This document shows positions 1 through 64,000 of a DNA stretch of 64,000 nt, in pieces; within the stretch, counting starts at the first letter, position 1, and each line of letters begins with the position of its first letter. The notes beneath the pieces were generated by a model. That model ran no database searches. It was not told where the DNA came from and saw only the letters and a list, made by a program, of their open reading frames with translations. Position numbers and translations under genes: made by a program. Origin of the DNA: Clostridia bacterium. GTDB lineage: Bacteria > Bacillota > Clostridia > Christensenellales > Borkfalkiaceae. Location: NCBI GenBank assembly GCA_900768525.1, contig CAAGDF010000003.1:892-64891 (forward strand). The letters run 5' to 3'.

Positions 1-39
1 GGCAAGTACGACGAATTATTCAATAAGTATTTCGGATAA
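1..39 (+). CDS. 3' end of a CDS entering from upstream (...GKYDELFNKYFG*); probably the solute-binding protein of the adjacent amino-acid ABC transporter
   Basis: Frame 1 is open from base 1 to the TAA at 37-39. The tail and the position directly upstream of the permease and ATPase genes fit a polar amino-acid binding protein, but 12 residues cannot prove it. Confidence 0.4.
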   Translation, partial: GKYDELFNKYFG

Positions 40-70
40 TTAGTCGGCAAGTTGTTAAATAATATTTTTT

Positions 71-96
71 TAGCCATCGGTTGATACCGATGGCTA
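71..96 (+). other. Perfect 10-bp stem-loop between the binding-protein gene and the permease gene
   Basis: tagccatcgg (71-80) and ccgatggcta (87-96) with a 6-nt loop. The T-run precedes the stem rather than following it, so it is not a canonical terminator. It may be an intra-operon mRNA-stabilising or attenuating hairpin. Confidence 0.5.
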
Positions 97-124
97 AACG
101 CGTGTAAAAGGATAAACTTTAAAG

Positions 125-769
125 ATGAATTTTTGGACGGTTACATTAGAATTATTAAAAGGTTTTGCGGTTACCTGCGAACTTTTCGCATTGACGCTCG
201 TGTTGGCGTTGCCGTTAGGTTTGCTGATAGCGTTCGGTGCAAGGAGCAAATTCAAACCGCTGTCGGCGGTGATTAAAGTAATAATATGGGTGATCCGCGG
301 CACGCCGCTTATGCTTCAGGTCATCGCCATATATTACGGTCCCGCATTGCTTTTCCACTGGGGACTGTTACCGAGGTTTACCGCCGTTGTGGTGGCGTTC
401 GTAATAAATTACGCATGTTATTTTGCGGTGATTATCCGCGGCGGGTTAGAGGGAATCCCCAAAGGGCAGTTCGAGGCGGGCGCGGTGCTCGGTATGAGCA
501 AAACGCAAATCTTTTTCAAGATAATTTTGCTGCAGGTAATAAAGCGCATTGTGCCGCCTATGGGCAACGAGGTAATAACGCTTGTAAAAGATACCTCACT
601 TGCAAGGGTTATTCTTGTAGAAGAAATACTGAAAGTCGCGCAGGACTTTTCGGCAAAAGGTTTTATCTGGCCATTGTTTTACACGGGTGCGTTTTATCTG
701 ATTTTTGTCGGCGTGCTTACGATAATACTCGGTAAGATAGAAAAGAAACTCGATTATTTCAAGGTGTAA
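125..769 (+). CDS. Amino-acid ABC transporter permease (His/Glu/Gln/Arg/opine-type)
   Basis: 214-aa multi-TM ORF with the N-terminal LxGxxxTLxLxxxxxxLxxxLG pattern typical of polar amino-acid permeases. The ATPase gene starts 1 nt after its stop. Confidence 0.9.
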   Translation: MNFWTVTLELLKGFAVTCELFALTLVLALPLGLLIAFGARSKFKPLSAVIKVIIWVIRGTPLMLQVIAIYYGPALLFHWGLLPRFTAVVVAFVINYACYFAVIIRGGLEGIPKGQFEAGAVLGMSKTQIFFKIILLQVIKRIVPPMGNEVITLVKDTSLARVILVEEILKVAQDFSAKGFIWPLFYTGAFYLIFVGVLTIILGKIEKKLDYFKV

Positions 770-770
770 C

Positions 771-1601
771 ATGTCATATTTTTCAATAGAAGGGTTAACT
801 AAAAATTTCGGAGAACTCGGCGTTTTGCGCGGTATATCGCTCGATTTGCAAAAGGGCGAAGTGCTGTCGATAATCGGTTCGTCGGGTTCGGGTAAAACAA
901 CGCTTTTAAGGTGCATAAATTTTCTTGAAACTCCGTCGTCGGGGCGCATCACGCTTGACGGCGAGGTCATGTACAGCGATGAGGAAATCAAGCGTGTTCC
1001 CGAAAAGGAGCTGCGCCGCCGCCGTATGAATTTCGGGTTAGTGTTTCAGTCGTTCAATCTTTTTCCGCAATATAACGTTCTGGATAACGTAAAACTTGCG
1101 CCCACGCTTTTTCTTAAAGAAAAGTTAAAAGAACTTAAAAAATCGGGCACGAAAAAAGCTGAAATCGATGAATTTTACCGCGAAGAACTTGCTAAAATCG
1201 ATAGCGACGCAAAACAACTTATAGAAAAAGTCGGTCTTACCGAAAAGATAAACGCTTACCCGTGCGAACTTTCAGGGGGGCAGTGCCAAAGGGTTGCAAT
1301 CGCCCGCGCGCTTGTTTTAAGCCCGAAAATTTTGTGCTTCGACGAGCCTACTTCCGCGCTCGATCCTATGCTTACGGGCGAGGTTTTAAAAGTAATAAAA
1401 TCTCTTCGCGGCGAGGGCAGGACGATGATTATCGTTACGCACGAAATGGATTTTGCCAAAAACGTTTCCGATAAAATCGCGTTTATGTCCGAGGGCGTTG
1501 TTGCCGAATACGGCACGCCGGACGAGGTCTTCAACAATTCTTCGGACGAAGAATTAAGGCGTTTTCTTGCCGCCGAAAAGAAAGAAGAAATCAATGAATA
1601 A
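771..1601 (+). CDS. Amino-acid ABC transporter ATP-binding protein
   Basis: Walker A GSSGSGKTT, ABC signature LSGGQCQRVAIARAL, Walker B ILCFDEPTSALD, H-loop VTHEM. Confidence 0.95.
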   Translation: MSYFSIEGLTKNFGELGVLRGISLDLQKGEVLSIIGSSGSGKTTLLRCINFLETPSSGRITLDGEVMYSDEEIKRVPEKELRRRRMNFGLVFQSFNLFPQYNVLDNVKLAPTLFLKEKLKELKKSGTKKAEIDEFYREELAKIDSDAKQLIEKVGLTEKINAYPCELSGGQCQRVAIARALVLSPKILCFDEPTSALDPMLTGEVLKVIKSLRGEGRTMIIVTHEMDFAKNVSDKIAFMSEGVVAEYGTPDEVFNNSSDEELRRFLAAEKKEEINE

Positions 1602-1610
1602 GGTGGAATT

Positions 1611-1871
1611 ATGAGCGAAGAACATACTTACGACGAATTGTATCGTGCAATTTTAAATCTCAAAACCGTTGAGGACTGCGAGAAGTTTTTCAGCGATTTA
1701 TGTACTTATCGCGAGCTTGACGCTATGCTCGGCAGGGTAAAGGCGGCAAAAATGCTGCTTGCGGGCGAAACGTACGAGGCGATTATCGATAAAAAAATCG
1801 TATCGTCGGCAACGCTGTCGCGCGTGTCGCGTTGCGTAAAACACGGTAACGGTTACAAAAACTTTTTATAA
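1611..1871 (+). CDS. YerC/YecD (TrpR-related) family small DNA-binding protein
   Basis: 86 aa. The pattern ...DLCTYRELDAMLGRVKAAKMLLAGETYEAI...SSATLSRVSRCVKHGNGY matches this family. Confidence 0.75.
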   Translation: MSEEHTYDELYRAILNLKTVEDCEKFFSDLCTYRELDAMLGRVKAAKMLLAGETYEAIIDKKIVSSATLSRVSRCVKHGNGYKNFL

Positions 1872-1891
1872 AAATAAATTTGCTTTGCCAT

Positions 1892-1938
1892 AAAAAAGAT
1901 ATCGCCGAAAGAGCAATTTCTCTCGGCGATATCTTTTT
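1892..1938. terminator. Bidirectional intrinsic terminator between convergent genes
   Basis: 11-bp stem gatatcgccga (1898-1908) / tcggcgatatc (1923-1933), flanked by an A-run (1892-1897) and a T-run (1934-1938). Confidence 0.85.
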
Positions 1939-1958
1939 ATGGTTTCTATTCTGAATTT

Positions 1959-1979
1959 GTCGATAATCGACCTATAGCC
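1959..1979 (+). repeat. Dispersed repeat, class A, forward: gtCGATAATCGACCTATAGCC
   Basis: Matches GCGATAATCGACYTATAGSC and is followed by ttaCTTTTT. It abuts the stop codon of the minus-strand gene ending at 1980. Confidence 0.85.
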
Positions 1980-2903
1980 TTACTTTTTAATGTTTTTTTG
2001 CTTAACGTATTTACCTTTTTTGCAGGTTACGTCGGTTACGTTGTCGGGCGTAGTGCCTAACAGCTCGTTCATCTCTTTTACGATTTTATCGCATTTCATG
2101 TTCGAGTAGTGGCAAATCACGTATTCAACGCTTTTAATGCCTTTTGCCCCGCGGCAAAACGCGCGCACGGGTGCTGCAAGGGCGAATACCCAAACGGGTG
2201 TGCATATGATAACTTTATCATATTTGTTCAAATCTTCGGGTATGCTTTCTAACGGCATATCCCATTTGTGCATATTGAACCGTCCGCACCACCAAAACCC
2301 GAGCGTCCCGTCGGTTTTTTCCGTTGTTTTAAGTTCAAAAATTTTACCGCCTGTCTTTTCGGCTTGCTCATACGCAAGTTTTTTTACGTACCCCATACGT
2401 GAAAAGTAGACTACAAGAACTTTGTCGTTCGTGCCGACCGCCGTGTAACTTTCTTCGTTTACTTTAAAACTTTCCTGCTTTTGAAAAACTATTGCCGCAT
2501 AACCCGTCAACGCCTGTAAAAGTCCGAAAACGAAATACGAGTTAGACATAAAATTGCTTTCAAAAATGAAGAATTGAATGGTTATCCACAGCATCAGCGT
2601 AACGCCGAATATGCAACCGAGTATCGCGCCTGCACGTTTTTTAAGTATCAGTAATACCGCTGCGATCAGGTTGGTAATGCCGTTGACTATAAGCAGCGAT
2701 ATGCCCGAAAAGACTAAATTTTGAAACAGCACGTCGGCAAATGGCAGTTTTCTGAGCCCCGGCAATAGCCCCGCCATGCCTGTGGCTTCGCCCGTCGGAT
2801 CGATAAGCATGGCGAGCGCGCCGCCGATCGCTCCGAGCCCGATGAATAAAGTCCAAAAAATTAGAATAATGCGCGCTACATTGTACCTGCTGTGCTTGCT
2901 CAT
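1980..2903 (-). CDS. Membrane protein with a C-terminal flavodoxin-like domain
   Basis: The N-terminal ~150 aa has 4-5 hydrophobic helices. The C-terminal part (VLVVYFSRMGY...VIICTPVW) looks like a flavodoxin fold. I chose the ATG at 2903 (MSKHSRY) because GGAGA lies 7 nt upstream; the ORF-track TTG at 2924 is less likely. Confidence 0.7.
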   Translation of the reverse strand: MSKHSRYNVARIILIFWTLFIGLGAIGGALAMLIDPTGEATGMAGLLPGLRKLPFADVLFQNLVFSGISLLIVNGITNLIAAVLLILKKRAGAILGCIFGVTLMLWITIQFFIFESNFMSNSYFVFGLLQALTGYAAIVFQKQESFKVNEESYTAVGTNDKVLVVYFSRMGYVKKLAYEQAEKTGGKIFELKTTEKTDGTLGFWWCGRFNMHKWDMPLESIPEDLNKYDKVIICTPVWVFALAAPVRAFCRGAKGIKSVEYVICHYSNMKCDKIVKEMNELLGTTPDNVTDVTCKKGKYVKQKNIKK

Positions 2904-2975
2904 AGTATCTCCTTGACCCGACAAAGCGGGAATGATTGCGTTATTATATTAGAACACGTGTTATATAACCGATGT

Positions 2976-3004
2976 ATTATATCAATACGCCATATGACTG
3001 TCAA
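2976..3004 (-). promoter_or_regulatory. Consensus sigma-A promoter P1 (TTGACA-17-TATAAT) for the flavodoxin-membrane gene
   Basis: Minus strand: TTGACA is plus 2999-3004, the spacer is 17 nt, and TATAAT is plus 2976-2981. Confidence 0.8.
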
Positions 3005-3099
3005 GCAAAAACGGTGATTTTTATTAAAAAAATAAAATATTCCCGTTAAAAAATAAAAAATTAAAAACGCAGTATTATGTGCTTGCCTATAGTATATTA

Positions 3100-3128
3100 A
3101 ATCGTCCGACTTTAAAGGGCGGACGATT
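3100..3128 (-). other. 9-bp perfect hairpin between the two tandem promoters
   Basis: aatcgtccg (3100-3108) / cggacgatt (3120-3128) with an 11-nt loop. It lies about 35 nt downstream of the P2 start site on the minus strand. Confidence 0.5.
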
Positions 3129-3165
3129 GCGCTACGAAATATAATACTTGTTATATAATAGCTGC

Positions 3166-3194
3166 ATTATATAAATGCGATATATAGCTGTCAA
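3166..3194 (-). promoter_or_regulatory. Second consensus sigma-A promoter P2 (TTGACA-17-TATAAT), a duplicated copy of the P1 module
   Basis: Minus strand: TTGACA is plus 3189-3194, the spacer is 17 nt, and TATAAT is plus 3166-3171. The surrounding ~85 bp aligns with the P1 region. Confidence 0.7.
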
Positions 3195-3384
3195 ACAAAA
3201 AAAGCAAAATATTATTAAAATTCAAAATATTTTTTATAAAAAAAGAGGAAAACGAGAAAAATCAAAGTATTATTATATGTGAAGAAAATCGGGCGTTTTA
3301 ACGTTTTGCGTTAAAAAACGAACCGAAAAGCCGAAATATTATCTATAAAAGGCGAATTTAAAACGCGATAGGTTATTGTTACCA

Positions 3385-5250
3385 ATGAAGTTTGACGAAA
3401 AGTTTATCGAACAATTACGTTCAAAACTTAATATCGTGGACGTGGTAAGCGGGTATTGCCAGCTTACGCGCAAGGGCGGTTCTTATTGGGCTTGTTGTCC
3501 GTTACCCGGGCACAGCGAAAAGACGCCCTCTTTTGCCGTGAACGAAGCCGGTCAGTTTTATAAATGTTTCGGCTGCGGCAAGGGTGGCGACGTCATCAGG
3601 TTCGTTATGGAAATGGAAAGCCTGTCCTTTTACGAAGCGGTAAAGCTGCTTTGCGAAAAGGCGCATATACCTTTGCCCGAGGACGTCGACGGCAAGAGCG
3701 ACGAAAACACTCACAAAAAATTTGCCGAAAAAGAAAGACTGCAAACACTCATGCGCGACGCTGCGTTGTTCTATGTTTTGCAGCTGAAAAATCCCGCGTG
3801 CGAGGCACACAGAAAATATATCGAAAAGCGCAGGCTTACAAAGCGAGAGGTGACTGTTTTCGGTTTAGGCGCATCGCCCGACTATGATTCGCTTGTGGAA
3901 TATCTTGCCCAAAAGGGCTATACTATGGAAGAGGCTCTTTTGGCGGGGGCGATTCAGCGCAGGCGGCAAAAAGAGGGCGACGAAAAGCGGCGTGTAAGAA
4001 CCGACGGCAAAACCGATAAAAACGGCGCGCCTTTGCGCGACTATTTCGACGCGCTTGCAGGTCGATTGATTTTTCCCATAATCGACGGGTTCGGTAAGGT
4101 AATTGCTTTCGGCGGGCGCATGCTTGAAAAGACCGATTTTGCAAAATACAAAAACACAAGCGACAGCGTGCTGTTTTCCAAACGTAAAACATTATATAAT
4201 GTAAACAATCTGAAAAAGGAAAAAAATGCGCGTGGTAAACTCGATTATGCGATAATGGTTGAAGGGTACATGGACACCATTGCGCTGTACAAAGCGGGTT
4301 TCAAAAACGTGGTTGCGAGCATGGGCACGTCGCTCACGGTCGAGCAGGCGCGTATGCTCAAACGCTATACCGACGTTGCGCTCATTTGTTACGACGGCGA
4401 CAAAGCCGGGCAAAACGCAACCGTGCGCGGGCTTGAAATTTTGCGTGACTGCGGGTTAGAAGTGCGTGTGGTTTCTCTGCCCGACGGCAAGGATCCGGAC
4501 GAGCTTATAAACGAGCGCGGCGCAAAAGCCTATCAGGAACAACTCGACAAGGCGTTGCCGCTTATAGATTTTAAACTCAAATGCGTTAGAAATACGTACG
4601 ATATAAACACTGTTTCCGGCAAGCGCAAGTATATAGACGAAAGCCTCAGAGTTATAGGCGAGTGCAAAAACAGGTCGCTGCAAGAAGAACTTTTGAAGAA
4701 ACTGCGCGACGAAAGCGGTATAACGTACGAGTCGCTGCGTCGCGACCTTGATAATTCTGACGACAACGATGTAGCGGACAAGCCTCTTGCCGTTGCGCCC
4801 GAAATAACACTTAACGATAACGCCGACGCTTACGCCAAAGCCGAGCGTTTTGTGCTTGATTCGTTCATCAAAGGTCAGTCGTACGCGAAAGGAACGCCCG
4901 ACGAGTTCGAGTATACCGACGCGTTCCGCACCGAGGTTGCCGAGTACGTTGCGGCAAAACTGCTGCTCGGTCAAAAGGTGGAAGCCGATAAACTGCAATC
5001 GCTTGCGGACGATAACACGCTGCCCGAGCTTATGCGCATTTTAGAGGCGAGCGAAGCGGTGGACGATGCGGTCAGGAACGGTTATTTTGTCGACTGCGTG
5101 GCGTTTTTGAAAGAGCGGACGATTAACGAACGCCTTGCAAAACTCAAGGTCGATTACAAAAACGAAACCGACGTTGCCAAGCGCAAGGAAATCGCCGCCG
5201 AGATAGCCAAGCAGACCATTGCGCTCAGTATGCTTAAAAAGAAACGTTAA
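3385..5250 (+). CDS. dnaG: DNA primase
   Basis: CHC2 zinc finger (CCPLPGHSEKTPSF...CFGCGKGGD), Toprim motifs (VEGYMD, YDGDKAG), and the usual position upstream of rpoD. ATG at 3385 (MKFDEKF). Confidence 0.95.
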   Translation: MKFDEKFIEQLRSKLNIVDVVSGYCQLTRKGGSYWACCPLPGHSEKTPSFAVNEAGQFYKCFGCGKGGDVIRFVMEMESLSFYEAVKLLCEKAHIPLPEDVDGKSDENTHKKFAEKERLQTLMRDAALFYVLQLKNPACEAHRKYIEKRRLTKREVTVFGLGASPDYDSLVEYLAQKGYTMEEALLAGAIQRRRQKEGDEKRRVRTDGKTDKNGAPLRDYFDALAGRLIFPIIDGFGKVIAFGGRMLEKTDFAKYKNTSDSVLFSKRKTLYNVNNLKKEKNARGKLDYAIMVEGYMDTIALYKAGFKNVVASMGTSLTVEQARMLKRYTDVALICYDGDKAGQNATVRGLEILRDCGLEVRVVSLPDGKDPDELINERGAKAYQEQLDKALPLIDFKLKCVRNTYDINTVSGKRKYIDESLRVIGECKNRSLQEELLKKLRDESGITYESLRRDLDNSDDNDVADKPLAVAPEITLNDNADAYAKAERFVLDSFIKGQSYAKGTPDEFEYTDAFRTEVAEYVAAKLLLGQKVEADKLQSLADDNTLPELMRILEASEAVDDAVRNGYFVDCVAFLKERTINERLAKLKVDYKNETDVAKRKEIAAEIAKQTIALSMLKKKR

Positions 5251-5473
5251 AATTCGTGCGCTATTAAAGCGCGATTTTTTGCGGGCAATCAATATATAAA
5301 ATATAAAGAATAAATCGCCGCCGATAAAACGAATACAGCGGCAATAAAATAAGAGAATTTCGTTTGTTTTGTGCTTTCGGCAGCCGTAGCTGTTGCTTTT
5401 GAATAGCCGTAAGGCTGTCGTTGTAGCGGTTGCTCGGGCAATATAAAGCAAGCGATAATCGATAAAACGGAGG

Positions 5474-6541
5474 ATGAAAAATACAATGGGTGTTTCCGAT
5501 CAATTTCTTGAGGAAATAACAAAATCGCTTATCGAAGAGGGCAAAAAAGCGGGTTCGCTTTCGTCCGACTATCTGTGCGACAAACTTGACTCGATCGAGG
5601 CGAGCGGAGAGCAGGTAGATCAGATTTACAAAGCACTCGACGAAGCACACATCAACATTGTCAACGACTACGAGAAGGACAAAGATCTTTACGATCAACT
5701 GCTCAAAGAAATCAACATGGACGACCCCGTCAAGATGTACCTTAAGGACATCGGGCGCGTGCCTCTTCTTTCGCCGGAAGAGGAAGTCGAACTCGCAAAG
5801 CGTATGGCGGAGGGCGACGAATCGGCAAAACTTCGCCTTTCCGAAGCTAACCTGCGTCTGGTCGTTTCCATCGCAAAAAGATATGTAGGGCGCGGAATGC
5901 AGATCCTCGATCTTATTCAGGAAGGCAATCTCGGTCTTATGAAAGCGGTCGAAAAGTTCGATTATCAAAAAGGTTTCAAATTCTCGACTTATGCCACATG
6001 GTGGATTCGTCAGGCAATCACAAGGGCGATCGCCGATCAAGCTCGTACCATAAGAATTCCCGTGCATATGGTAGAGACCATCAACCGTCAGGTCAGGGTT
6101 TCGAGAATGCTTTTGCAAAAACTCGGTCGCGAACCGACCGCTGCGGAGATAGCCGAAGAAATGGGTATTTCCGAATCGCGCGTTATGGAAATTCAAAAAA
6201 TCGCGCAAGATCCCGTTTCGCTCGAAACGCCTATCGGCGAGGAAGAGGACAGCCATATCGGCGATTTCCTCGAGGACGAAACGGCTACCGCCCCCAGCGA
6301 TACCGTCGCTTTCACAATGCTTAAAGAGCAACTCATCAGCGTGCTCGACACTCTCACCCCGCGTGAAGAAAAGGTTTTGCGTTTGCGCTACGGCATAGAC
6401 GACGGCAGACCGAGAACGCTCGAAGAGGTTGGTAAAGAGTTTAACGTTACGCGTGAAAGAATTCGTCAGATCGAAGCCAAAGCGCTCAGAAAACTCAGAC
6501 ATCCATCGAGAAGCAAACGCCTTAAAGATTTTCTTGACTAA
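5474..6541 (+). CDS. rpoD: Primary RNA polymerase sigma factor (sigma-70/SigA)
   Basis: Regions 1.2-4.2 are all readable: [12 protein letters not shown], the RpoD box [18 protein letters not shown], and [38 protein letters not shown] is present. Confidence 0.97.
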
Positions 6542-6552
6542 TCAAAAAGTCC

Positions 6553-6573
6553 GCCTATAAGTCCGTTATCGGC
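6553..6573 (-). repeat. Dispersed repeat, class B variant, reverse: gcctataagtccgttatcggc (= GCCGATAACGGACTTATAGGC)
   Basis: Shares the GCCGATAACGG..YTATAGSC pattern with the copies at 41520 and 56532. It ends 8 nt before the trmK ATG. Confidence 0.75.
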
Positions 6574-6581
6574 ACTTTGAT

Positions 6582-7235
6582 ATGAATAAAAGATTAGAAA
6601 TTATTTTTTCCGAGATACCCGCTTGCTTGTCTTTTGCGGACGTCGGGTGCGATCACGGATACATTGCCAAAGCCGTGCTCGACAGCGGAAAATGCGATGA
6701 CGTTGTAATATCGGATATTTCCGCGCCGAGTTTAAACAAAGCCGAAAAACTGCTTAAACGTTATATCGATTGCGGCAAAGCGCGCGCCGTCGTTTGCGAC
6801 GGACTTAGGCTTGTGCCCGAGCGTAACACCGTGCTTATATCGGGTATGGGAGGCGAGGAGATTATCAAAATTTTATCCGAAGCGCCGTTTAAAACCGAAA
6901 GGCTTATTCTTTCGCCTATGAAAAATCAGGATAAAGTGCGGGCGTACCTGCTTGAAAACGGCTACGGCATAACCAAAGATTACACGTTTTGCGATCAAAG
7001 GTTTTATCATCTTATAATCGCCGAGTTCGGTAAAAATATCGAACCGTATACGGCGGTCGAACTTGAATTCGGGCGCGACAACTTAAAACTGCGTCCGACG
7101 GACTTTATTCTCTACATAAAAAAGGAACTTGAAAAAGCCGAAACATACAAGAATAAGGTCGTATCTAAGGAAGATAAAGAACTTTTTGAGCAAAGAATAA
7201 AAAAACTGAGGGGAATGATAAATGAAAATCAGTGA
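6582..7235 (+). CDS. trmK: tRNA (adenine22-N1)-methyltransferase
   Basis: ADVGCDHGY, ISGMGGEEI and LILSPM motifs, and the conserved position after rpoD (B. subtilis yqfN context). Confidence 0.85.
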   Translation: MNKRLEIIFSEIPACLSFADVGCDHGYIAKAVLDSGKCDDVVISDISAPSLNKAEKLLKRYIDCGKARAVVCDGLRLVPERNTVLISGMGGEEIIKILSEAPFKTERLILSPMKNQDKVRAYLLENGYGITKDYTFCDQRFYHLIIAEFGKNIEPYTAVELEFGRDNLKLRPTDFILYIKKELEKAETYKNKVVSKEDKELFEQRIKKLRGMINENQ

Positions 7236-7989
7236 AATTTTGTCGCTTATGGATGGAAAAGCACCGCTCAAATTATCGACGGGGGCTTGTTCAATGCTGG
7301 GTATGTATGATAACAGCGGGTTGATTTTAGAAGGCAGAGAGCTTGAAACCGACGGCGTAATATTTGCGCTCGACCTCAACAAGGCAGTGGTAGAACTTGC
7401 CAAAAAGTCGGGCTATAAGTTGATTATCACGCATCATCCCGCAATTTATCGCCCCGTAAAAAACGTTATGCAAGGCGTGTACACCGCGTGCATAGAAGCG
7501 GGTATAACCGTTTATTCGTCGCACTTAAGTTTGGATACCGCGGTCAACGGAATAGACGACGGCTTGGCTAAACTTTGCGGTGCGAAAGACTTTGAAATTC
7601 TTGAGCCGACCGTTGACGGAAGAGGTTTCGGCAGGGCGTTCGGCGTAGAAAAAGATACCTTTAACAATAAGGTAAAACAAATCACCGAAAAAATCGGAAC
7701 TACAAAATATCTGGCTTTCGGCGATCCCGATACGCAAATAAACGGTATTGCTACCTTCTGCGGGGCGGGGTTAGACGAGGCTGCGATTTACCGTGCGGGA
7801 AGCAGCGAAATGCTCGTTTCCGCCGATATACCGCACCATGTACTGCTTGCCGCGTTGGAGCAAGGCAAGTGCGTTTTGCAACTTACGCATTACGCAAGCG
7901 AGGCTGTCGCCATGCAAAATTTTGCCGATGCGATTTGCCGTGAAAATAAAATAAATTACCGTTTTTATCTCGACCGAAGATTTATGTAA
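7222..7989 (+). CDS. Nif3-like dinuclear metal-centre protein (YqfO family)
   Basis: LIITHHPAIYRP and HYASE motifs. It overlaps trmK by 14 nt, and the trmK-nif3 pairing is conserved. Confidence 0.85.
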   Translation: MKISEILSLMDGKAPLKLSTGACSMLGMYDNSGLILEGRELETDGVIFALDLNKAVVELAKKSGYKLIITHHPAIYRPVKNVMQGVYTACIEAGITVYSSHLSLDTAVNGIDDGLAKLCGAKDFEILEPTVDGRGFGRAFGVEKDTFNNKVKQITEKIGTTKYLAFGDPDTQINGIATFCGAGLDEAAIYRAGSSEMLVSADIPHHVLLAALEQGKCVLQLTHYASEAVAMQNFADAICRENKINYRFYLDRRFM

Positions 7990-8097
7990 ATTCGTGATTT
8001 TACTGTCACGTTTGTCATATAATTCATACCGATACGCACCGCCACACGCGCAAAACGTTGTGTTTTGCCGCAAATTTTAATATTTTGCATATTATTC

Positions 8098-8126
8098 TTG
8101 TAAAAAGCGTTAAAATGCGGTATAGT
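8098..8126 (+). promoter_or_regulatory. Sigma-A-type promoter (TTGTAA-17-TATAGT)
   Basis: TTGTAA at 8098-8103, a 17-nt spacer, TATAGT at 8121-8126. It sits about 40 nt upstream of the 8164 CDS. Confidence 0.55.
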
Positions 8127-8163
8127 CGTAGGGTAGAACCGAGTAAAAACGCGGAGGTATAAA

Positions 8164-8877
8164 ATGTCTGTTATAGAAAAACTTCTTGCCTATCAGGAAG
8201 AGGACAAAAAACTTTTTGCAATCGAAAAACAGCTTAAAGACTGTGAAGCACGTAAAAACGGCGTTAAAGCGCGTAAGTTTTTATCTACCGTAAGCGAAAC
8301 GCTTGCCGGTATCGAGGCGAAAGCCAGTGAGCTTTGCGGTTTATACAAATCGCTGACCGGCGAACTTGAAGCGATAAAGGAAGATAACGCTGAATTCGGC
8401 GCGATCGCCGAGGGCGTTACCGACGAAAAGGAAATCGCTTATTTGCGCGGCAGAGCCGACGAACTCGGCAAAAAACTCGACGAACTTATGAAAAAAGTTC
8501 AGCGCACCGAAGCCGAAATGGCTGAAGTCGCCCGTCAGTACGCAAAACTGCGCAAAGAAACCATGTTCTACCAGGAACAATTAAAGGTTTCCGGCGAAGA
8601 ATATGATAAATTCAAAGCTCCGTTCGAGCCGGAAATCAAAAAGATCGACGCGGCTTTAAAGGTTCTCGCAAAGGATATTCCTGCGGAACTTATGGAAAAA
8701 TACGCCGAAAAGAGAAAGGATAAACGTTTCCCGATTGTGTACGGACTTTCCGAAAAGGACTGCCACTGCGGCGGTTGCGGAACCGAACTTTCGATGAAAC
8801 AACTCGACAAACTCAAGAAAGAAGATTCTATAGTCGAATGTGAAAACTGCCGCGTTTTGTTATTCAGGGCAAAATAA
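8164..8877 (+). CDS. Coiled-coil protein with a C-terminal C4 zinc ribbon (COG1579-like)
   Basis: Long heptad-rich region followed by CHCGGCGTELS...CENCRVLL. This family commonly follows nif3. Confidence 0.75.
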   Translation: MSVIEKLLAYQEEDKKLFAIEKQLKDCEARKNGVKARKFLSTVSETLAGIEAKASELCGLYKSLTGELEAIKEDNAEFGAIAEGVTDEKEIAYLRGRADELGKKLDELMKKVQRTEAEMAEVARQYAKLRKETMFYQEQLKVSGEEYDKFKAPFEPEIKKIDAALKVLAKDIPAELMEKYAEKRKDKRFPIVYGLSEKDCHCGGCGTELSMKQLDKLKKEDSIVECENCRVLLFRAK

Positions 8878-8895
8878 AGCAGCTAAAGAAAATGA

Positions 8896-8915
8896 CCGTT
8901 AATCGACCTATAGCC
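8896..8915 (+). repeat. Dispersed repeat, class A, forward: ccgTTAATCGACCTATAGCC
   Basis: It lies 19 nt after the stop codon. Its CCCGACTTT tail forms the 5' arm of the hairpin cccgacttt/aaagtcggg (8914-8937). Confidence 0.8.
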
Positions 8916-8970
8916 CGACTTTTTATACAAAGTCGGGCGGAGATTAAATAACCTTTAAGGGGAGAAAGAG

Positions 8971-10722
8971 ATGAAACTTAATTATAAACGGACGATATTC
9001 GTCGGGTTTGCATTCTTCTTGATTTGTGCGTTCTGGCAGGCGTACGAAGCGATAATACCGCTTATGCTTGTAAACAAATTCGGTATGAACCAAACTTGGT
9101 CGGGCGTTATAATGGCGCTCGATAACGTGCTTGCCGTGTTTATGTTGCCTATATTCGGCGCGCTGTCCGATAAGACGAAGAGCAAATACGGAAAACGCAC
9201 GCCGTACATAGTTTTAGGCACGCTTGTTGCGATAATTGCGTTTGTCGGTCTTACTTTTGCCGATAACGCTCAGCTTGCGCAAATAAGAATGGATAACGGC
9301 ACCGCGCAGGAAATGTATTGGGAATCGGAAACCGAAATTTCCAACGCCGAAAAAACTTACGTTTTCGATAAAGGCTTGTCAAAAAATTACACGGTTAAAG
9401 ATTATGCCGCAAAAGTTTGTTTCAACAAGTCGTTTAAAGATTTAACCGAAAGCGAAATCGGGCAAACTAAAGAATGGTTCCTGAGCATCGGATACGAAAC
9501 CGTTTATTATTTCGATACCGAAACCGAAACTTACAAAGCGTTTTTCGACGAGGGTTATACGGCGGGCAAGAACGAAATCAAGCAAAACGCCTATACAAAT
9601 CTTGTAAGCGAGGCACATGGCGCGTATGCCTGGCAACAAACGCTAAAAAATCCCGTTCCCATCATATTCTTTATTTTAATATTGTTGTTGACGCTTATTG
9701 CTATGGCGACATTCCGCTCGCCCGCGGTTGCGCTTATGCCGGATATCACAATAAAACCGCTGAGGTCGCAGGCGAACGCCGTAATCAATCTTATGGGCAC
9801 GGCGGGCGCGATGATTGTTCTGATGCTCGGAATGGTGTTCAAAACTTCCGCGCTCGAAAATCAGACTGCATCGTTTACATGGTACGTCGTTGCGGTGTGC
9901 GTCCTGATGGCGGTTGCGCTTATTGCCTTTATTTTCCTTGTGAAAGAACCGCAGTGGGCTAAGGAAATGGAAGAAGAATCCGAAAGACTCGGAATCGAAA
10001 CCAAAAGCGACGAAATCGAAGATTACGTTGACGCCGAAGTCAAAGAAAACAGCGGTGCGGAAAAAGGCGGTATTCGCGAGCTTAAGCAAAAGGACAGAGC
10101 AAAATTCAGATCGCTCATTCTTATACTTGCCTCGGTCGCGCTGTGGTATATCGGCTACAATGCCGTTTCTTCGAAATATTCGCTGTACGCAATCAACGTA
10201 CTGCACAAAAACTTTAACTTAACTATGCTCATCGCGCAGGGAGCGGCAATAATATCGTATATTCCTGCAGGCTGGTTAGCCGCAAAAATCGGCAGAAAGA
10301 AGAGCATAATATGCGGAATATGTTGCCTTATGGTCGCTTTTTTCACTATATCGTTTTTCGATTCGGCTACGCCGTCGATTTTTATCGATATATTTTTCGT
10401 TATAGGCGGAATCGGCTGGGCGACCATAAACGTCAATTCCTTCCCGATGGTGGTTGAGCTTGCGAAAGGCGGAAACGTCGGTAAATATACCGGCTATTAC
10501 TATACCGCAAGCATGGCGGCGCAGATCGCAACGCCTATACTCTCCGGGTTGGTAATGGATCTTGCAGGCAGTATGCGTCCGTTGTTTCTGTATTCGACTA
10601 TATTCGTAATTTTCTCGCTCTGCACGATGATTTTCGTCAGACACGGCGATAACGTTAAATTAAAAGATTTAAAAAAAGAAACCGAACCCGAAATTGCGGA
10701 GGGTGGTGAGAATAACAACTAA
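8971..10722 (+). CDS. MFS transporter (GPH/SLC45-like) with large soluble insertions
   Basis: About 12 hydrophobic helices and an FGALSDKTKSKYGKRTPYI loop motif. There is a ~130-aa hydrophilic insert after TM3 and an acidic central loop. Confidence 0.8.
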   Translation: MKLNYKRTIFVGFAFFLICAFWQAYEAIIPLMLVNKFGMNQTWSGVIMALDNVLAVFMLPIFGALSDKTKSKYGKRTPYIVLGTLVAIIAFVGLTFADNAQLAQIRMDNGTAQEMYWESETEISNAEKTYVFDKGLSKNYTVKDYAAKVCFNKSFKDLTESEIGQTKEWFLSIGYETVYYFDTETETYKAFFDEGYTAGKNEIKQNAYTNLVSEAHGAYAWQQTLKNPVPIIFFILILLLTLIAMATFRSPAVALMPDITIKPLRSQANAVINLMGTAGAMIVLMLGMVFKTSALENQTASFTWYVVAVCVLMAVALIAFIFLVKEPQWAKEMEEESERLGIETKSDEIEDYVDAEVKENSGAEKGGIRELKQKDRAKFRSLILILASVALWYIGYNAVSSKYSLYAINVLHKNFNLTMLIAQGAAIISYIPAGWLAAKIGRKKSIICGICCLMVAFFTISFFDSATPSIFIDIFFVIGGIGWATINVNSFPMVVELAKGGNVGKYTGYYYTASMAAQIATPILSGLVMDLAGSMRPLFLYSTIFVIFSLCTMIFVRHGDNVKLKDLKKETEPEIAEGGENNN

Positions 10723-10726
10723 AAAA

Positions 10727-11158
10727 ATGAAAAAATACATAGCATTCGATATAGGCGATAAAAGAATAGGCATAGCGGTATCCGATCCGTTCGGGAGCAT
10801 GGCGCTGCCGCTCGAAACCTATCATCGCAAGAACTTTGCCGCGGACGTGGCTTACCTTATAAAAAAAGCCGAAGAACGCTCAGCCGACGAGATTGTTTGC
10901 GGTTTGCCGCTCAATTTCGACGGAACCGACAGCGAGCAAACGATTAAAACGCGTTCGTTTATCGCCGAATTGCAATCAAAAACCAAAATAGCCGTCGTGG
11001 CGTTCGACGAACGTTTTTCCACGAGAGAGGCTCACAGGGTGCTTATCAGCGAGGACATGCGTCGCGATAAACGCAAGCAGGTGGTGGATGCCGTTGCCGC
11101 GTCGTTTATCTTAGAGGACTATATGCGAAAAGTCGCTTTGTCGGCTGATAAAAAGTAA
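10727..11158 (+). CDS. ruvX: Holliday-junction resolvase-like / pre-16S rRNA nuclease YqgF
   Basis: MKKYIAFDIGDKRIGIAVSD...GLPLNFDGT...DERFST. I preferred the ATG at 10727 over the ORF-track start at 10694, which overlaps the MFS gene. Confidence 0.9.
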   Translation: MKKYIAFDIGDKRIGIAVSDPFGSMALPLETYHRKNFAADVAYLIKKAEERSADEIVCGLPLNFDGTDSEQTIKTRSFIAELQSKTKIAVVAFDERFSTREAHRVLISEDMRRDKRKQVVDAVAASFILEDYMRKVALSADKK

Positions 11159-11261
11159 AGAAAAGGGCGGTAATGCCCGAACAACAAAAACTTAAAAACA
11201 AGGCACGGCGTTTACATAATAAGCGTTTGCCTGCAAATAATAAAACTATCGGAGTAAAAAA

Positions 11262-11693
11262 ATGGACGAAAAGAAATTACACGAGCACGACTGCGATTGC
11301 GGTTGCTGCGGACACGATCACGAACACGAACACGACTGCGACTGCGGTTGCGAAGACGAAGAAGTAGTCGAACTTTTCGACGAATCGGGCAAAGGCTATA
11401 AATTTGTTCACATCGGCGGAACTCAGTTCGACGATAAATGGTATGTATTCTTCCTGCCCGCCGAAGAAATCGACGGACTTGACGAACAGAGCGTGGTAAT
11501 ATTTGAAGCTGGCGACACCAATGAGGATGGCAGCGCCGACCTTAAACCCGTATCGGACGAAGATCTTCTCGAAAAGGTTTACGAGCAGTTCTGTAACGAA
11601 ATGGACGAGCAAGCCGCCGCTGCGGAAGCCGCCGAAATCGACGGTTGCGATTGCGACGATTGCACCGATGACGGCGAAGACGGAGAAAACTAA
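11262..11693 (+). CDS. DUF1292-family protein with Cys/His/Asp-rich terminal extensions
   Basis: The core (VELFDESGKGYKFVHIGGTQFDDKWYVFFLPAEE...VVIFEAG) fits DUF1292, which typically follows ruvX. The N-terminus is HEHDCDCGCCGHDHEHEHDCDCGC and the C-terminus is DGCDCDDCTDDGEDGEN. Confidence 0.7.
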   Translation: MDEKKLHEHDCDCGCCGHDHEHEHDCDCGCEDEEVVELFDESGKGYKFVHIGGTQFDDKWYVFFLPAEEIDGLDEQSVVIFEAGDTNEDGSADLKPVSDEDLLEKVYEQFCNEMDEQAAAAEAAEIDGCDCDDCTDDGEDGEN

Positions 11694-11766
11694 TCGGTTT
11701 TAATGCAAAAACAAGCGAGTTTTTATGTAACTGGCAAATTATTTTTGCAAAGTCATAAAAAATCGC

Positions 11767-11795
11767 TTGCTTACAAACATTACTTATGATAAAAT
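11767..11795 (+). promoter_or_regulatory. Sigma-A-type promoter (TTGCTT-17-TAAAAT) for rplS
   Basis: Hexamers at 11767-11772 and 11790-11795 with a 17-nt spacer. The ~65-nt leader (gtgacttcgggcggtcctcttgcactacggc...) could be an L19 autoregulatory leader, but I did not verify that. Confidence 0.6.
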
Positions 11796-11865
11796 ATCAA
11801 AGTGACTTCGGGCGGTCCTCTTGCACTACGGCAATGAACGCTTAGTAATATAGGAGGTATAAGTC

Positions 11866-12207
11866 ATGAACATTATTGATCAAATCAATCAAGAAAATTT
11901 AAAAGCAACAACTCCTTCATTTAACGTCGGCGACACCGTAAAAGTTTCTTTCGAAGTTATCGAAGGCGACAAGACCAGAATTCAGGTTTTTGAAGGCGTC
12001 GTTATCGCTAAAAGGCACGGCAGCATAAGCGAAACCTTTACCGTAAGAAGACTTTCTTTCGGTATCGGCGTGGAAAGAACTTTCCCCATCCATTCGCCCA
12101 AGGTTGTCAAGGTTGACGTCGTTCGTCGCGGTAAAGTCAGAAGAGCTAAACTCTACTATCTCAGAGGTCGTACGGGTAAAGCTGCTAAAGTTAAAGAAGT
12201 ACTTTAA
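11866..12207 (+). CDS. rplS: 50S ribosomal protein L19
   Basis: 113 aa with FNVGDTVKV...[30 protein letters not shown]...[11 protein letters not shown], and a strong AGGAGG RBS. Confidence 0.97.
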
Positions 12208-12217
12208 TAGTTTAAAA

Positions 12218-12247
12218 ACGCAAAGTTTTGTGCTTTGCGTTTTTTTA
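12218..12247 (+). terminator. Intrinsic terminator of rplS
   Basis: acgcaaag (12218-12225) / ctttgcgt (12233-12240) followed by TTTTTTT. Confidence 0.85.
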
Positions 12248-12405
12248 TGCCATTTTTCGGCTGAATAACGGTCGGACTAAGGCATTTTTATTTGCTTAAA
12301 TGCGTTAAAAATGCTTATACAGGTGCGCAAAATGTATTTTTCGGTTATTTCACCAAAAGTTGACACTATCTTAACAATCAAATATGCAAATTCTTCGATT
12401 ATTCG

Positions 12406-12434
12406 TTGACGAAAAGGGCGTAAATCAATATAAT
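12406..12434 (+). promoter_or_regulatory. Near-consensus sigma-A promoter (TTGACG-17-TATAAT) for fakA
   Basis: TTGACG at 12406-12411, a 17-nt spacer, TATAAT at 12429-12434. Confidence 0.7.
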
Positions 12435-12537
12435 CAATATGGTGGAATACGCCATATAGCATACTTTTCGCGGCGAAAAATTTTCGTTGCGTTCAAGGAT
12501 ATAAGGTATGCGCATAATTTACAAAAGGTGAACTTTA

Positions 12538-14205
12538 ATGGATGGTAATGTAATCGGCGGAAGGGATTTCGCCGAAATGCTTTCTTACGGTGCAAATAAT
12601 TTGGCTTTGCATCGCACGGAGGTTAACGATTTAAACGTGTTTCCCATTCCCGACGGCGACACGGGCGACAATATGCTTATGACTTTTACCTCGGGTATTC
12701 AGTCGATCGGCGCAAAAAACGATTTGCCGTCGGTTACTGAAGCCGTGGCGGAGGGTATGTTGCTCGGCGCTCGCGGCAATTCGGGCGTTATTCTCTCGCG
12801 TATTTTTGCGGGTATAATAAAAGAATTGTGCGCTTGCGAATATGCAACGCTTGACGATATAAAACGCGGAATGAAAAACGGCGTAAAAGAATCGTACTCA
12901 GCGGTTTCAAAACCCGTCGAAGGCACGATTTTAACCGTTTTCAAGGATGCGGTTAACTATGCCGAAAAGTGCGATAACGGTGCTATAGCCGCATATTTTA
13001 GCAGTATTACGAGAGAAATGGCGCGGTCGCTCGAGCGCACGCCCGACCTTCTTCCCGTGCTTAAAGAAGCGGGCGTAGTCGATAGCGGCGGCGCAGGCTT
13101 GCTGTTTATATTCGAGGGCATAGCGGAGTACGTCAACGGCGAAACGACCGATAATGCGTTTGACGAAATTGTAGCGACTTCGGCTGAACCGTCGGACGGC
13201 GAAACCATCGATTATTCGTTGTTTACCGCAGACAGCACTCTTGATTTCGGCTATTGCACGGAGTTTTTATTAAGACTGCAAAACGCCAAAACCGACGTGA
13301 AAAATTTCGACGTGGACGCTTTTATCAAAGTTCTCGAGAAAAACGGCGGCGACTCGGTCGTTGCCTTTAAAGAGGACAGCATTTTGAAAGTTCACGTTCA
13401 TACAAAAAACCCGGGCGACGTTTTCAATTTTGCGCAAAAGTTCGGCGAATTTTTGAAGGTAAAAATCGAGAACATGACTTTTCAGAATAACGAAGCCGTA
13501 AAACGCGGCAACAATGCGCAGACCGCGCTTCGCAAAAAGCGCAAAAAACATCAGGCGGTCGTAGTCGTGGCTGCGGGCGACGGTATAAAAGATGCGTTTT
13601 CGGAGTCGGGCGTAGATTATATCGTGGACGGCGGACAGAGCATGAACCCCTCGGCGCAGGATTTTATTACCGCATTTAACGAGGTCAACGCCGAACGAAT
13701 TATCGTTTTTCCCAATAACGCAAACGTAATTCTTACGGCAAACCAAGCCGCCGAATTATATAAAGAAAGCGAAATCGTGGTAGCGGAAAGCAAGACGGTC
13801 GGCGAATGTTATGCCGCATTATCCTTAGCCGACTTAAGCGGCGATACGGATACCGTAAAGCAGCAAATAGATTTGATTTCGGGCGAAAGCCTTACGGCGT
13901 ACGTTTCTACCGCAATCAGGGATACCGACGCAGGCGGTGTTGCCGTTCGTCGCGGAGATTACATAGGTTTTGCGCGCGGCGAAGTGCTTTGCGATTTTAA
14001 AAGCAGGAAAGAAGCCGCAATCGAACTTGTCGATCATCTGAACGCAAATATATACGGCTTGCTGATTATTTTTGTCGGCGCGGATGCGAACGAGCAGGAA
14101 GCCGAAGAAATTGCAAAAGCCATAACGGCAAAATACAAATATCTCGAAGTCGTGGTTCGTGACGGCGGTCAGCCGATTTATGACTATATGTTTGTTTTTG
14201 AATAA
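12538..14205 (+). CDS. fakA: DAK2-domain protein (YloV family), fatty-acid kinase subunit FakA
   Basis: N-terminal Dak2 motifs (VFPIPDGDTGDNM, GARGNSGVILS), a 555-aa YloV-type architecture, and a DegV gene immediately downstream. Confidence 0.85.
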   Translation: MDGNVIGGRDFAEMLSYGANNLALHRTEVNDLNVFPIPDGDTGDNMLMTFTSGIQSIGAKNDLPSVTEAVAEGMLLGARGNSGVILSRIFAGIIKELCACEYATLDDIKRGMKNGVKESYSAVSKPVEGTILTVFKDAVNYAEKCDNGAIAAYFSSITREMARSLERTPDLLPVLKEAGVVDSGGAGLLFIFEGIAEYVNGETTDNAFDEIVATSAEPSDGETIDYSLFTADSTLDFGYCTEFLLRLQNAKTDVKNFDVDAFIKVLEKNGGDSVVAFKEDSILKVHVHTKNPGDVFNFAQKFGEFLKVKIENMTFQNNEAVKRGNNAQTALRKKRKKHQAVVVVAAGDGIKDAFSESGVDYIVDGGQSMNPSAQDFITAFNEVNAERIIVFPNNANVILTANQAAELYKESEIVVAESKTVGECYAALSLADLSGDTDTVKQQIDLISGESLTAYVSTAIRDTDAGGVAVRRGDYIGFARGEVLCDFKSRKEAAIELVDHLNANIYGLLIIFVGADANEQEAEEIAKAITAKYKYLEVVVRDGGQPIYDYMFVFE

Positions 14206-14313
14206 AAGTTTTAAGCGGCGCGTGCAAAAAGGCGTCGCAATATAAAAGTCGGCAACGCCCGAACAGCCGTAAGCTGCGCAAGGAGTTCCGCAAATAAACA
14301 AAAGAGGATTAAA

Positions 14314-15180
14314 ATGCTGACGATTTTTTGTGATTCGGATATGGATATAACGCCGGAGGTTGCCGCGCGTTACGGTTTTAAACTTATAAGCATGCCCTAC
14401 TCGCTTAACGGCGTAACGGTTTTTCCGTACGAAACGCCGATGCCCGAACTGCATGCTTTTTACGACGGACTGCGCGCGGGCGATTTGCCAACTACAAGCG
14501 GCGTGTCCGAGGAAAAATACAAACAGTATTTCCGCCCCGAGTTTGAAAAGGGCAACGATATACTCTATGTGCATTTTTCGGCGGCAATGTCTTGCACGTT
14601 CGAGGCTATGAACAATGCGGTTGCCGAGCTGAAAGCCGAGTTTCCAGAGAGAAATTTCTATACGATAGATACCAAGGGTATAACCATTATCAGTTATGCG
14701 ATTGCCTGCGAGATCGGAGACATGTATATTGCCGGCGCAAGTCTTGACGATATTTTAAAGTGGGCAAGCGTAGAGGTAGATAAGTTCGCTCAATACTTTT
14801 TTGCCGACGACCTTAAATTTTTCAAGCGCAGCGGAAGAGTCAGCGGTTTTGCCGCTATCATGGGCAACCTTATCGGAATAAGACCTATCATATACATGAC
14901 GCCCGATGGCAAAATGGTAAGTTTATCAAAAGAACGCGGCAGAGCCCGCGCGCTTAATCGCTTGCTTTCTTATATGGAAGAACTCGGCGAAGATATAGAT
15001 AAACACCGCATTATCATCGGTCATACCGACGCGCCCGAAATGGCGGCGGAGCTTAAAAATATGATAATCGAAAAGTTCGGCGACGGGCTCGATATAGTAA
15101 CTATTACAACAAACCCCACGTCTGGCAGTCATTGCGGTCCCGACGGCGTCGGAGTTGCATTCCACTGCAAGCATAGATAA
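14314..15180 (+). CDS. DegV-family fatty-acid-binding protein (FakB)
   Basis: 288 aa. IFCDSDMDITPE..., the TSGVSEEKY region and GPDGVGVAF at the C-terminus are typical of DegV. Confidence 0.9.
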   Translation: MLTIFCDSDMDITPEVAARYGFKLISMPYSLNGVTVFPYETPMPELHAFYDGLRAGDLPTTSGVSEEKYKQYFRPEFEKGNDILYVHFSAAMSCTFEAMNNAVAELKAEFPERNFYTIDTKGITIISYAIACEIGDMYIAGASLDDILKWASVEVDKFAQYFFADDLKFFKRSGRVSGFAAIMGNLIGIRPIIYMTPDGKMVSLSKERGRARALNRLLSYMEELGEDIDKHRIIIGHTDAPEMAAELKNMIIEKFGDGLDIVTITTNPTSGSHCGPDGVGVAFHCKHR

Positions 15181-15287
15181 TTGTTACACGCTGTGCAAAT
15201 ATCGGACAGCCGCAACGCAGCATAAACGCTTGCCGCGAGCCGCAAATATGCGCGCCGCCAACATAAAAAATATTCAAGGGTAGTGTT

Positions 15288-16409
15288 ATGGTAAAGATCG
15301 TTCCCGTAAAGACAAAGCGGGATCAAAAGGAATTTATTGAGTTTCCTTTAAGGTTATATAAAAAAAATCCGTATTTCGTACCGCCGCTGTACGGCGATGA
15401 AAAAAAGATGTTCAAAAGTAAGTTCGTTTATAACGAAACTTGCGATTTCGCTTGTTTTCTCGCTAAAAAGGACGGAGTGACCGTCGGTCGTATTCAAGCC
15501 ATACTATCGCGTCCGTCAAACGAAAAAACGGGCGAAAAGCGTGTCAGATTTACAAGATTTGACGCTATCGACGATTACGAGGTTTCCGACGCGTTGTTTA
15601 ACGCTGTGGAAAAATTCGCAAGATCGCTCGGAATGGACACGATTTGCGGACCGCTAGGCTTTTCCGATCTCGAAAGAGAGGGCTTGCTCGTTGAGGGCTT
15701 TGAAGAACTTTCCACGTTCGAGGAGCAGTACAATTACGAATATTACGGCAAACTTATAGAACGTTACGGCTTTGTCAAAGAAGTCGATTGGGTGGAATCG
15801 AAGATATATTTGCCGAAAACGGGCATTGAAGAAATGCAAAAAATGTCCGATTTCGTAATGAAACGTTACAAACTGCACATAGGCGAAGCGAAAAACGTAA
15901 ACGATTTTCTTAAAAAATATGCCGACAAATTTTTCGAGCTTCTCGACATAAGCTATGAAAATTTATACGGCACCGTGCCTTTTACCGACGGCATGAAGAA
16001 GATGATGGAGGAAAATTTCCGCCTTATAATCGACTTGAAGCACGTCGTAATCATTCTTAACGAGAAAGACGAACCTGTTTGCCTCGGAATATGTTTCCCG
16101 TCGCTTGCCAAAGCCGTTCAGAAATCGGGCGGACGGCTTACGCCCGCCGCGCTTATAAGAATACTCAAGGCGGTAAAGCATCCCGAAATAATTGACCTCG
16201 GTCTTATAGCCGTTCACCCCGACTATTTAAACCGCGGTATCACGTCGGTTGTTTCCGCCGGGCTTATGAAAATGCTTGCCGAGGGCAACATAAAATATGC
16301 CGAAACAAATCTTAATCTTGAAGACAATCATGCCATTTTAAACCAATGGAAACGTTTCGACAGCGTTCGTCATAAGCGCAGACGCGCATATGTGAAAAAG
16401 TTAAAATAA
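15288..16409 (+). CDS. GNAT-fold acyltransferase-like protein of unknown specificity
   Basis: 373 aa. The C-terminal part (LIAVHPDYLNRGITSVV) looks like the GNAT acyl-CoA-binding motif A, and the N-terminus (FIEFPLRLYKKNPYFVPPL) is conserved. The family assignment is tentative. Confidence 0.55.
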   Translation: MVKIVPVKTKRDQKEFIEFPLRLYKKNPYFVPPLYGDEKKMFKSKFVYNETCDFACFLAKKDGVTVGRIQAILSRPSNEKTGEKRVRFTRFDAIDDYEVSDALFNAVEKFARSLGMDTICGPLGFSDLEREGLLVEGFEELSTFEEQYNYEYYGKLIERYGFVKEVDWVESKIYLPKTGIEEMQKMSDFVMKRYKLHIGEAKNVNDFLKKYADKFFELLDISYENLYGTVPFTDGMKKMMEENFRLIIDLKHVVIILNEKDEPVCLGICFPSLAKAVQKSGGRLTPAALIRILKAVKHPEIIDLGLIAVHPDYLNRGITSVVSAGLMKMLAEGNIKYAETNLNLEDNHAILNQWKRFDSVRHKRRRAYVKKLK

Positions 16410-16412
16410 GAT

Positions 16413-17432
16413 ATGATAAAAATCGCAATAGACTGTCTGGGCGGCGATCATAGCCCGGACGCTAATATAGAGGGTGCTCTTGCCGCGCTTAATAAACATT
16501 CCGATCTTTGCGTCGTGCTTTTCGGCGACGAAAGCGTGATAAAAAGCAAACTCGAGGGCAAAAAGTACGATAAAATGCGTGTGGAAATCGTTCACGCGCC
16601 CGTAGAGGTAACGGGCGACGATAAACCTATCGACGCGTTCAGGCTGAAAAAACAGTCGTCGATGGTGAGTTCTGTTTCGCGTATGCGCGAAGATGAAACT
16701 ATCTCGGCGCTTGTGTCGGTCGGTTCAACGGCGGTGCTTGTCGGCACGTCCATTCTTCGCCTCGGCAGAATAGAGGGAGTTCGCCGTCCCGCGTTTTGCC
16801 CTGTGCTACCCGCTATGAACGGAGGCGTGGTCGGCTTGTCCGACAGCGGAGCAAACGTAGACTGCACGCCATTGCAACTTCACCAGTACGCAGTTATGGC
16901 AAGCGCATACATGACCGCCATGTTTGGCGTGGAAAACCCGCGCGTCGCGCTTTTAAATATCGGCGTTGAACCCGAAAAGGGCGACGACCTTCACCGCGAG
17001 GCATACAAATTGCTTGCCGCCGATAAAAGTCTTAATTTTGTCGGCAATATGGAAAGCCGCGATTTTCTCTCGGGTAAATACGATCTGATCGTCAGCGACG
17101 CGTTTTCGGGTAACGTACTTATCAAAAGCACGGAGGGCGCGGCGCTCGAACTGCTTAAAAAAATCAAAAAAGACATAATGAGCAGTTTTATAAACAAGAT
17201 CGGCGCGCTGTTTTTAAAGAAAATGTTCATGCAGGAAAAAGAGTTTATGAACTATCATAATTACGGCGGCAGCGTGCTTCTGGGGCTGGAAAAAATAGTC
17301 GTTAAAGGGCACGGTAGCAGTAATGCCAAAGCGTTTGAAATCTGCGTTGAGCAAGCGTATAAACTCGTCGGCTCAGACCTTGCTGGCAAAATAGAAAATG
17401 GTATTGCGACAACCGTCGAACAAGATAATTAA
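16413..17432 (+). CDS. plsX: Phosphate acyltransferase PlsX
   Basis: IAIDCLGGDHSP, NIGVEPEKG, VSDAFSGNVLIK and LLGLEKIVVKGHGSSN motifs. Confidence 0.95.
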   Translation: MIKIAIDCLGGDHSPDANIEGALAALNKHSDLCVVLFGDESVIKSKLEGKKYDKMRVEIVHAPVEVTGDDKPIDAFRLKKQSSMVSSVSRMREDETISALVSVGSTAVLVGTSILRLGRIEGVRRPAFCPVLPAMNGGVVGLSDSGANVDCTPLQLHQYAVMASAYMTAMFGVENPRVALLNIGVEPEKGDDLHREAYKLLAADKSLNFVGNMESRDFLSGKYDLIVSDAFSGNVLIKSTEGAALELLKKIKKDIMSSFINKIGALFLKKMFMQEKEFMNYHNYGGSVLLGLEKIVVKGHGSSNAKAFEICVEQAYKLVGSDLAGKIENGIATTVEQDN

Positions 17433-17450
17433 GCTATAAAGGAGCTAAAA

Positions 17451-17678
17451 ATGTTTGAAAAAGTAAGAAAACTCATTGCTTTGCAACTCAAAATACCGGA
17501 AGATAAAATCACTATGGAAAGCCGTATAAAGGACGACCTCGGTGCCGATTCCGTCGATATTCTGCAATTGCTTATGACTCTCGAAGATGAGCACGGAATC
17601 GAAATTCCCGATGAAAAACTCGTCAGGTTCAACACCGTCGGCGATATCGTAGAATACCTCGAATCCTGTAATTTGTAA
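17451..17678 (+). CDS. acpP: Acyl carrier protein
   Basis: 75 aa with the phosphopantetheine-site motif DLGADSVD. It follows plsX. Confidence 0.95.
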   Translation: MFEKVRKLIALQLKIPEDKITMESRIKDDLGADSVDILQLLMTLEDEHGIEIPDEKLVRFNTVGDIVEYLESCNL

Positions 17679-17815
17679 GCCGATTATTGTCAGGCATAGA
17701 ATAGAAAACCGGTAAAAATGCCACAAATCTATTCTAACTTTGACATAAAAATTAAAAAACGGGCTTATAGATTGTGCCGTATTAAAGGAAAAACGATAAC
17801 CGGACCAAAATTAAA

Positions 17816-17858
17816 AGGACTGAGGCAAGTGATATACGGCTTGCCTCAGCCCTTTTTG
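17816..17858. terminator. Bidirectional intrinsic terminator (acpP / uraA convergent)
   Basis: 10-bp stem ctgaggcaag (17820-17829) / cttgcctcag (17840-17849), then CCCTTTTTG. Confidence 0.85.
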
Positions 17859-17871
17859 TTTGTCTGTCTTA

Positions 17872-19335
17872 TTATTTATTGTCGTCGTCGGTAACGGTTG
17901 CGCCGAACATATCTTCTTCTATCTTTTCGCCTTCGGCAAGCGTTACGTTTTTGGTAACTTCAACTTTTTTGGGCTTAAGAATGAGGTTTACGATAATGCC
18001 GAGGATGAGTGCGCAAGCGGTGCTTGAAATGCTAACTTTGCCGAATTCGAGGTATATTCCGCCAAGACCTGTAACGAAGATTGCAGCCACAACGAAGAGG
18101 TTTTTGGAATCGTCAAGGTCAACGTTCTTGAACATACGAAGACCGGATACCGCGATGAAACCGTAGAGCGCGATGCAGATTCCGCCGACTACGCAGGAGG
18201 GAATGCTTTCGATAAAGAGCATTACCGGATAGATAAATGCAAGCACGATGCACATTATTGCCGTAGTAAATATGGTGTAAACCGAAGCGTTACCTGTGAT
18301 TGCAACGCAGCCGATCGATTCGCCGTAAGTGGTGTTGGGGCAACCGCCGAAGAATGCGCCTGCAATCGAGCCTACGCCGTCGCCGAGCAACGTTCTGTGC
18401 AGTCCGGGATCTTTAAGCAGGTCGTTACCGATAATCGAAGAGATGTTCTTATGGTCGGCAACGTGTTCGGCAAATACAACCATAGCGACGGGCGCGAACG
18501 CGACGAATATATTGAGTACCGCCGTCCAGTCGAGCGGGTGAGTGGTGGAAGCCGAACCCGTAAGTTCTTTAAATGCTTCTATGAAAGAGAAGGAGGGCAG
18601 CCAGTTGTTGAAATCGGCGATTTTGGTAAATTCGCTGAAGTTGATGAGCTGCATATAGGGGACGTTGCAAAGCAAGCCGATAACCGTGAAGATGCTTGCA
18701 AGCAGATAGCCCGCGCCTACGCCGATTACGAAAGGAATAAGTTTCATCTGCTTATTGCCTTTAACCGAAGCGATTATGGTAACGATGAATGTTACAAGAC
18801 CTACGAGTATCGCAAGCAGATTGTAGTTATTTTTGCTTACGGCAATGTTCATAAGGTTGTTCATAGCCGAGCCGGAAAGGCTGAGCCCGATAAGCGCAAC
18901 GGTCGGGCCTATGATTACGGGAGGCATAAGTTTGTTGAGCCATTCGGAACCGACTTTGGTAATTATCAGCGCGATTACGACGTACACAAGTCCCGCGAAA
19001 ATCGAGCCGAGCAATATGCCGCAGTATCCGTAAAGAATACCCGTGCTGAGCGGTGCGATAAAGGCAAACGAGCTGCCTAAGAACACAGGGCTTTTAAACT
19101 TGGTGAAGAGGAGATAAACAAGAGTACCGACGCCGGCGCCGATGAGTGCCGCAGCCTGGCTCATGTTCCGAGAGAAGAATTCAAGTCCGTTCTTTGCACA
19201 AAAGTCGGCGGCGTTGCCGTTTACGAGTGCGGGCACCAGAACGGTTGCCGCAAGAATGGCAAGCACTTGCTGAAATGCAAATACGAGGTTTTTGCCGAAC
19301 GGTACTTTTTGCCGTACGTCATAGGTGAGTTTCAT
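17872..19335 (-). CDS. uraA: Uracil/xanthine permease (NCS2 family), likely the uracil permease of the pyr regulon
   Basis: 487 aa with ~13 TM helices. NCS2 motifs are present (GSSFAFI, PNTTYGESIGC). It is co-oriented directly downstream of pyrR. Confidence 0.85.
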   Translation of the reverse strand: MKLTYDVRQKVPFGKNLVFAFQQVLAILAATVLVPALVNGNAADFCAKNGLEFFSRNMSQAAALIGAGVGTLVYLLFTKFKSPVFLGSSFAFIAPLSTGILYGYCGILLGSIFAGLVYVVIALIITKVGSEWLNKLMPPVIIGPTVALIGLSLSGSAMNNLMNIAVSKNNYNLLAILVGLVTFIVTIIASVKGNKQMKLIPFVIGVGAGYLLASIFTVIGLLCNVPYMQLINFSEFTKIADFNNWLPSFSFIEAFKELTGSASTTHPLDWTAVLNIFVAFAPVAMVVFAEHVADHKNISSIIGNDLLKDPGLHRTLLGDGVGSIAGAFFGGCPNTTYGESIGCVAITGNASVYTIFTTAIMCIVLAFIYPVMLFIESIPSCVVGGICIALYGFIAVSGLRMFKNVDLDDSKNLFVVAAIFVTGLGGIYLEFGKVSISSTACALILGIIVNLILKPKKVEVTKNVTLAEGEKIEEDMFGATVTDDDNK

Positions 19336-19497
19336 AATTTTTATATCTCCTGTATAAAATTAATTACTGTATCTTTTCGGCTTTTGCGGTGGCGGGGTGC
19401 ACGTTACCGTTACTTGCGCCGCGCGCCGCCGAATTTTTGCCGCCGTTTTAGCCCGCGGTTTGCGCGGTTATTATAGGGCGTGGCATTCAATTTCGTT

Positions 19498-20043
19498 TCA
19501 GCCGTTAACACCTGTATAAAGTTTTACGTTTTGTTCGTCGTCGGTTTCAAAAAAGTTGACCGCAACCACTTCGCTTAGCTTTGTCGGCAGGTTTTTGCCC
19601 ACAAAGTCCGCGCGAATGGGCAGTTCTCTGTGCCCACGGTCTACTAAAACGGCTAGTTGTACGGACGACGGTCTACCTTTTGCAAGCGTTGCTTCAAGCG
19701 CGGCTCGAGCCGTCCGACCTGTAAATATAACGTCATCGCACAAAACGACTATTTTGTTTTTTACCTCAAACGGAATGTTCGTTCCGTTTACAACGGGCGT
19801 TTCAAACTTTTCCGTAATGTCGTCGCGATAAAGAGAGATATCGATGCTGCCGACCGGCGTTTTTACATCTTCAAATTTTTCTATATAATCGGCGAGCATT
19901 TTTGCCATAGGAACGCCGCGCGTCACAACGCCGATCAGAACAACGTTTTCAACGCCTTTATTCCTTTCTATTATTTCATGCGCTATTCTTGCGATCGCGC
20001 GGTTTACGGACTGTTCGTCCAGAATAATCTTTTCTTCCGTCAT
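19498..20043 (-). CDS. pyrR: Bifunctional pyr mRNA-binding attenuation protein / uracil phosphoribosyltransferase
   Basis: Start MTEEKIILDEQSVNRAIARIAHEI; PRPP motif VVLCDDVIFTGRT. I chose the ATG at 20043 because the ORF-track N-terminal extension overlaps the attenuator terminator. Confidence 0.93.
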   Translation of the reverse strand: MTEEKIILDEQSVNRAIARIAHEIIERNKGVENVVLIGVVTRGVPMAKMLADYIEKFEDVKTPVGSIDISLYRDDITEKFETPVVNGTNIPFEVKNKIVVLCDDVIFTGRTARAALEATLAKGRPSSVQLAVLVDRGHRELPIRADFVGKNLPTKLSEVVAVNFFETDDEQNVKLYTGVNG

Positions 20044-20055
20044 TTTCCGTCGCGA

Positions 20056-20205
20056 TACAAAACAAAAACGCCTTGCATACCGCAAAGCGTCAATAACCAT
20101 AATCAAACCGAGCTTTAAATCGCCCTTAAAAATCTGAAATTATCGTTTGCCTTGCGGACCTCTCGTGCCCGGCGGGTATCGCAGTACCCCTTAAAGACTT
20201 ATCGA
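20056..20205 (-). promoter_or_regulatory. PyrR-binding attenuator (binding loop plus intrinsic terminator) in the pyrR leader
   Basis: The minus-strand RNA contains GGGCACGAGAGGUCCGCAAGG (plus 20150-20170), matching the PyrR-box core ...GAGAGG...GCAAGG. Downstream is the terminator cgcuuugc/gcaaggcg (plus 20068-20090) followed by a U-run. Confidence 0.8.
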
Positions 20206-20210
20206 TTGGC

Positions 20211-20239
20211 ATTATAACGAATTAAAAAAAATATGTCAA
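20211..20239 (-). promoter_or_regulatory. Consensus sigma-A promoter (TTGACA-17-TATAAT) of the pyrR-uraA operon
   Basis: Minus strand: TTGACA is plus 20234-20239, the spacer is 17 nt, and TATAAT is plus 20211-20216. Confidence 0.8.
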
Positions 20240-20356
20240 CTCAAAAAAACGCCGGATAAAAAATTTGTTCCGAAAATTTTTTATCCGGGAACACCCGCGT
20301 CCTTTGGCAGACCTGCAATTTTTTTTGTCTGCCTTTCATCTTGCGCCGCAAAAGTC

Positions 20357-20376
20357 GCGATAATCGACCTATAGGC
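20357..20376 (+). repeat. Dispersed repeat, class A, forward: GCGATAATCGACCTATAGGC
   Basis: Exact match to the consensus, flanked by caaaagtc on the 5' side and gtttttttt on the 3' side. It lies in the spacer between DUF2804 and the pyrR promoter. Confidence 0.9.
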
Positions 20377-20469
20377 GTTTTTTTTGCGTTACAAGTATGG
20401 CACGTCGGGTGTTATTGCGTGTATTCTACCACTGCAAAATATATCACACGCACTTATAGTGAACCCGCA

Positions 20470-21501
20470 TTACCAGCGGTTGCGGACGTGTTCGGCGAAA
20501 CCGATTTTATCTTTAATTTCGATAACTTTGCCGTCGTCAAGGATAACCGTGCCGGAAAATAAACCGAATACTTGATGCTGATTGCTCGATATAATAAGGG
20601 CGTTGGCGTTGTCGTAACGGTCGATCAGCGGAACAAAAGACAAGTTAAACCTGCCTTCATCGTCGGTAAAAGTCCATGTCGACATATAATCAAAGCCCTT
20701 GCCGTTGTGTTTTTTTGGAATATTGAAAACGACCTGATTGAGTTTATGCGCTTTTCCGTCGTAAAACAGCATGTTCTCGGATGCGGCGGAGGTGTCGCCG
20801 AACCCGTAACCGATATTGAACCCGAATTTTACGTCGTCTATAAGACATTGCAGGCTGCCCCAGTACCACTCGTTGGAATAAGTCCACACGCCGCGCCCCC
20901 AGTCGAGGGTGGCTAGCGAGTTTTCTTCGCTGAAAACGTAGCGGTTTTTGCCGATAGAGCAGTAGCCGCGCGCGGTCATCGCGTTGGCTTTGATGTTGTA
21001 ATAAAAATGTTTCGGCTTGTCGAACGGCGTGGCTATAACTATTTTATCGCGCGGTTCGTCGAAAAGTTCAAATTCGCAGGTAAAATCTTGTTTTTTGTCA
21101 AACTGTCTGAACGTAAAAGTCAGCTTGCGAATGCCGTTTTCCTGCGCAAAGCACCCGTCTACTTTTTTATCTTTATAACAGACCGTGCCCGTGCGGTAGT
21201 CGGGCGTAAGCCCGATTTTCCCAAAAGATAAGGCGTGCATCGTGCTCTTTGTTATGTAAGTGCGTTTTTCGAAATCGAGAAAACTCACCGACGCCAAAGA
21301 CATGTACGAGTTGTCGTCGATTGTCAGGCACACGCCTTGTTTGCCGTTGGAAATAAAATAGTAATCCCATTCCTTAATGCGCAGTTTGCCCGCTTTGATC
21401 GCTTTTCGGTCGTAAATCTTTACCGCCTCGGTAGCGTATCCGCACTCGGTAAGATTGCCGTTTTCGTCCAGAAGATTGCCCGCGCTGAGTATTTTTTGCA
21501 T
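20470..21501 (-). CDS. DUF2804-like protein
   Basis: 343 aa from the ATG at 21501 (MQKILSAGNLLDENGN...; GAGGGA RBS). The pattern KEWDYYFI...LDWGRGVWTYSNEWYWG is what I recall for DUF2804. Function is unknown. Confidence 0.6.
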   Translation of the reverse strand: MQKILSAGNLLDENGNLTECGYATEAVKIYDRKAIKAGKLRIKEWDYYFISNGKQGVCLTIDDNSYMSLASVSFLDFEKRTYITKSTMHALSFGKIGLTPDYRTGTVCYKDKKVDGCFAQENGIRKLTFTFRQFDKKQDFTCEFELFDEPRDKIVIATPFDKPKHFYYNIKANAMTARGYCSIGKNRYVFSEENSLATLDWGRGVWTYSNEWYWGSLQCLIDDVKFGFNIGYGFGDTSAASENMLFYDGKAHKLNQVVFNIPKKHNGKGFDYMSTWTFTDDEGRFNLSFVPLIDRYDNANALIISSNQHQVFGLFSGTVILDDGKVIEIKDKIGFAEHVRNRW

Positions 21502-21740
21502 TTTTTCCCTCTCAAAATGTAAAGCAGTAATAAAAGGCTGCTCTTGATCTGTAATATACCATAAAAAAACCGCTTTGTAAACGGCAAAGCGATTTTTCCA
21601 TATGTTTTTCACTTAGATTACACGCGTCTTACAATACGCGTTCTTTTCGGCGTTTTATTTGTTTAATTGTTAATTTTTGCGGCTTGTTTTGCTTGTTTTT
21701 GCCGAGCGTTTAACGTTTACGTTTATGCCGCAAAACAAAA

Positions 21741-23633
21741 TTATGCGCCGACCGAAGATTTCAAGCGTTCGCGTTCGTACTGAACGGTGTACAAATTGTA
21801 ATATTTGCCTTTCTTCGCAATAAGTTCGTCGTGCGTGCCTTGTTCGAGAATTTTTCCGTCGTCCATAACGATTATAACGTCGGCGTGGCGAACGGTGGAA
21901 AGCCTGTGCGCGACTATCAGCATAGTTCCGCGGTTCATCATTTTTTCCAAAGAATTGCGGATGAGCGATTCTGTTTCGGCGTCGATATTCGCCGTCGCCT
22001 CGTCAAGAATCATAACGTCGGGTTTGTGAATAACCGTTCTTGCAAAGGATAGCAGTTGCCGTTGCCCCGCAGAGAGGTTGTTTCCGCGTTCGCGTATTTC
22101 GTGGTCAAGCCCGTCGGGCAGTCGTTCGATAAACTTATCGGCGTTCACGTACTCGCAGGCGTGCTTAATTTCGTCGTCGGTAAACTCGCCGTCAAGCGCG
22201 ATATTGCTGCGGATCGTGCCCGAAAACAGGAACACGTCCTGCAACATTTGTCCGATATGCCGTCTTAAACTCGAAATAGTGTACTCGGTGATGTCTTTGC
22301 CGTCAATGAGTATCTGACCTTTCTGAATATCGTAGTTGCGACACAGTAGCGAAAGTATAGTTGTTTTGCCCGCACCCGTCGCACCGACGAACGCCGCTGT
22401 TTCGCCCGCGCGTATTTTAAACGATAAATCTTTAAGTATCCATTCGTCTGGTTCATACGCAAACCACACGTTTTTAAACTCTATATCGCCGTGAATTTTT
22501 TCAATATCGGTCGCGCCGTCGGTATCGTTAACCGTCGGCTTTTCGTCCATAATGATAAAGATTTTCTCGGCGGAAGCGAAAGCCGATTGCAAAAAGTTGA
22601 ACTGTTCGGCAAGACTTTGAATAGGGTTGAAGAACTTGGATATGTACATATAAAACGTAACCAGCGTGCCCGCGGTGATTGCCTGACCTAAGAACGATGC
22701 GCCGTCGAGATAGCCTTTTCCGCCGAGGTAGAAAAGGCACATAACCGAGGTAACGTAAAGCATATAGACAACCGGTCTGAAAATGCCGAAAACGAATAAC
22801 TGTCTGAACCGCGCGCTGCGCAGCTTATTGTTTTTGTCCGAAAATTCGTCGAGTTTTGCCTGCTCGCGGTTGAACGCCTGAATGATTTTTATACCCGACA
22901 AATTTTCCGAAAGAAAAGTATTTATATCGGTAGTTCCGTCGCGGACGGCGCGGTACGCCTTACGCGAAAACTTGCGGAATATCAGCGTAAACAACACGAT
23001 GAACGGCACGAAACAGGTAATCATAAGCGCAAGTTCGTAGTTAAGCACAACCATCGCCACGAACACGCAAATCACCATAAAAAAGTTTTTGGCAAGGTTC
23101 ACAAGCACGCCCACAAACAAATGCGAAATGGCGTTTGTGTCGCTTGTAATTCGCGAAACCAGCTTGCCGACGGGCAGTTTGTGAAGTTGCTCGTGCGAAA
23201 GGCTTTCGATTTTTCTGAATAAATCGTTTCTTAAATCGCTGAGTATCTTTTGCCCGGTTCTTTGCAGTATTATCGATTGCGCATACGTTGCCGCGAGCGA
23301 CAGCAGTAAAATCGATACATAAACGGCGAGCCTTATGTACAGCGCGGGCAGTTCGAAATCCGATTTTACAAGGTCCTCGATATTGCCGATGAGTAGCGGC
23401 GATATAACCCCGTACGAAACCGAAACGAGCATTAAAAACAGCACCGCCAAAAAGTTTTTGCCATAGGGTTTTGCGTAGCCGAGCAGTCTTTTCATTATCT
23501 CGGAGTCTTTCAGCGTGCGGTCGAAGCCTATTGCTTCTTTTTTGTTTTTCATCAGCGCATAGGCGATTATGAATGCCGCCGAGAACAAGCCGACTATTGC
23601 GCCTGCAACGAGCAGGGGAAAATATTCACGCAT
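21741..23633 (-). CDS. ABC exporter, fused permease/ATPase (heterodimer partner B)
   Basis: Six-TM domain plus an NBD: GATGAGKTT, LSAGQRQLLSFAR, MILDEATANID. Confidence 0.9.
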   Translation of the reverse strand: MREYFPLLVAGAIVGLFSAAFIIAYALMKNKKEAIGFDRTLKDSEIMKRLLGYAKPYGKNFLAVLFLMLVSVSYGVISPLLIGNIEDLVKSDFELPALYIRLAVYVSILLLSLAATYAQSIILQRTGQKILSDLRNDLFRKIESLSHEQLHKLPVGKLVSRITSDTNAISHLFVGVLVNLAKNFFMVICVFVAMVVLNYELALMITCFVPFIVLFTLIFRKFSRKAYRAVRDGTTDINTFLSENLSGIKIIQAFNREQAKLDEFSDKNNKLRSARFRQLFVFGIFRPVVYMLYVTSVMCLFYLGGKGYLDGASFLGQAITAGTLVTFYMYISKFFNPIQSLAEQFNFLQSAFASAEKIFIIMDEKPTVNDTDGATDIEKIHGDIEFKNVWFAYEPDEWILKDLSFKIRAGETAAFVGATGAGKTTILSLLCRNYDIQKGQILIDGKDITEYTISSLRRHIGQMLQDVFLFSGTIRSNIALDGEFTDDEIKHACEYVNADKFIERLPDGLDHEIRERGNNLSAGQRQLLSFARTVIHKPDVMILDEATANIDAETESLIRNSLEKMMNRGTMLIVAHRLSTVRHADVIIVMDDGKILEQGTHDELIAKKGKYYNLYTVQYERERLKSSVGA

Positions 23634-25383
23634 TTAAACCTTCCTCCTCGTCGATTTTTTGCAGTTTTACCGTTTCGGCGTATTGCGGGCAAGTTGCAAG
23701 CAGCTCGTCATGCGTGCCGGAACGCAGCACTTTGCCGTTTTCAAGGTAAACTATCATATCCGCACCCGCTATGGTGGAGATTCTGTGCGAAAGCAAAATA
23801 GTGGTTTTGTCGCGCCGTATGCTATCAAGATTTTTCAAAAACGTATGCTCGGTGTCGGTGTCAACCGCGGAAAGCGAATCGTCAAGAATGAGCACGGCTG
23901 CGTTTTTAAGCAGCGCGCGCGCAATGGAAATTCTTTGCTTTTGCCCGCCCGAAACGGTTACGCCGCGTTCGCCTAAAACGGTGTCGTAACCCTCGGTAAA
24001 TTCCGAAATATCGTCGTTTACCACCGAAAGCGTTGCCGCTTGTATAATCTCTTCTCGCGTAAAATTGCCCGTAGAAAAGGCAATATTGTTGGCGATTGTA
24101 TCGCTGAACAAAAAATTGTCCTGCGGAACGTACGCCACGTTCGCCCGTACCGACTTAACTGTCAGTACGTTCACGTCCTTGCCGTCGATAAACATACATC
24201 CGTCGGGTATCTCGTACAAGCGCAAAATAAGGTCGGCGATTGTGGTTTTGCCTGCACCCGTGCGCCCGGTAATGCCCACCATGCTGCCCGCGGGTATTTT
24301 AAAACTGACGTTTTCGAGCACGGGGGCGTCGCCGTCGGGGTAGGCGAAAGTGAGATTTTTAAATTCGATTTCGCCCCTCGCTTGGGTTAAGTCGAACGCT
24401 CCGTCTTTGTCTTTAATAATATGTTTTTCGTCGAGCAGTTTGCTCACGCGCGCAAGCGATGCTTTTCCGCGGGAGTGCATGTCGATAAGCTCGGAAAGCG
24501 CGATTATCGGCCAGACGATAGAGGTAAAATAGCCGAGGAATTCTACAAGCTGCCCCGCGTCGAACGTTTTGTTATACACGAGATAACCGCCGTAACCGAT
24601 TATTACGCAAACCACCGATTCCACGAATAAGTCTACGAAAATGTTCAGCGTGGCCGAAAGTTTTGCGTATTCCACGTTGATTTCTTCGTTTTCTTTGTTA
24701 AGTTTTTTAAAGCGCAGCAGTTCTTTGCCTTCTTTTACGAACGCTTTTATTACCGAAAGCCCCGAAAAACTCTCCTGCGCAAAGTCGGACAGCCGCGAGT
24801 ATTTTTGCTGCCGCTTATCCCATTTTTCAGAAATGCTTTTGCCTATCGTAACGCCGCAAATAAACAAAAATACCATCGGTATAAGTGAGAAAAGGGTGAG
24901 ATAAATATTCATTCTTGCCATTTTTATTATGGCAAGCACGCCTATCAGCATCGCGTCCACAAACATCAGTATGCCCGAGCCGAAGCAGTCCTCCAGCGTT
25001 TCGAGGTCGTTCGTGTAGTAAGCCATAAGGTCGCCGACTTTGTTCACCTGATAAAACTCCTGCGAAAGATCCTTGCATTTGTCGAAGAGCCTTCTGCGAA
25101 GGTCGGATTCCATTCGTATGGAGGAGCCGAACAGGCAAATACGCCATAAAAATCGCCCCGCAACGAGTACGAGAATAATCGTAAGCATCGGCAAACAAAT
25201 TTTTTCAAGCAGGTAGTCGAGCGTAAAGTTTTCTATTTTGCCGTTCAGCGCGTTTACAACAATGCGGTAAATTTCGGGTATTTTCAGCTGAAAATAGTCA
25301 ACGAGCGCAAGTGCCATAGCGCCCAGAAGAAGCATATGAAGATAGCGCAGGTAATACCTGTTTATGTGTTTTCCGAAAATCAT
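23626..25383 (-). CDS. ABC exporter, fused permease/ATPase (heterodimer partner A)
   Basis: Six-TM domain plus an NBD: GRTGAGKTT, VSGGQKQRISIARAL, LILDDSLSAVD. It overlaps its partner by 8 nt. Confidence 0.9.
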   Translation of the reverse strand: MIFGKHINRYYLRYLHMLLLGAMALALVDYFQLKIPEIYRIVVNALNGKIENFTLDYLLEKICLPMLTIILVLVAGRFLWRICLFGSSIRMESDLRRRLFDKCKDLSQEFYQVNKVGDLMAYYTNDLETLEDCFGSGILMFVDAMLIGVLAIIKMARMNIYLTLFSLIPMVFLFICGVTIGKSISEKWDKRQQKYSRLSDFAQESFSGLSVIKAFVKEGKELLRFKKLNKENEEINVEYAKLSATLNIFVDLFVESVVCVIIGYGGYLVYNKTFDAGQLVEFLGYFTSIVWPIIALSELIDMHSRGKASLARVSKLLDEKHIIKDKDGAFDLTQARGEIEFKNLTFAYPDGDAPVLENVSFKIPAGSMVGITGRTGAGKTTIADLILRLYEIPDGCMFIDGKDVNVLTVKSVRANVAYVPQDNFLFSDTIANNIAFSTGNFTREEIIQAATLSVVNDDISEFTEGYDTVLGERGVTVSGGQKQRISIARALLKNAAVLILDDSLSAVDTDTEHTFLKNLDSIRRDKTTILLSHRISTIAGADMIVYLENGKVLRSGTHDELLATCPQYAETVKLQKIDEEEGLNA

Positions 25384-25484
25384 AAAGCCTCCTTTGTGCG
25401 TTAAAATCAGTGCGTTTGTCGACCAAATTGCCTGATTGTTGCGGTTTGTTCTATCGAAGTTGAAAATATCTAAGTATTTTATGT

Positions 25485-25513
25485 ATTATATATGATGAAC
25501 TATAAAGTGTCAA
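25485..25513 (-). promoter_or_regulatory. Consensus sigma-A promoter (TTGACA-17-TATAAT) for the ABC exporter operon
   Basis: Minus strand: TTGACA is plus 25508-25513, the spacer is 17 nt, and TATAAT is plus 25485-25490. Confidence 0.75.
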
Positions 25514-25559
25514 GAAATATCCGCGAGAAAACACAGTTTTGCGTTTTTTTGCTCTTTTA

Positions 25560-25588
25560 TTGACAAACTTTGCGAAAGTAACTATAAT
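25560..25588 (+). promoter_or_regulatory. Consensus sigma-A promoter (TTGACA-17-TATAAT) for the ECF sigma operon
   Basis: TTGACA at 25560-25565, a 17-nt spacer, TATAAT at 25583-25588. Confidence 0.75.
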
Positions 25589-25683
25589 AATAAAAAAAAT
25601 GTCAGGAAAAATGTCGTTTGCTGCGTATTATTGTTGTCCGGCATGCGGATAAACGATGTAAGAGCAAACGCAGAAGGTAAATT

Positions 25684-26214
25684 ATGGGCGAGGGCGAATT
25701 GGCGTACAAGAGATATATCGATGGCGACGACTCGTCTTTTGAAGAGGTCGTCCGCATTTATCGTGCCGAAGTAACCGCTTACGCGCTCAGTATCGTCCGC
25801 AACAGGTTTGCCGCGGAGGACGTTGCCGCCGACGTTTTTTGTTACGTCGTGTGCCACAAGAAAAAGTATAATTTTTCCGTTCCGCTTAAATATTATTTGC
25901 TAATGATTTGCAAATCGCGCGCGCTCGATTATTATCGGCGGGAGAAGAAATATATACCGCTCGACGAGGCGATAAATGTCGAAAGCGAGCGCGACAACGT
26001 TGTCGAAATGATTGTTAAAGACGAACGCAAAAGTGCCGTTTATCGTGCTATAGGCGGACTTCCTGCCGAAATGCGCTCGGCTGTTTACCTCTTTTACTTT
26101 GAAGAAATGAGTTACGACGACGTTGCGAAAATAATGAAGATAAACAAAAAGAAAGTCGATAATTTGCTGTATGCGGCAAAACAAAAATTAAAAAAGGAGC
26201 TGTGCGATTTATGA
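25684..26214 (+). CDS. ECF-type (group 4) RNA polymerase sigma-70 family factor
   Basis: 176 aa with a region 2 (...AEDVAADVF...) and a region 4 HTH (VYLFYFEEMSYDDVAKIMKINKKKVDNLLYAAKQKL). Confidence 0.85.
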   Translation: MGEGELAYKRYIDGDDSSFEEVVRIYRAEVTAYALSIVRNRFAAEDVAADVFCYVVCHKKKYNFSVPLKYYLLMICKSRALDYYRREKKYIPLDEAINVESERDNVVEMIVKDERKSAVYRAIGGLPAEMRSAVYLFYFEEMSYDDVAKIMKINKKKVDNLLYAAKQKLKKELCDL

Positions 26215-26726
26215 AAAAGGACAAGATAACGCCAACGAATACGGATGCAAAAATTTTGTCCGACGGTGAATTTACCGCCGAAGTTTTTGCGCGCGCAAAA
26301 CGTAAGAAAGCTGCTTTTCGTAAAAAGGTCGCTGGTGCAATAGCGACCGTATGCGCGGCATGTTTTGTTTTTACGGGTATCGGTATAGGCATAAGTTCGG
26401 CGGCGGGCGGCAATAAAGCCGATGCTGCGCCGGGCAGGCGTGACGATAGTTTTATTTCGGGTTATAACGATTACGCCATAGTAGACGGAAATTACGTTTT
26501 CTTACCGCCCGAAGAGAGTAATCGTTTAAGGGCGATTATCGATGCGGCTTCAAAAAACGGCGAAAGTATAGTAGAGGACGGTGTAAACGACGACTATTGT
26601 TTTGCCGTTATGATCGACGGCGTTCGGTATATGTTTTTTAAAGACGGCGTGTCTTTTAAAAACACCGTCGTAAAAAGCAAAAACGTCGGCAATATCGCCA
26701 AAAGCGTATTAAAAGGCGGGCTATAA
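26211..26726 (+). CDS. Putative single-pass membrane anti-sigma factor
   Basis: ATGA start/stop overlap with the sigma gene, an AGGAG RBS, and one TM helix (VAGAIATVCAACFVFTGIGIGI). The call is by context only. Confidence 0.5.
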   Translation: MKKDKITPTNTDAKILSDGEFTAEVFARAKRKKAAFRKKVAGAIATVCAACFVFTGIGIGISSAAGGNKADAAPGRRDDSFISGYNDYAIVDGNYVFLPPEESNRLRAIIDAASKNGESIVEDGVNDDYCFAVMIDGVRYMFFKDGVSFKNTVVKSKNVGNIAKSVLKGGL

Positions 26727-26738
26727 GTCGATTATTGC
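26719..26738 (-). repeat. Dispersed repeat, class A, reverse: ggctataagtcgattattgc
   Basis: One mismatch to the consensus. The repeat's TAA supplies the stop codon of the 26211-26726 CDS. Confidence 0.85.
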
Positions 26739-26785
26739 CACTTTTGCGGCATAAACGTATATTTAATTACAAACCTGATAAATCG

Positions 26786-26805
26786 CGCTATAAGTCAATT
26801 ATCGC
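26786..26805 (-). repeat. Dispersed repeat, class A, reverse: cgctataagtcaattatcgc
   Basis: Same orientation as the copy 67 nt upstream, with two mismatches to the consensus. Confidence 0.8.
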
Positions 26806-26822
26806 AACATTTTATATAAAAC

Positions 26823-26857
26823 AAAAAGCCGTCGGGTAATCTTCCCGACGGCTTTAG
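26823..26857. terminator. Bidirectional intrinsic terminator (anti-sigma / spoVG convergent)
   Basis: agccgtcggg (26827-26836) / cccgacggct (26844-26853), flanked by A and T runs. Confidence 0.85.
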
Positions 26858-26872
26858 CTTTTTAAAAAGCGA

Positions 26873-27139
26873 TTATGCGTTTGCAGTCTCTTTTTCGTAC
26901 GCCGCCATTACTGCGGAAATAAGTGCGTTACGCGCTTCTGCGTTGATGGGGTGAGCGATATCTCTGTATTCGCCGTCCTGAGTTTTGCGAGAGGGCATTG
27001 CAACGAAGCAACCGTCGGTTCCTTCAACGATTTTTATATCGTGAATAGCGATAGCGTCGTCTAAAGTTATCGAAGCAACCGCTTTAAGTTTACTGTCTTC
27101 TTTTTGTACCATCCTGATTCTTACGTCTGTAATGTTCAT
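26873..27139 (-). CDS. spoVG: Septation / RNA-binding protein SpoVG
   Basis: 88 aa: MNITDVRIRMV...KLKAVASITLDDAIAIHDIKIVEG...FVAMPSRKT.DGEYRDIAHPIN. Confidence 0.95.
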   Translation of the reverse strand: MNITDVRIRMVQKEDSKLKAVASITLDDAIAIHDIKIVEGTDGCFVAMPSRKTQDGEYRDIAHPINAEARNALISAVMAAYEKETANA

Positions 27140-27202
27140 TTTTTTACCGCCTTATTATGTATTTTTTGCCGCTCAATGGTAGTCTGCGGCTTTGTGATTT
27201 AT

Positions 27203-27231
27203 ATAATACTATAAAACGAAACAAATTTCAA
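27203..27231 (-). promoter_or_regulatory. Sigma-A-type promoter (TTGAAA-17-TATTAT) for spoVG
   Basis: Minus strand: TTGAAA is plus 27226-27231, the spacer is 17 nt, and TATTAT is plus 27203-27208. Confidence 0.6.
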
Positions 27232-27327
27232 TAGTTTTTTTAAAAAAATATCTCAAAAATTAAAATTTTTATATACTTTTGACCCAAAAAAAGATAAATT
27301 CGGCAAAAATGCGTCATATCATGAAGT

Positions 27328-28689
27328 ATGGACAGCGTTTTTTGCGATTATAAGGTACAGTTTAAAGTGTTTTTTGTCGGTATCGGCGGAATAAGTATGT
27401 CCGCGCTTGCCGTCATGTTAAAGGAAAAGGGTTTTATCGTGTCGGGGTACGATAAAAATGAAAGCGAAACCACCGTTCGCCTTGAAAAACTCGGTATCCC
27501 GGTAAACCGCCCGAACGATTTGGAAGAGTGTGATATCGCGGTCGTATCGTCCGCGATTGCCGATGACGATCCCATAAAGGTTCGCCTTGTCGGAATGAAA
27601 AAAGCGGTTGTTTCGCGCGGGTGGCTGCTTGCGCGCCTTGCCGAATGTTACCCTATGTCGGTAGGAGTTGCGGGCACGCACGGCAAAACCACATGCGTTT
27701 GCATACTTGCGCATATTTTAAAATGTGCGGGCAAGCATTTTACTTTGCACGTCGGCGGGGAAGACAGCCTTTTCGGCAACGCATACAGTTCGGGCGACGA
27801 ACTGTTTTTGACCGAAGTGTGTGAATATAAGCGGAATATCGCGCATTTTTCGCCCGATATCGGCGTGGTTTTAAACATAGACGACGATCACGAGGAAAGT
27901 TACGGTTCTTTCGAGAATATCGTAAGCGAGTTCAACGAGTTTTTAAGCCGCGGCAGGACGGCGATAGTTAATTACGACGATGATAATCTTAATAAGTCGG
28001 GTGCGGTAACTTTTTCATATTCAAATACCGCAGCCGACTATTACGCAGGCGATATAAAGTTTGACGGCATAACTCTCGAATGTGCCGTTTTCGGACACGG
28101 AGCGCGACTTTTTGAAATTTCTACCGCGTTTTTGCGCCCGCACGACGCATATAACATTCTGGCTGCAACCGCAGTTGCGTGCGAACTCGGCATTGCTCCC
28201 GTCGATATCGGAAACGGCATAACCGATTTTCGCGGGGTTAAGCGCAGGAACGAATATTTAGGCGATTATTGCGGCAAACCCGTTTATGCCGATTACGCGC
28301 ACCACCCGAAACAGGTAGAAACGGCGGTGAACGAATATAAAGAACGGTTCGGCGAAAACGTGCGTATATTGTTTCAGTCGCACACATATTCGCGTACGGC
28401 AAGACTTATGGATGATTTTGTCCGCGCATTGTCGCCTTGCAAAAGCGTTAAACTTTTTGAAACTTATGCCGCGCGCGAAAAGTTCAACGAAGCGGGCAGT
28501 TATAAAAAGTTGGGCTATAAGCTCAAAAACGCAACATTATGCGACGGCGAAGAGGGTATTATAAACGCGTTCGAGGACGATAAAACCCAAGTGTCCGCAT
28601 ACGTTGTTTTAGGCGCGGGCGATTTATACGATAAAGTAAAATTTTTTTTGAAAGAAGAGCAACGCGGTGAAAAAACAAAAAAAATATAA
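27328..28689 (+). CDS. murC: UDP-N-acetylmuramate--L-alanine ligase
   Basis: FFVGIGGISMSALA, the GVAGTHGKTT P-loop, and overall Mur ligase architecture. Confidence 0.93.
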   Translation: MDSVFCDYKVQFKVFFVGIGGISMSALAVMLKEKGFIVSGYDKNESETTVRLEKLGIPVNRPNDLEECDIAVVSSAIADDDPIKVRLVGMKKAVVSRGWLLARLAECYPMSVGVAGTHGKTTCVCILAHILKCAGKHFTLHVGGEDSLFGNAYSSGDELFLTEVCEYKRNIAHFSPDIGVVLNIDDDHEESYGSFENIVSEFNEFLSRGRTAIVNYDDDNLNKSGAVTFSYSNTAADYYAGDIKFDGITLECAVFGHGARLFEISTAFLRPHDAYNILAATAVACELGIAPVDIGNGITDFRGVKRRNEYLGDYCGKPVYADYAHHPKQVETAVNEYKERFGENVRILFQSHTYSRTARLMDDFVRALSPCKSVKLFETYAAREKFNEAGSYKKLGYKLKNATLCDGEEGIINAFEDDKTQVSAYVVLGAGDLYDKVKFFLKEEQRGEKTKKI

Positions 28690-28865
28690 AAATTCGTTAG
28701 GAGTTTTTGTCGGTTCGGCGTATTATAATCGTAGAAATTTTAAGGGCGGAAAACAAGACCGCATAAGCGACGTTATGTTGAAATGCGAATTTGTCGGCGT
28801 TACCTTAAATGACTATCTCGCAAGCGGTATAGATTTATAAAACGTTTGCGAAAAAGGAGATAAAC

Positions 28866-30383
28866 ATGAAAAGAACACTTTTCACGATTGTAAGTTTTAT
28901 GCTTGCGGTTTGTATGTTGCAAGGCTGCAGTCCGGCTAAAAACGGTGACGGTTTGTTTTACAACCCGAGCATGGGTTATTATGACGAGGCAGAAGCACCT
29001 TCGTATTCGTACGACGAAGTGAAAGAAAACGGCTTTACCGTTGCCGCAGTAAAGAACTCTTCTACTTTTTCGCTCGATCGCAATACGACGGGGTATTCGA
29101 TAGCAAGGCGGCAGATAAACGGCGGTATGAAAATCTCTGCGGATTCGGTAAGAGTGGAAGAATACGTCAACTATTTTTCATATAGCTATCCCGAACCGAC
29201 GGACGGCAAGCCGCTTGCGATATCGGGCAAACTGTTCGATTGTCCATGGAATGCGGAAAATAAATTGTTCACGGTCGGCGTATCGGCAAAGCAGATTGAT
29301 TTTACCGATAAAAAGCAAAACAACCTCGTGTTCCTGATCGACGTTTCCGGTTCGATGTTCGGTTCGGACAGACTGGGTTTGATTCAGAATGCCTTCACCA
29401 TGCTGGCGAACAATCTTGCCGATAACGACGTTGTTTCGATAGTAACTTATGCCGGTTCGACAAAGGTAGTTGCCGAGGGCTTGAACGGCACCCAAAAATC
29501 GCAGATCTGCAACGTTTTGCAGGATTTATCCGCGAGCGGCTCGACGGCCGGTGCGTCGGGTATTCAGCTTGCCTATAAGGTCGCCGAAAAGTATTTTATA
29601 CAGGGCGGCAATAACCGTGTTATGCTTGCAACCGACGGCGATTTCAACGTGGGTATTAGCAATAAGAACCAGCTGAACGAATTTATTTCGGCAAAGCGCG
29701 ACACCGGCATTTATCTGAGCGTATTCGGCGTAGGAATGGGCAACACGCGCGACGACATCATGGAAACCCTCGCTAAAAACGGTAACGGAAACTACGGCTA
29801 TCTCGACAGCCTTACCGAGGCTCGCAAACTGCTCGTAACCGAGATGGGCGGTACTTTGGAAACCGTTGCCAAGGACGCTAAAATAAACGTAACGTTCAAC
29901 GCCGACAAAGTGGAAAAATTCCGTCTTATCGGGTACGAAAACAAAATGATGTCGGAAGATGATTTTAACGACGAAAACAAGGATGCGGGTGAAATCGGTT
30001 CGGGGCATACGGTAACCGCCGTTTACGAAATCAAACTCAAAGACGGCACGGCGGCAAATGCCGTAAACGAAACGCTTGCCGAATTTGCTTCCGCTAAGAT
30101 CAAGTGCAAAGATCCCGACTCGAACGAAAATATAGAGATCTACAAATCTTTTGACTTCGATTTGTATACGGCAACGCCCGACGAGGACGGCGCGTTCATC
30201 GCAAGCGTTACCGAGTTCGGTCTTTTGCTCAGGGAGTCGCAGTACAAGGGCACGGCTTCATGGCAAGGTTTGTTATCGCGCCTGACTAACCTTACTTCGG
30301 TAAACGGCGCAAATGCCGACGAGTTCAGAGCCGAGTTTTTGGAATTAGTAAAAAAGGCTCGGACGATTTATTCTGCGCAGTAA
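28866..30383 (+). CDS. von Willebrand factor type A domain lipoprotein (YfbK-like)
   Basis: Lipobox LQGC at the signal-peptide end, the MIDAS motif LVFLIDVSGSM, and VMLATDGDFNVG. Confidence 0.85.
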   Translation: MKRTLFTIVSFMLAVCMLQGCSPAKNGDGLFYNPSMGYYDEAEAPSYSYDEVKENGFTVAAVKNSSTFSLDRNTTGYSIARRQINGGMKISADSVRVEEYVNYFSYSYPEPTDGKPLAISGKLFDCPWNAENKLFTVGVSAKQIDFTDKKQNNLVFLIDVSGSMFGSDRLGLIQNAFTMLANNLADNDVVSIVTYAGSTKVVAEGLNGTQKSQICNVLQDLSASGSTAGASGIQLAYKVAEKYFIQGGNNRVMLATDGDFNVGISNKNQLNEFISAKRDTGIYLSVFGVGMGNTRDDIMETLAKNGNGNYGYLDSLTEARKLLVTEMGGTLETVAKDAKINVTFNADKVEKFRLIGYENKMMSEDDFNDENKDAGEIGSGHTVTAVYEIKLKDGTAANAVNETLAEFASAKIKCKDPDSNENIEIYKSFDFDLYTATPDEDGAFIASVTEFGLLLRESQYKGTASWQGLLSRLTNLTSVNGANADEFRAEFLELVKKARTIYSAQ

Positions 30384-30430
30384 TTTTTCGGCTTGCCCGA
30401 CTTGTCGGGCTATAACGTTTGATTATTTAA

Positions 30431-30464
30431 TGCTTGCGGGCAATAACGTTCGCAGGCATTTTTT
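30431..30464 (+). terminator. Intrinsic terminator after the vWA gene
   Basis: tgcttgcg (30431-30438) / cgcaggca (30451-30458), then TTTTTT. Confidence 0.7.
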
Positions 30465-30663
30465 ATGCTCGGTTTTTATACTCGGCGATTATTTATATTG
30501 ACTAAACGTGCGGGTGAGTATATAATAATGCATGTAAAAATACGAAAAAATCGTATGGTTTTGGCGGGTAAAACTCGGCTTAAAACCGCCCGCGTTTTAT
30601 AAAAATGCGTTGCGCAAATCAAAAGGGCGGTTACCTCGCTATATACGATTTAACGGTAAAAAT

Positions 30664-31614
30664 ATGAAAAAGTACGAAAATTATTTAATAACAGGCTTGG
30701 ACGGCGGCACGTTTTTCAGCGCGGCGATGCTTGTAAATCTCTTGCTGTCGCTCGTGTTGTCGCTTATTTTGCAACTGACGGGCGCAGCTGCGGACAGCGC
30801 GTTTTTAGAAAGTTACGGCTATACTTACTTAAACTTCCTCGTATCGCCCGTGGCTATTGCGGCAACGCTTTTTTACGCCCGCCAAAAATGCAAGCTGAAT
30901 CTTGTCCGTTCGGTTTCGTCGAGTCGCGCGGGACTTAAATTCTACGGTATTGCCGCGCTTTTGTTCGTCGGCTCGATGGCGGGGCTTTCGGGGCTTAACA
31001 CGCTGTTCGTGGAATGGCTCAATAAACTTGTGGGGTATACGCCGAAGTCGCTTAACATACCCGGTTCGGGGTTTGGCAACTTTTTGCTTTGCACTTTAAT
31101 AATTTGCATTATTCCCGCTTTTTTTGAAGAGCTTTTGTTCCGCGGCGTAGTGCTTAACGGCGTAAAACGGCTTGGAGACGTGTTTGCCGCGCTCGTTACG
31201 GGCGGATTGTTTTGCCTGTACCACCACAGCCCGCAGCAAACAATTTATCAGTTTATTTTAGGCGTGCTGTTCGGTTTGCTTGCAATAAAAAGCGGTTCTA
31301 TAATTCCGTCGATGCTGTTCCACTTTCTCAACAATTTTTATATCATCGTCGGCTATTATATCTGGGGCGAAGAGTTGGCTTTGCCTACCGCCGCAACCGT
31401 AATAATTATTATAGTCGGGCTTATCGTTCTTGCTCTTGGTCTTGTACTGCTTATTAAGAGCAAGAAACCCGAAGCCGAGGAAAATATTAAAAACGACTTT
31501 TTAAAAATTGCCGATAAGCACGAAGAAAGAAAAGCGTTTCTGATATCTTCCGCAGTCGGCGCGGCCGCTTGCATAGTGCTGTGGATTACCGAACTCGTCG
31601 CATACATAAGTTAG
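30664..31614 (+). CDS. CPBP-family intramembrane glutamic endopeptidase
   Basis: Multi-TM protein with EELLFRG, the LYHH region and FHFLNN motifs. I preferred the ATG at 30664 (MKKYENY). Confidence 0.85.
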   Translation: MKKYENYLITGLDGGTFFSAAMLVNLLLSLVLSLILQLTGAAADSAFLESYGYTYLNFLVSPVAIAATLFYARQKCKLNLVRSVSSSRAGLKFYGIAALLFVGSMAGLSGLNTLFVEWLNKLVGYTPKSLNIPGSGFGNFLLCTLIICIIPAFFEELLFRGVVLNGVKRLGDVFAALVTGGLFCLYHHSPQQTIYQFILGVLFGLLAIKSGSIIPSMLFHFLNNFYIIVGYYIWGEELALPTAATVIIIIVGLIVLALGLVLLIKSKKPEAEENIKNDFLKIADKHEERKAFLISSAVGAAACIVLWITELVAYIS

Positions 31615-31623
31615 CCGAAATAT

Positions 31624-31643
31624 GCGATAATCGACTTATAGGC
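31624..31643 (+). repeat. Dispersed repeat, class A, forward: GCGATAATCGACTTATAGGC
   Basis: Exact consensus, followed by gggCTTTTTaataaaaa. It is the first of a tandem pair. Confidence 0.9.
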
Positions 31644-31691
31644 GGGCTTTTTAATAAAAACAAATAAGAACGAAAAAAAACAACCAAAAGC

Positions 31692-31711
31692 GCGATAATC
31701 GACTTATAGGC
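31692..31711 (+). repeat. Dispersed repeat, class A, forward: GCGATAATCGACTTATAGGC
   Basis: Identical 20-mer 68 nt downstream of the first copy, followed by agaCTTTTaataaaaa. Confidence 0.9.
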
Positions 31712-31742
31712 AGACTTTTAATAAAAAGGGTATATTTTTGGT

Positions 31743-32204
31743 ATGTATAAAATCAATTTGGTGGTCGTTGGTAAAGTCAAAGAAAAGTATTTTGCAGACG
31801 CTGTTAAAGAGTACGAAAAGCGGCTTTCCCGTTTTTGCGAATTTAAAATTTACGAATGCAAGGAGTGCGGAGGTGAGGACGCTGCGCCCGAAGTCGCATT
31901 AAAAAAGGAGAGCGAGGAGATTCTGAAAAAACTCGGCGGTTACGTCTTTGTAATGGCAATCGAGGGTAAGCAATGCGACTCGGCTGCGTTTTCCGAAAAA
32001 CTGCTTAAAATAAAAGATACCGTCGGCGAAGCGACTTTTGTAATCGGCTCGTCCTACGGCATTTCGGACGGCGTAAAAGCCAAAGCCGACGAACTTATAT
32101 CGTTTTCTAAAATGACTTTTCCGCACACGCTTTTCCGCGTGATGCTCACCGAGCAGATCTACCGCGCGTTTATGATCGGCGGCGGAGGGAAATATCACAA
32201 ATAA
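31743..32204 (+). CDS. rlmH: 23S rRNA (pseudouridine1915-N3)-methyltransferase
   Basis: 153 aa of the SPOUT family: VVVGKVKEKY..., FVIGSSYGIS, ISFSKMTFPH. Confidence 0.93.
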   Translation: MYKINLVVVGKVKEKYFADAVKEYEKRLSRFCEFKIYECKECGGEDAAPEVALKKESEEILKKLGGYVFVMAIEGKQCDSAAFSEKLLKIKDTVGEATFVIGSSYGISDGVKAKADELISFSKMTFPHTLFRVMLTEQIYRAFMIGGGGKYHK

Positions 32205-32304
32205 ATTTTTGCACGATGGGTGTGTATAAATGATAAAGACAAACGGATTGAGGCAATCCGCAAAACAGATAGAAAAACTTAAAAAACTCGAAGAAGAGCA
32301 GCGA

Positions 32305-32748
32305 ATGACCGACGAAAAGTTCATGCGGCTTGCCATAGAGCAAGCGGAAATCGCTAAATTTCTCGGCGAAGTTCCCGTCGGGGCGGTAATAGTAAAGGAC
32401 GGCGAGGTTATTGCGTCAGCCTGTAACCGCAAGGAAACCGACGATTGCGCCTTAAGCCACGCCGAAATAAACGCCATTACGGAAGCGTCGAAAAAACTCG
32501 GCTGGCGGCTTGACGGCTGCGATATTTACGTTACGTTAGAGCCTTGCGCAATGTGCGCGGGCGCGATAATTTCCGCGCGTATACGGCGCGTCGTGTTCGG
32601 CGCGAGCGAGCCGAAATCGGGTTTTTTCGGCAGCGCGGCGGATTTATCAAAAATCTCGGGGCTTAATCATTCGGTAGAAATCGTCGGCGGCGTGTGTTCA
32701 GATGCTTGCCAAAAAATCCTCACCGACTTTTTCGGCTGCAGAAGATAA
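32305..32748 (+). CDS. tadA: tRNA adenosine(34) deaminase
   Basis: HAEINAI and TLEPCAMCAGAI zinc-binding motifs. I preferred the start at 32305 (MTDEKFMRLAIEQA); the ATG at 32230 would add a 25-aa K/E-rich extension. Confidence 0.9.
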   Translation: MTDEKFMRLAIEQAEIAKFLGEVPVGAVIVKDGEVIASACNRKETDDCALSHAEINAITEASKKLGWRLDGCDIYVTLEPCAMCAGAIISARIRRVVFGASEPKSGFFGSAADLSKISGLNHSVEIVGGVCSDACQKILTDFFGCRR

Positions 32749-32813
32749 ATTGTGCGTTATATGCGGCATAAATAAAAAGGCGTAAGTAAAATTGCAAATC
32801 GCGAGTCAATAAG

Positions 32814-32842
32814 TTGACTATTTTTTGTTTTTCATTTATGAT
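32814..32842 (+). promoter_or_regulatory. Sigma-A-type promoter (TTGACT-17-TATGAT) for prs
   Basis: TTGACT at 32814-32819, a 17-nt spacer, TATGAT at 32837-32842. The -35 hexamer is also the 3' arm of the weak tadA terminator hairpin agtcaa/ttgact. Confidence 0.55.
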
Positions 32843-32908
32843 AAATACGTATTGAAAAAAGACCGAATCGAGTCATAGAAACTCGTTCGATCCATATCGG
32901 AGGTCGTT

Positions 32909-33880
32909 ATGATTACACACAGCACAGAGATTAAGATTTTTTCGGGTAATTCGAACAAGCCTCTGTCCGAAGCGATTGCGAAAGAGCTTAACAAACCGTT
33001 GAGCGATATCGAAGTCGGGCATTTTTCGGACGGGGAGACCAGCGTTCACATAGGCGAAACCGTCAGAGGACGCGACGTATTTATTATTCAATCGACCAGC
33101 TCTCCCGTCAACGAAAATTTGATGGAACTCCTCGTTTGTATCGACGCATTGCGCCGCGCATCCGCAGGACGTATTACGGCAGTTATTCCTTATTTCGGAT
33201 ATGCCAGACAGGACAGAAAGGCTCGCCCGCGTGATCCTATCACGGCTAAACTCGTTGCAGATATTATCACTTCCGCCGGAGCGGACAGAATTTTAACCAT
33301 AGACCTCCACGCTCCTCAGATTCAGGGTTTCTTCGATATTCCCGTAGATCATCTCGAGGGCGGTCCGATACTGTACAAGCATTTTAAAAGCAAAGTAAAC
33401 GAAGATTTTGTTGTGGTTTCGCCCGACGTAGGCAGCGTTTCGCGCGCACGCACGGCGGCATCCATTCTTAATTGCCCCATAGCGATTATCGATAAGCGCA
33501 GACCTCGCGCAAATCAGGTTCAGATAATGAACATTATCGGCGACGTAAAAGGCAAAACTTGCCTCCTCGTCGACGATATGATCGATACCGCAGGCACTAT
33601 TTGCGAGGGCGCGCAGGCTCTTGCCGATTTCGGTGCTAAGGAAATTTACGCTTGCTGTACGCATGCCGTGTTCTCGGGCCCTGCGATAGAGCGTATTCAA
33701 AAATCGCCCATCAAAAAGATCGTCGTGCTCGATACGATAGACCTTCCCGAAGAAAAGCGTATCGATAAAATCGAGGTGCTTTCCATTGCGAAATTGCTTG
33801 CAAAGGCAATCAATAACATTTACCTCGACCAGAAGATGAGCGAGGTTTACAAAAACAGCGATACCGATAACAACAACTGA
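32909..33880 (+). CDS. prs: Ribose-phosphate pyrophosphokinase
   Basis: IKIFSGNSN, the YARQDRK region, and the PRPP-binding loop [11 protein letters not shown]. Confidence 0.96.
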
Positions 33881-33911
33881 TTGTTAGTCGGCGTCGGTTG
33901 CACAGGCTTAT

Positions 33912-34478
33912 ATGAAAATGATTTTCGGGCTGGGTAATCCCGGCGAAAAGTACGCTTTGAATTATCATAACCTTGGGTTTATGGTTATAGACATTCTTGC
34001 CGAGCGGCTCAACGTAACGACTTTTAAAAAAGAAAAAAACGGGCTTTGCGCCACCGTGTTCATCGGAGGCGAAAAGACGTTGCTTATAAAACCGCTTACG
34101 TTTATGAACGCCAGCGGCGATTGCGTAAAACCTTTTGTCGATTACTACAACGTTAAAACCTCGGATATTCTCGTTATATACGACGATATCGATATAGATA
34201 AAGGCGGTATTCGTTTTCGTCCGCACGGTTCGTCGGGTACGCATAACGGTATGCGCAGCATTGTTTCAAGGCTTAACAGCGAAGATTTTCCACGCCTCCG
34301 CATAGGCTCGAAGAATACAAATCCCGCAATTCCGCTTATCGATTACGTTCTTATGAATATTCCCGCCGAAGAAAAAACCGTAATTTTGCCGGCTTTGAAT
34401 AAAGCTGCCGATTGCGCCGAAGATTTCGCCGCCGGCGTCGAATTCGATAAACTCTCGTGCAAGTATAACGCACGCTGA
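33912..34478 (+). CDS. pth: Peptidyl-tRNA hydrolase
   Basis: IFGLGNPGEKY..NYHNLGF, MNASG, and the GSSGTHNG(M)RS region. Confidence 0.95.
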   Translation: MKMIFGLGNPGEKYALNYHNLGFMVIDILAERLNVTTFKKEKNGLCATVFIGGEKTLLIKPLTFMNASGDCVKPFVDYYNVKTSDILVIYDDIDIDKGGIRFRPHGSSGTHNGMRSIVSRLNSEDFPRLRIGSKNTNPAIPLIDYVLMNIPAEEKTVILPALNKAADCAEDFAAGVEFDKLSCKYNAR

Positions 34479-34617
34479 ACTTAAAAACGACTAGAAAGGT
34501 TGCAAATCTATCGAAGGAAGGTAGGAATGTAACCTTTTTTAGCCGAAAAATGTTTCACTAGACGCGCGTAATTAAATCACGGGCTTTTCCCAATTCGGGT
34601 GCGCTGTATGTCGAAAT

Positions 34618-34649
34618 AAAAGCTTTCCCCTTCGGGGAGAGTGGCTTTT
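34618..34649 (+). other. GC-core hairpin in the pth-mfd spacer
   Basis: aaagCTTTCCCC-ttc-GGGGAGAGtggCTTTT, followed by the direct repeats ACGAGTAAAACGAGTAAAAGACGAG. Confidence 0.5.
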
Positions 34650-34764
34650 ACGAGTAAAACGAGTAAAAGACGAGAGAGGATAAAAAAAGCCGATGCTTAA
34701 AAAACAGCTCTTCCAACAAGGACTGCGAATTATCAAAACAATCCTCTTCAGTCGCTACGCGACA

Positions 34765-34800
34765 GCTTCCCCGACAGGGGAAGCCTTGTAGTTTTATTTT
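34765..34800 (+). terminator. Strong terminator-like hairpin in the pth-mfd spacer
   Basis: Perfect 8-bp GC-rich stem gcttcccc (34765-34772) / ggggaagc (34777-34784) with a GACA loop, then the U-rich tail cttgtagttttatttt. Confidence 0.65.
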
Positions 34801-34810
34801 ACAAATACCT

Positions 34811-34830
34811 GCCTATAAGTCGATTATCGC
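34811..34830 (-). repeat. Dispersed repeat, class A, reverse: gcctataagtcgattatcgc
   Basis: Exact reverse complement of GCGATAATCGACTTATAGGC. It ends 18 nt before the mfd ATG. Confidence 0.9.
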
Positions 34831-34848
34831 CACTTTTAAGTAAAAATA

Positions 34849-37800
34849 ATGGCAAAATCGATTATGTTGGATAAATATCTGCAAGCCGAAAATTTAGGCG
34901 AAAATTTCATAACTCTCAAAGAAAATGTCCGCAGTGGGGTTCCTACCGCGGTTTTTGGCGTACAATCAGCCGAAAAATATCATCTTGCGGCAATGCTCGA
35001 TTTGCCTGTTATTTACATCGCGCGTGACGGGCTTATTGCCAAAAACGCAGCCAAAGAACTGCGCGCTTTAAGCGGGAAAAACGGAGTATATCTTCCTGCC
35101 AAGGACGATGTTTTATTATATAACAAAGCGTTCAACAAGGACGCGTATTACGAACGCATTACCGCGCTGTATCGTTTAACTAAAGGGGTAGATTTCGTAA
35201 CTTGCACGTTTGAAGCTCTTTTGCAGTTAATGCCGGATAAAATCGAAGGTATAGAACTTAAAACGGGCGGAGAATATGATTTGACCGAACTGTGCGCCTG
35301 CCTTGTGCGTATGGGGTATACCCGCGTGGACGAGGTGGACGGTAAGGGGCGTTTTTCTCTTCGCGGTGATATTTTGCAGGTTTTTTCGGTGAACTATGAC
35401 GTTCCCGTCCGCATTGACTTTTTCGGCGACGAGATAGAAAAAATGGTCTATTTCGACGCGTCTGGCGCGGTCGGCGGCGAAACTAAAAAGATTACGATTT
35501 TGCCGACCGTTGATTTTGCTATCGATCCCGCCGAAAAAGCTACGATAAAACATGCCTTGAAAGAGGGTGTGCGCGCGTTCGGCACTCAAATTTACGCTGC
35601 GCGTGCGCGCGACATAGCAAGCGAACTTACCGAAACGTTGGATAACGACGTTTGCGATCCGTCGCTGTCGTTTGTCCTGCCGCTGCTTTCTTGCATGAAA
35701 GGCAGTATCCGCAAGTTTATGGGCGAGGATGCCGTAGTAGTTTACGACGAGTGCAAAATGCTTAGAGATTCGCTTGACGGCGCGCTTAAAGAATTTGCCG
35801 ACCGCCGTATTTCGCTTGCGGCAAACGGCGAAAGTTTCAACTTTTCCGCAGGACAATACAAAACGCCCGAGGCGTTGTTTAAGGAACTCGACCTTCCGCG
35901 CAAACTTGCGCTTCAAAGTTTAACCTCGCAAATCGCGTTTTTCAATCCGCTTAAAACAATGCGGTTCAACTGCACGCTCGTGCCGCGCTATGCGCTTAAG
36001 CCCGACGACTTTTTCGATGACGTAAAAAGTTGGAAAATCACGGGCTATAAAGTTCTGGTGTGCTGCGGCAACGGCGAGCGCGCCGCGCGTTTGCACGGTT
36101 ATCTTGAAGATAAGAAGATTTTTTCCGATTTAGGCGATAATTTTCCCGCCGATTTTTCCGGCGTTAAGATAACGAGTTTTTATCTTGCGAACGGCTTTAT
36201 TTACCACGACGCAAAACTTGCGGTAATCGGCACTAACGATTTATACTCGCGCAAGGAAACGCAAAAGAAGATCAAGCGCAAGAGCGGCGACGTATACTAC
36301 GCGCCCGAGGTAGGCGATTACTGTGTGCATGAAAAACACGGCATCGGTATCGTACGCGGTGTGGAACGCATAACCACTACCGACAGCACCAAAGATTACG
36401 TTGCCATTGAGTACCGCGGCGGCGATATGCTTTACGTCGGCGTGGACAGAATGGACTGCCTTACAAAATACATGGGCGGAGAGGAAAAACCCTCGCTTTC
36501 CAAACTCGGAGGACAGGAGTTTGAAAAGATCAAGGAACGCGTAAAAGCGTCTATCGCCAAACTTACCATAAACTTAAAACAGCTGTACCGCAACCGCAGG
36601 GAAGCCAAAGGTTTTGCGTTTTTGCCCGACGACGGCATGATGCGCGAGTTCGAGGAAGCGTTCCCGTTTGAAGAAACCGAAGATCAGCTGACCTCTATCG
36701 AAGAGATTAAAAAAGATATGGAAAGCACGCGCGTTATGGACAGGCTGCTTTGCGGCGACGTCGGCTACGGAAAGACGGAAGTCGCTTTGCGTGCGGCGTT
36801 CAAGGCGATAGAGTCGGGCAAGCAGGTCGCTTTTATCGCGCCTACCACCATTCTTGTCGAGCAGCATTATATGAACGCGCTCGAGCGGTTCAAGGATTTT
36901 GCGGTGAGAATCGCCGTACTTGACAGGTTCAGAACGACCTCAGAACAGTCCAAAACGTTGTTCGACCTCGAAGACGGTAAGATAGACATGGTAATCGGCA
37001 CGCACAGGCTGTTTTCAAAGGACGTAAAATTCAAAGATTTAGGATTGCTTATTCTCGACGAGGAGCAGCGGTTCGGCGTGGAGCATAAAGAAAAACTCAA
37101 ACTGCTCAAAGAAAACGTGGATACGCTCACGCTGTCGGCAACGCCTATTCCGAGAACGCTGCATATGTCGCTTACGGGTATACGCGATATAAGCATAATC
37201 AACACACCGCCCACGCAGCGCATACCGGTGCAAATTTTCGTAACCGAAGAAACCGACGCACTTATTCATGATGCAATTTCAAAAGAGCTGGCGCGCGGCG
37301 GTCAGGCATTCATTTTGTACAACAGCGTCGAGAGCATTTCGGCTTTTGCGGCGCGCGTGCGCGAACTCATACCCGAAGCGCGGGTAGTTATCGGGCACGG
37401 GCAAATGCAGGAACGGCAGCTTGAAGAAAACGTAATGGCGTTCTACCGCGGTGAGTACGATGTACTCGTTGCGACGACCATAATCGAAAACGGAATAGAT
37501 TTGCCCAATGCGAACACGCTCATTGTAATCGACGCCGACAAACTCGGACTTTCCACGTTGTATCAGTTAAAAGGCAGGGTGGGCAGAAGCGATCGTATGG
37601 CGCGCGCGTATTTTACTTATAAAGAAAATAAGGTCATAACCGATATCGCGTTCAAGCGATTGTCTGCGCTCACCGAATTTTCTGAGTTCGGCAGCGGTTT
37701 TAAAATCGCCATGCGCGACCTTGAAATTCGAGGCGCGGGCAACGTGCTCGGCAAAGAACAGCACGGGCATATGGAAAAAATCGGTTACGAACTGTATACG

Positions 37801-38301
37801 AAACTATTAAAAGAGCAGTTGGGCGAGGTAACCAAAAACTTTGAAACCGAACTCGATATCGGCGTTTCGGCATTCATATCCGAGCAGTATATCGCCGCGG
37901 AAGCCATGCGAATGGACGCGTACAAGCAAATCGCGGAAATCGCATGCAAAGCCGACGAAGACAGAGTAACCGAAAGTCTGACGGTAAACTACGGCGCGTT
38001 GCCGATCGAGGCGTATAATCTTATTAAGATTGCAAAACTTAAAGCGTTGTGCGGTAAGTTCGAGATAATTAAAGCGGAACTTAAGAAAAAAGTTTGCAGG
38101 TTCATATTTAAAAATCTCAATTCGTTGTCTATCGGCGGAATTATGGACGCGCTCGGCAGCGGACAGACTTCGGCAAAACTCGCTTTCGGCAATAATCCCG
38201 AAATCATGTTTGCAACCGACGGCAAAGAACCCGACGTTTTGCTTGACGAAATGACTGAATTCTTGTTATTATCTTGCATGGAAAAGACGGGGTTGGAATA
38301 A
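34849..38301 (+). CDS. mfd: Transcription-repair coupling factor
   Basis: 1150 aa with a UvrB-homology N-terminus, an RNAP-interaction domain, superfamily-2 helicase motifs (LLCGDVGYGKTEVA, DEEQRFGV, LSATPIPRT) and a TRG motif. Confidence 0.96.
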   Translation: MAKSIMLDKYLQAENLGENFITLKENVRSGVPTAVFGVQSAEKYHLAAMLDLPVIYIARDGLIAKNAAKELRALSGKNGVYLPAKDDVLLYNKAFNKDAYYERITALYRLTKGVDFVTCTFEALLQLMPDKIEGIELKTGGEYDLTELCACLVRMGYTRVDEVDGKGRFSLRGDILQVFSVNYDVPVRIDFFGDEIEKMVYFDASGAVGGETKKITILPTVDFAIDPAEKATIKHALKEGVRAFGTQIYAARARDIASELTETLDNDVCDPSLSFVLPLLSCMKGSIRKFMGEDAVVVYDECKMLRDSLDGALKEFADRRISLAANGESFNFSAGQYKTPEALFKELDLPRKLALQSLTSQIAFFNPLKTMRFNCTLVPRYALKPDDFFDDVKSWKITGYKVLVCCGNGERAARLHGYLEDKKIFSDLGDNFPADFSGVKITSFYLANGFIYHDAKLAVIGTNDLYSRKETQKKIKRKSGDVYYAPEVGDYCVHEKHGIGIVRGVERITTTDSTKDYVAIEYRGGDMLYVGVDRMDCLTKYMGGEEKPSLSKLGGQEFEKIKERVKASIAKLTINLKQLYRNRREAKGFAFLPDDGMMREFEEAFPFEETEDQLTSIEEIKKDMESTRVMDRLLCGDVGYGKTEVALRAAFKAIESGKQVAFIAPTTILVEQHYMNALERFKDFAVRIAVLDRFRTTSEQSKTLFDLEDGKIDMVIGTHRLFSKDVKFKDLGLLILDEEQRFGVEHKEKLKLLKENVDTLTLSATPIPRTLHMSLTGIRDISIINTPPTQRIPVQIFVTEETDALIHDAISKELARGGQAFILYNSVESISAFAARVRELIPEARVVIGHGQMQERQLEENVMAFYRGEYDVLVATTIIENGIDLPNANTLIVIDADKLGLSTLYQLKGRVGRSDRMARAYFTYKENKVITDIAFKRLSALTEFSEFGSGFKIAMRDLEIRGAGNVLGKEQHGHMEKIGYELYTKLLKEQLGEVTKNFETELDIGVSAFISEQYIAAEAMRMDAYKQIAEIACKADEDRVTESLTVNYGALPIEAYNLIKIAKLKALCGKFEIIKAELKKKVCRFIFKNLNSLSIGGIMDALGSGQTSAKLAFGNNPEIMFATDGKEPDVLLDEMTEFLLLSCMEKTGLE

Positions 38302-38312
38302 TATCAAAACAT

Positions 38313-38332
38313 TCGATAATCGACTTATAGAC
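38313..38332 (+). repeat. Dispersed repeat, class A, forward: tCGATAATCGACTTATAGAC
   Basis: It lies 11 nt after the mfd stop and is followed by gggCTTTTg. Confidence 0.85.
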
Positions 38333-38372
38333 GGGCTTTTGTATTGTTTTATGTTGATTTGTGAGGTAACAT

Positions 38373-39221
38373 ATGATGAAAAAAAGAACCGATTGTGTAT
38401 TGACGGGCGAACGCGCGGAATTTTTTGCGAAAGATACCGAATACGTAAAGTGTACGTTCGAGGACGGCGAGTCTCCGCTTAAAGAAAGCAGTAACATAAG
38501 TCTTGATAACTGCACGTTCGGGTGGAAATATCCGCTGTGGTATTCCAAAAACGCGACAGTGAAAAACACTTTTTTCAACGAGTTTTCAAGATCGGGCATA
38601 TGGTATGCTGAAAATTTAAAGATGCAGAACTGCAAAGTGGAATCGCCCAAGAATTTCCGCCGCTGCAATGGCGTTTATCTTGCCGACGTCGATTTTAAAA
38701 ACGCGAGCGAAACGCTTTGGACTTGCGAAAACGTGCAACTTGAAAACGTGCGCGTGCACGGCGATTATTTCGGGATGAACAGCAAAAATATCGTTGCGAA
38801 AAACATAAAAATCGACGGAAACTATTGTTTTGACGGCGGCAGCGATATAGAAATTTCGGACAGCGTGTTAAACAGCAAGGATTCGTTCTGGAACGTTAAA
38901 AACGCAATCGTCAGAAATTGCACGATAATCGGCGAGTATATCGGGTGGAACTCTGAAAATCTTACGTTTATAAACTGCAAAATCGAAAGTCACCAGGGTT
39001 TTTGCTATATAAAAGGTTTAAAACTCATAAACTGCACGCTCGAAAACACCGATCTTGCGTTTGAATATTGTTCGGGCGTAGAAGCCGATATTATCGGCAG
39101 GGTGGACAGCGTTAAAAATCCTGTATCGGGTAGAATAGTTGCCGACGAATTCGGCGAGATTATTATGGAAAACGACAAGGTTGACGTAACAAAAACGGCA
39201 ATCGAAACGAGGAAGAAATAA
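38373..39221 (+). CDS. Parallel beta-helix repeat protein, DUF3737-like
   Basis: 282 aa with repeated N-C-x-(I/V/L) beta-helix rungs and a GESPLKES...WKYPLWY N-terminal pattern that I associate with DUF3737. Function is unknown. Confidence 0.55.
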   Translation: MMKKRTDCVLTGERAEFFAKDTEYVKCTFEDGESPLKESSNISLDNCTFGWKYPLWYSKNATVKNTFFNEFSRSGIWYAENLKMQNCKVESPKNFRRCNGVYLADVDFKNASETLWTCENVQLENVRVHGDYFGMNSKNIVAKNIKIDGNYCFDGGSDIEISDSVLNSKDSFWNVKNAIVRNCTIIGEYIGWNSENLTFINCKIESHQGFCYIKGLKLINCTLENTDLAFEYCSGVEADIIGRVDSVKNPVSGRIVADEFGEIIMENDKVDVTKTAIETRKK

Positions 39222-39252
39222 ATTTTGCGCAATTTGCGACAGGCGGGCGAGT

Positions 39253-40434
39253 ATGGCATATAATTTTGATTTGACTATCGATAGAAAAAACACGGGTTCT
39301 TTGAAGTGGGATATCGGCGAAAACGAAATTCCGCTATGGGTGGCGGATATGGATTTTGATACCGCCCCCGCGATTAAAAATGCGATTTTGCGCCGCGCAG
39401 AGCAGGGCGTGTTCGGTTATAATGTTGTAACCGACGAATGGTACAACGCGATTTGCGGTTGGTGGTCGCGCCGTCACGGTATAAACATCCCCAAGGACGA
39501 ACTCGTATTTTGCACGGGTGTTGTGCCGGCAATATCGTCCGCGGTAAGACGGCTTACCGCTCCTAACGAAAAAGTTATTATTCAGACGCCCGTGTACAAC
39601 ATATTTTTCAACTCGGTTTTAAACAACGGCAGGCGCGTCGTCGAAGCCCCTCTTTTATACGAAAAAGGGAGCTATAGGTTGAATATCGACGATTTGGAGG
39701 AAAAATTTGCCGATAAAGAAACCACGCTTATGATACTTTGCAACCCGCATAACCCGGTCGGAAAAATATGGACGAAAGAAGAACTCGCTTTAATAGGCGA
39801 GCTTAGCGAAAAGTATTCGGTAACGGTGATTTCCGATGAAATTCACTGCGATATTACAACGCCCGGTAAAAAATATGTGCCTTACGCTTCCGTATCCGAG
39901 GCTTGTGCGCAAAACAGCGTTACATGCATATCGGCAACCAAAGCGTTCAATATCGCGGGGCTTCAGTGCGCCGCGGTGTACTCGTTCAATAAAAAACTTT
40001 TGGCAAGGGTGAACCGCGCGCTTAACACCGACGAGGTTGCCGAACCCAACTCTTTTGCTATGTGCGCAACCGTCGCCGCGTTTGACGAATGCGAGGACTG
40101 GCTTGACGAAATGTGCGCCTATACGTCCGAAAACAAGGCTTTCGTTGCGAATTTTATTGCAAAAAACATACCGCAACTCAAGTTCGTTTCCTCCGACGCG
40201 ACTTACCTTTGCTGGGTAGATTGCGGTGCGTTTATCGGCGGTAAGCCTTTTGAAAACGCTGCCGAGTTATGCAAAGAATTAAGAAAAACGACGGGCGTTA
40301 TTTTATCAGAGGGCGGGCAGTTCGGGCTCGGCGGCGATAAATTCGTCCGCATAAACGTTGCCTGTCCGAAAGAATTGCTGACTTGTGCGCTTGAAAGAAT
40401 AAAATCGTTTTTCGATAAAGTCATATTGTTTTAA
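39253..40434 (+). CDS. MalY/PatB-type PLP-dependent C-S lyase (class I/II aminotransferase fold)
   Basis: FDLTIDRKNTGSLKWD N-terminus, SDEIH, and the SATKAFNIAG lysine motif. Confidence 0.85.
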   Translation: MAYNFDLTIDRKNTGSLKWDIGENEIPLWVADMDFDTAPAIKNAILRRAEQGVFGYNVVTDEWYNAICGWWSRRHGINIPKDELVFCTGVVPAISSAVRRLTAPNEKVIIQTPVYNIFFNSVLNNGRRVVEAPLLYEKGSYRLNIDDLEEKFADKETTLMILCNPHNPVGKIWTKEELALIGELSEKYSVTVISDEIHCDITTPGKKYVPYASVSEACAQNSVTCISATKAFNIAGLQCAAVYSFNKKLLARVNRALNTDEVAEPNSFAMCATVAAFDECEDWLDEMCAYTSENKAFVANFIAKNIPQLKFVSSDATYLCWVDCGAFIGGKPFENAAELCKELRKTTGVILSEGGQFGLGGDKFVRINVACPKELLTCALERIKSFFDKVILF

Positions 40435-40504
40435 TCTTGCTTAGTTTTTGCGCTTAACTAAAGTGCGATGGTATAAACGCAAAAGTTTTTAACATACTAC
40501 CGTT

Positions 40505-40711
40505 ATGAAACTAAGCGGAATTTTATCGTATATACTTGTTGCGCTCGGCGCGCTTTTATGGCTGATTTTCGGTCTTTTAAATATTAACGTTATAGGCGAA
40601 ATATTCGGCTATAGGTCGATTATCGCACGTTATATATACGTCGGAATAGGTATCGGCGGCATGTTTTTTATATATGTTTCTTTAGCTTTTCACCCGCTTA
40701 AAGGTTTATAA
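40505..40711 (+). CDS. DUF378-family small membrane protein
   Basis: 68 aa with two TM helices. The pattern ...GALLWLIFGLLNINVIGEIFG...ARYIYVGIGIGG fits DUF378. Confidence 0.75.
   Translation: MKLSGILSYILVALGALLWLIFGLLNINVIGEIFGYRSIIARYIYVGIGIGGMFFIYVSLAFHPLKGL
40607..40626 (-). repeat. Dispersed repeat, class A, reverse, inside the DUF378 CDS: ggctataggtcgattatcgc
   Basis: 20/20 match to the reverse complement of GCGATAATCGACCTATAGCC. It is read in frame as G-Y-R-S-I-I-A. Confidence 0.85.
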
Positions 40712-40779
40712 TCCGGGCGGGCTTTTGAACGGCGGAAAGGCGTAAAACGTAAAACTTATGTAATTTGTGCTAAAAACGG

Positions 40780-40808
40780 TTGCCGTTTTTGGGATATAGT
40801 GCTATAAT
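40780..40808 (+). promoter_or_regulatory. Sigma-A promoter with extended -10 (TTGCCG-17-TGcTATAAT) for the queT leader
   Basis: TTGCCG at 40780-40785, TG at 40800-40801, TATAAT at 40803-40808. Confidence 0.65.
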
Positions 40809-40818
40809 CGTATCGCTA

Positions 40819-40860
40819 AGGAAGGTTTTCGGAGAACACTTCCTACTAAAAAAACCGAGG
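40819..40860 (+). promoter_or_regulatory. preQ1-I riboswitch (translational, sequesters the queT SD)
   Basis: P1 is GGAAG/CUUCC. Loop UCGG can pair with CCGA in the A-rich tail UACUAAAAAAACCGAGG, giving an H-type pseudoknot that covers the GAGG SD. It sits directly upstream of queT and next to tgt. Compare the B. subtilis element AGAGG...CCUCUAUAAAAAACUAAGG. Confidence 0.7.
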
Positions 40861-40870
40861 TAAATTCAAT

Positions 40871-41379
40871 ATGAAATCCGCAGCTCCTTTGGCGCGCGCG
40901 GCGGTTATTGCCGCAGTGTACGCCGTTTGCACGGTAGTTATCGCGCCGCTTTCTTACGGTGCGGTACAGTTCAGAATTGCCGAGTGTCTATGCATTCTGG
41001 CTTTTTTTATGACGAAGCGGTCGTCGGTCTTACGATCGGATGTTTAATCGCCAATCTGTTTTCGCCTTGCGGTCCGATAGACGTGTTGGTCGGTACGAGC
41101 GCAACGCTTATCGCCGTGCTTTTGTCAAACATTACGTTTAAACGAATTAAAAACAAAGCGCTCGGCTTTATCGTGGGCGCGTCGTTCCCGATTATAGTCA
41201 ACGCGTTGCTCGTGCCTGTATCTATACTCGTCGCGTCGCCCGAAGAGGGCAGTTACGTTATCGTTGCGTTGCAGGTCGGTTTAGGTCAGGCGGCGGTAAT
41301 CCTTACGTTGGGGCTTGCTCTTTACGCGGTACTTTTGAAACTTTTCGATAACGGCGTGTTAAAAATCAAAAAACCTTGA
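40871..41379 (+). pseudogene. queT: Queuosine-precursor transporter QueT, interrupted by a frameshift in a T7 run
   Basis: The ATG at 40871 gives MKSAAPLARAAVIAAVYAVCTVVIAPLSYGAVQFRIAECLCILAFF and then reaches a stop at 41045-41047. The -1 frame continues YDEAVVGLTIGCLIANLFSPCGPIDVLVGT... to 41379. The junction is the run TTTTTTT at 41002-41008. Confidence 0.8.
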
Positions 41380-41519
41380 CAAAACGCTTAAAATAATATA
41401 ATATTTAATAAACGAAAAATGCCTTACGTTAAAACCGAAAACGCAGGTATTTTTTTGTGAGTAATTTTATAGCGGAGTTTTTTGCTATCGTATTGCTTGG
41501 CGCAAATCGGCTCAAAATA

Positions 41520-42676
<1,157 letters not shown>

Positions 42677-42694
42677 GTATTCGCAAAAAATAAC

Positions 42695-42723
42695 TTGCTA
42701 AAATAACGTTTTTCATTTATTAT
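42695..42723 (+). promoter_or_regulatory. Sigma-A-type promoter (TTGCTA-17-TATTAT) for yajC
   Basis: Hexamers at 42695-42700 and 42718-42723 with a 17-nt spacer. Confidence 0.55.
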
Positions 42724-42789
42724 ATATAAAAAAGCGAAAGCGGGCGGCGCGCTACGGTGCCGTTGCCCGTTTTGCAAAACGGAGAAAAG

Positions 42790-43308
42790 ATGTTTAACAT
42801 ATTGTATTCATTATTGGAAACGTCAGCCGAAACCTCTGCGAATCAAAGCGGTTTTGCGGTATTTATTTCGCGTTACGGTTTACTGATCGTAATCGCGGTG
42901 CTTTTTATCGGTATGATTTGGTTTTCGAGCCGTCAGCGTAAAAAGCAGGAAAAAGAAATGAACGATAAACTCAGCTCGCTCAAAGTCGGCGATAAGATCG
43001 AAACTATCGGAAGAATTTACGGAACTATCGTTTCCGTTAACGAGGAAGAAAACACGATCATCGTTTTAACCGGCGACGAAGATCACCCCGGTTACGTTAA
43101 ACTCGACAAAATGGCGGTATACCGCACTATAGTCGATTACCCCGAACAGCCCGCTGCCGAAACGACCGAAAGCACGGCTGCCGAAGCTGCGGAAACAACC
43201 GAAACGGCTGAACCCGCTGCGGAAAACGTGTTTGAAGAAACCGCAACCGAAACCGCCGAACCTGCCGATAGAGCGGACGAAACCAAGACGGAAAATTCGG
43301 AAAACTAA
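42790..43308 (+). CDS. yajC: Preprotein translocase subunit YajC with a long acidic C-terminal tail
   Basis: ATG at 42790 with a GGAGAA RBS. It has a TM helix followed by RKKQEKEMNDKLSSLKVGDKIETIGRIYGTIVSV. The last ~65 aa are an A/E/T-rich repeat (AAETTESTAAEAAETTETAEPAAEN...). Confidence 0.85.
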   Translation: MFNILYSLLETSAETSANQSGFAVFISRYGLLIVIAVLFIGMIWFSSRQRKKQEKEMNDKLSSLKVGDKIETIGRIYGTIVSVNEEENTIIVLTGDEDHPGYVKLDKMAVYRTIVDYPEQPAAETTESTAAEAAETTETAEPAAENVFEETATETAEPADRADETKTENSEN

Positions 43309-43320
43309 ATAAGAATTACA

Positions 43321-43342
43321 GCCGATAATCGACCTATACGCC
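43321..43342 (+). repeat. Dispersed repeat, class A, forward: GCCGATAATCGACCTATACGCC
   Basis: It lies 13 nt after the yajC stop. This is a slightly diverged copy (TATACG in place of TATAGS). Confidence 0.8.
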
Positions 43343-43358
43343 GACTTATCGGTTTTTT
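43321..43358 (+). terminator. Candidate yajC terminator built partly from the repeat
   Basis: ccgataa (43322-43328) pairs with ttatcgg (43346-43352) across a 17-nt loop, then TTTTTT. The stem is short, so confidence is moderate. Confidence 0.5.
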
Positions 43359-43480
43359 CTTGCGCTTTTTACCGTCCGAAAGTTATCGGCTAAAGGTAAG
43401 AAAAATCGAAAGCGCGCGCCGCATACAAAGCGACAATTTAAGTTTTTTTTCGATCTGCGGCGAAAAAATATTCAAATCGG

Positions 43481-43509
43481 TTGATAAAACGGGCAAAATA
43501 TAGTATAAT
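43481..43509 (+). promoter_or_regulatory. Near-consensus sigma-A promoter (TTGATA-17-TATAAT) of the glg operon
   Basis: TTGATA at 43481-43486, a 17-nt spacer, TATAAT at 43504-43509. It leaves a leader of roughly 140 nt before glgB. Confidence 0.7.
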
Positions 43510-43653
43510 AAATTTGCGAAGAAAATAAAGATATTCGGTCGCCCGCGCATGAGGGCAATCCGCCCGCAAAAGTGTTGGCAAAACGCCTCGGCATTTCGGG
43601 GAAAAATAAAGTCGCTCGGCGGCAACTTAATGCTCAATCACAAAAGGCTGTTT

Positions 43654-45525
43654 ATGAAAAACGATCTACCTGTTTATTTATTTCATCAAGGCACTAATTA
43701 CCGTTCATATGATTTTCTCGGGAGCCATTTCGGGAAAGAGGACGGCAAATCGGGTGTCTTTTTTCGCGTGTATGCGCCCAATGCATACGCCGTTTCGGTC
43801 GTGGGTGATTTTAACGGTTGGGACGAAACCAAAAATCCGATGACGAAGATTTCCGATCAGGGCGTTTACGAAACGTTCGTCGAAGGTCTTAAAGAGTACG
43901 ATTCTTATAAATATGCAGTAAAATCTGCCGAAAAGTGGACATTTAAAGCCGATCCCTACGCATTCCATGCCGAAACCTCTCCGCAAACCGCATCCAAGGT
44001 TTACGAACTCGATGGTTACGCTTGGAAGGACGGAAAATATATGGATGCCCGTTCGGAACGCGACGTTTATTCCGAACCCGTCAACATTTACGAGGTAAAC
44101 TTAGGCAGTTGGAAACGTCACGAAAACGGCGATTATTACACCTATCGCGAATACGCAAGCGAACTCGTGGCGTATCTTAAAAAGATGAATTACACGCACG
44201 TGGAACTTATGCCGATAACCGAGTTTCCGTTCGACGGCAGCTGGGGATATCAGGTAACGGGTTATTTTGCGGTAACGTCGCGCTTCGGCACTCCGCACGA
44301 TTTTATGTATTTTGTGGACGAGTGCCACAAAGCGGGCATCGGCGTAATTCTCGACTGGGTTCCCGCGCATTTTCCCAAGGACGAGCACGGACTTTATATG
44401 TTCGACGGCACTTGTTGTTACGAGTATTCGGACGAGCGCCTGCGCGAACATAAAGGTTGGGGAACCTGCGTTTTCGATTTCGGTAAGAACGAAGTTCAGT
44501 CGTTTCTGATTTCTTCCGCGACTTTCTTTTTCGATAAATATCATATCGACGGCTTGCGCGTAGATGCGGTTGCTTCTATGCTTTATCTCGATTACGACCG
44601 CAAAGACGGCGAGTGGATAGCAAACGACGAGGGCGGCAACATAAACAAAGCCGCGGTCGCGCTTTTAAGAAAAACCAACAGCGCGATATTCGGCAGTTTT
44701 GCGGGAGTCATGATGATAGCCGAAGAATCAACGGCGTTTCCGCTTGTAACCGCGCCCGTGTGCGACGGCGGACTCGGGTTCAATTTCAAATGGAACATGG
44801 GTTGGATGAACGACGTATTGTCGTATGTTTCCACCGATCCGTATTTCAGGGGCGGTTGCCACAACAAGATGACTTTCTCTATGATGTATGCTTTTTCGGA
44901 GAATTTCATCTTGCCCGTTTCGCACGACGAGGTTGTGCACGGCAAGCGCTCGCTCATAGATAAAATGCCCGGCGATTACGACAGCAAGTTTGCAACCGTC
45001 CGCGCGCTAATGGGCTTTATGTACTCGCACCCGGGCAAAAAACTCAATTTTATGGGCAGCGAGATCGGACAGTTCAAAGAATGGAACTATAAAGAGGGTG
45101 TGGAGTTTTTCCTGCTCGAGTACGAATCGCATAAAAAACTGCATTATTTTTTCAAAAAGCTCAACGAGTTTTATGCGAATACGCCCGCGCTTTATTCAAT
45201 CGAGCGTTCGTGGGACGGTTTTGAATGGCTTGTCGCCGACGATAACAACAACAACGTTTACGCTTACGAGCGTATGGACGGCAACGGTCAGTCGGTTGTC
45301 GCGATATGCAACTTTTCGGGCGTAGATCAGGAAAACTATCGTATAGGCATAGGCAAAGGCAAATACAAAGTGGTGTTCGATTCCGATTCGGTTTCGTTCG
45401 GCGGCAAAGGCACTTTTGCCAAAAAGACTTACTCGGTCAAAAACGTGCCGTCGCACGGCAAACGCCAGTCTATTTGCATCAACATAGCGAAATTATCGTT
45501 TTTGTATCTCATTAAGGTGCAGTAA
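43654..45525 (+). CDS. glgB: 1,4-alpha-glucan branching enzyme
   Basis: GH13 branching-enzyme motifs: HVELMPITEFPFDGSWGYQ, DWVPAHF, GLRVDAVASM, IAEEST, SHDEV. The start is ambiguous between the ATG at 43654 and the ATG at 43630; the ORF-track start at 43549 is unlikely. Confidence 0.93.
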   Translation: MKNDLPVYLFHQGTNYRSYDFLGSHFGKEDGKSGVFFRVYAPNAYAVSVVGDFNGWDETKNPMTKISDQGVYETFVEGLKEYDSYKYAVKSAEKWTFKADPYAFHAETSPQTASKVYELDGYAWKDGKYMDARSERDVYSEPVNIYEVNLGSWKRHENGDYYTYREYASELVAYLKKMNYTHVELMPITEFPFDGSWGYQVTGYFAVTSRFGTPHDFMYFVDECHKAGIGVILDWVPAHFPKDEHGLYMFDGTCCYEYSDERLREHKGWGTCVFDFGKNEVQSFLISSATFFFDKYHIDGLRVDAVASMLYLDYDRKDGEWIANDEGGNINKAAVALLRKTNSAIFGSFAGVMMIAEESTAFPLVTAPVCDGGLGFNFKWNMGWMNDVLSYVSTDPYFRGGCHNKMTFSMMYAFSENFILPVSHDEVVHGKRSLIDKMPGDYDSKFATVRALMGFMYSHPGKKLNFMGSEIGQFKEWNYKEGVEFFLLEYESHKKLHYFFKKLNEFYANTPALYSIERSWDGFEWLVADDNNNNVYAYERMDGNGQSVVAICNFSGVDQENYRIGIGKGKYKVVFDSDSVSFGGKGTFAKKTYSVKNVPSHGKRQSICINIAKLSFLYLIKVQ

Positions 45526-45672
45526 ACGTTATAAATTAAAGGGAATTATCACTGAAAACGAAAACGTTTCTATGGGGCGGCTTTCATAAATGCAAGCATT
45601 TCCGTAAAGGCAGGCGATTGCAAGTTTAAGTCGTTTTGCATAAATCGCTTTCGTGAATAAGGGGAGGAAAAA

Positions 45673-46857
45673 ATGCCGAGACAAAAAGAATGTGTGGCAA
45701 TGTTACTTGCCGGAGGGCAAGGCAGCAGACTTTACGCATTGACTTCAAAAATTGCAAAACCTGCGGTGCCGTTCGGCGGAAAATACAGAATAATCGATTT
45801 TCCGCTTTCAAACTGCGTAAACTCGGGTATAGACACGGTTGGCGTACTCACGCAGTACCAGCCGCTTGTTCTTAACGATTACATAGGCAACGGGCAGCCG
45901 TGGGATCTCGACCGAACCTACGGCGGGGTTCATATACTGTCGCCTTATCAGGCAAAGCATGGTTCGGAGTGGTACAAGGGTACCGCCAACGCGATTTATC
46001 AGAATCTGCCGTTTATCCAAAGGTATAACCCCGAGTATGTGCTTATACTTTCGGGCGATCATATCTATAAGATGAACTATGATAAAATGCTCGCGTTCCA
46101 CAAAAAGAACGGTGCGGACGTAACCGTTGCGACCATTCGTGTTCCTATGAGCGAGGCTTCGCGTTTCGGCATAGTCAACACGGGCAAAAACGGCAAGATA
46201 GAGCAGTTTGAAGAAAAGCCCGCCAACCCCAAAAGCGATCTTGCGTCGATGGGCATTTATATCTTCACTGCCGAAAAACTTTATAAATATCTCGAAAAGG
46301 ACGAGCAAACCCCGAACAGTTCCAACGATTTCGGCAAGAACATTCTTCCCGACATGCTTGCTTCGGGCGAAAAAATGTATGCCTACGTTTTCTCGGGTTA
46401 TTGGAAAGACGTCGGTACGATCGATTCGCTGTACGACGCGAATATGGATCTGCTCGGCGAAAAGCCCGTATTCGATATTGCCGATTACAACTGGAGAATT
46501 CATTCGCGCAACCCGGTCGCCCCGCCGCATTATATAGGTCCGGACGGCGTTGTTACTCGCAGTATTGTCGCGCTCGGCTGCGAGGTTGACGGCACGGTTA
46601 AAAATTCCGTGTTGTCGTCCAACGTCAAAGTCGAAGAGGGAGCGGTAATAGAGGGCAGCGTGGTGTTTTCCGGCTGTACTATCGCTCGCGGCGCGCATAT
46701 AGTCAACGCCATTATCGACGAAAACGTGGTAATCGGCGAAAATGCGGTTGTAGGCTCGGGCGAAACTCCGCGCAAAATAACCGTTTTAGGGCGTGACGTT
46801 CACATAGGCATGTGCGAAGTTATAGAAGCGGGAAAGATTATCGAGGGGGATAAATAA
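45673..46857 (+). CDS. glgC: Glucose-1-phosphate adenylyltransferase, catalytic subunit
   Basis: [40 protein letters not shown], plus a C-terminal left-handed beta-helix. Confidence 0.95.
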
Positions 46858-47978
46858 TGGACGCACTGGGTATAATTTTTTCTAACATACACGACGATAA
46901 CGTTCCGGAACTCACCGTCGAACGTACTATGGCGTCGATTCCTTTTTGCGGAAGATATCGTCTTATCGATTTTCCGCTTTCGGGTATGGTCAACAGCGGA
47001 ATAAGCAAAGTCGGCGTAATTACAAAGAGCAACTATCAGTCGCTTATGGATCACGTCGGCAGCGGTAAAGACTGGGATCTTGCCCGTCGTCACGGCGGTC
47101 TTATAATTCTTCCTCCGTTCGGCGTGCAGGAAAGCAAGTCGCTTTACGGCACACGGCTCGAGGCGTTGAAAACGGTTACGGGCTTTTTGGCTAAGTCCAC
47201 CGAAGAATACGTCGTTATGTCGGACAGCGATATCGTCTGCTGCATGAATTTCGACGATCTGCTCGACTACCACACGAAAAAACAGGCGGATATCACGCTC
47301 GTTTACGTAAAGACCAATTCGGACTCCGTTCACGGCACGAACAATATCGTTCTCGAAATGGATAAATCGGGCAAAATCATAGATATGGCGTTCGATCCCG
47401 AATACGAAGAAAAGCGCAAAGTTTGCCTTTACGCCAACGTTTGCATAATGAAGCGCACGCTTTTGCAAAACCTTATCGCCGATGCGGTCGCACATAACAA
47501 ACGCCATTTCGGCGCGGATATTCTCGCCGCAAACTTAAACCGTTTCAAGATTTGCGCCGCCGAGCACAAGGGGTATTTCGTCAAGATTTCTTCGCTGCAA
47601 AGCTACTATGAAGAAAGTTTAAAACTGCTCGATAAAAAGAAACGCGACGCGCTTTTCGGTAACGGCAACTCGGTTTATACCAAGGTTAAAGACAGCGCAC
47701 CCACCCGTTACGGCGAAAAATGTATCGTTAAAAATTCGCTTATCGCCGACGGTTGCGAGATAGAAGGCGAGGTATATAACAGCATAATCTTCCGCGGCGT
47801 AAAAATCGGCAAAGGCACAATCGTGCGCGACAGCGTGCTTATGCAAGGCACTATCACGGGCGAGAACAGCCTTATAAATTGCATTATTACCGATAAGAAC
47901 GTGCTTATAAAAGACAGAAGAGTGTTAAGCGGCTGCAAAACGCACCCGTTCTTCGTATATAAAAACAGCGTTTTATAA
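46857..47978 (+). CDS. glgD: Glucose-1-phosphate adenylyltransferase, regulatory subunit GlgD
   Basis: A paralogue of GlgC that lacks the catalytic GGxGxRL (…RTMASIPFCGRYRLIDFPLS). TAATG start/stop overlap with glgC. Confidence 0.9.
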   Translation: MDALGIIFSNIHDDNVPELTVERTMASIPFCGRYRLIDFPLSGMVNSGISKVGVITKSNYQSLMDHVGSGKDWDLARRHGGLIILPPFGVQESKSLYGTRLEALKTVTGFLAKSTEEYVVMSDSDIVCCMNFDDLLDYHTKKQADITLVYVKTNSDSVHGTNNIVLEMDKSGKIIDMAFDPEYEEKRKVCLYANVCIMKRTLLQNLIADAVAHNKRHFGADILAANLNRFKICAAEHKGYFVKISSLQSYYEESLKLLDKKKRDALFGNGNSVYTKVKDSAPTRYGEKCIVKNSLIADGCEIEGEVYNSIIFRGVKIGKGTIVRDSVLMQGTITGENSLINCIITDKNVLIKDRRVLSGCKTHPFFVYKNSVL

Positions 47979-48013
47979 ACCGCGCAAAACGGCAGGTAAA
48001 AACGCAAAAGTCG

Positions 48014-48033
48014 GGCAATAGGTCGATTATCGC
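48014..48033 (-). repeat. Dispersed repeat, class A, reverse: ggcaataggtcgattatcgc
   Basis: It lies 36 nt after the glgD stop, preceded by caaaagtcg and followed by gtattttt. One mismatch to the consensus. Confidence 0.85.
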
Positions 48034-48118
48034 GTATTTTTGATTAAAAACGCGAACCAATTGCCTTGCGCCCGAAACATAATAAACAGAAATAATTTTT
48101 TAATGGAGTGTTTTGATT

Positions 48119-49828
48119 ATGGCAAATAAGAAAAACGTTACCGAAGAAATAAAGCAGGTCGAAAAAGCGACCGCAAAATCAAAAAAGGTTACCAAAGCCG
48201 CAGAAGAAAAGACGGCTGAAAAGGTTGCCGTAAAAACCGCAAATGAAAAAGTTGCTAAAACGGAAACCAAGGTGGCGAAAACCGCAAAGACACGCTCGGC
48301 AAAGTCGGCAAAAGTAACGTCCGTTCATCCCGAACTCGTTCCGCCGATGAAAGCCCCCGTAAAAGAAGCCGAAGAAGTTAAAGTTGTTGCCGTCGAAAAG
48401 AAAAAGAGCGTATTGTTTGTTGCGTCCGAAGGTTTGCCGTTTGTTAAAACGGGCGGTCTTGCCGACGTAATCGGCTCGCTCCCCAAGGCGATTGCGGCAA
48501 AGGGCGAATACGACGTCCGCGTTATTATGCCGCTGTATTCCGGTATCGACGCAGGCATGCGCAACAATTTTGCATTCATAACCAACTTTAACGTAGGTCT
48601 TGCATGGCGTAATCAGTATTGCGGATTATTCTCCTGCAGGCTTGACGGCGTTACTTTCTATTTTATAGATAACGAATATTATTTCTCGCGCGATAGTATT
48701 TACGGAGCATACGACGACGGCGAAAGATTTGCATTCTTCTCCAAAGCGGTGCTCGATACGCTCGGCGTGCTCGATTACTATCCCGACGTTATCGACTGCA
48801 ACGACTGGCAAAGCGCGGCTACCGTCATTTACTTAAAAACGCTTTACGCCGATAAATTCGGATTTTCCGAAATTAAAACGGTATTCACCATACACAATAT
48901 AGAATATCAGGGCAAGTTCGGAATGGAAACGGCTGCAGATCTCTTCGGTTTCCCCGAATCGGCTTACGGTGCGATCGAATTCGACGGTTGTCTTAACCTT
49001 ATGAAAGGTGCGATTCAGCTTGCCGATAAAGTGGTTACCGTCAGCCCCACCTATGCGCGCGAACTGCAAGATCCTTATTTTGCAGCAGGACTTGAGAACA
49101 TAATCAAAGCCAACGAATATAAGATCTGCGGAATACTCAACGGGCTCGACCTCGAACTTTACGATCCCGCAACCGATAAAGCGTTGTTCGCCAACTATTC
49201 GGCAAACGCCCTCGACGGTAAAAAGACATGTAAGCGCGAACTGCAAAAAATGTTAGGGCTTCCCGAACGCGACGACGTACCCGTCATAGCCGTTATCAGC
49301 AGACTGGTATCGCATAAAGGTCTTGACCTTATTAAGTGTATTCTCGACGAATTGCTTTACGAAGACGTGCAGTTTGTTGTGCTCGGCAAAGGCGACGTAG
49401 ATTACGAAAATTATTTCAGATATATGGAAGGGCGTTACGGCTGCAAATGCCGCGCGCTTATCGCGTTTAACAGAGATATGGCGTCCAAAATATATTCGGG
49501 TGCGGATATATTGCTTATGCCGTCAAGACAAGAACCCTGCGGATTGTCGCAAATGATAGCCTGCCGTTACGGTACGATACCCGTAGTAAGGCGCACGGGC
49601 GGTCTTGCCGACAGCATTAAAGCGTACAACGAGGACAGGACGGAGGGCAACGGTTTTGCGTTCACCAACTACAACGCGCACGAAATGCTTTACGTTATAA
49701 AGGACGCGATATTCACGTTCGCCAAGAAAGATGAATGGAACAAAATTGTCAAATATGCAATAAACAGCGATTTCGGCTGGGAAAAATCATCCGAAAAGTA
49801 TACTGAATTGTTCGATTCCTTAAACTAA
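48119..49828 (+). CDS. glgA: Glycogen synthase (GT5) with a ~95-aa Lys/Ala-rich N-terminal extension
   Basis: The core starts at KKSVLFVASEGLPFVKTGGLADV (nt ~48401), and the C-terminal motif PSRQEPCGLSQM is present. The open frame extends upstream to the ATG at 48119 or the TTG at 48113, with a GGAG RBS. Confidence 0.9.
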   Translation: MANKKNVTEEIKQVEKATAKSKKVTKAAEEKTAEKVAVKTANEKVAKTETKVAKTAKTRSAKSAKVTSVHPELVPPMKAPVKEAEEVKVVAVEKKKSVLFVASEGLPFVKTGGLADVIGSLPKAIAAKGEYDVRVIMPLYSGIDAGMRNNFAFITNFNVGLAWRNQYCGLFSCRLDGVTFYFIDNEYYFSRDSIYGAYDDGERFAFFSKAVLDTLGVLDYYPDVIDCNDWQSAATVIYLKTLYADKFGFSEIKTVFTIHNIEYQGKFGMETAADLFGFPESAYGAIEFDGCLNLMKGAIQLADKVVTVSPTYARELQDPYFAAGLENIIKANEYKICGILNGLDLELYDPATDKALFANYSANALDGKKTCKRELQKMLGLPERDDVPVIAVISRLVSHKGLDLIKCILDELLYEDVQFVVLGKGDVDYENYFRYMEGRYGCKCRALIAFNRDMASKIYSGADILLMPSRQEPCGLSQMIACRYGTIPVVRRTGGLADSIKAYNEDRTEGNGFAFTNYNAHEMLYVIKDAIFTFAKKDEWNKIVKYAINSDFGWEKSSEKYTELFDSLN

Positions 49829-49855
49829 AATCGAAAGGAGCAAAATTTACGACAC

Positions 49856-52291
49856 ATGAACGAAAAACTCGGTTTTACCAAGAAAGAGGCTGAAGAAACA
49901 ATTAACGGTAAACTGTCGCGCTTTTTCGGCGTTTCCGGAAAAGAGGCGACTTCGGAACAGCTTTATAAGGCGGTGGTTATGACCGTCCGCGATATACTGC
50001 TGGAAAAAAGAAAGAGTTTTAACTACAAAGTAAAAGAGAAAAAGGCGAAACGCGTGTATTACCTTTGCATGGAGTTTTTACTCGGGCGTTCGCTTAAAAA
50101 CAACGTTTACAATTTAGGTATAGAAAAACAACTCAACGCCGCGTTGAAAAAATACGGCACGAATCTTGACGAACTGTACGAAAACGAACCCGACGCGGGG
50201 CTCGGAAACGGCGGTTTGGGCAGGCTTGCCGCTTGCTTTATGGATTCGCTCGCCACGATGGATTACCCCACAATGGGCTTCTCGCTCAGATACGAATACG
50301 GTTTGTTCAAGCAAAAAATAGTCGACGGCTGGCAGACCGAACTCCCCGACGAGTGGTTGCCGGGCGGCGAAGTATGGCTTACGCAACGCCTTGATAAAAC
50401 TTTCAAGGTCAAGTTCGACGGGCGAATAGAAGAACATTGGACGGAAAACGGCATGAAAGTCGAACATGTCGACGCGACCGAGGTAGAAGCCGTTCCGTAC
50501 GATATGATGATTTCGGGCAAAGATTCCGAAGCCGTTTCGGTATTAAGACTGTGGAGTGCGAGAAGTTGCAAGACGTTCGACATGCGTTCGTTCTCCGAGG
50601 GCGATTATATGCGCTGCATGAAAGAATCGGGTGAAGCCGAACTGATTTCAAAGGTGTTGTACCCCGCGGATGACCATTACGAAGGCAAATCGTTAAGGCT
50701 CAAGCAGCAGTATTTCCTTGTTTCGGCAACGTTGCAGTATATTATTTCAACGCATTTCCGTCGTTTCAACACGCTCGATAACCTTGCCGATAAAGTCAGC
50801 ATTCACATTAACGACACGCACCCCGCGCTTTGTATTCCGGAACTTATGCGTATTCTTATGGACGAATACGGTTATTCGTGGGAGCATGCGTGGGATATAG
50901 TAACAAAAACGGTCGCTTACACCAACCACACTGTTATGAGCGAGGCTCTCGAAAAGTGGAACGAGGATCTCATCGAACGCCGCTTGCCCAGAATTTACAG
51001 TATAATCCGCGAAATCAACGCAAGATTTTGCGGCGAAATGTGGCAACGTTTCCCGGGGCAGTGGGATAAAATCGACCGCATGAGCATAATGTCGCATGGT
51101 CAGATAAAAATGGCTAACCTCAGCGTGATCGGCTCTAAAAAGGTCAACGGCGTTTCGGCGTTGCACAGCGAAATTCTTAAAAAGGAAACTTTTAAAGATT
51201 TTTATGAGATTTATCCCGAGAGATTTACCAACGTAACCAACGGTATCGCATACAGAAGGTGGTTGTGTCAGGCTAACCCCGAACTGACTTCGCTTATCAC
51301 CGAACTTATCGGCGACGGGTTTGTAAAAGACGCGTCGCAGCTTAGCAATCTCGAACAGTTCAAGGACGACGCGACCGTGCTTAAACGCCTTGAAGAAATC
51401 AAGAATATCAAGAAAAAGCAGCTTGCCGACTATTTGTATAAGAAGAGCGGGGCGGTACTCGATTCCTCAACGCTGTTCGACGTGCAGGCAAAGCGTATGC
51501 ACGAGTACAAACGCCAACTGCTAAACGTTATGAATATCATTTATCTTTACGAGCAGTTAAAGGCTAACCCCGAAATGCCTATGCAGCCGCAAACCTTCAT
51601 TTTCGGTGCAAAGGCTGCGCCCGGTTACCTTATGGCAAAGCAAATAATAAAACTTATATGCTTTGTTGCCGCCGATATCGATAAAAACCCCGATCCCCGT
51701 ATCCGCGAAAAACTCAAAGTTTACTATGTGGAGAACTACTCGGTAACGCTTGCCGAACTTATCATGCCGGCAGCCGAGGTTTCCGAGCAGATATCGCAGG
51801 CGGGCAAGGAAGCCAGCGGTACGGGTAACATGAAATTCATGATAAACGGCGCATTGACGCTCGGCACGCTCGACGGCGCGAACGTCGAAATGGCTGAGGC
51901 TGTCGGCGACGACAATATCTACATTTTCGGTCTTAAAGCGGGCGAGGTAGAGGCGCTTTGGAAAAAGGGTTACGACGCTTCGGCTTTTTATAACAACAAT
52001 TCCGCGCTGCACGTCGTTATCGAAAGTCTTAAAAAAGGTTTCAACGGCGAAAGTTTCGTAAATATTGCGGACTATTTGCTCCGTCAGTCGCCTATCGCCG
52101 ATCCGTATATGTGTATGGCTGATTTTCAGTCGTACGTTCAAACGCGTGAAAGGTTGCTCGGCGATTACGCCGATAAACAGCTTTGGGCAAAGAAGAGTTT
52201 GAAAAATATTTCGTCAAGCGGAATATTCTCTTCCGACAGGAGCATCCGCGAGTACGCCGAAAACATCTGGGATCTTAAACCGCTTAAATAA
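49856..52291 (+). CDS. glgP: Glycogen/maltodextrin phosphorylase
   Basis: 811 aa of GT35: YLCMEFLLGRSL, GLGNGGLGRLAACF, and the PLP-lysine motif EASGTGNMKFMINGA. Confidence 0.95.
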   Translation: MNEKLGFTKKEAEETINGKLSRFFGVSGKEATSEQLYKAVVMTVRDILLEKRKSFNYKVKEKKAKRVYYLCMEFLLGRSLKNNVYNLGIEKQLNAALKKYGTNLDELYENEPDAGLGNGGLGRLAACFMDSLATMDYPTMGFSLRYEYGLFKQKIVDGWQTELPDEWLPGGEVWLTQRLDKTFKVKFDGRIEEHWTENGMKVEHVDATEVEAVPYDMMISGKDSEAVSVLRLWSARSCKTFDMRSFSEGDYMRCMKESGEAELISKVLYPADDHYEGKSLRLKQQYFLVSATLQYIISTHFRRFNTLDNLADKVSIHINDTHPALCIPELMRILMDEYGYSWEHAWDIVTKTVAYTNHTVMSEALEKWNEDLIERRLPRIYSIIREINARFCGEMWQRFPGQWDKIDRMSIMSHGQIKMANLSVIGSKKVNGVSALHSEILKKETFKDFYEIYPERFTNVTNGIAYRRWLCQANPELTSLITELIGDGFVKDASQLSNLEQFKDDATVLKRLEEIKNIKKKQLADYLYKKSGAVLDSSTLFDVQAKRMHEYKRQLLNVMNIIYLYEQLKANPEMPMQPQTFIFGAKAAPGYLMAKQIIKLICFVAADIDKNPDPRIREKLKVYYVENYSVTLAELIMPAAEVSEQISQAGKEASGTGNMKFMINGALTLGTLDGANVEMAEAVGDDNIYIFGLKAGEVEALWKKGYDASAFYNNNSALHVVIESLKKGFNGESFVNIADYLLRQSPIADPYMCMADFQSYVQTRERLLGDYADKQLWAKKSLKNISSSGIFSSDRSIREYAENIWDLKPLK

Positions 52292-52356
52292 TCGCTTAAA
52301 TAATTTGCCGCGTTTCGGGCGTAAACCGCGCAGCGAAAAACTTGCTTAACTCACTT

Positions 52357-54150
52357 ATGTATATTATCTTTGACCCGACGAACGAAAAATACAAAAACAT
52401 AAAGGGCGGTGTGGCTGAAAACAGCACCGTCCGATTTTTCGTTGAGTCGGATGCCGATAAAGTAATAATGGAGTTTTATGGCGATAATCGACCTATAGCC
52501 CGACTTTTCACTAAAAGCGACGGCGGTTTTACGCTTGAAACTTCGTTTGAAAAGGGTTTGTATTTTTATAAACTCAAAGCGGAATTAAACGGTGAGGAGC
52601 ATATTTTCGGCGCAAGCGAAAAACTTAATGCCGTCGGGAACGGCGCTCCGTGGCAACTCACGGTTTACCACGCCGACTATTGTACGCCCGAGTGGATCAA
52701 GGGCGGTATAATATATCAGATATTTCCCGACAGGTTTTGCCGCGACGGTTCGCTTACCGTGTCCGCGGGTAAGATTGCGCGCTACGATTGGGGCGGAACG
52801 CCCACCTTTCGTTCAAGCGACGGTATAGTCAGAAACAACGAGTTTTTCGGCGGTAATTTCAAAGGCATAAAAAAGAAACTTGATTATTTAAAATCGCTCG
52901 GCGTTACGGCGGTTTATCTTAACCCGATATGCGAAAGTTACTCGTCGCACCGCTACGATACGGGCGATTATATGGCGATTGACCGCGTTTTGGGCAGCGA
53001 AAGCGATTTTGCCGATATGGTCGGCGAGGCTAACAAGCAGGGTATTCGTTTTATATTCGACGGCGTGTTCAATCATGTCGGCGCGGACAGCAAATATTTC
53101 AATAAATACGGGAATTACGACAGTGTCGGCGCATATCAGTCGCCAAATTCGCCTTACTATGACTGGTTTACGTTTCGCAATTTCCCCGACGATTACGAGA
53201 GTTGGTGGGATTTTAAAAACTTACCGTCTATTAAAAAAACTTGTGAAGATTTTCAGTCGTTTATAAGCGGCGACGGCGGAGTTTTGCAGCATTGGTTAAA
53301 CCTCGGTTTTAACGGCGTTCGACTTGACGTTGCCGACGAACTTACCGACGAATTTATATTTAAAATTCGAGGCAAGTTAAAGCGCGAAAGTGCCGATAAT
53401 CTACTTATAGGCGAGGTTTGGGAGGATGCGACCAACAAAATCGCATACGGAATACGCCGTAAATATTTCACCGACGGCGAACTCGATTCGGTGATGAATT
53501 ACCCGCTTAAAGATGCTATCTGCGATTATTTGTTAAGCGGAAAAACCGACTATCTCGAACAGGTGATTTGCGAGCAGATAAACAACTATCCTAAGCCCGC
53601 GCTCGACTGCCTTATGAACGTGCTTTCGACTCATGATTCTATAAGGGCGATTACTCTTTTCGGCAGAAAAACTCCCGTATACAACAAGGACGAAATGGCG
53701 GGTGAAAAGCTCACTGCCGAAGAATACAACCGCGGTAAGGCGAAACTCAAATGCGCTTCCGTATTGCAATTTTTTTTATACGGAGTGCCCGCCGTCTATT
53801 ATGGCGACGAAGAAGGGCTCGAGGGTGATCTCGATCCGTATAACAGGCGTTGTTTCGATTGGAACGATATCGATGAGGACTTGCTTTCGCACTATCGCAA
53901 AATATCGAAAATTCGTCTTGATAACAAAGAAATTCTCGCATATGGGCAAACGAACATAGAAACCGCGTTCGACGGCTTGTTCGTGTTCGGGCGAGAGTCT
54001 ACAAAAGGTAAACTCATTATTGCCGTAAACGCAGGCAATAACGAATATAAATTAAAAACCGACCGCAAAGCCGAAGATTTATACGGCGGATCGGTCGGAT
54101 ATGAAACACTTATACCCCCGCTCGGTTTCGTTGTGCTTAAAGCAGTATAA
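52357..54150 (+). CDS. GH13 alpha-amylase-family hydrolase (neopullulanase / alpha-glycosidase-like)
   Basis: An N-terminal beta-sandwich domain followed by GH13 regions: YQIFPDRF, DGVFNHVG, GVRLDVADE, IGEVWED, STHDS. The start is uncertain (ATG at 52357, no clear RBS). Confidence 0.85.
   Translation: MYIIFDPTNEKYKNIKGGVAENSTVRFFVESDADKVIMEFYGDNRPIARLFTKSDGGFTLETSFEKGLYFYKLKAELNGEEHIFGASEKLNAVGNGAPWQLTVYHADYCTPEWIKGGIIYQIFPDRFCRDGSLTVSAGKIARYDWGGTPTFRSSDGIVRNNEFFGGNFKGIKKKLDYLKSLGVTAVYLNPICESYSSHRYDTGDYMAIDRVLGSESDFADMVGEANKQGIRFIFDGVFNHVGADSKYFNKYGNYDSVGAYQSPNSPYYDWFTFRNFPDDYESWWDFKNLPSIKKTCEDFQSFISGDGGVLQHWLNLGFNGVRLDVADELTDEFIFKIRGKLKRESADNLLIGEVWEDATNKIAYGIRRKYFTDGELDSVMNYPLKDAICDYLLSGKTDYLEQVICEQINNYPKPALDCLMNVLSTHDSIRAITLFGRKTPVYNKDEMAGEKLTAEEYNRGKAKLKCASVLQFFLYGVPAVYYGDEEGLEGDLDPYNRRCFDWNDIDEDLLSHYRKISKIRLDNKEILAYGQTNIETAFDGLFVFGRESTKGKLIIAVNAGNNEYKLKTDRKAEDLYGGSVGYETLIPPLGFVVLKAV
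52481..52500 (+). repeat. Dispersed repeat, class A, forward, inside the GH13 CDS: GCGATAATCGACCTATAGCC
   Basis: 20/20 match, followed by CGACTTTT as at 8896. It is read in frame as G-D-N-R-P-I-A-R-L-F. Confidence 0.85.
53392..53412 (+). repeat. Near-copy of the class A repeat inside the GH13 catalytic region: GCCGATAATCtACTTATAGGC
   Basis: It differs from GCGATAATCGACTTATAGGC by one substitution plus one extra C. It encodes A-D-N-L-L-I-G of the conserved LLIGEVW motif, so it may be a coincidence of coding sequence. Confidence 0.45.
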
Positions 54151-54234
54151 ACCGCCGATCTTCCGGTGCGTAAAGCACGCAAAAGCATACGAATCCTTAC
54201 ACATTAACACAACATTTTGAGGAAGGAAAAAACA

Positions 54235-56406
54235 ATGGACATTTTACAGACAATTACGCAGGAATTTTCGCTTAAACCCGAGCATGTAAACAATATAGTC
54301 GCGTTGCTCGACGACGGTAACACTATACCGTTCATCGCCCGTTACCGTAAAGAGCTTACGGGGCATATCGACGATCAGGTTCTGCGTGAATTATCGGACA
54401 GATTGACCTATCTTCGCAATCTCGAAGAAAGAAAGGGCGAGGTAGAGCGCAGCATAACCGAACAGGGCAAGATGACCGACGAAATCAAGCAGGCACTCGA
54501 AGCCGCGGTAACGCTCACCGAGGTAGAGGATATTTACCGTCCGTACAAGCAGAAGAAAAAGACGCGCGCCACGATTGCGGCGGCAAAAGGACTTACTCCG
54601 CTTGCCGATATCATGCTTGCTCAGGAAATCAAAGAGGGCAGCGCGGAAGACATCGCGAAAGAATATATCAATGAAGAACTCGGCGTAAAAACCGCCAAAG
54701 AAGCGCTTGCGGGGGCTATGGATATAGTTGCCGAAGGAGTTTCGGACGACGCCGAACTGCGTAAAAAACTGCGTAATATCTTTATGCGCAACGGCGAAAT
54801 ATCCTCAAAACTCGTCAAAACCGACGACGAAGGCGCAAAAGTTTACGAAAACTACGCAGATTATTCCGAGCCCGTCGCCGATATCAAGAACCACAGAATT
54901 CTTGCCATCAACCGCGGCGAAAAAGAAGGTTATCTGCGCGTAAAACTGGGCATTGATAAAGCGTTCGGCGGCAGGGTGTGTATGGCTGCGTTCGTAAAAG
55001 AGGGCAGTATTTTCACGCCTTATGTAGAGGCGGCTTGCGCCGACGCATACGAAAGGCTTATCGCTCCGTCCATCGAGCGCGAAGTAAGAAACATGCTTAC
55101 CGACGCGGCAAACGAACAGGCGATCAAGATGTTCGAGGTCAATTTGAGACCGCTCCTTATGCAACCGCCCATTCGCGATAAAGTTACGCTCGGCTGGGAT
55201 CCCGCATACAGAACGGGTTGTAAACTCGCCGTCGTGGACGAAACGGGCAAGGTGCTCGATAAAACGGTCATTTATCCTACCATGCCGCAAAACAAGGTGG
55301 AAGAGGGCAAAGCGGTCGTAAGAAAACTCATCGCCAAATACGGCGTTCAGGTAATTTCTATCGGTAACGGCACGGCTTCTAAGGAAAGCGAAATCATCGT
55401 ATCCGATCTCGTGCGCGAATATAACGGCAAGGTTGCGTATATGGTGGTCAGCGAAGCGGGAGCTTCGGTTTACTCGGCTTCAAAACTCGGCGCGGAAGAG
55501 TTCCCCGATTACGACGTATCCGAACGTTCGGCGGTATCTATCGCAAGGCGTTTGCAGGATCCGCTTGCCGAACTTATCAAAATAGATCCCAAGTCGATCG
55601 GCGTTGGTCAGTATCAGCACGATATGCCCGAAAGCAGGCTCGACAGCGTGCTTAAAGGCGTTATGGAAGACTGCGTAAACAAAGTAGGCGCGGATCTTAA
55701 TACGGCAAGCGTATCGCTCCTTTCTTATATTTCGGGGCTTAACGCTTCGGTTGCAAAAAACATAGTCGCCTATCGCGAAGAGCACGGCAAGTTCAAATCG
55801 AGAAAAGAATTGCTCAAAGTTTCAAAACTCGGGGAAAAGGCGTTCACGCAGTGCGCGGGATTTATGCGTATCCCGGGCGCGAAGAATATTCTCGATAACA
55901 CCGGCGTACACCCTGAGTCTTACGATGGCACCGAAAAACTTCTTTCTCTGTTCGGTTATACCGATAAAGACGTCGAAAGCGGAAACCTCGGCGAACTGAA
56001 AGACAAAATCAAAGCGTATGGTACGAAACGCGTTTGCGAGGAAACCGGGCTGGGCGCGGAAACTCTGAACGATATCGTAACAGAACTTTTAAAACCCGGA
56101 CGCGACGTGCGCGACAGCCTGCCCAAGCCCATGCTGCGTGCCGACCTTATGGATATTAACGACCTCGTTCCCGGTATGAAAATAAAAGGCACGGTAAGAA
56201 ACGTTACCGACTTCGGCGCGTTCATCGATATCGGCGTTCATCAGGACGGACTTGTTCACGTATCCGAAATATCCGACAGGTTTGTTCGTCACCCCAGCGA
56301 AGTGCTTAAAGTAGGCGACGTTGTGGACGCAACGGTTATCTCTGTAGACGTTCGCAAAAAACGTATCGGATTAAGTCTTAAAAGTAAACCCGTAATCAAT
56401 AAATAA
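54235..56406 (+). CDS. tex: Tex-like transcription accessory protein with a C-terminal S1 domain
   Basis: N-terminal IPFIARYRKE, a YqgF-like and HhH middle region, and a C-terminal S1 domain (GTVRNVTDFGAFIDIGVHQDGLVHVSE). ATG at 54235 with a GAGGAAGGA RBS. Confidence 0.93.
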   Translation: MDILQTITQEFSLKPEHVNNIVALLDDGNTIPFIARYRKELTGHIDDQVLRELSDRLTYLRNLEERKGEVERSITEQGKMTDEIKQALEAAVTLTEVEDIYRPYKQKKKTRATIAAAKGLTPLADIMLAQEIKEGSAEDIAKEYINEELGVKTAKEALAGAMDIVAEGVSDDAELRKKLRNIFMRNGEISSKLVKTDDEGAKVYENYADYSEPVADIKNHRILAINRGEKEGYLRVKLGIDKAFGGRVCMAAFVKEGSIFTPYVEAACADAYERLIAPSIEREVRNMLTDAANEQAIKMFEVNLRPLLMQPPIRDKVTLGWDPAYRTGCKLAVVDETGKVLDKTVIYPTMPQNKVEEGKAVVRKLIAKYGVQVISIGNGTASKESEIIVSDLVREYNGKVAYMVVSEAGASVYSASKLGAEEFPDYDVSERSAVSIARRLQDPLAELIKIDPKSIGVGQYQHDMPESRLDSVLKGVMEDCVNKVGADLNTASVSLLSYISGLNASVAKNIVAYREEHGKFKSRKELLKVSKLGEKAFTQCAGFMRIPGAKNILDNTGVHPESYDGTEKLLSLFGYTDKDVESGNLGELKDKIKAYGTKRVCEETGLGAETLNDIVTELLKPGRDVRDSLPKPMLRADLMDINDLVPGMKIKGTVRNVTDFGAFIDIGVHQDGLVHVSEISDRFVRHPSEVLKVGDVVDATVISVDVRKKRIGLSLKSKPVINK

Positions 56407-56419
56407 TTGCAAAATAAGC

Positions 56420-56439
56420 GGCTATAAGTCGATTATCAA
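56420..56439 (-). repeat. Dispersed repeat, class A, reverse: ggctataagtcgattatcaa
   Basis: It lies 14 nt after the tex stop. It forms an inverted pair with the class B copy at 56532 around the terminator. Confidence 0.8.
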
Positions 56440-56470
56440 GCATTTTTCAAATCTTTTAGATAAAATACAA

Positions 56471-56502
56471 AGCGGATTGCACTAAAAACAGTGCAGTCCG
56501 CT
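56471..56502. terminator. Bidirectional intrinsic terminator (tex / rtcB convergent)
   Basis: 13-bp stem agcggattgcact (56471-56483) / agtgcagtccgct (56490-56502), flanked by A and T runs. Confidence 0.85.
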
Positions 56503-56531
56503 TTTAAAATTGATTTTTTAGGGATATAACA

Positions 56532-56552
56532 GCCGATAACGGTCTTATAGCC
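56532..56552 (+). repeat. Dispersed repeat, class B variant, forward: GCCGATAACGGTCTTATAGCC
   Basis: It is followed by gcgTTTTTTg and lies 12 nt beyond the rtcB stop codon. Confidence 0.75.
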
Positions 56553-56563
56553 GCGTTTTTTGA

Positions 56564-57784
56564 TTATTTGCGCTTTTTGTCATCGTAACCATATTTGCCG
56601 CTGTCTTCCGCTGCTTTGAAATTATAAACGGGCTTTACGATGTCGATAATTTTAACCGTGTCGCCTATACGGTTTATTATGTCCTTCGTCGGTTTATAAG
56701 CCATAGGCGATTCGTCCAAAGTCGATTCGTTTGCGGTAGTGGTAAAAATGCCGTTCATCTCGGCTTGAAATTCCTCTACCGTGAATATTTTTTTTGCCGC
56801 GCTGCGGCTGTACAAACGTCCGGCGCCGTGCGGAGCAGAACAGTTCCAGTCTTCGTTTCCCAAGCCCTCGCAAATCAGACAGCCGTCTTTCATATTCATG
56901 GGTATTATCAGTTTTTGCCCCTTGTGCGCGGGCACTGCGCCTTTGCGGATTATGCCTTTTTCGTCTATAAAATTGTGCACGGTTTCAAATGCCGGAAATT
57001 TTGTTATTTTCAGATATTTAACTATTTTGTCGCACATTTTTTTGCGGTTGGCAACGGCAAAATCCTGGCAAATACGCATATCGTGCATGTAATTTTGCAT
57101 CGAAATGCCTTCAAGATAGCAAAATTCCGCGGTAAGTTTGGTGCGGTGCGCGTATTTTGCGGTAAGTTCTTTAAGGGCGTTCGGAATATCGGCAACTCTG
57201 CCTTGTGATTTCAGTCTTTCGATCAGTTCTTCACGTTCTTTTTGCGGAGCGTTTTTGCATTCTTCCACGGCTTTTTTGGTGTAAATCTTCGCCACTTGCA
57301 AGCCGAGATTTCTCGAACCGCTGTGAATAATCAGATATTTATCGCCATTTTTCGCTTTATCTACCTCGATAAAATGATTGCCGCCACCGAGCGTTCCGAG
57401 CGAACCGTACACGCGGCAAAGATCCCGCAGTTGACTTTTGCAAAGCAATTTGTCGGCAAAAGGCTTGCGGTCCGAGTCTTTCTCGTTGTAATCGCTGCCT
57501 GCGGGGATCTCGTTTTTGATAAAATCGTCAAGTGCGGCGTAGTCGATTTTTATATTGCCGAGATTAACCGTAAGCATACCGCAGCCGATGTCCACGCCGA
57601 TGACGTTCGGTACTATTTTATCGGTCATAGTCGAGGTAAAACCCACAACGCAACCCGCACCCGAGTGTGCGTCGGGCATAATGCGCACTTTTGCACCCTC
57701 AAACGGCGGTTTTGCTATCATTTCGTATATTTGGTTGATTGCCGACGGCTCTATAAGGTCGGTAAAAATTTTTAAATCGTACAT
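56564..57784 (-). CDS. rtcB: RtcB-family RNA 3'-phosphate ligase
   Basis: 406 aa with VRIMPDAHSGAGCVVG, GGGNHFIE, IHSGSRNLG and CSAPHGAGR. Confidence 0.93.
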   Translation of the reverse strand: MYDLKIFTDLIEPSAINQIYEMIAKPPFEGAKVRIMPDAHSGAGCVVGFTSTMTDKIVPNVIGVDIGCGMLTVNLGNIKIDYAALDDFIKNEIPAGSDYNEKDSDRKPFADKLLCKSQLRDLCRVYGSLGTLGGGNHFIEVDKAKNGDKYLIIHSGSRNLGLQVAKIYTKKAVEECKNAPQKEREELIERLKSQGRVADIPNALKELTAKYAHRTKLTAEFCYLEGISMQNYMHDMRICQDFAVANRKKMCDKIVKYLKITKFPAFETVHNFIDEKGIIRKGAVPAHKGQKLIIPMNMKDGCLICEGLGNEDWNCSAPHGAGRLYSRSAAKKIFTVEEFQAEMNGIFTTTANESTLDESPMAYKPTKDIINRIGDTVKIIDIVKPVYNFKAAEDSGKYGYDDKKRK

Positions 57785-57900
57785 ATTTTTCGTTATGCGG
57801 CGGTTCGTAAACCGATTGCGTAAAAGCGACGGCGCCTGAAAGAGCGCAGGTCAACGGTCGGAAATGTTTTCACAAATGCAAACCACGTATTATCGGGTTT

Positions 57901-57925
57901 AAAAAACCGCCGCGAAAAGCGACGG
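57901..57925 (-). terminator. Intrinsic terminator of the SRP RNA gene
   Basis: Minus-strand RNA ccgucgc-uuuuc-gcggcgg followed by UUUUUU (plus 57901-57906 is an A-run). Confidence 0.8.
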
Positions 57926-57940
57926 AGATAATCAAAAAAG

Positions 57941-58206
57941 GCCGTGCATCCGCTTTGACGTAAGGCACCGATGCGGGGGCAGCACAGGTGGCTCCTTCAA
58001 AGCTACCTCATGGCACACGAAGCATATCCGCTTAGTGCTGCTATATCCCTATCCTGACACGGTTCACGGCAGTCCGTTGCATAAGACCTTGATATCATCA
58101 CTCCTTATGCTGCTCTGCCATCCATGCGATGCGCCGGGGCGGACCTGCGGTCTTGCTATAGCGGATTGCAAGTTCAGGGCACCGCTAACTCCCCACCTGG
58201 CACGGC
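57941..58206 (-). ncRNA. ffs: Signal recognition particle RNA, long Bacillus-type (scRNA with Alu domain)
   Basis: The 266-nt minus-strand RNA begins GCCGUGCCAGGUGGGGAGUUAGCGGUGCCCUGAACUUGCAAUCCGCUAUAGCA, which is close to the B. subtilis scRNA 5' Alu domain. Domain IV reads GUCAGG-AUA-GGGA-UAU-AGCAGC (compare UCAGGUCCGGAAGGAAGCAGC). The 5' GCCGUGC pairs with the 3' GCACGGC. Confidence 0.92.
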
Positions 58207-58212
58207 TATGTT

Positions 58213-58241
58213 ATTTTATACCAAAGCGATAAATAAATCAA
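58213..58241 (-). promoter_or_regulatory. Sigma-A-type promoter (TTGATT-17-TAAAAT) of ffs
   Basis: Minus strand: TTGATT is plus 58236-58241 and TAAAAT is plus 58213-58218, placing the -10 hexamer 6 nt upstream of the RNA 5' end. Confidence 0.6.
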
Positions 58242-58371
58242 GCAAAAAAAGGCAAAAAGGTCAAAAAGAAATAAACGGTTATGCGATTAAATGCAAAATT
58301 TGCCGAAAAACGCTTTACACATTTTTTTACGTATGTTAAAATGATTTCATATTCAATACATTATATAATGC

Positions 58372-58705
58372 GAAACGGAAACACGCCTTTGGGGGCGGTT
58401 TTACAAAGCGAGGCAGGGGCGGTGCGAGCCTGCCGTAAAATCCCCATGGGTATCCTTCCGCAGCACAGCCTTCGAAGACGTGGCGCAATCGGCTTAAGTT
58501 TGCGCGGGCGGAATAGTCGGTTGCGTGATCCTCGCGTCAAGGGGGTTGAGTGCGCTCGGCGTTTATCGGTATACGTTTTGGCGTGCGCGGCAATTTTTGT
58601 GGTTTGCCGTGTCGCTGTCTGTGTTTTACTTGTGTTATCGCCGTGCGAAAAAGAGTGGTAACGCGGTAACTCCGTCTCTTTACGAGGCAGGGGTTATTTT
58701 TTTTG
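58372..58705 (+). promoter_or_regulatory. T-box riboswitch leader (Ile) controlling ileS
   Basis: Stem I distal platform AGCGAGgcaggGGCGGUGCGAGCCugcc (58407-58434). Candidate AUC specifier at 58440-58442. T-box sequence AGAGUGGUAACGCGG at 58652-58666, with UGGU able to pair to the ACCA end. Terminator aactccgtctc/gaggcaggggtt (58668-58695) followed by U8. Confidence 0.75.
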
Positions 58706-58798
58706 TCCGCAAGGTTTGTAGTTTCCGGCGGTTTCCGCCGTATGCAGACGTACCGCCCGATTATAAAGCATTGTAAAATAACGGAAGGGAGTAAAACC

Positions 58799-61700
58799 AT
58801 GTACAAAAAAGTCGATACTTCGATGAACTTTTTAGACAGAGAGAAAGAGGTTCTTGATTTCTGGAAAGAGAACGACGTTTTTGAAAAAAGTCTTGAAAAG
58901 ACCAAAGACGGCGAAGAATTTTGTTTTTACGACGGACCGCCCACGGCGAACGGCAAGCCGCATATCGGGCATGTTTTAACGCGCGTTATGAAGGATATTA
59001 TACCCAGATTTAAAACGATGAAGGGCATGCACGTCGCGAGAAAAGCGGGGTGGGATACCCACGGACTGCCCGTCGAACTCGAAATCGAAAAGAAATTAGG
59101 GCTTGACGGCAAGCAGGATATCGAAAAGTACGGTATCGAGCCGTTTATCAAGCAATGCAAAGAAAGCGTATGGAAATACGTTGGCGAATGGGAGAAGATG
59201 TCCGACCGTATAGGTTACTGGGTGGACATGGACAACCCGTACGTTACTTATAAAGACGATTATATCGAGTCCGAATGGTGGGCGCTCAAAAAGATCTGGG
59301 AAAAAGGTTTGTTATACAAGGGCTACAAAATCGTGCCTTACTGCCCGCGCTGCGGCACAGCGCTTTCCTCGCATGAGGTTGCGCAAGGGTATAAGGACGT
59401 AAAAGAAAAATCGATATACGTTAAGTTCAAAGCAAAAGGCGAGGATAAGTATTATCTCGTATGGACGACCACGCCGTGGACGTTGCCGTCAAACGTGGCT
59501 TTGTGTATGAACGCCAAAGAAAACTACGTGGAGATCGAAGCCGACGGAACGAGATACGTTCTTGCCGAAGCACTCGCGCCCAAGCTCTTTGAAGATTACA
59601 CGGTAATAAGTACAAAAAAGGGTAAAGATTACGAATATGCCGAATACGAGCCTATGTTCGGTTACGCAGTAGGTTCGTTCAAAGAAAAGGCGTTCTACGT
59701 TACCAATGCGGAATACGTTACGCTTACCGACGGCACGGGTATAGTTCACATTGCGCCCGCTTTCGGCGAGGACGACGCCAACGTGGGCAGAGCATACAAT
59801 CTGCCGTTCGTTCAGATGGTCGGTCCCGACGGCAAGTTCGTCGAAGCGGTTACCGATTACAAGGGCATGTTCTGCAAAGACGCCGACAAACAGATAATCG
59901 CAGACCTTAAAGCGAAGAACGTATTGTTCAAAGAGTTAATGTACGAACACAGCTATCCGCATTGCTGGCGCTGCAACACGCCGCTCATTTACTATGCGAG
60001 AAACAGCTGGTTCATAAAGATGACCGCCGTGCGCGACGAGCTTCTCAAAGCCAACGCGTCGGTCAACTGGATGCCCCCCACGATAGGCACGGGGCGTATG
60101 GGCAACTTCCTTGAAAACGTTATCGACTGGGGTTTATCCCGCGAGCGTTACTGGGGAACTCCGCTGCCCGTGTGGGTTTGTAAAGACTGCGGAAAAGTGC
60201 ATGTGATCGGTTCTCGTCAGGAATTGTACGAACTGTCGGGCAAAAAGAACGTCGAACTGCACCGTCCGTTTATCGACGAAGTTACTTTCAAGTGCGATAA
60301 GTGCGGCGGCGAAATGCACAGGGTAAAAGAGGTTATCGACTGCTGGTTCGATTCGGGCTCGATGCCGTTTGCTCAGCTGCACTATCCGTTTGAAAACAAA
60401 GAACTGTTTGAAAAACGTTTCCCCGCAGACTTCATATCCGAAGCCGTCGATCAGACCAGAGGCTGGTTCTATACCTTGCTTGCGATTTCCACGCTGCTGT
60501 TCGATAAAGCTCCGTTCAAAAACTGCATAGTTTTGGGGCATGTAAACGACAAGAACGGCATCAAGATGAGTAAACACCTCGGCAACGTCGTCGATCCGTG
60601 GAGCGTGCTCGATAAGCAGGGCGCGGACGCGGTAAGATGGTATTTCTACACGTCATCCGCTCCGTGGCTGCCGTCAAGGTTTTATGAGGATGCGGTAAGC
60701 GAATGTCAGCGTAAATTCATGGGTACGCTGTGGAACACTTATGCGTTCTTCGTGCTGTACGCCGAAATAGATAAATACGATCCGTCGAAATACAACCTCA
60801 AAGATTGCAAACTGTCGCTTATGGATCGTTGGGTGCTTTCAAAACTCAACACGCTGGTAAAGACGGTAAACGACGGTCTCGAAGAATACAAGATTTTTGA
60901 AACCTCGCGCGCGATAGAAAGTTTCGTGGACGAACTGTCAAACTGGTACGTTCGCCGCGGCAGAGAAAGATATTGGGGCAGCGATATGACTGATGACAAG
61001 GCTGCCGCATACACCACGCTGTGGACTGTGCTCGTAACCCTTTCCAAAGTGCTTGCGCCTTACACGCCGTTTATGGCTGAAAGTATCTACCGCAACCTTG
61101 TTCCGCAATTTTTTGCCGACGCGCCGATATCCGTCCACCTTTGCGATTTCCCGAAGTGCGACGAAAGCATGATCGATACCGAACTCGAAGAGGGTATGGA
61201 GGACGTTCTCAGCATAGTTCTGCTCGGCAGAAGCGCGAGAAACATATCCAACGTAAAGAACAGACAGCCGCTTTCTAAGCTGTACGTAGCTACCGACAAA
61301 ACGGTTAAACTCACCGAAGGTCTTTACGAAATCGCCCGCGACGAACTTAACGTTAAGCAGCTCGAACTGCTGCACGACGCAACAAGGTTCGTAAGCTACA
61401 AAATCAAACCGCAGTTAAAAACGTTGGGTCCTAAATACGGCAAAAAACTCAACGCTATCCGCACCTTCCTCGAAACGTGCAATACCGCCGAGGTTGTCGC
61501 AACCGTCAAGGCGGGCAAGACCTATAAAACGGTCATCGACGGCGACGAAGTCGAATTCACGCTCGACGACCTGCTCATCGGTTCGGAGAGTGCGGAGGGT
61601 TATGTGTCCGCAAGCGAAAACGGCCTTACCGTCGTTTTGGACGTTCATCTTACGCCCGAACTTATCGCCGAGGGAATCATGCGCGAACTCGTATCTAAAA

Positions 61701-61930
61701 TACAGACCATGCGTAAAGAGGCGGGTTTCGAGGTAACCGACAGAATAGTTCTGCGTTACAAAGCCGAGGGCGAATCGCTCAAAGTGCTTAAAAACAACGA
61801 AAACGAGATTAAAGAAAGCGTTTTGGCTGCCAAAGTCGCGGAAGAAGATCCCGCTACGGCAGGTTACGCAAAAGAATTCACGGTAAACGACGACAACGTT
61901 ACGTTATCCGTGGAAAAATATAACGGTTGA
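58799..61930 (+). CDS. ileS: Isoleucine--tRNA ligase (type 2, long form)
   Basis: HIGH motif PTANGKPHIGHVL, KMSKS motif IKMSKHLGN, and a CP1 editing domain. ATG at 58799 (MYKKVDTSMNF) with a GGAAGGGAG RBS; the ORF-track start at 58703 lies inside the T-box terminator. Confidence 0.97.
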   Translation: MYKKVDTSMNFLDREKEVLDFWKENDVFEKSLEKTKDGEEFCFYDGPPTANGKPHIGHVLTRVMKDIIPRFKTMKGMHVARKAGWDTHGLPVELEIEKKLGLDGKQDIEKYGIEPFIKQCKESVWKYVGEWEKMSDRIGYWVDMDNPYVTYKDDYIESEWWALKKIWEKGLLYKGYKIVPYCPRCGTALSSHEVAQGYKDVKEKSIYVKFKAKGEDKYYLVWTTTPWTLPSNVALCMNAKENYVEIEADGTRYVLAEALAPKLFEDYTVISTKKGKDYEYAEYEPMFGYAVGSFKEKAFYVTNAEYVTLTDGTGIVHIAPAFGEDDANVGRAYNLPFVQMVGPDGKFVEAVTDYKGMFCKDADKQIIADLKAKNVLFKELMYEHSYPHCWRCNTPLIYYARNSWFIKMTAVRDELLKANASVNWMPPTIGTGRMGNFLENVIDWGLSRERYWGTPLPVWVCKDCGKVHVIGSRQELYELSGKKNVELHRPFIDEVTFKCDKCGGEMHRVKEVIDCWFDSGSMPFAQLHYPFENKELFEKRFPADFISEAVDQTRGWFYTLLAISTLLFDKAPFKNCIVLGHVNDKNGIKMSKHLGNVVDPWSVLDKQGADAVRWYFYTSSAPWLPSRFYEDAVSECQRKFMGTLWNTYAFFVLYAEIDKYDPSKYNLKDCKLSLMDRWVLSKLNTLVKTVNDGLEEYKIFETSRAIESFVDELSNWYVRRGRERYWGSDMTDDKAAAYTTLWTVLVTLSKVLAPYTPFMAESIYRNLVPQFFADAPISVHLCDFPKCDESMIDTELEEGMEDVLSIVLLGRSARNISNVKNRQPLSKLYVATDKTVKLTEGLYEIARDELNVKQLELLHDATRFVSYKIKPQLKTLGPKYGKKLNAIRTFLETCNTAEVVATVKAGKTYKTVIDGDEVEFTLDDLLIGSESAEGYVSASENGLTVVLDVHLTPELIAEGIMRELVSKIQTMRKEAGFEVTDRIVLRYKAEGESLKVLKNNENEIKESVLAAKVAEEDPATAGYAKEFTVNDDNVTLSVEKYNG

Positions 61931-61940
61931 CGGTGGCGGT

Positions 61941-62801
61941 ATGAGAGCTGCCGACAAATGGCGCGATTACACCGTAATCGCAACCGGAGACGGATATAAA
62001 TTGGAGCGGTGGGGCAAAGTGGTTTTGCTTCGCCCCGATCCGCAGGTCATATGGAAACCGACTATCGATATGTCGGCGTACAAGGGGCTTGACGCAAAAT
62101 ACACGCGCAGCGAAAGCGGCGGAGGGAAATGGCAATATTTCGGCAAAGTTCCCGACGAATGGACTATTTCCTACGACGACCTTACTTTTAAAATCAAACC
62201 CATGGGGTTTAAGCACACGGGGCTTTTTCCCGAGCAAGCCGTAAACTGGGATATTATGCGCGGGCTTATAAAAAACGCGGGCAGACCGATTTCGGTTCTG
62301 AATCTATTTGCGTACACCGGCGGCGCAACCGTGGCATGTCTTAATGCGGGCGCGTCCGTTTGCCATGTCGACGCGGCGAAAGGTATGGTAGAGCGCGCGG
62401 GCGAAAACGTAAGGTTGTCGGGTTTGTCCGATAAACCCGTGCGGTTTATCGTGGACGACTGCAAAAAATTCGTTCAGCGCGAAATCCGGCGCGGAAGAAA
62501 GTACGACGCGATCATAATGGATCCGCCGAGTTACGGCAGGGGGCCCAACGGCGAAATGTGGAAGCTGGAAAACGAGCTTTGCGATCTTGTGGATTTATGC
62601 ACGCAGGTACTTTCGGAAAGACCGTTGTTTTTCCTCATAAACAGTTACACGACGGGGCTTCAGCCGCAGGTGCTTAAAAACGTGCTTACGCTTGCCATGA
62701 AAAATTACGACGGCGAAACCGACGCTTACGAAGTCGGTTTGCCCACCGAAGAGGGCATAATACTTCCGTGCGGCGCAAGCGGGTTGTTTATAGGTAAATA
62801 A
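61941..62801 (+). CDS. Class I SAM-dependent (RlmI/COG1092-like) RNA methyltransferase
   Basis: GLFPEQAVNW, the SAM-binding motif VLNLFAYTGGATVA, and the catalytic IIMDPPSYG. Confidence 0.8.
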   Translation: MRAADKWRDYTVIATGDGYKLERWGKVVLLRPDPQVIWKPTIDMSAYKGLDAKYTRSESGGGKWQYFGKVPDEWTISYDDLTFKIKPMGFKHTGLFPEQAVNWDIMRGLIKNAGRPISVLNLFAYTGGATVACLNAGASVCHVDAAKGMVERAGENVRLSGLSDKPVRFIVDDCKKFVQREIRRGRKYDAIIMDPPSYGRGPNGEMWKLENELCDLVDLCTQVLSERPLFFLINSYTTGLQPQVLKNVLTLAMKNYDGETDAYEVGLPTEEGIILPCGASGLFIGK

Positions 62802-62856
62802 GGCGCGGCGAAATCGCCGAAATATCAATACAAAAAGAAAAAGCGGAGTTAAATAA

Positions 62857-63567
62857 ATGATTATGAAACCCGAAGACCTCGTAGTTCTTCACGAGGACAA
62901 CCATGTAATAGTGGTGTTAAAACCGCAAAACGTACCTTGTTGCGAGGACGAAACCAAGGATATGGACCTTTTGACGGTGGTAAAAGAGCATATAAGAATA
63001 AAGGAAAACAAACCGGGTAACGTCTATGCCGGGCTTGTCCACAGGCTGGACAGGGTTACCGGCGGCGTAATGGTTTACGCAAAAAGCTCCAAGGCGGCGT
63101 CGCGGCTTTCGGCTCAGATGCGCGAGGGTGATTTCGAAAAGAAATATTCGGCGGTAGTCGTGGGTACTCCGCATGACGATCGCGCAGTGCTTCGTCACTA
63201 CGTCAAGAAAAACCCCATAAACAATATGGTTTACGTTTGCGGGCAGACGGTAGAGGGCGCAAAGTTCTGCGAACTCGAATATTTCGTTCTGCAAAAGGAA
63301 AAGGGCTTGTCGCTTTGCAAAGTGATTTTGCATACGGGCAGAACGCACCAGATTCGCGTGCAGATGGCGGCGATAGGTTGCCCTGTATTCGGCGATATGC
63401 GCTACGGCGGCGAAAAGGCCGTCAAGGGCAATCTTGCGCTTTGGGCAACCGAGCTTGCGTTCACGCATCCGGTATCCGGGCAACGTCTTGTGTTCAAGGT
63501 CGAACCCCCGTTAGATAAAACGCCCTGGAATGTGTTCAACACCGAAAAATATATCGATAAATTTTAA
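62857..63567 (+). CDS. RluA-family pseudouridine synthase (no S4 domain)
   Basis: The catalytic motif HRLDRVTGGVMVYAKS and HTGRTHQIRVQMA. Confidence 0.88.
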   Translation: MIMKPEDLVVLHEDNHVIVVLKPQNVPCCEDETKDMDLLTVVKEHIRIKENKPGNVYAGLVHRLDRVTGGVMVYAKSSKAASRLSAQMREGDFEKKYSAVVVGTPHDDRAVLRHYVKKNPINNMVYVCGQTVEGAKFCELEYFVLQKEKGLSLCKVILHTGRTHQIRVQMAAIGCPVFGDMRYGGEKAVKGNLALWATELAFTHPVSGQRLVFKVEPPLDKTPWNVFNTEKYIDKF

Positions 63568-63677
63568 AAATCGGGTATTTCGGGCGTTGAAATTGCGGCG
63601 ATTTGCTTATAGTGCGATTGTTTATAAAACGAGTTGCATGCAGCGCGTTTTGCCGCTAAAAAAGAACGGAGAAAAAA

Positions 63678-64000
63678 ATGAACAGTATTTTCAACTTAAA
63701 TTTTCTTGCTGAAAACTCAAAAAACATATTTGATTTTATCACCAAAAATTTTGACGGAATGAGCGGCGTCGACGTTGCGAAAATGCTTGCCATGTGGGTG
63801 ATAGGCGGCGTGCTTATATTCCTTGCGATCAAAAAGGATATGGAACCGTCCTTGCTTTTGCCCATGGGTTTCGGTGCGATACTTTGCAACCTGCCCAACT
63901 CCGGCGCGATCGGCGCGGACGGACCGCTTACCACGCTTTATAACGCGGGTATAAGCAACGAGCTGTTTCCGCTGTTATTGTTCATCGGCATCGGCGCGAT
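63678..64000 (+). CDS. 5' part of a Na+-translocating decarboxylase beta subunit (OadB/GcdB family), running off the window
   Basis: The ATG at 63678 (GGAGAAAAAAATG) opens a frame to the window edge: MNSIFNLNFL...MLAMWVIGGVLIFLAIKKDMEPSLLLPMGFGAILCNLP...LYNAGISNELFPLLLFIGIGA. It is absent from the ORF track because there is no stop codon in the window. Confidence 0.75.
   Translation, partial: MNSIFNLNFLAENSKNIFDFITKNFDGMSGVDVAKMLAMWVIGGVLIFLAIKKDMEPSLLLPMGFGAILCNLPNSGAIGADGPLTTLYNAGISNELFPLLLFIGIGA

Follow-up and report, generated by a model that had tools for sequence, protein, structure and literature searches.

Uptake signal sequences of Pasteurellaceae (USS) and Neisseriaceae (DUS) are words of 9-12 bp in vast excess (about 1 per 1 kb), with equal orientations. 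They lie behind genes, in terminators built from inverted word pairs and, by substitution, in coding frames; they are family-wide with variant forms, and are absent from phage DNA. They lack dyad character, and their A/T flanks cover about 2 turns on a single side; those of the Haemophilus USS are helically phased. The REP/BIME repeats (REPIN) of enterobacteria and pseudomonads are about 35 bp long and occur in hundreds of copies in both orientations, at gene 3' ends and between convergent genes, with gyrase and IHF sites that suggest a topological role; they possess a stable palindrome or stem-loop, a GTAG box and a RAYT, and are usually species-specific. The cyanobacterial HIP1 (GCGATCGC), an 8-bp perfect palindrome frequent within genes, is clade-wide, hugely over-represented in coding and non-coding DNA, and maintained without transposition. 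The Noc NBS, SlmA SBS, MatP matS and ParB parS sites are specific dyad-like double-stranded DNA sites scattered on the chromosome, orientation-independent and tolerated in genes; they are true palindromes in tens of copies, without 3'-end bias, and no long phased flanks are reported for them.

The window analysed (64 kb of chromosome of a Clostridia bacterium; GCA_900768525.1, contig CAAGDF010000003.1) carried a word that resembled each of these systems in part. It shared with USS/DUS the excess, equal orientations, placement, family-wide variant forms and absence from phage DNA, and with USS the A/T-tract flanks, but differed in its host (Bacillota, without known competence or uptake specificity), its pseudo-dyadic core of 17-20 bp, its symmetric flanks of at least 5 helical turns, its density (about 1 per 3-7 kb, roughly one per operon) and its terminator copies, which were not built from inverted word pairs. 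Length, copy number, orientation, placement and a plausible bound protein were as in REP/BIME, but stable palindrome, GTAG box and RAYT were missing, about one quarter of copies were genic and substitution-made, and the word was kept across many species. Compared with HIP1 it was equally clade-wide but a 36-bp asymmetric pseudo-dyad, strongly biased towards spacers and 3' ends, with phased flanks; compared with the Noc, SlmA, MatP and ParB sites it was in hundreds of copies, with 3'-end bias. Its layout (A tract, 8 bp, AATCGA, N4, TAG) echoed the IHF layout (A tract, 8 bp, WATCAR, N4, TTR), with 7 of 9 consensus bases in common.

With up to 3 mismatches allowed, the 20-mer GCGATAATCGACYTATAGSC occurred 17 times in the window vs. 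0.02 expected, and 17 matches were obtained in none of 100 shuffles. Six of the 17 were exact; 9 were on the + strand and 8 on the - strand. The repeat family proposed by the sequence-only reading was real: all 14 of its copies were recovered, 12 of them at the positions given and two displaced by one base (1959 to 1960, and 43321 to 43322). Its several exact 20-mers and its lack of strand bias were borne out, and its count of at least 14 class A copies stood, three having been overlooked (6553-, 7411- and 53393+). Its class B variants were confirmed. Copies with 4 and 5 mismatches also exceeded chance (4 where 0.2 were expected, and 3 where 1.1 were); among these divergent copies were the class B form sCGATAACGGTGCTATAGCC at 12971, 41521 and 56533 and a related copy at 26036. 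An nhmmer profile search gave about 22-23 copies in the window (class A plus about 5 divergent or class B; Table 1).

Table 1. Copies of the word and associated features in the window.
Feature	Positions	Strand	Context
Bidirectional hairpin terminator	1887-1943		beside copy 1960
Class A, 1 mismatch	1960..1979	+	between convergent genes; abuts stop of - strand gene 1980-2903
Class B-like middle GATAACGGAC	6553..6572	-	occupies 40-nt rpoD-trmK spacer; stop 12 nt and next ATG 10 nt away
Class A, 2 mismatches	7411..7430	-	within NIF3/DUF34 gene; encodes GYKLIIT(HHP)
Class A, GTTAAT variant	8896..8915	+	19 nt past stop; 3' flank GCCCGACTTT pairs with complement downstream
Class B GCGATAACGGTGCTATAGCC, typical flanks	12971..12990	+	within fakA/yloV, variable protein segment
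Exact class A	20357..20376	+	intergenic, 94 nt past stop of - strand gene 20470-21501
Divergent class B-like CCGTTTATCGTGCTATAGGC	26036..26055	+	within ECF sigma-factor gene 25684-26214
Class A	26719..26738	-	overlaps stop of gene 26211-26726; first of tandem pair, 67-bp spacing
Class A, 2 mismatches	26786..26805	-	second of tandem pair with 26719; adjoins hairpin terminator common to spoVG (26873-27139, - strand)
Exact class A	31624..31643	+	10 nt past stop at 31614; first of tandem pair, 68-bp spacing
Exact class A	31692..31711	+	32 nt ahead of rlmH start (31743); tandem partner of 31624
Exact class A	34811..34830	-	19 nt ahead of mfd start, antisense to mfd
Half-word remnant TTATAGCCCGTGATTTT	36034..36050	-	within mfd
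Class A, 2 mismatches	38313..38332	+	12 nt past mfd stop
Degenerate, 4 mismatches	39670..39689	-	within aminotransferase gene 39253-40434
Exact class A	40607..40626	-	within 68-aa DUF378 gene; encodes GYRSIIA
Class B	41521..41540	+	intergenic, 21 nt ahead of tgt start
Class A, 2 mismatches	43322..43341	+	14 nt past yajC-like stop; 5' half CCGATAA pairs with TTATCGG downstream, then T6, and copy is therefore built into a terminator
Class A, 1 mismatch	48014..48033	-	36 nt past glgD stop; kept in strains L001 and L002
Exact class A	52481..52500	+	5' part of GH13 amylase ORF, open frame (GDNRPIA)
Class A, 2 mismatches	53393..53412	+	within amylase catalytic domain; encodes ADNLLIG(EVW)
Class A	56420..56439	-	14 nt past tex stop; inverted pair with 56533
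Bidirectional terminator	56469-56504		flanked by inverted pair 56420 and 56533
Class B	56533..56552	+	11 nt past rtcB stop (rtcB on - strand)

The full word spanned about 36 bp (AAAA-nnG-sCGATAA-(TCGAC/CGGKS)-YTATAGsC-ssrC-TTTT). Its 17-bp core was the pseudo-dyad CGATAA-N5-TTATAG, with one asymmetry kept (G3 vs. A17); the spacing GATAA-N6-TATAG was constant in 176 of 191 cases, and the A4 and T4 tracts each lay about 15.5 bp from the core centre, on opposite sides. The earlier claim of no usable internal palindrome held for folding but missed this pseudo-dyad. Information content was about 40 bits, inflated in the core because the instances were ascertained with the class A core; by our estimate, about 12 bits would be enough to single out some 900 sites within a few-Mb genome, and the difference therefore points to strong constraint or to a copying or drive process.

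Across instances about 3/4 of copies were intergenic and 1/4 (about 23%) coding. Intergenic spacers were enriched about 16-fold within the window, in support of the concentration claimed previously, yet genic copies made up about 1/4 to 1/3 of the total (7 of 22 in the window; Table 1). Copies in co-directional spacers lay at a median of 22 nt from the stop and 84 nt from the next start (59 nearer the stop vs. 15 nearer the start); convergent spacers held 24 copies and divergent spacers 4. Orientation was balanced in co-directional spacers (40 sense vs. 36 antisense) and in genes (18 sense vs. 22 antisense). All 4 relatives carried a copy in the amylase-tex spacer, two in one orientation and two in the other, whereas the window's own species had none there; no single site is therefore indispensable. 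The spacer upstream of upp carried copies in opposite orientations in two relatives (L014 and L102).

The word was found in at least 48 species-level MAGs of gut Christensenellaceae/Christensenellales, with one 16-mer kept across species of 33-49% GC; confinement to this window, named beforehand as a refutation, did not hold. Loci fetched via Tex, independently of the motif, also carried it (about 1 per 7 kb). Dialects varied, class B being dominant in CALVUR and GTTAAT variants occurring in relatives, and copy positions were stable between species about 70-80% identical. Viral contigs and phage and plasmid collections contained no copies. To our knowledge, a signal of this kind is new for Christensenellaceae.

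The extended flanks of the sequence-only reading (A-run upstream, CTTTT downstream) recurred in 176 instances from many genomes (A 0.79-0.86 at -5/-4; T 0.83-0.98 at +25..+28). Beyond them, A/T tracts recurred about every 11 bp, mirror-symmetric around the core, and reached at least 60 bp in either direction. A+T content swung from about 0.85 to about 0.55, one cycle taking about 11-11.6 bp; these swings extended at least 70 bp to the left and to the right, with peaks mirroring each other about position 10-11. Oscillation amplitude was 0.085-0.096 at the word vs. 0.02-0.04 at control SSRCTTTT sites, and the oscillation was also present around coding copies.

Coding copies occupied open frames only. 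The NIF3 copy (7411) showed no indel against PDB homologues, the fakA/yloV copy (12971) aligned gap-free and without a 12-aa insertion, and at the mfd site of remnant 36034 species L037 and L076 carried a full exact copy in a gap-free alignment. With no gaps in the alignments of NIF3, FakA/YloV and Mfd, coding copies arose by point substitution, in parts of the proteins that tolerate the word or are compatible with it.

The chief rival role would be that of a DNA-uptake signal like USS and DUS, whereby a competence receptor would prefer word-bearing DNA, and uptake bias plus recombination would spread the word through the core genome via point substitution. Over-representation, equal orientations, enrichment after genes and sometimes within terminators, substitution-made coding copies in open frames, family-wide retention with dialects, helically phased A/T flanks and absence from viral contigs, phages and plasmids all agree with it, and molecular drive would easily account for the excess information; the uptake-sequence-like tag suggested earlier thus stayed compatible. 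We nevertheless consider it somewhat unlikely: a literature search found no uptake specificity in any Bacillota and no documented competence in Christensenellaceae, the dyad and the long, two-sided flanks have no counterpart in USS/DUS, and same-spacer copies persisted with flipped orientation, a pattern that rather looks as if a site is required in that spacer.

Spread as a selfish REP- or MITE-like repeat, by a domesticated RAYT/HUH-type transposase, a recombinase or ectopic gene conversion, with copies tolerated at gene ends, appears improbable. The word is short, high-copy and mostly extragenic, at 3' ends like REP; tandem (67-68 bp apart) and inverted pairs exist, orientation flipped within the upp spacer, and in other genomes a hairpin enclosed about 10% of copies (loop CCGATAATCGAC, stem CTATAAG/CTTATAG). 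In our reading, its 13-15-bp imperfectly inverted arms about a 5-7-bp centre also resemble recombinase core sites. Against this stood the coding copies without indel, the absence of target-site duplications at copies and of a GTAG/CTAC box in the word, and positions and a 16-mer kept among divergent species. Pairing across the core and arm complementarity did not exceed shuffled expectation. None of the window ORFs, all scanned, was a transposase, RAYT or recombinase; they were housekeeping genes, in agreement with the earlier statement that no transposase or RAYT was nearby. The tiny mobile-element remnant proposed before was disfavoured by this evidence together with the absence from phages and plasmids.

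The UTR-level RNA signal also proposed was disfavoured, sense and antisense copies being equal relative to the adjacent gene. The consensus had no stable fold (z-scores +0.4 to -1.3 vs. shuffles), instances showed no long-range mutual information or covariation, and Rfam gave no match.

A transcription signal, be it a promoter/operator or an unconventional bidirectional terminator acting as a protein roadblock where genes end, is very improbable: copies did lie just past stops, with an A tract on one flank and a T tract on the other, at about one per operon, with convergent-spacer enrichment and some membership of true hairpin terminators, but canonical terminators were equally frequent in length-matched spacers with or without the word and often adjoined it, copies occupied genes and tiny intra-operon spacers (rpoD-trmK, 40 nt), clade promoters were ordinary TTGACA-17-TATAAT, start-codon distances were widely scattered with divergent (promoter) spacers almost empty, and orientation was random with respect to genes. 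Placement, orientation, substitution origin, and structure and family tests thus disfavour the MITE/REP, RNA, promoter and terminator readings alike.

We therefore tentatively favour, short of an even chance and from sequence evidence, a double-stranded DNA signal for a sequence-specific protein particular to Christensenellaceae, neither RNA nor mobile element, with an architectural role. The DNA site for an abundant protein, one of four alternatives that the sequence-only reading left unranked, is compatible with the evidence (family-wide, orientation-equal, substitution-made, with phased flanks). Several points count against the favoured reading, among them the inflated core information content and the missing amylase-tex copy of the window's own species. 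Hundreds of near-perfect 17-20-bp sites are costly under selection alone, and drive (uptake bias, gene conversion) explains them more easily; known sites of gyrase and nucleoid proteins are far more degenerate than the word; and the phasing of about 11 bp, which bears on wrapping, is partly a genome-wide property.

With a DNA-bound architectural protein, a dimeric or two-domain molecule, around which about 100-120 bp of DNA would bend or wrap, would dock on the core. Copies, extrapolated from the density to number hundreds per genome, would be maintained where they do least harm (past stops, between convergent genes and occasionally in open frames of genes), new ones being generated by point substitution. 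The word may then serve these bacteria as architectural or topological punctuation where transcription units end, a role like that of REP/BIME with gyrase and IHF in enterobacteria, minus the REP structure or mobility.

In the window, GCGATAATCGACYTATAGSC was present in 17 copies at up to 3 mismatches vs. 0.02 expected, 6 of them exact, and none of 100 shuffles came near this number. Copies with 4 mismatches (4 vs. 0.2 expected) or 5 mismatches (3 vs. 1.1 expected) were also in excess. A profile search of the window returned about 22-23 copies of the word, the dispersed motif of ~36 bp, or one per 2.6-2.9 kb. The 14 coordinates listed by the sequence-only reading were all found again, two of them shifted by one base (correctly 1960 and 43322), and its count of at least 14 class A copies held, but it had overlooked copies at 6553 (-), 7411 (-) and 53393 (+). 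Its impression of no obvious strand bias agreed with 9 copies on the + and 8 on the - strand; GC skew was positive over the entire window, and with this even split the word therefore has no replication polarity. Copies were often paired, with direct pairs 67-75 bp apart and inverted pairs 80-115 bp apart (Table). Inverted pairs sometimes bracketed a bidirectional terminator, and the inverted pair upstream of ftsK was kept in both L128 and L129, two loci from other genomes. Some intra-operon spacers of 40-43 nt were taken up almost wholly by the word, so that the next gene (trmK) started without a recognisable Shine-Dalgarno sequence.

The gene content of the window was that of ordinary chromosome, with dnaG-rpoD, trmK, NIF3, ruvX, rplS, fakA, plsX-acpP, an ECF sigma factor, spoVG, murC-like, rlmH, prs, pth, mfd, tgt, yajC, glgBCDAP, a GH13 amylase, tex, rtcB, the SRP RNA and ileS. 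As had been noticed from the sequence alone, no transposase or RAYT was nearby; no recombinase was found among the genes of the 64-kb window either, nor within it any RAYT (Y1 transposase) gene flanked by copies. A gene for a small DNA-binding protein of the Trp-repressor family (PF01371) lay directly upstream of copy 1960, and nothing tied it to the word. Just upstream of ileS there was a T-box leader-like match (41 bits, under the Rfam gathering score of 93; E 9.5e-6). A sigma-70-like promoter and an ORF of 126 aa were also present (Table); the ORF had no Pfam match and is probably spurious. GlgA had an N-terminal extension of ~97 aa ahead of the Glyco_transf_5 domain, and the called glgA product varied from 518 to 669 aa among relatives (L128-L131).

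Positions of copies of the word and of other features. Positions without a locus handle are window coordinates; L-numbered loci are from other genomes; A+T peaks are numbered along the 20-mer core.
Feature	Locus	Position (strand)	Remark
Class B form, sCGATAACGGTGCTATAGCC	window	12971, 41521, 56533	4-5-mismatch copies
Class-B-related copy	window	26036	from the 4-5-mismatch copies
Paired copies	window	31624/31692, 26719/26786, 56420/56533	
Paired copies	L128	14276/14369	
Paired copies	L129	14280/14360	
Paired copies	L091	1470/1545	
Spacer nearly all word	window	6542-6581	intra-operon
Spacer nearly all word	L019	6879-6920	intra-operon
Trp-repressor-family gene	window	1611-1871 (+)	PF01371
Canonical terminators beside the word	window	1887-1943, 56469-56504	examples
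GlgA	window	48119-49828 (+)	
Bacterial large SRP RNA	window	57942-58205 (-)	166 bits; 82% identity in L065
ORF of 126 aa	window	58281-58661	
Sigma-70-like promoter	window	58314-58342	
T-box leader-like match	window	58364-58682 (+)	
A+T peaks, left side		~-50, -37, -26.5, -15, -4.5	
A+T peaks, right side		+26.5, +35.5, +46.5, +58.5, +67	
Copies inside genes, sense			18 copies
Copies inside genes, antisense			22 copies
Copies in co-directional spacers, sense			40 copies
Copies in co-directional spacers, antisense			36 copies
Copies in convergent spacers			24 copies
Copies in divergent spacers			4 copies
Loci with contigs questioned as to label	L004, L005, L013, L015, L016, L022, L040, L064, L096, L100; L037, L107		

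Across 176 instances, the conserved stretch ran from -6 to +28 and read AAAA nn G sCGATAATCGACYTATAGsC ssrC TTTT, which included the extended A-run and CTTTT flanks proposed from the window alone. The spacing GATAA-N6-TATAG was constant in 176 of 191, and the middle of the core was TCGACY in class A and CGGGCT, CGGTGC or CGGACT in class B. The core was a pseudo-dyad, with CGATAA opposite CTATAR (the complement of YTATAG) and one nearly invariant asymmetry (G3 vs. A17). Outside the word, A+T swung from ~0.85 to ~0.55, and its left and right peaks mirrored each other about the core centre (position 10-11) out to 60 bp or more in both directions, with a fitted period of ~11-11.6 bp (R² 0.58-0.66). 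The same oscillation was present around the 40 coding copies. Its amplitude was 0.085-0.096 at the word vs. 0.02-0.04 at control SSRCTTTT sites of the same loci, 2-4 times lower, where the ~11-bp periodicity was that of bacteria in general. An A/T periodicity of ~11 bp and amplitude 0.02-0.04 was found genome-wide in all Christensenellales loci independently of the word, and the control-site periodicity reflects DNA curvature or supercoiling as a general trait of these genomes. Summed information was ~40 bits, the core part being inflated by the use of the class A core to gather the instances and the flanks lying outside the search pattern; this was far above the ~12 bits that would suffice to address several hundred sites where the genome is a few Mb long.

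Copies were placed relative to genes by coding-potential gene calls made for this analysis, and instances beyond the six location counts of the Table partly overlapped a gene end or lay at a locus edge. Genic copies (40/171) were confined to the frames kept open by the word. Copies in co-directional spacers lay at a median of 22 nt from the upstream stop and 84 nt from the following start, with 59 nearer the stop vs. 15 nearer the start. A stop codon supplied in fixed register was rejected, distances ranging from -7 to ~20 nt without any one peak. Of the 22 window copies, 15 lay in the non-coding 12% of the sequence. The concentration in intergenic spacers described by the sequence-only reading was thus upheld as an enrichment (~16-fold), but not as a restriction, 7/22 copies in the window and 40/171 overall being genic.

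The 16-mer GATAATCGACYTATAG occurred in more than 113 stretches among the matches listed from a species-representative genome collection, nearly all of them in MAGs of human, ruminant or other gut origin whose labels read Christensenellaceae, Christensenella, Clostridia or Clostridiales. A search of relatives had been proposed together with the motif, and it placed the word outside the window as well: by assembly, at least 48 species with GC of 33-49% carried it. A dozen GATAATCGACYTATAG matches in unrelated taxa lacked the flanking signature and are due to chance. Four loci chosen through Tex homologues (73-84% aa identity), and not through the motif, contained the word at ~1 per 7 kb; a Tex 99% identical to that of the window was labelled at NCBI as the protein of a Candidatus Borkfalkiaceae or Christensenellaceae MAG. 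The clade contained variant forms or dialects (class A, class B and GTTAAT), and in one genome of 35% GC class B exceeded class A although the loci had been picked with class A. In IMG/VR only 12 single 16-mer matches were found, at chance level and without flanks, and a 40-mer BLAST against plasmids and phages gave no real match. No copy was overlapped by an Rfam 15 match, whether at the gathering threshold or with E relaxed to 5, and the Rfam check of the consensus, also proposed earlier, was empty. The literature searched held nothing on the sequence of the word, nor on Christensenella with uptake sequences, comEC or pili. No description of the word was found in Rfam, the literature searched or the mobile-element-bearing collections. 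As a genomic signal it is new, well defined and shared by a family, and the finding is real and no artefact. Some MAG contigs labelled 'uncultured Acidiphilium sp.' carried the word with its flanks at 36-46% GC, and a 'Parasutterella excrementihominis' bin contained two contigs orthologous to the prs-pth-mfd region of the window (~70% identity); these contigs likely represent mislabelled or contaminated bins.

The NIF3 copy encoded GYKLIIT within the conserved ..LIITHHP segment and was gapless against PDB homologues, the FakA/YloV copy lay where the protein is variable and caused no 12-residue insertion, and the GH13 amylase copy encoded ADNLLIG ahead of the catalytic EVW. In mfd, the exact 20-mer of two other species corresponded in the window to only AAAATCACGGGCTATA followed by diverged sequence, also gapless. 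Since NIF3, FakA/YloV and mfd aligned gapless, the coding copies are not insertions. Copies can be old: one coding copy was identical in two species with only 65% nucleotide identity around it. In two species at 78% identity, the word was retained in two adjacent spacers of an operon as degenerate copies containing 1-nt indels, and orthologous spacers held degenerate copies instead of empty sites. A MITE was rejected on these degenerate copies, the gapless coding copies and the lack of a target-site duplication. The amylase-tex spacer contained a copy in 4/4 Tex-selected relatives, two per orientation, and none in the species of the window; conversely, the copy after tex was present in that species and not in the relatives. 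The spacer upstream of upp contained the word in two species in opposite orientations. Overall, copies are gained by substitution, persist for a long time and turn over, and their orientation does not matter.

The sequence statistics suggest a signal that a clade-specific protein reads on double-stranded DNA. The putative protein would contact the pseudo-dyad core base-specifically, and ~100-120 bp of flanking DNA would be shaped to bend or wrap. Sites of the IHF or gyrase type bind protein with sharp bending or wrapping of ~35-130 bp; the mirror-symmetric phasing is indirect evidence of such a site, and the sequence layout of the word resembles that of IHF sites. An architectural or topological role, with the word placed where transcription units end, is tentatively preferred, because of the symmetric long-range phasing, the bias to convergent spacers and the keeping of sites in either orientation. 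In position, the word was closest to the REP/BIME elements, which in enterobacteria are gene-end sites for gyrase and IHF, the same role as proposed here.

In behaviour, the word was closest to the uptake sequences USS and DUS, and a DNA uptake signal of that type would be a rather unlikely alternative that also fits. The bioinformatic hallmarks of USS and DUS that gave a clear result here were all present: the word was strongly over-represented and about equally frequent in both orientations (9/8 in the window; 40:36 and 18:22 in other genomes), its coding copies (40/171 in CDS) had arisen by substitution in permissive frames with no indels in NIF3, FakA and Mfd, and it was family-wide with dialects. 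Molecular drive would also be the most economical account of the excess information and of the coding copies. In structure, however, USS and DUS lack a dyad and carry only short flanks on one side, whereas the word has a pseudo-dyadic core and symmetric long flanks on both sides. Uptake specificity is not known from any member of the Bacillota, and competence in the family was undocumented in the literature searched.

A REP-like selfish or gene-conversion element would share the position of the word and is improbable. REP and REPIN are imperfect palindromes with a stable stem-loop and strictly extragenic; the word is neither, its copies occurring in genes, and the third defining REP trait, a RAYT, was looked for in the 64-kb window without result. 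Complementarity across the core equalled the shuffled expectation in three registers. The consensus folded no better than shuffles on either strand (z +0.4 to -1.3), and mutual information was limited to neighbouring bases (AA or TT runs) with no covariation; an RNA motif was rejected on these results and on the empty Rfam searches.

Intergenic USS and DUS copies form terminators as inverted pairs of the word. Here, ~10% of the copies in other genomes had an upstream arm that could pair with YTATAGSCggg, and a T tract behind it; this 5' arm matched no more than the 3' third of the word, and full inverted pairs were 90-130 bp apart. In the window, copies 43322 and 8896 each paired with a complement lying downstream, which at 43322 was followed by T6. 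These hairpin copies look like terminators built on the pre-existing GC-rich-plus-T-tract end of the word, and not like its basic form. An intrinsic terminator was rejected, the hairpin being absent from most copies and orientation random. Canonical hairpin-plus-T terminators, often found beside the word, were equally frequent in spacers of matched length with and without it. Promoters of the clade were ordinary (TTGACA-17-TATAAT), some of them near the word. With terminator frequency unchanged and promoters ordinary, the word is neither a promoter nor a replacement terminator. A T7-type promoter (TAATACGACTCACTATAGG against GATAATCGAC-YTATAGG) was rejected on a spacing 3 bp short, random orientation and no phage-type RNA polymerase, and the likenesses to the Fur box, dif and hix/res do not fit in spacing. 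A transcription signal of any kind, a sigma-70 promoter or operator included, is very improbable given random orientation, scattered distances to starts, few copies in divergent spacers (4/104 intergenic copies) and the unchanged terminator frequency.

The word is useful as a compact taxonomic marker, having flagged contigs in Acidiphilium and Parasutterella bins that look misplaced. Spurious repeats or assembly breaks can originate from it, and searches for motifs and regulons in the clade should mask or model it. Few gut bacteria are as heritable and health-associated as Christensenellaceae, which are barely tractable genetically. It is possible, though on the doubtful side, that the word is the first DNA uptake signal outside the Proteobacteria, with Christensenellaceae transformable and self-recognising by a pseudo-dyad of 17-20 bp plus phased A/T flanks in genus dialects. 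Equally novel would be hundreds of gene ends occupied by a dedicated, sequence-addressed DNA-wrapping complex (a 'bacterial positioned nucleosome') or marked by a strong site for a topoisomerase. As an uptake signal, it would mean natural transformation with self-recognition in a Gram-positive lineage, and adding the word to introduced DNA would offer a handle for genetic tools. As the architectural site preferred here, it would be a rare sequence-addressed DNA-wrapping site of ~120 bp at gene ends, parallel to REP/BIME in function and independent in evolution, made by substitution and not by transposition.
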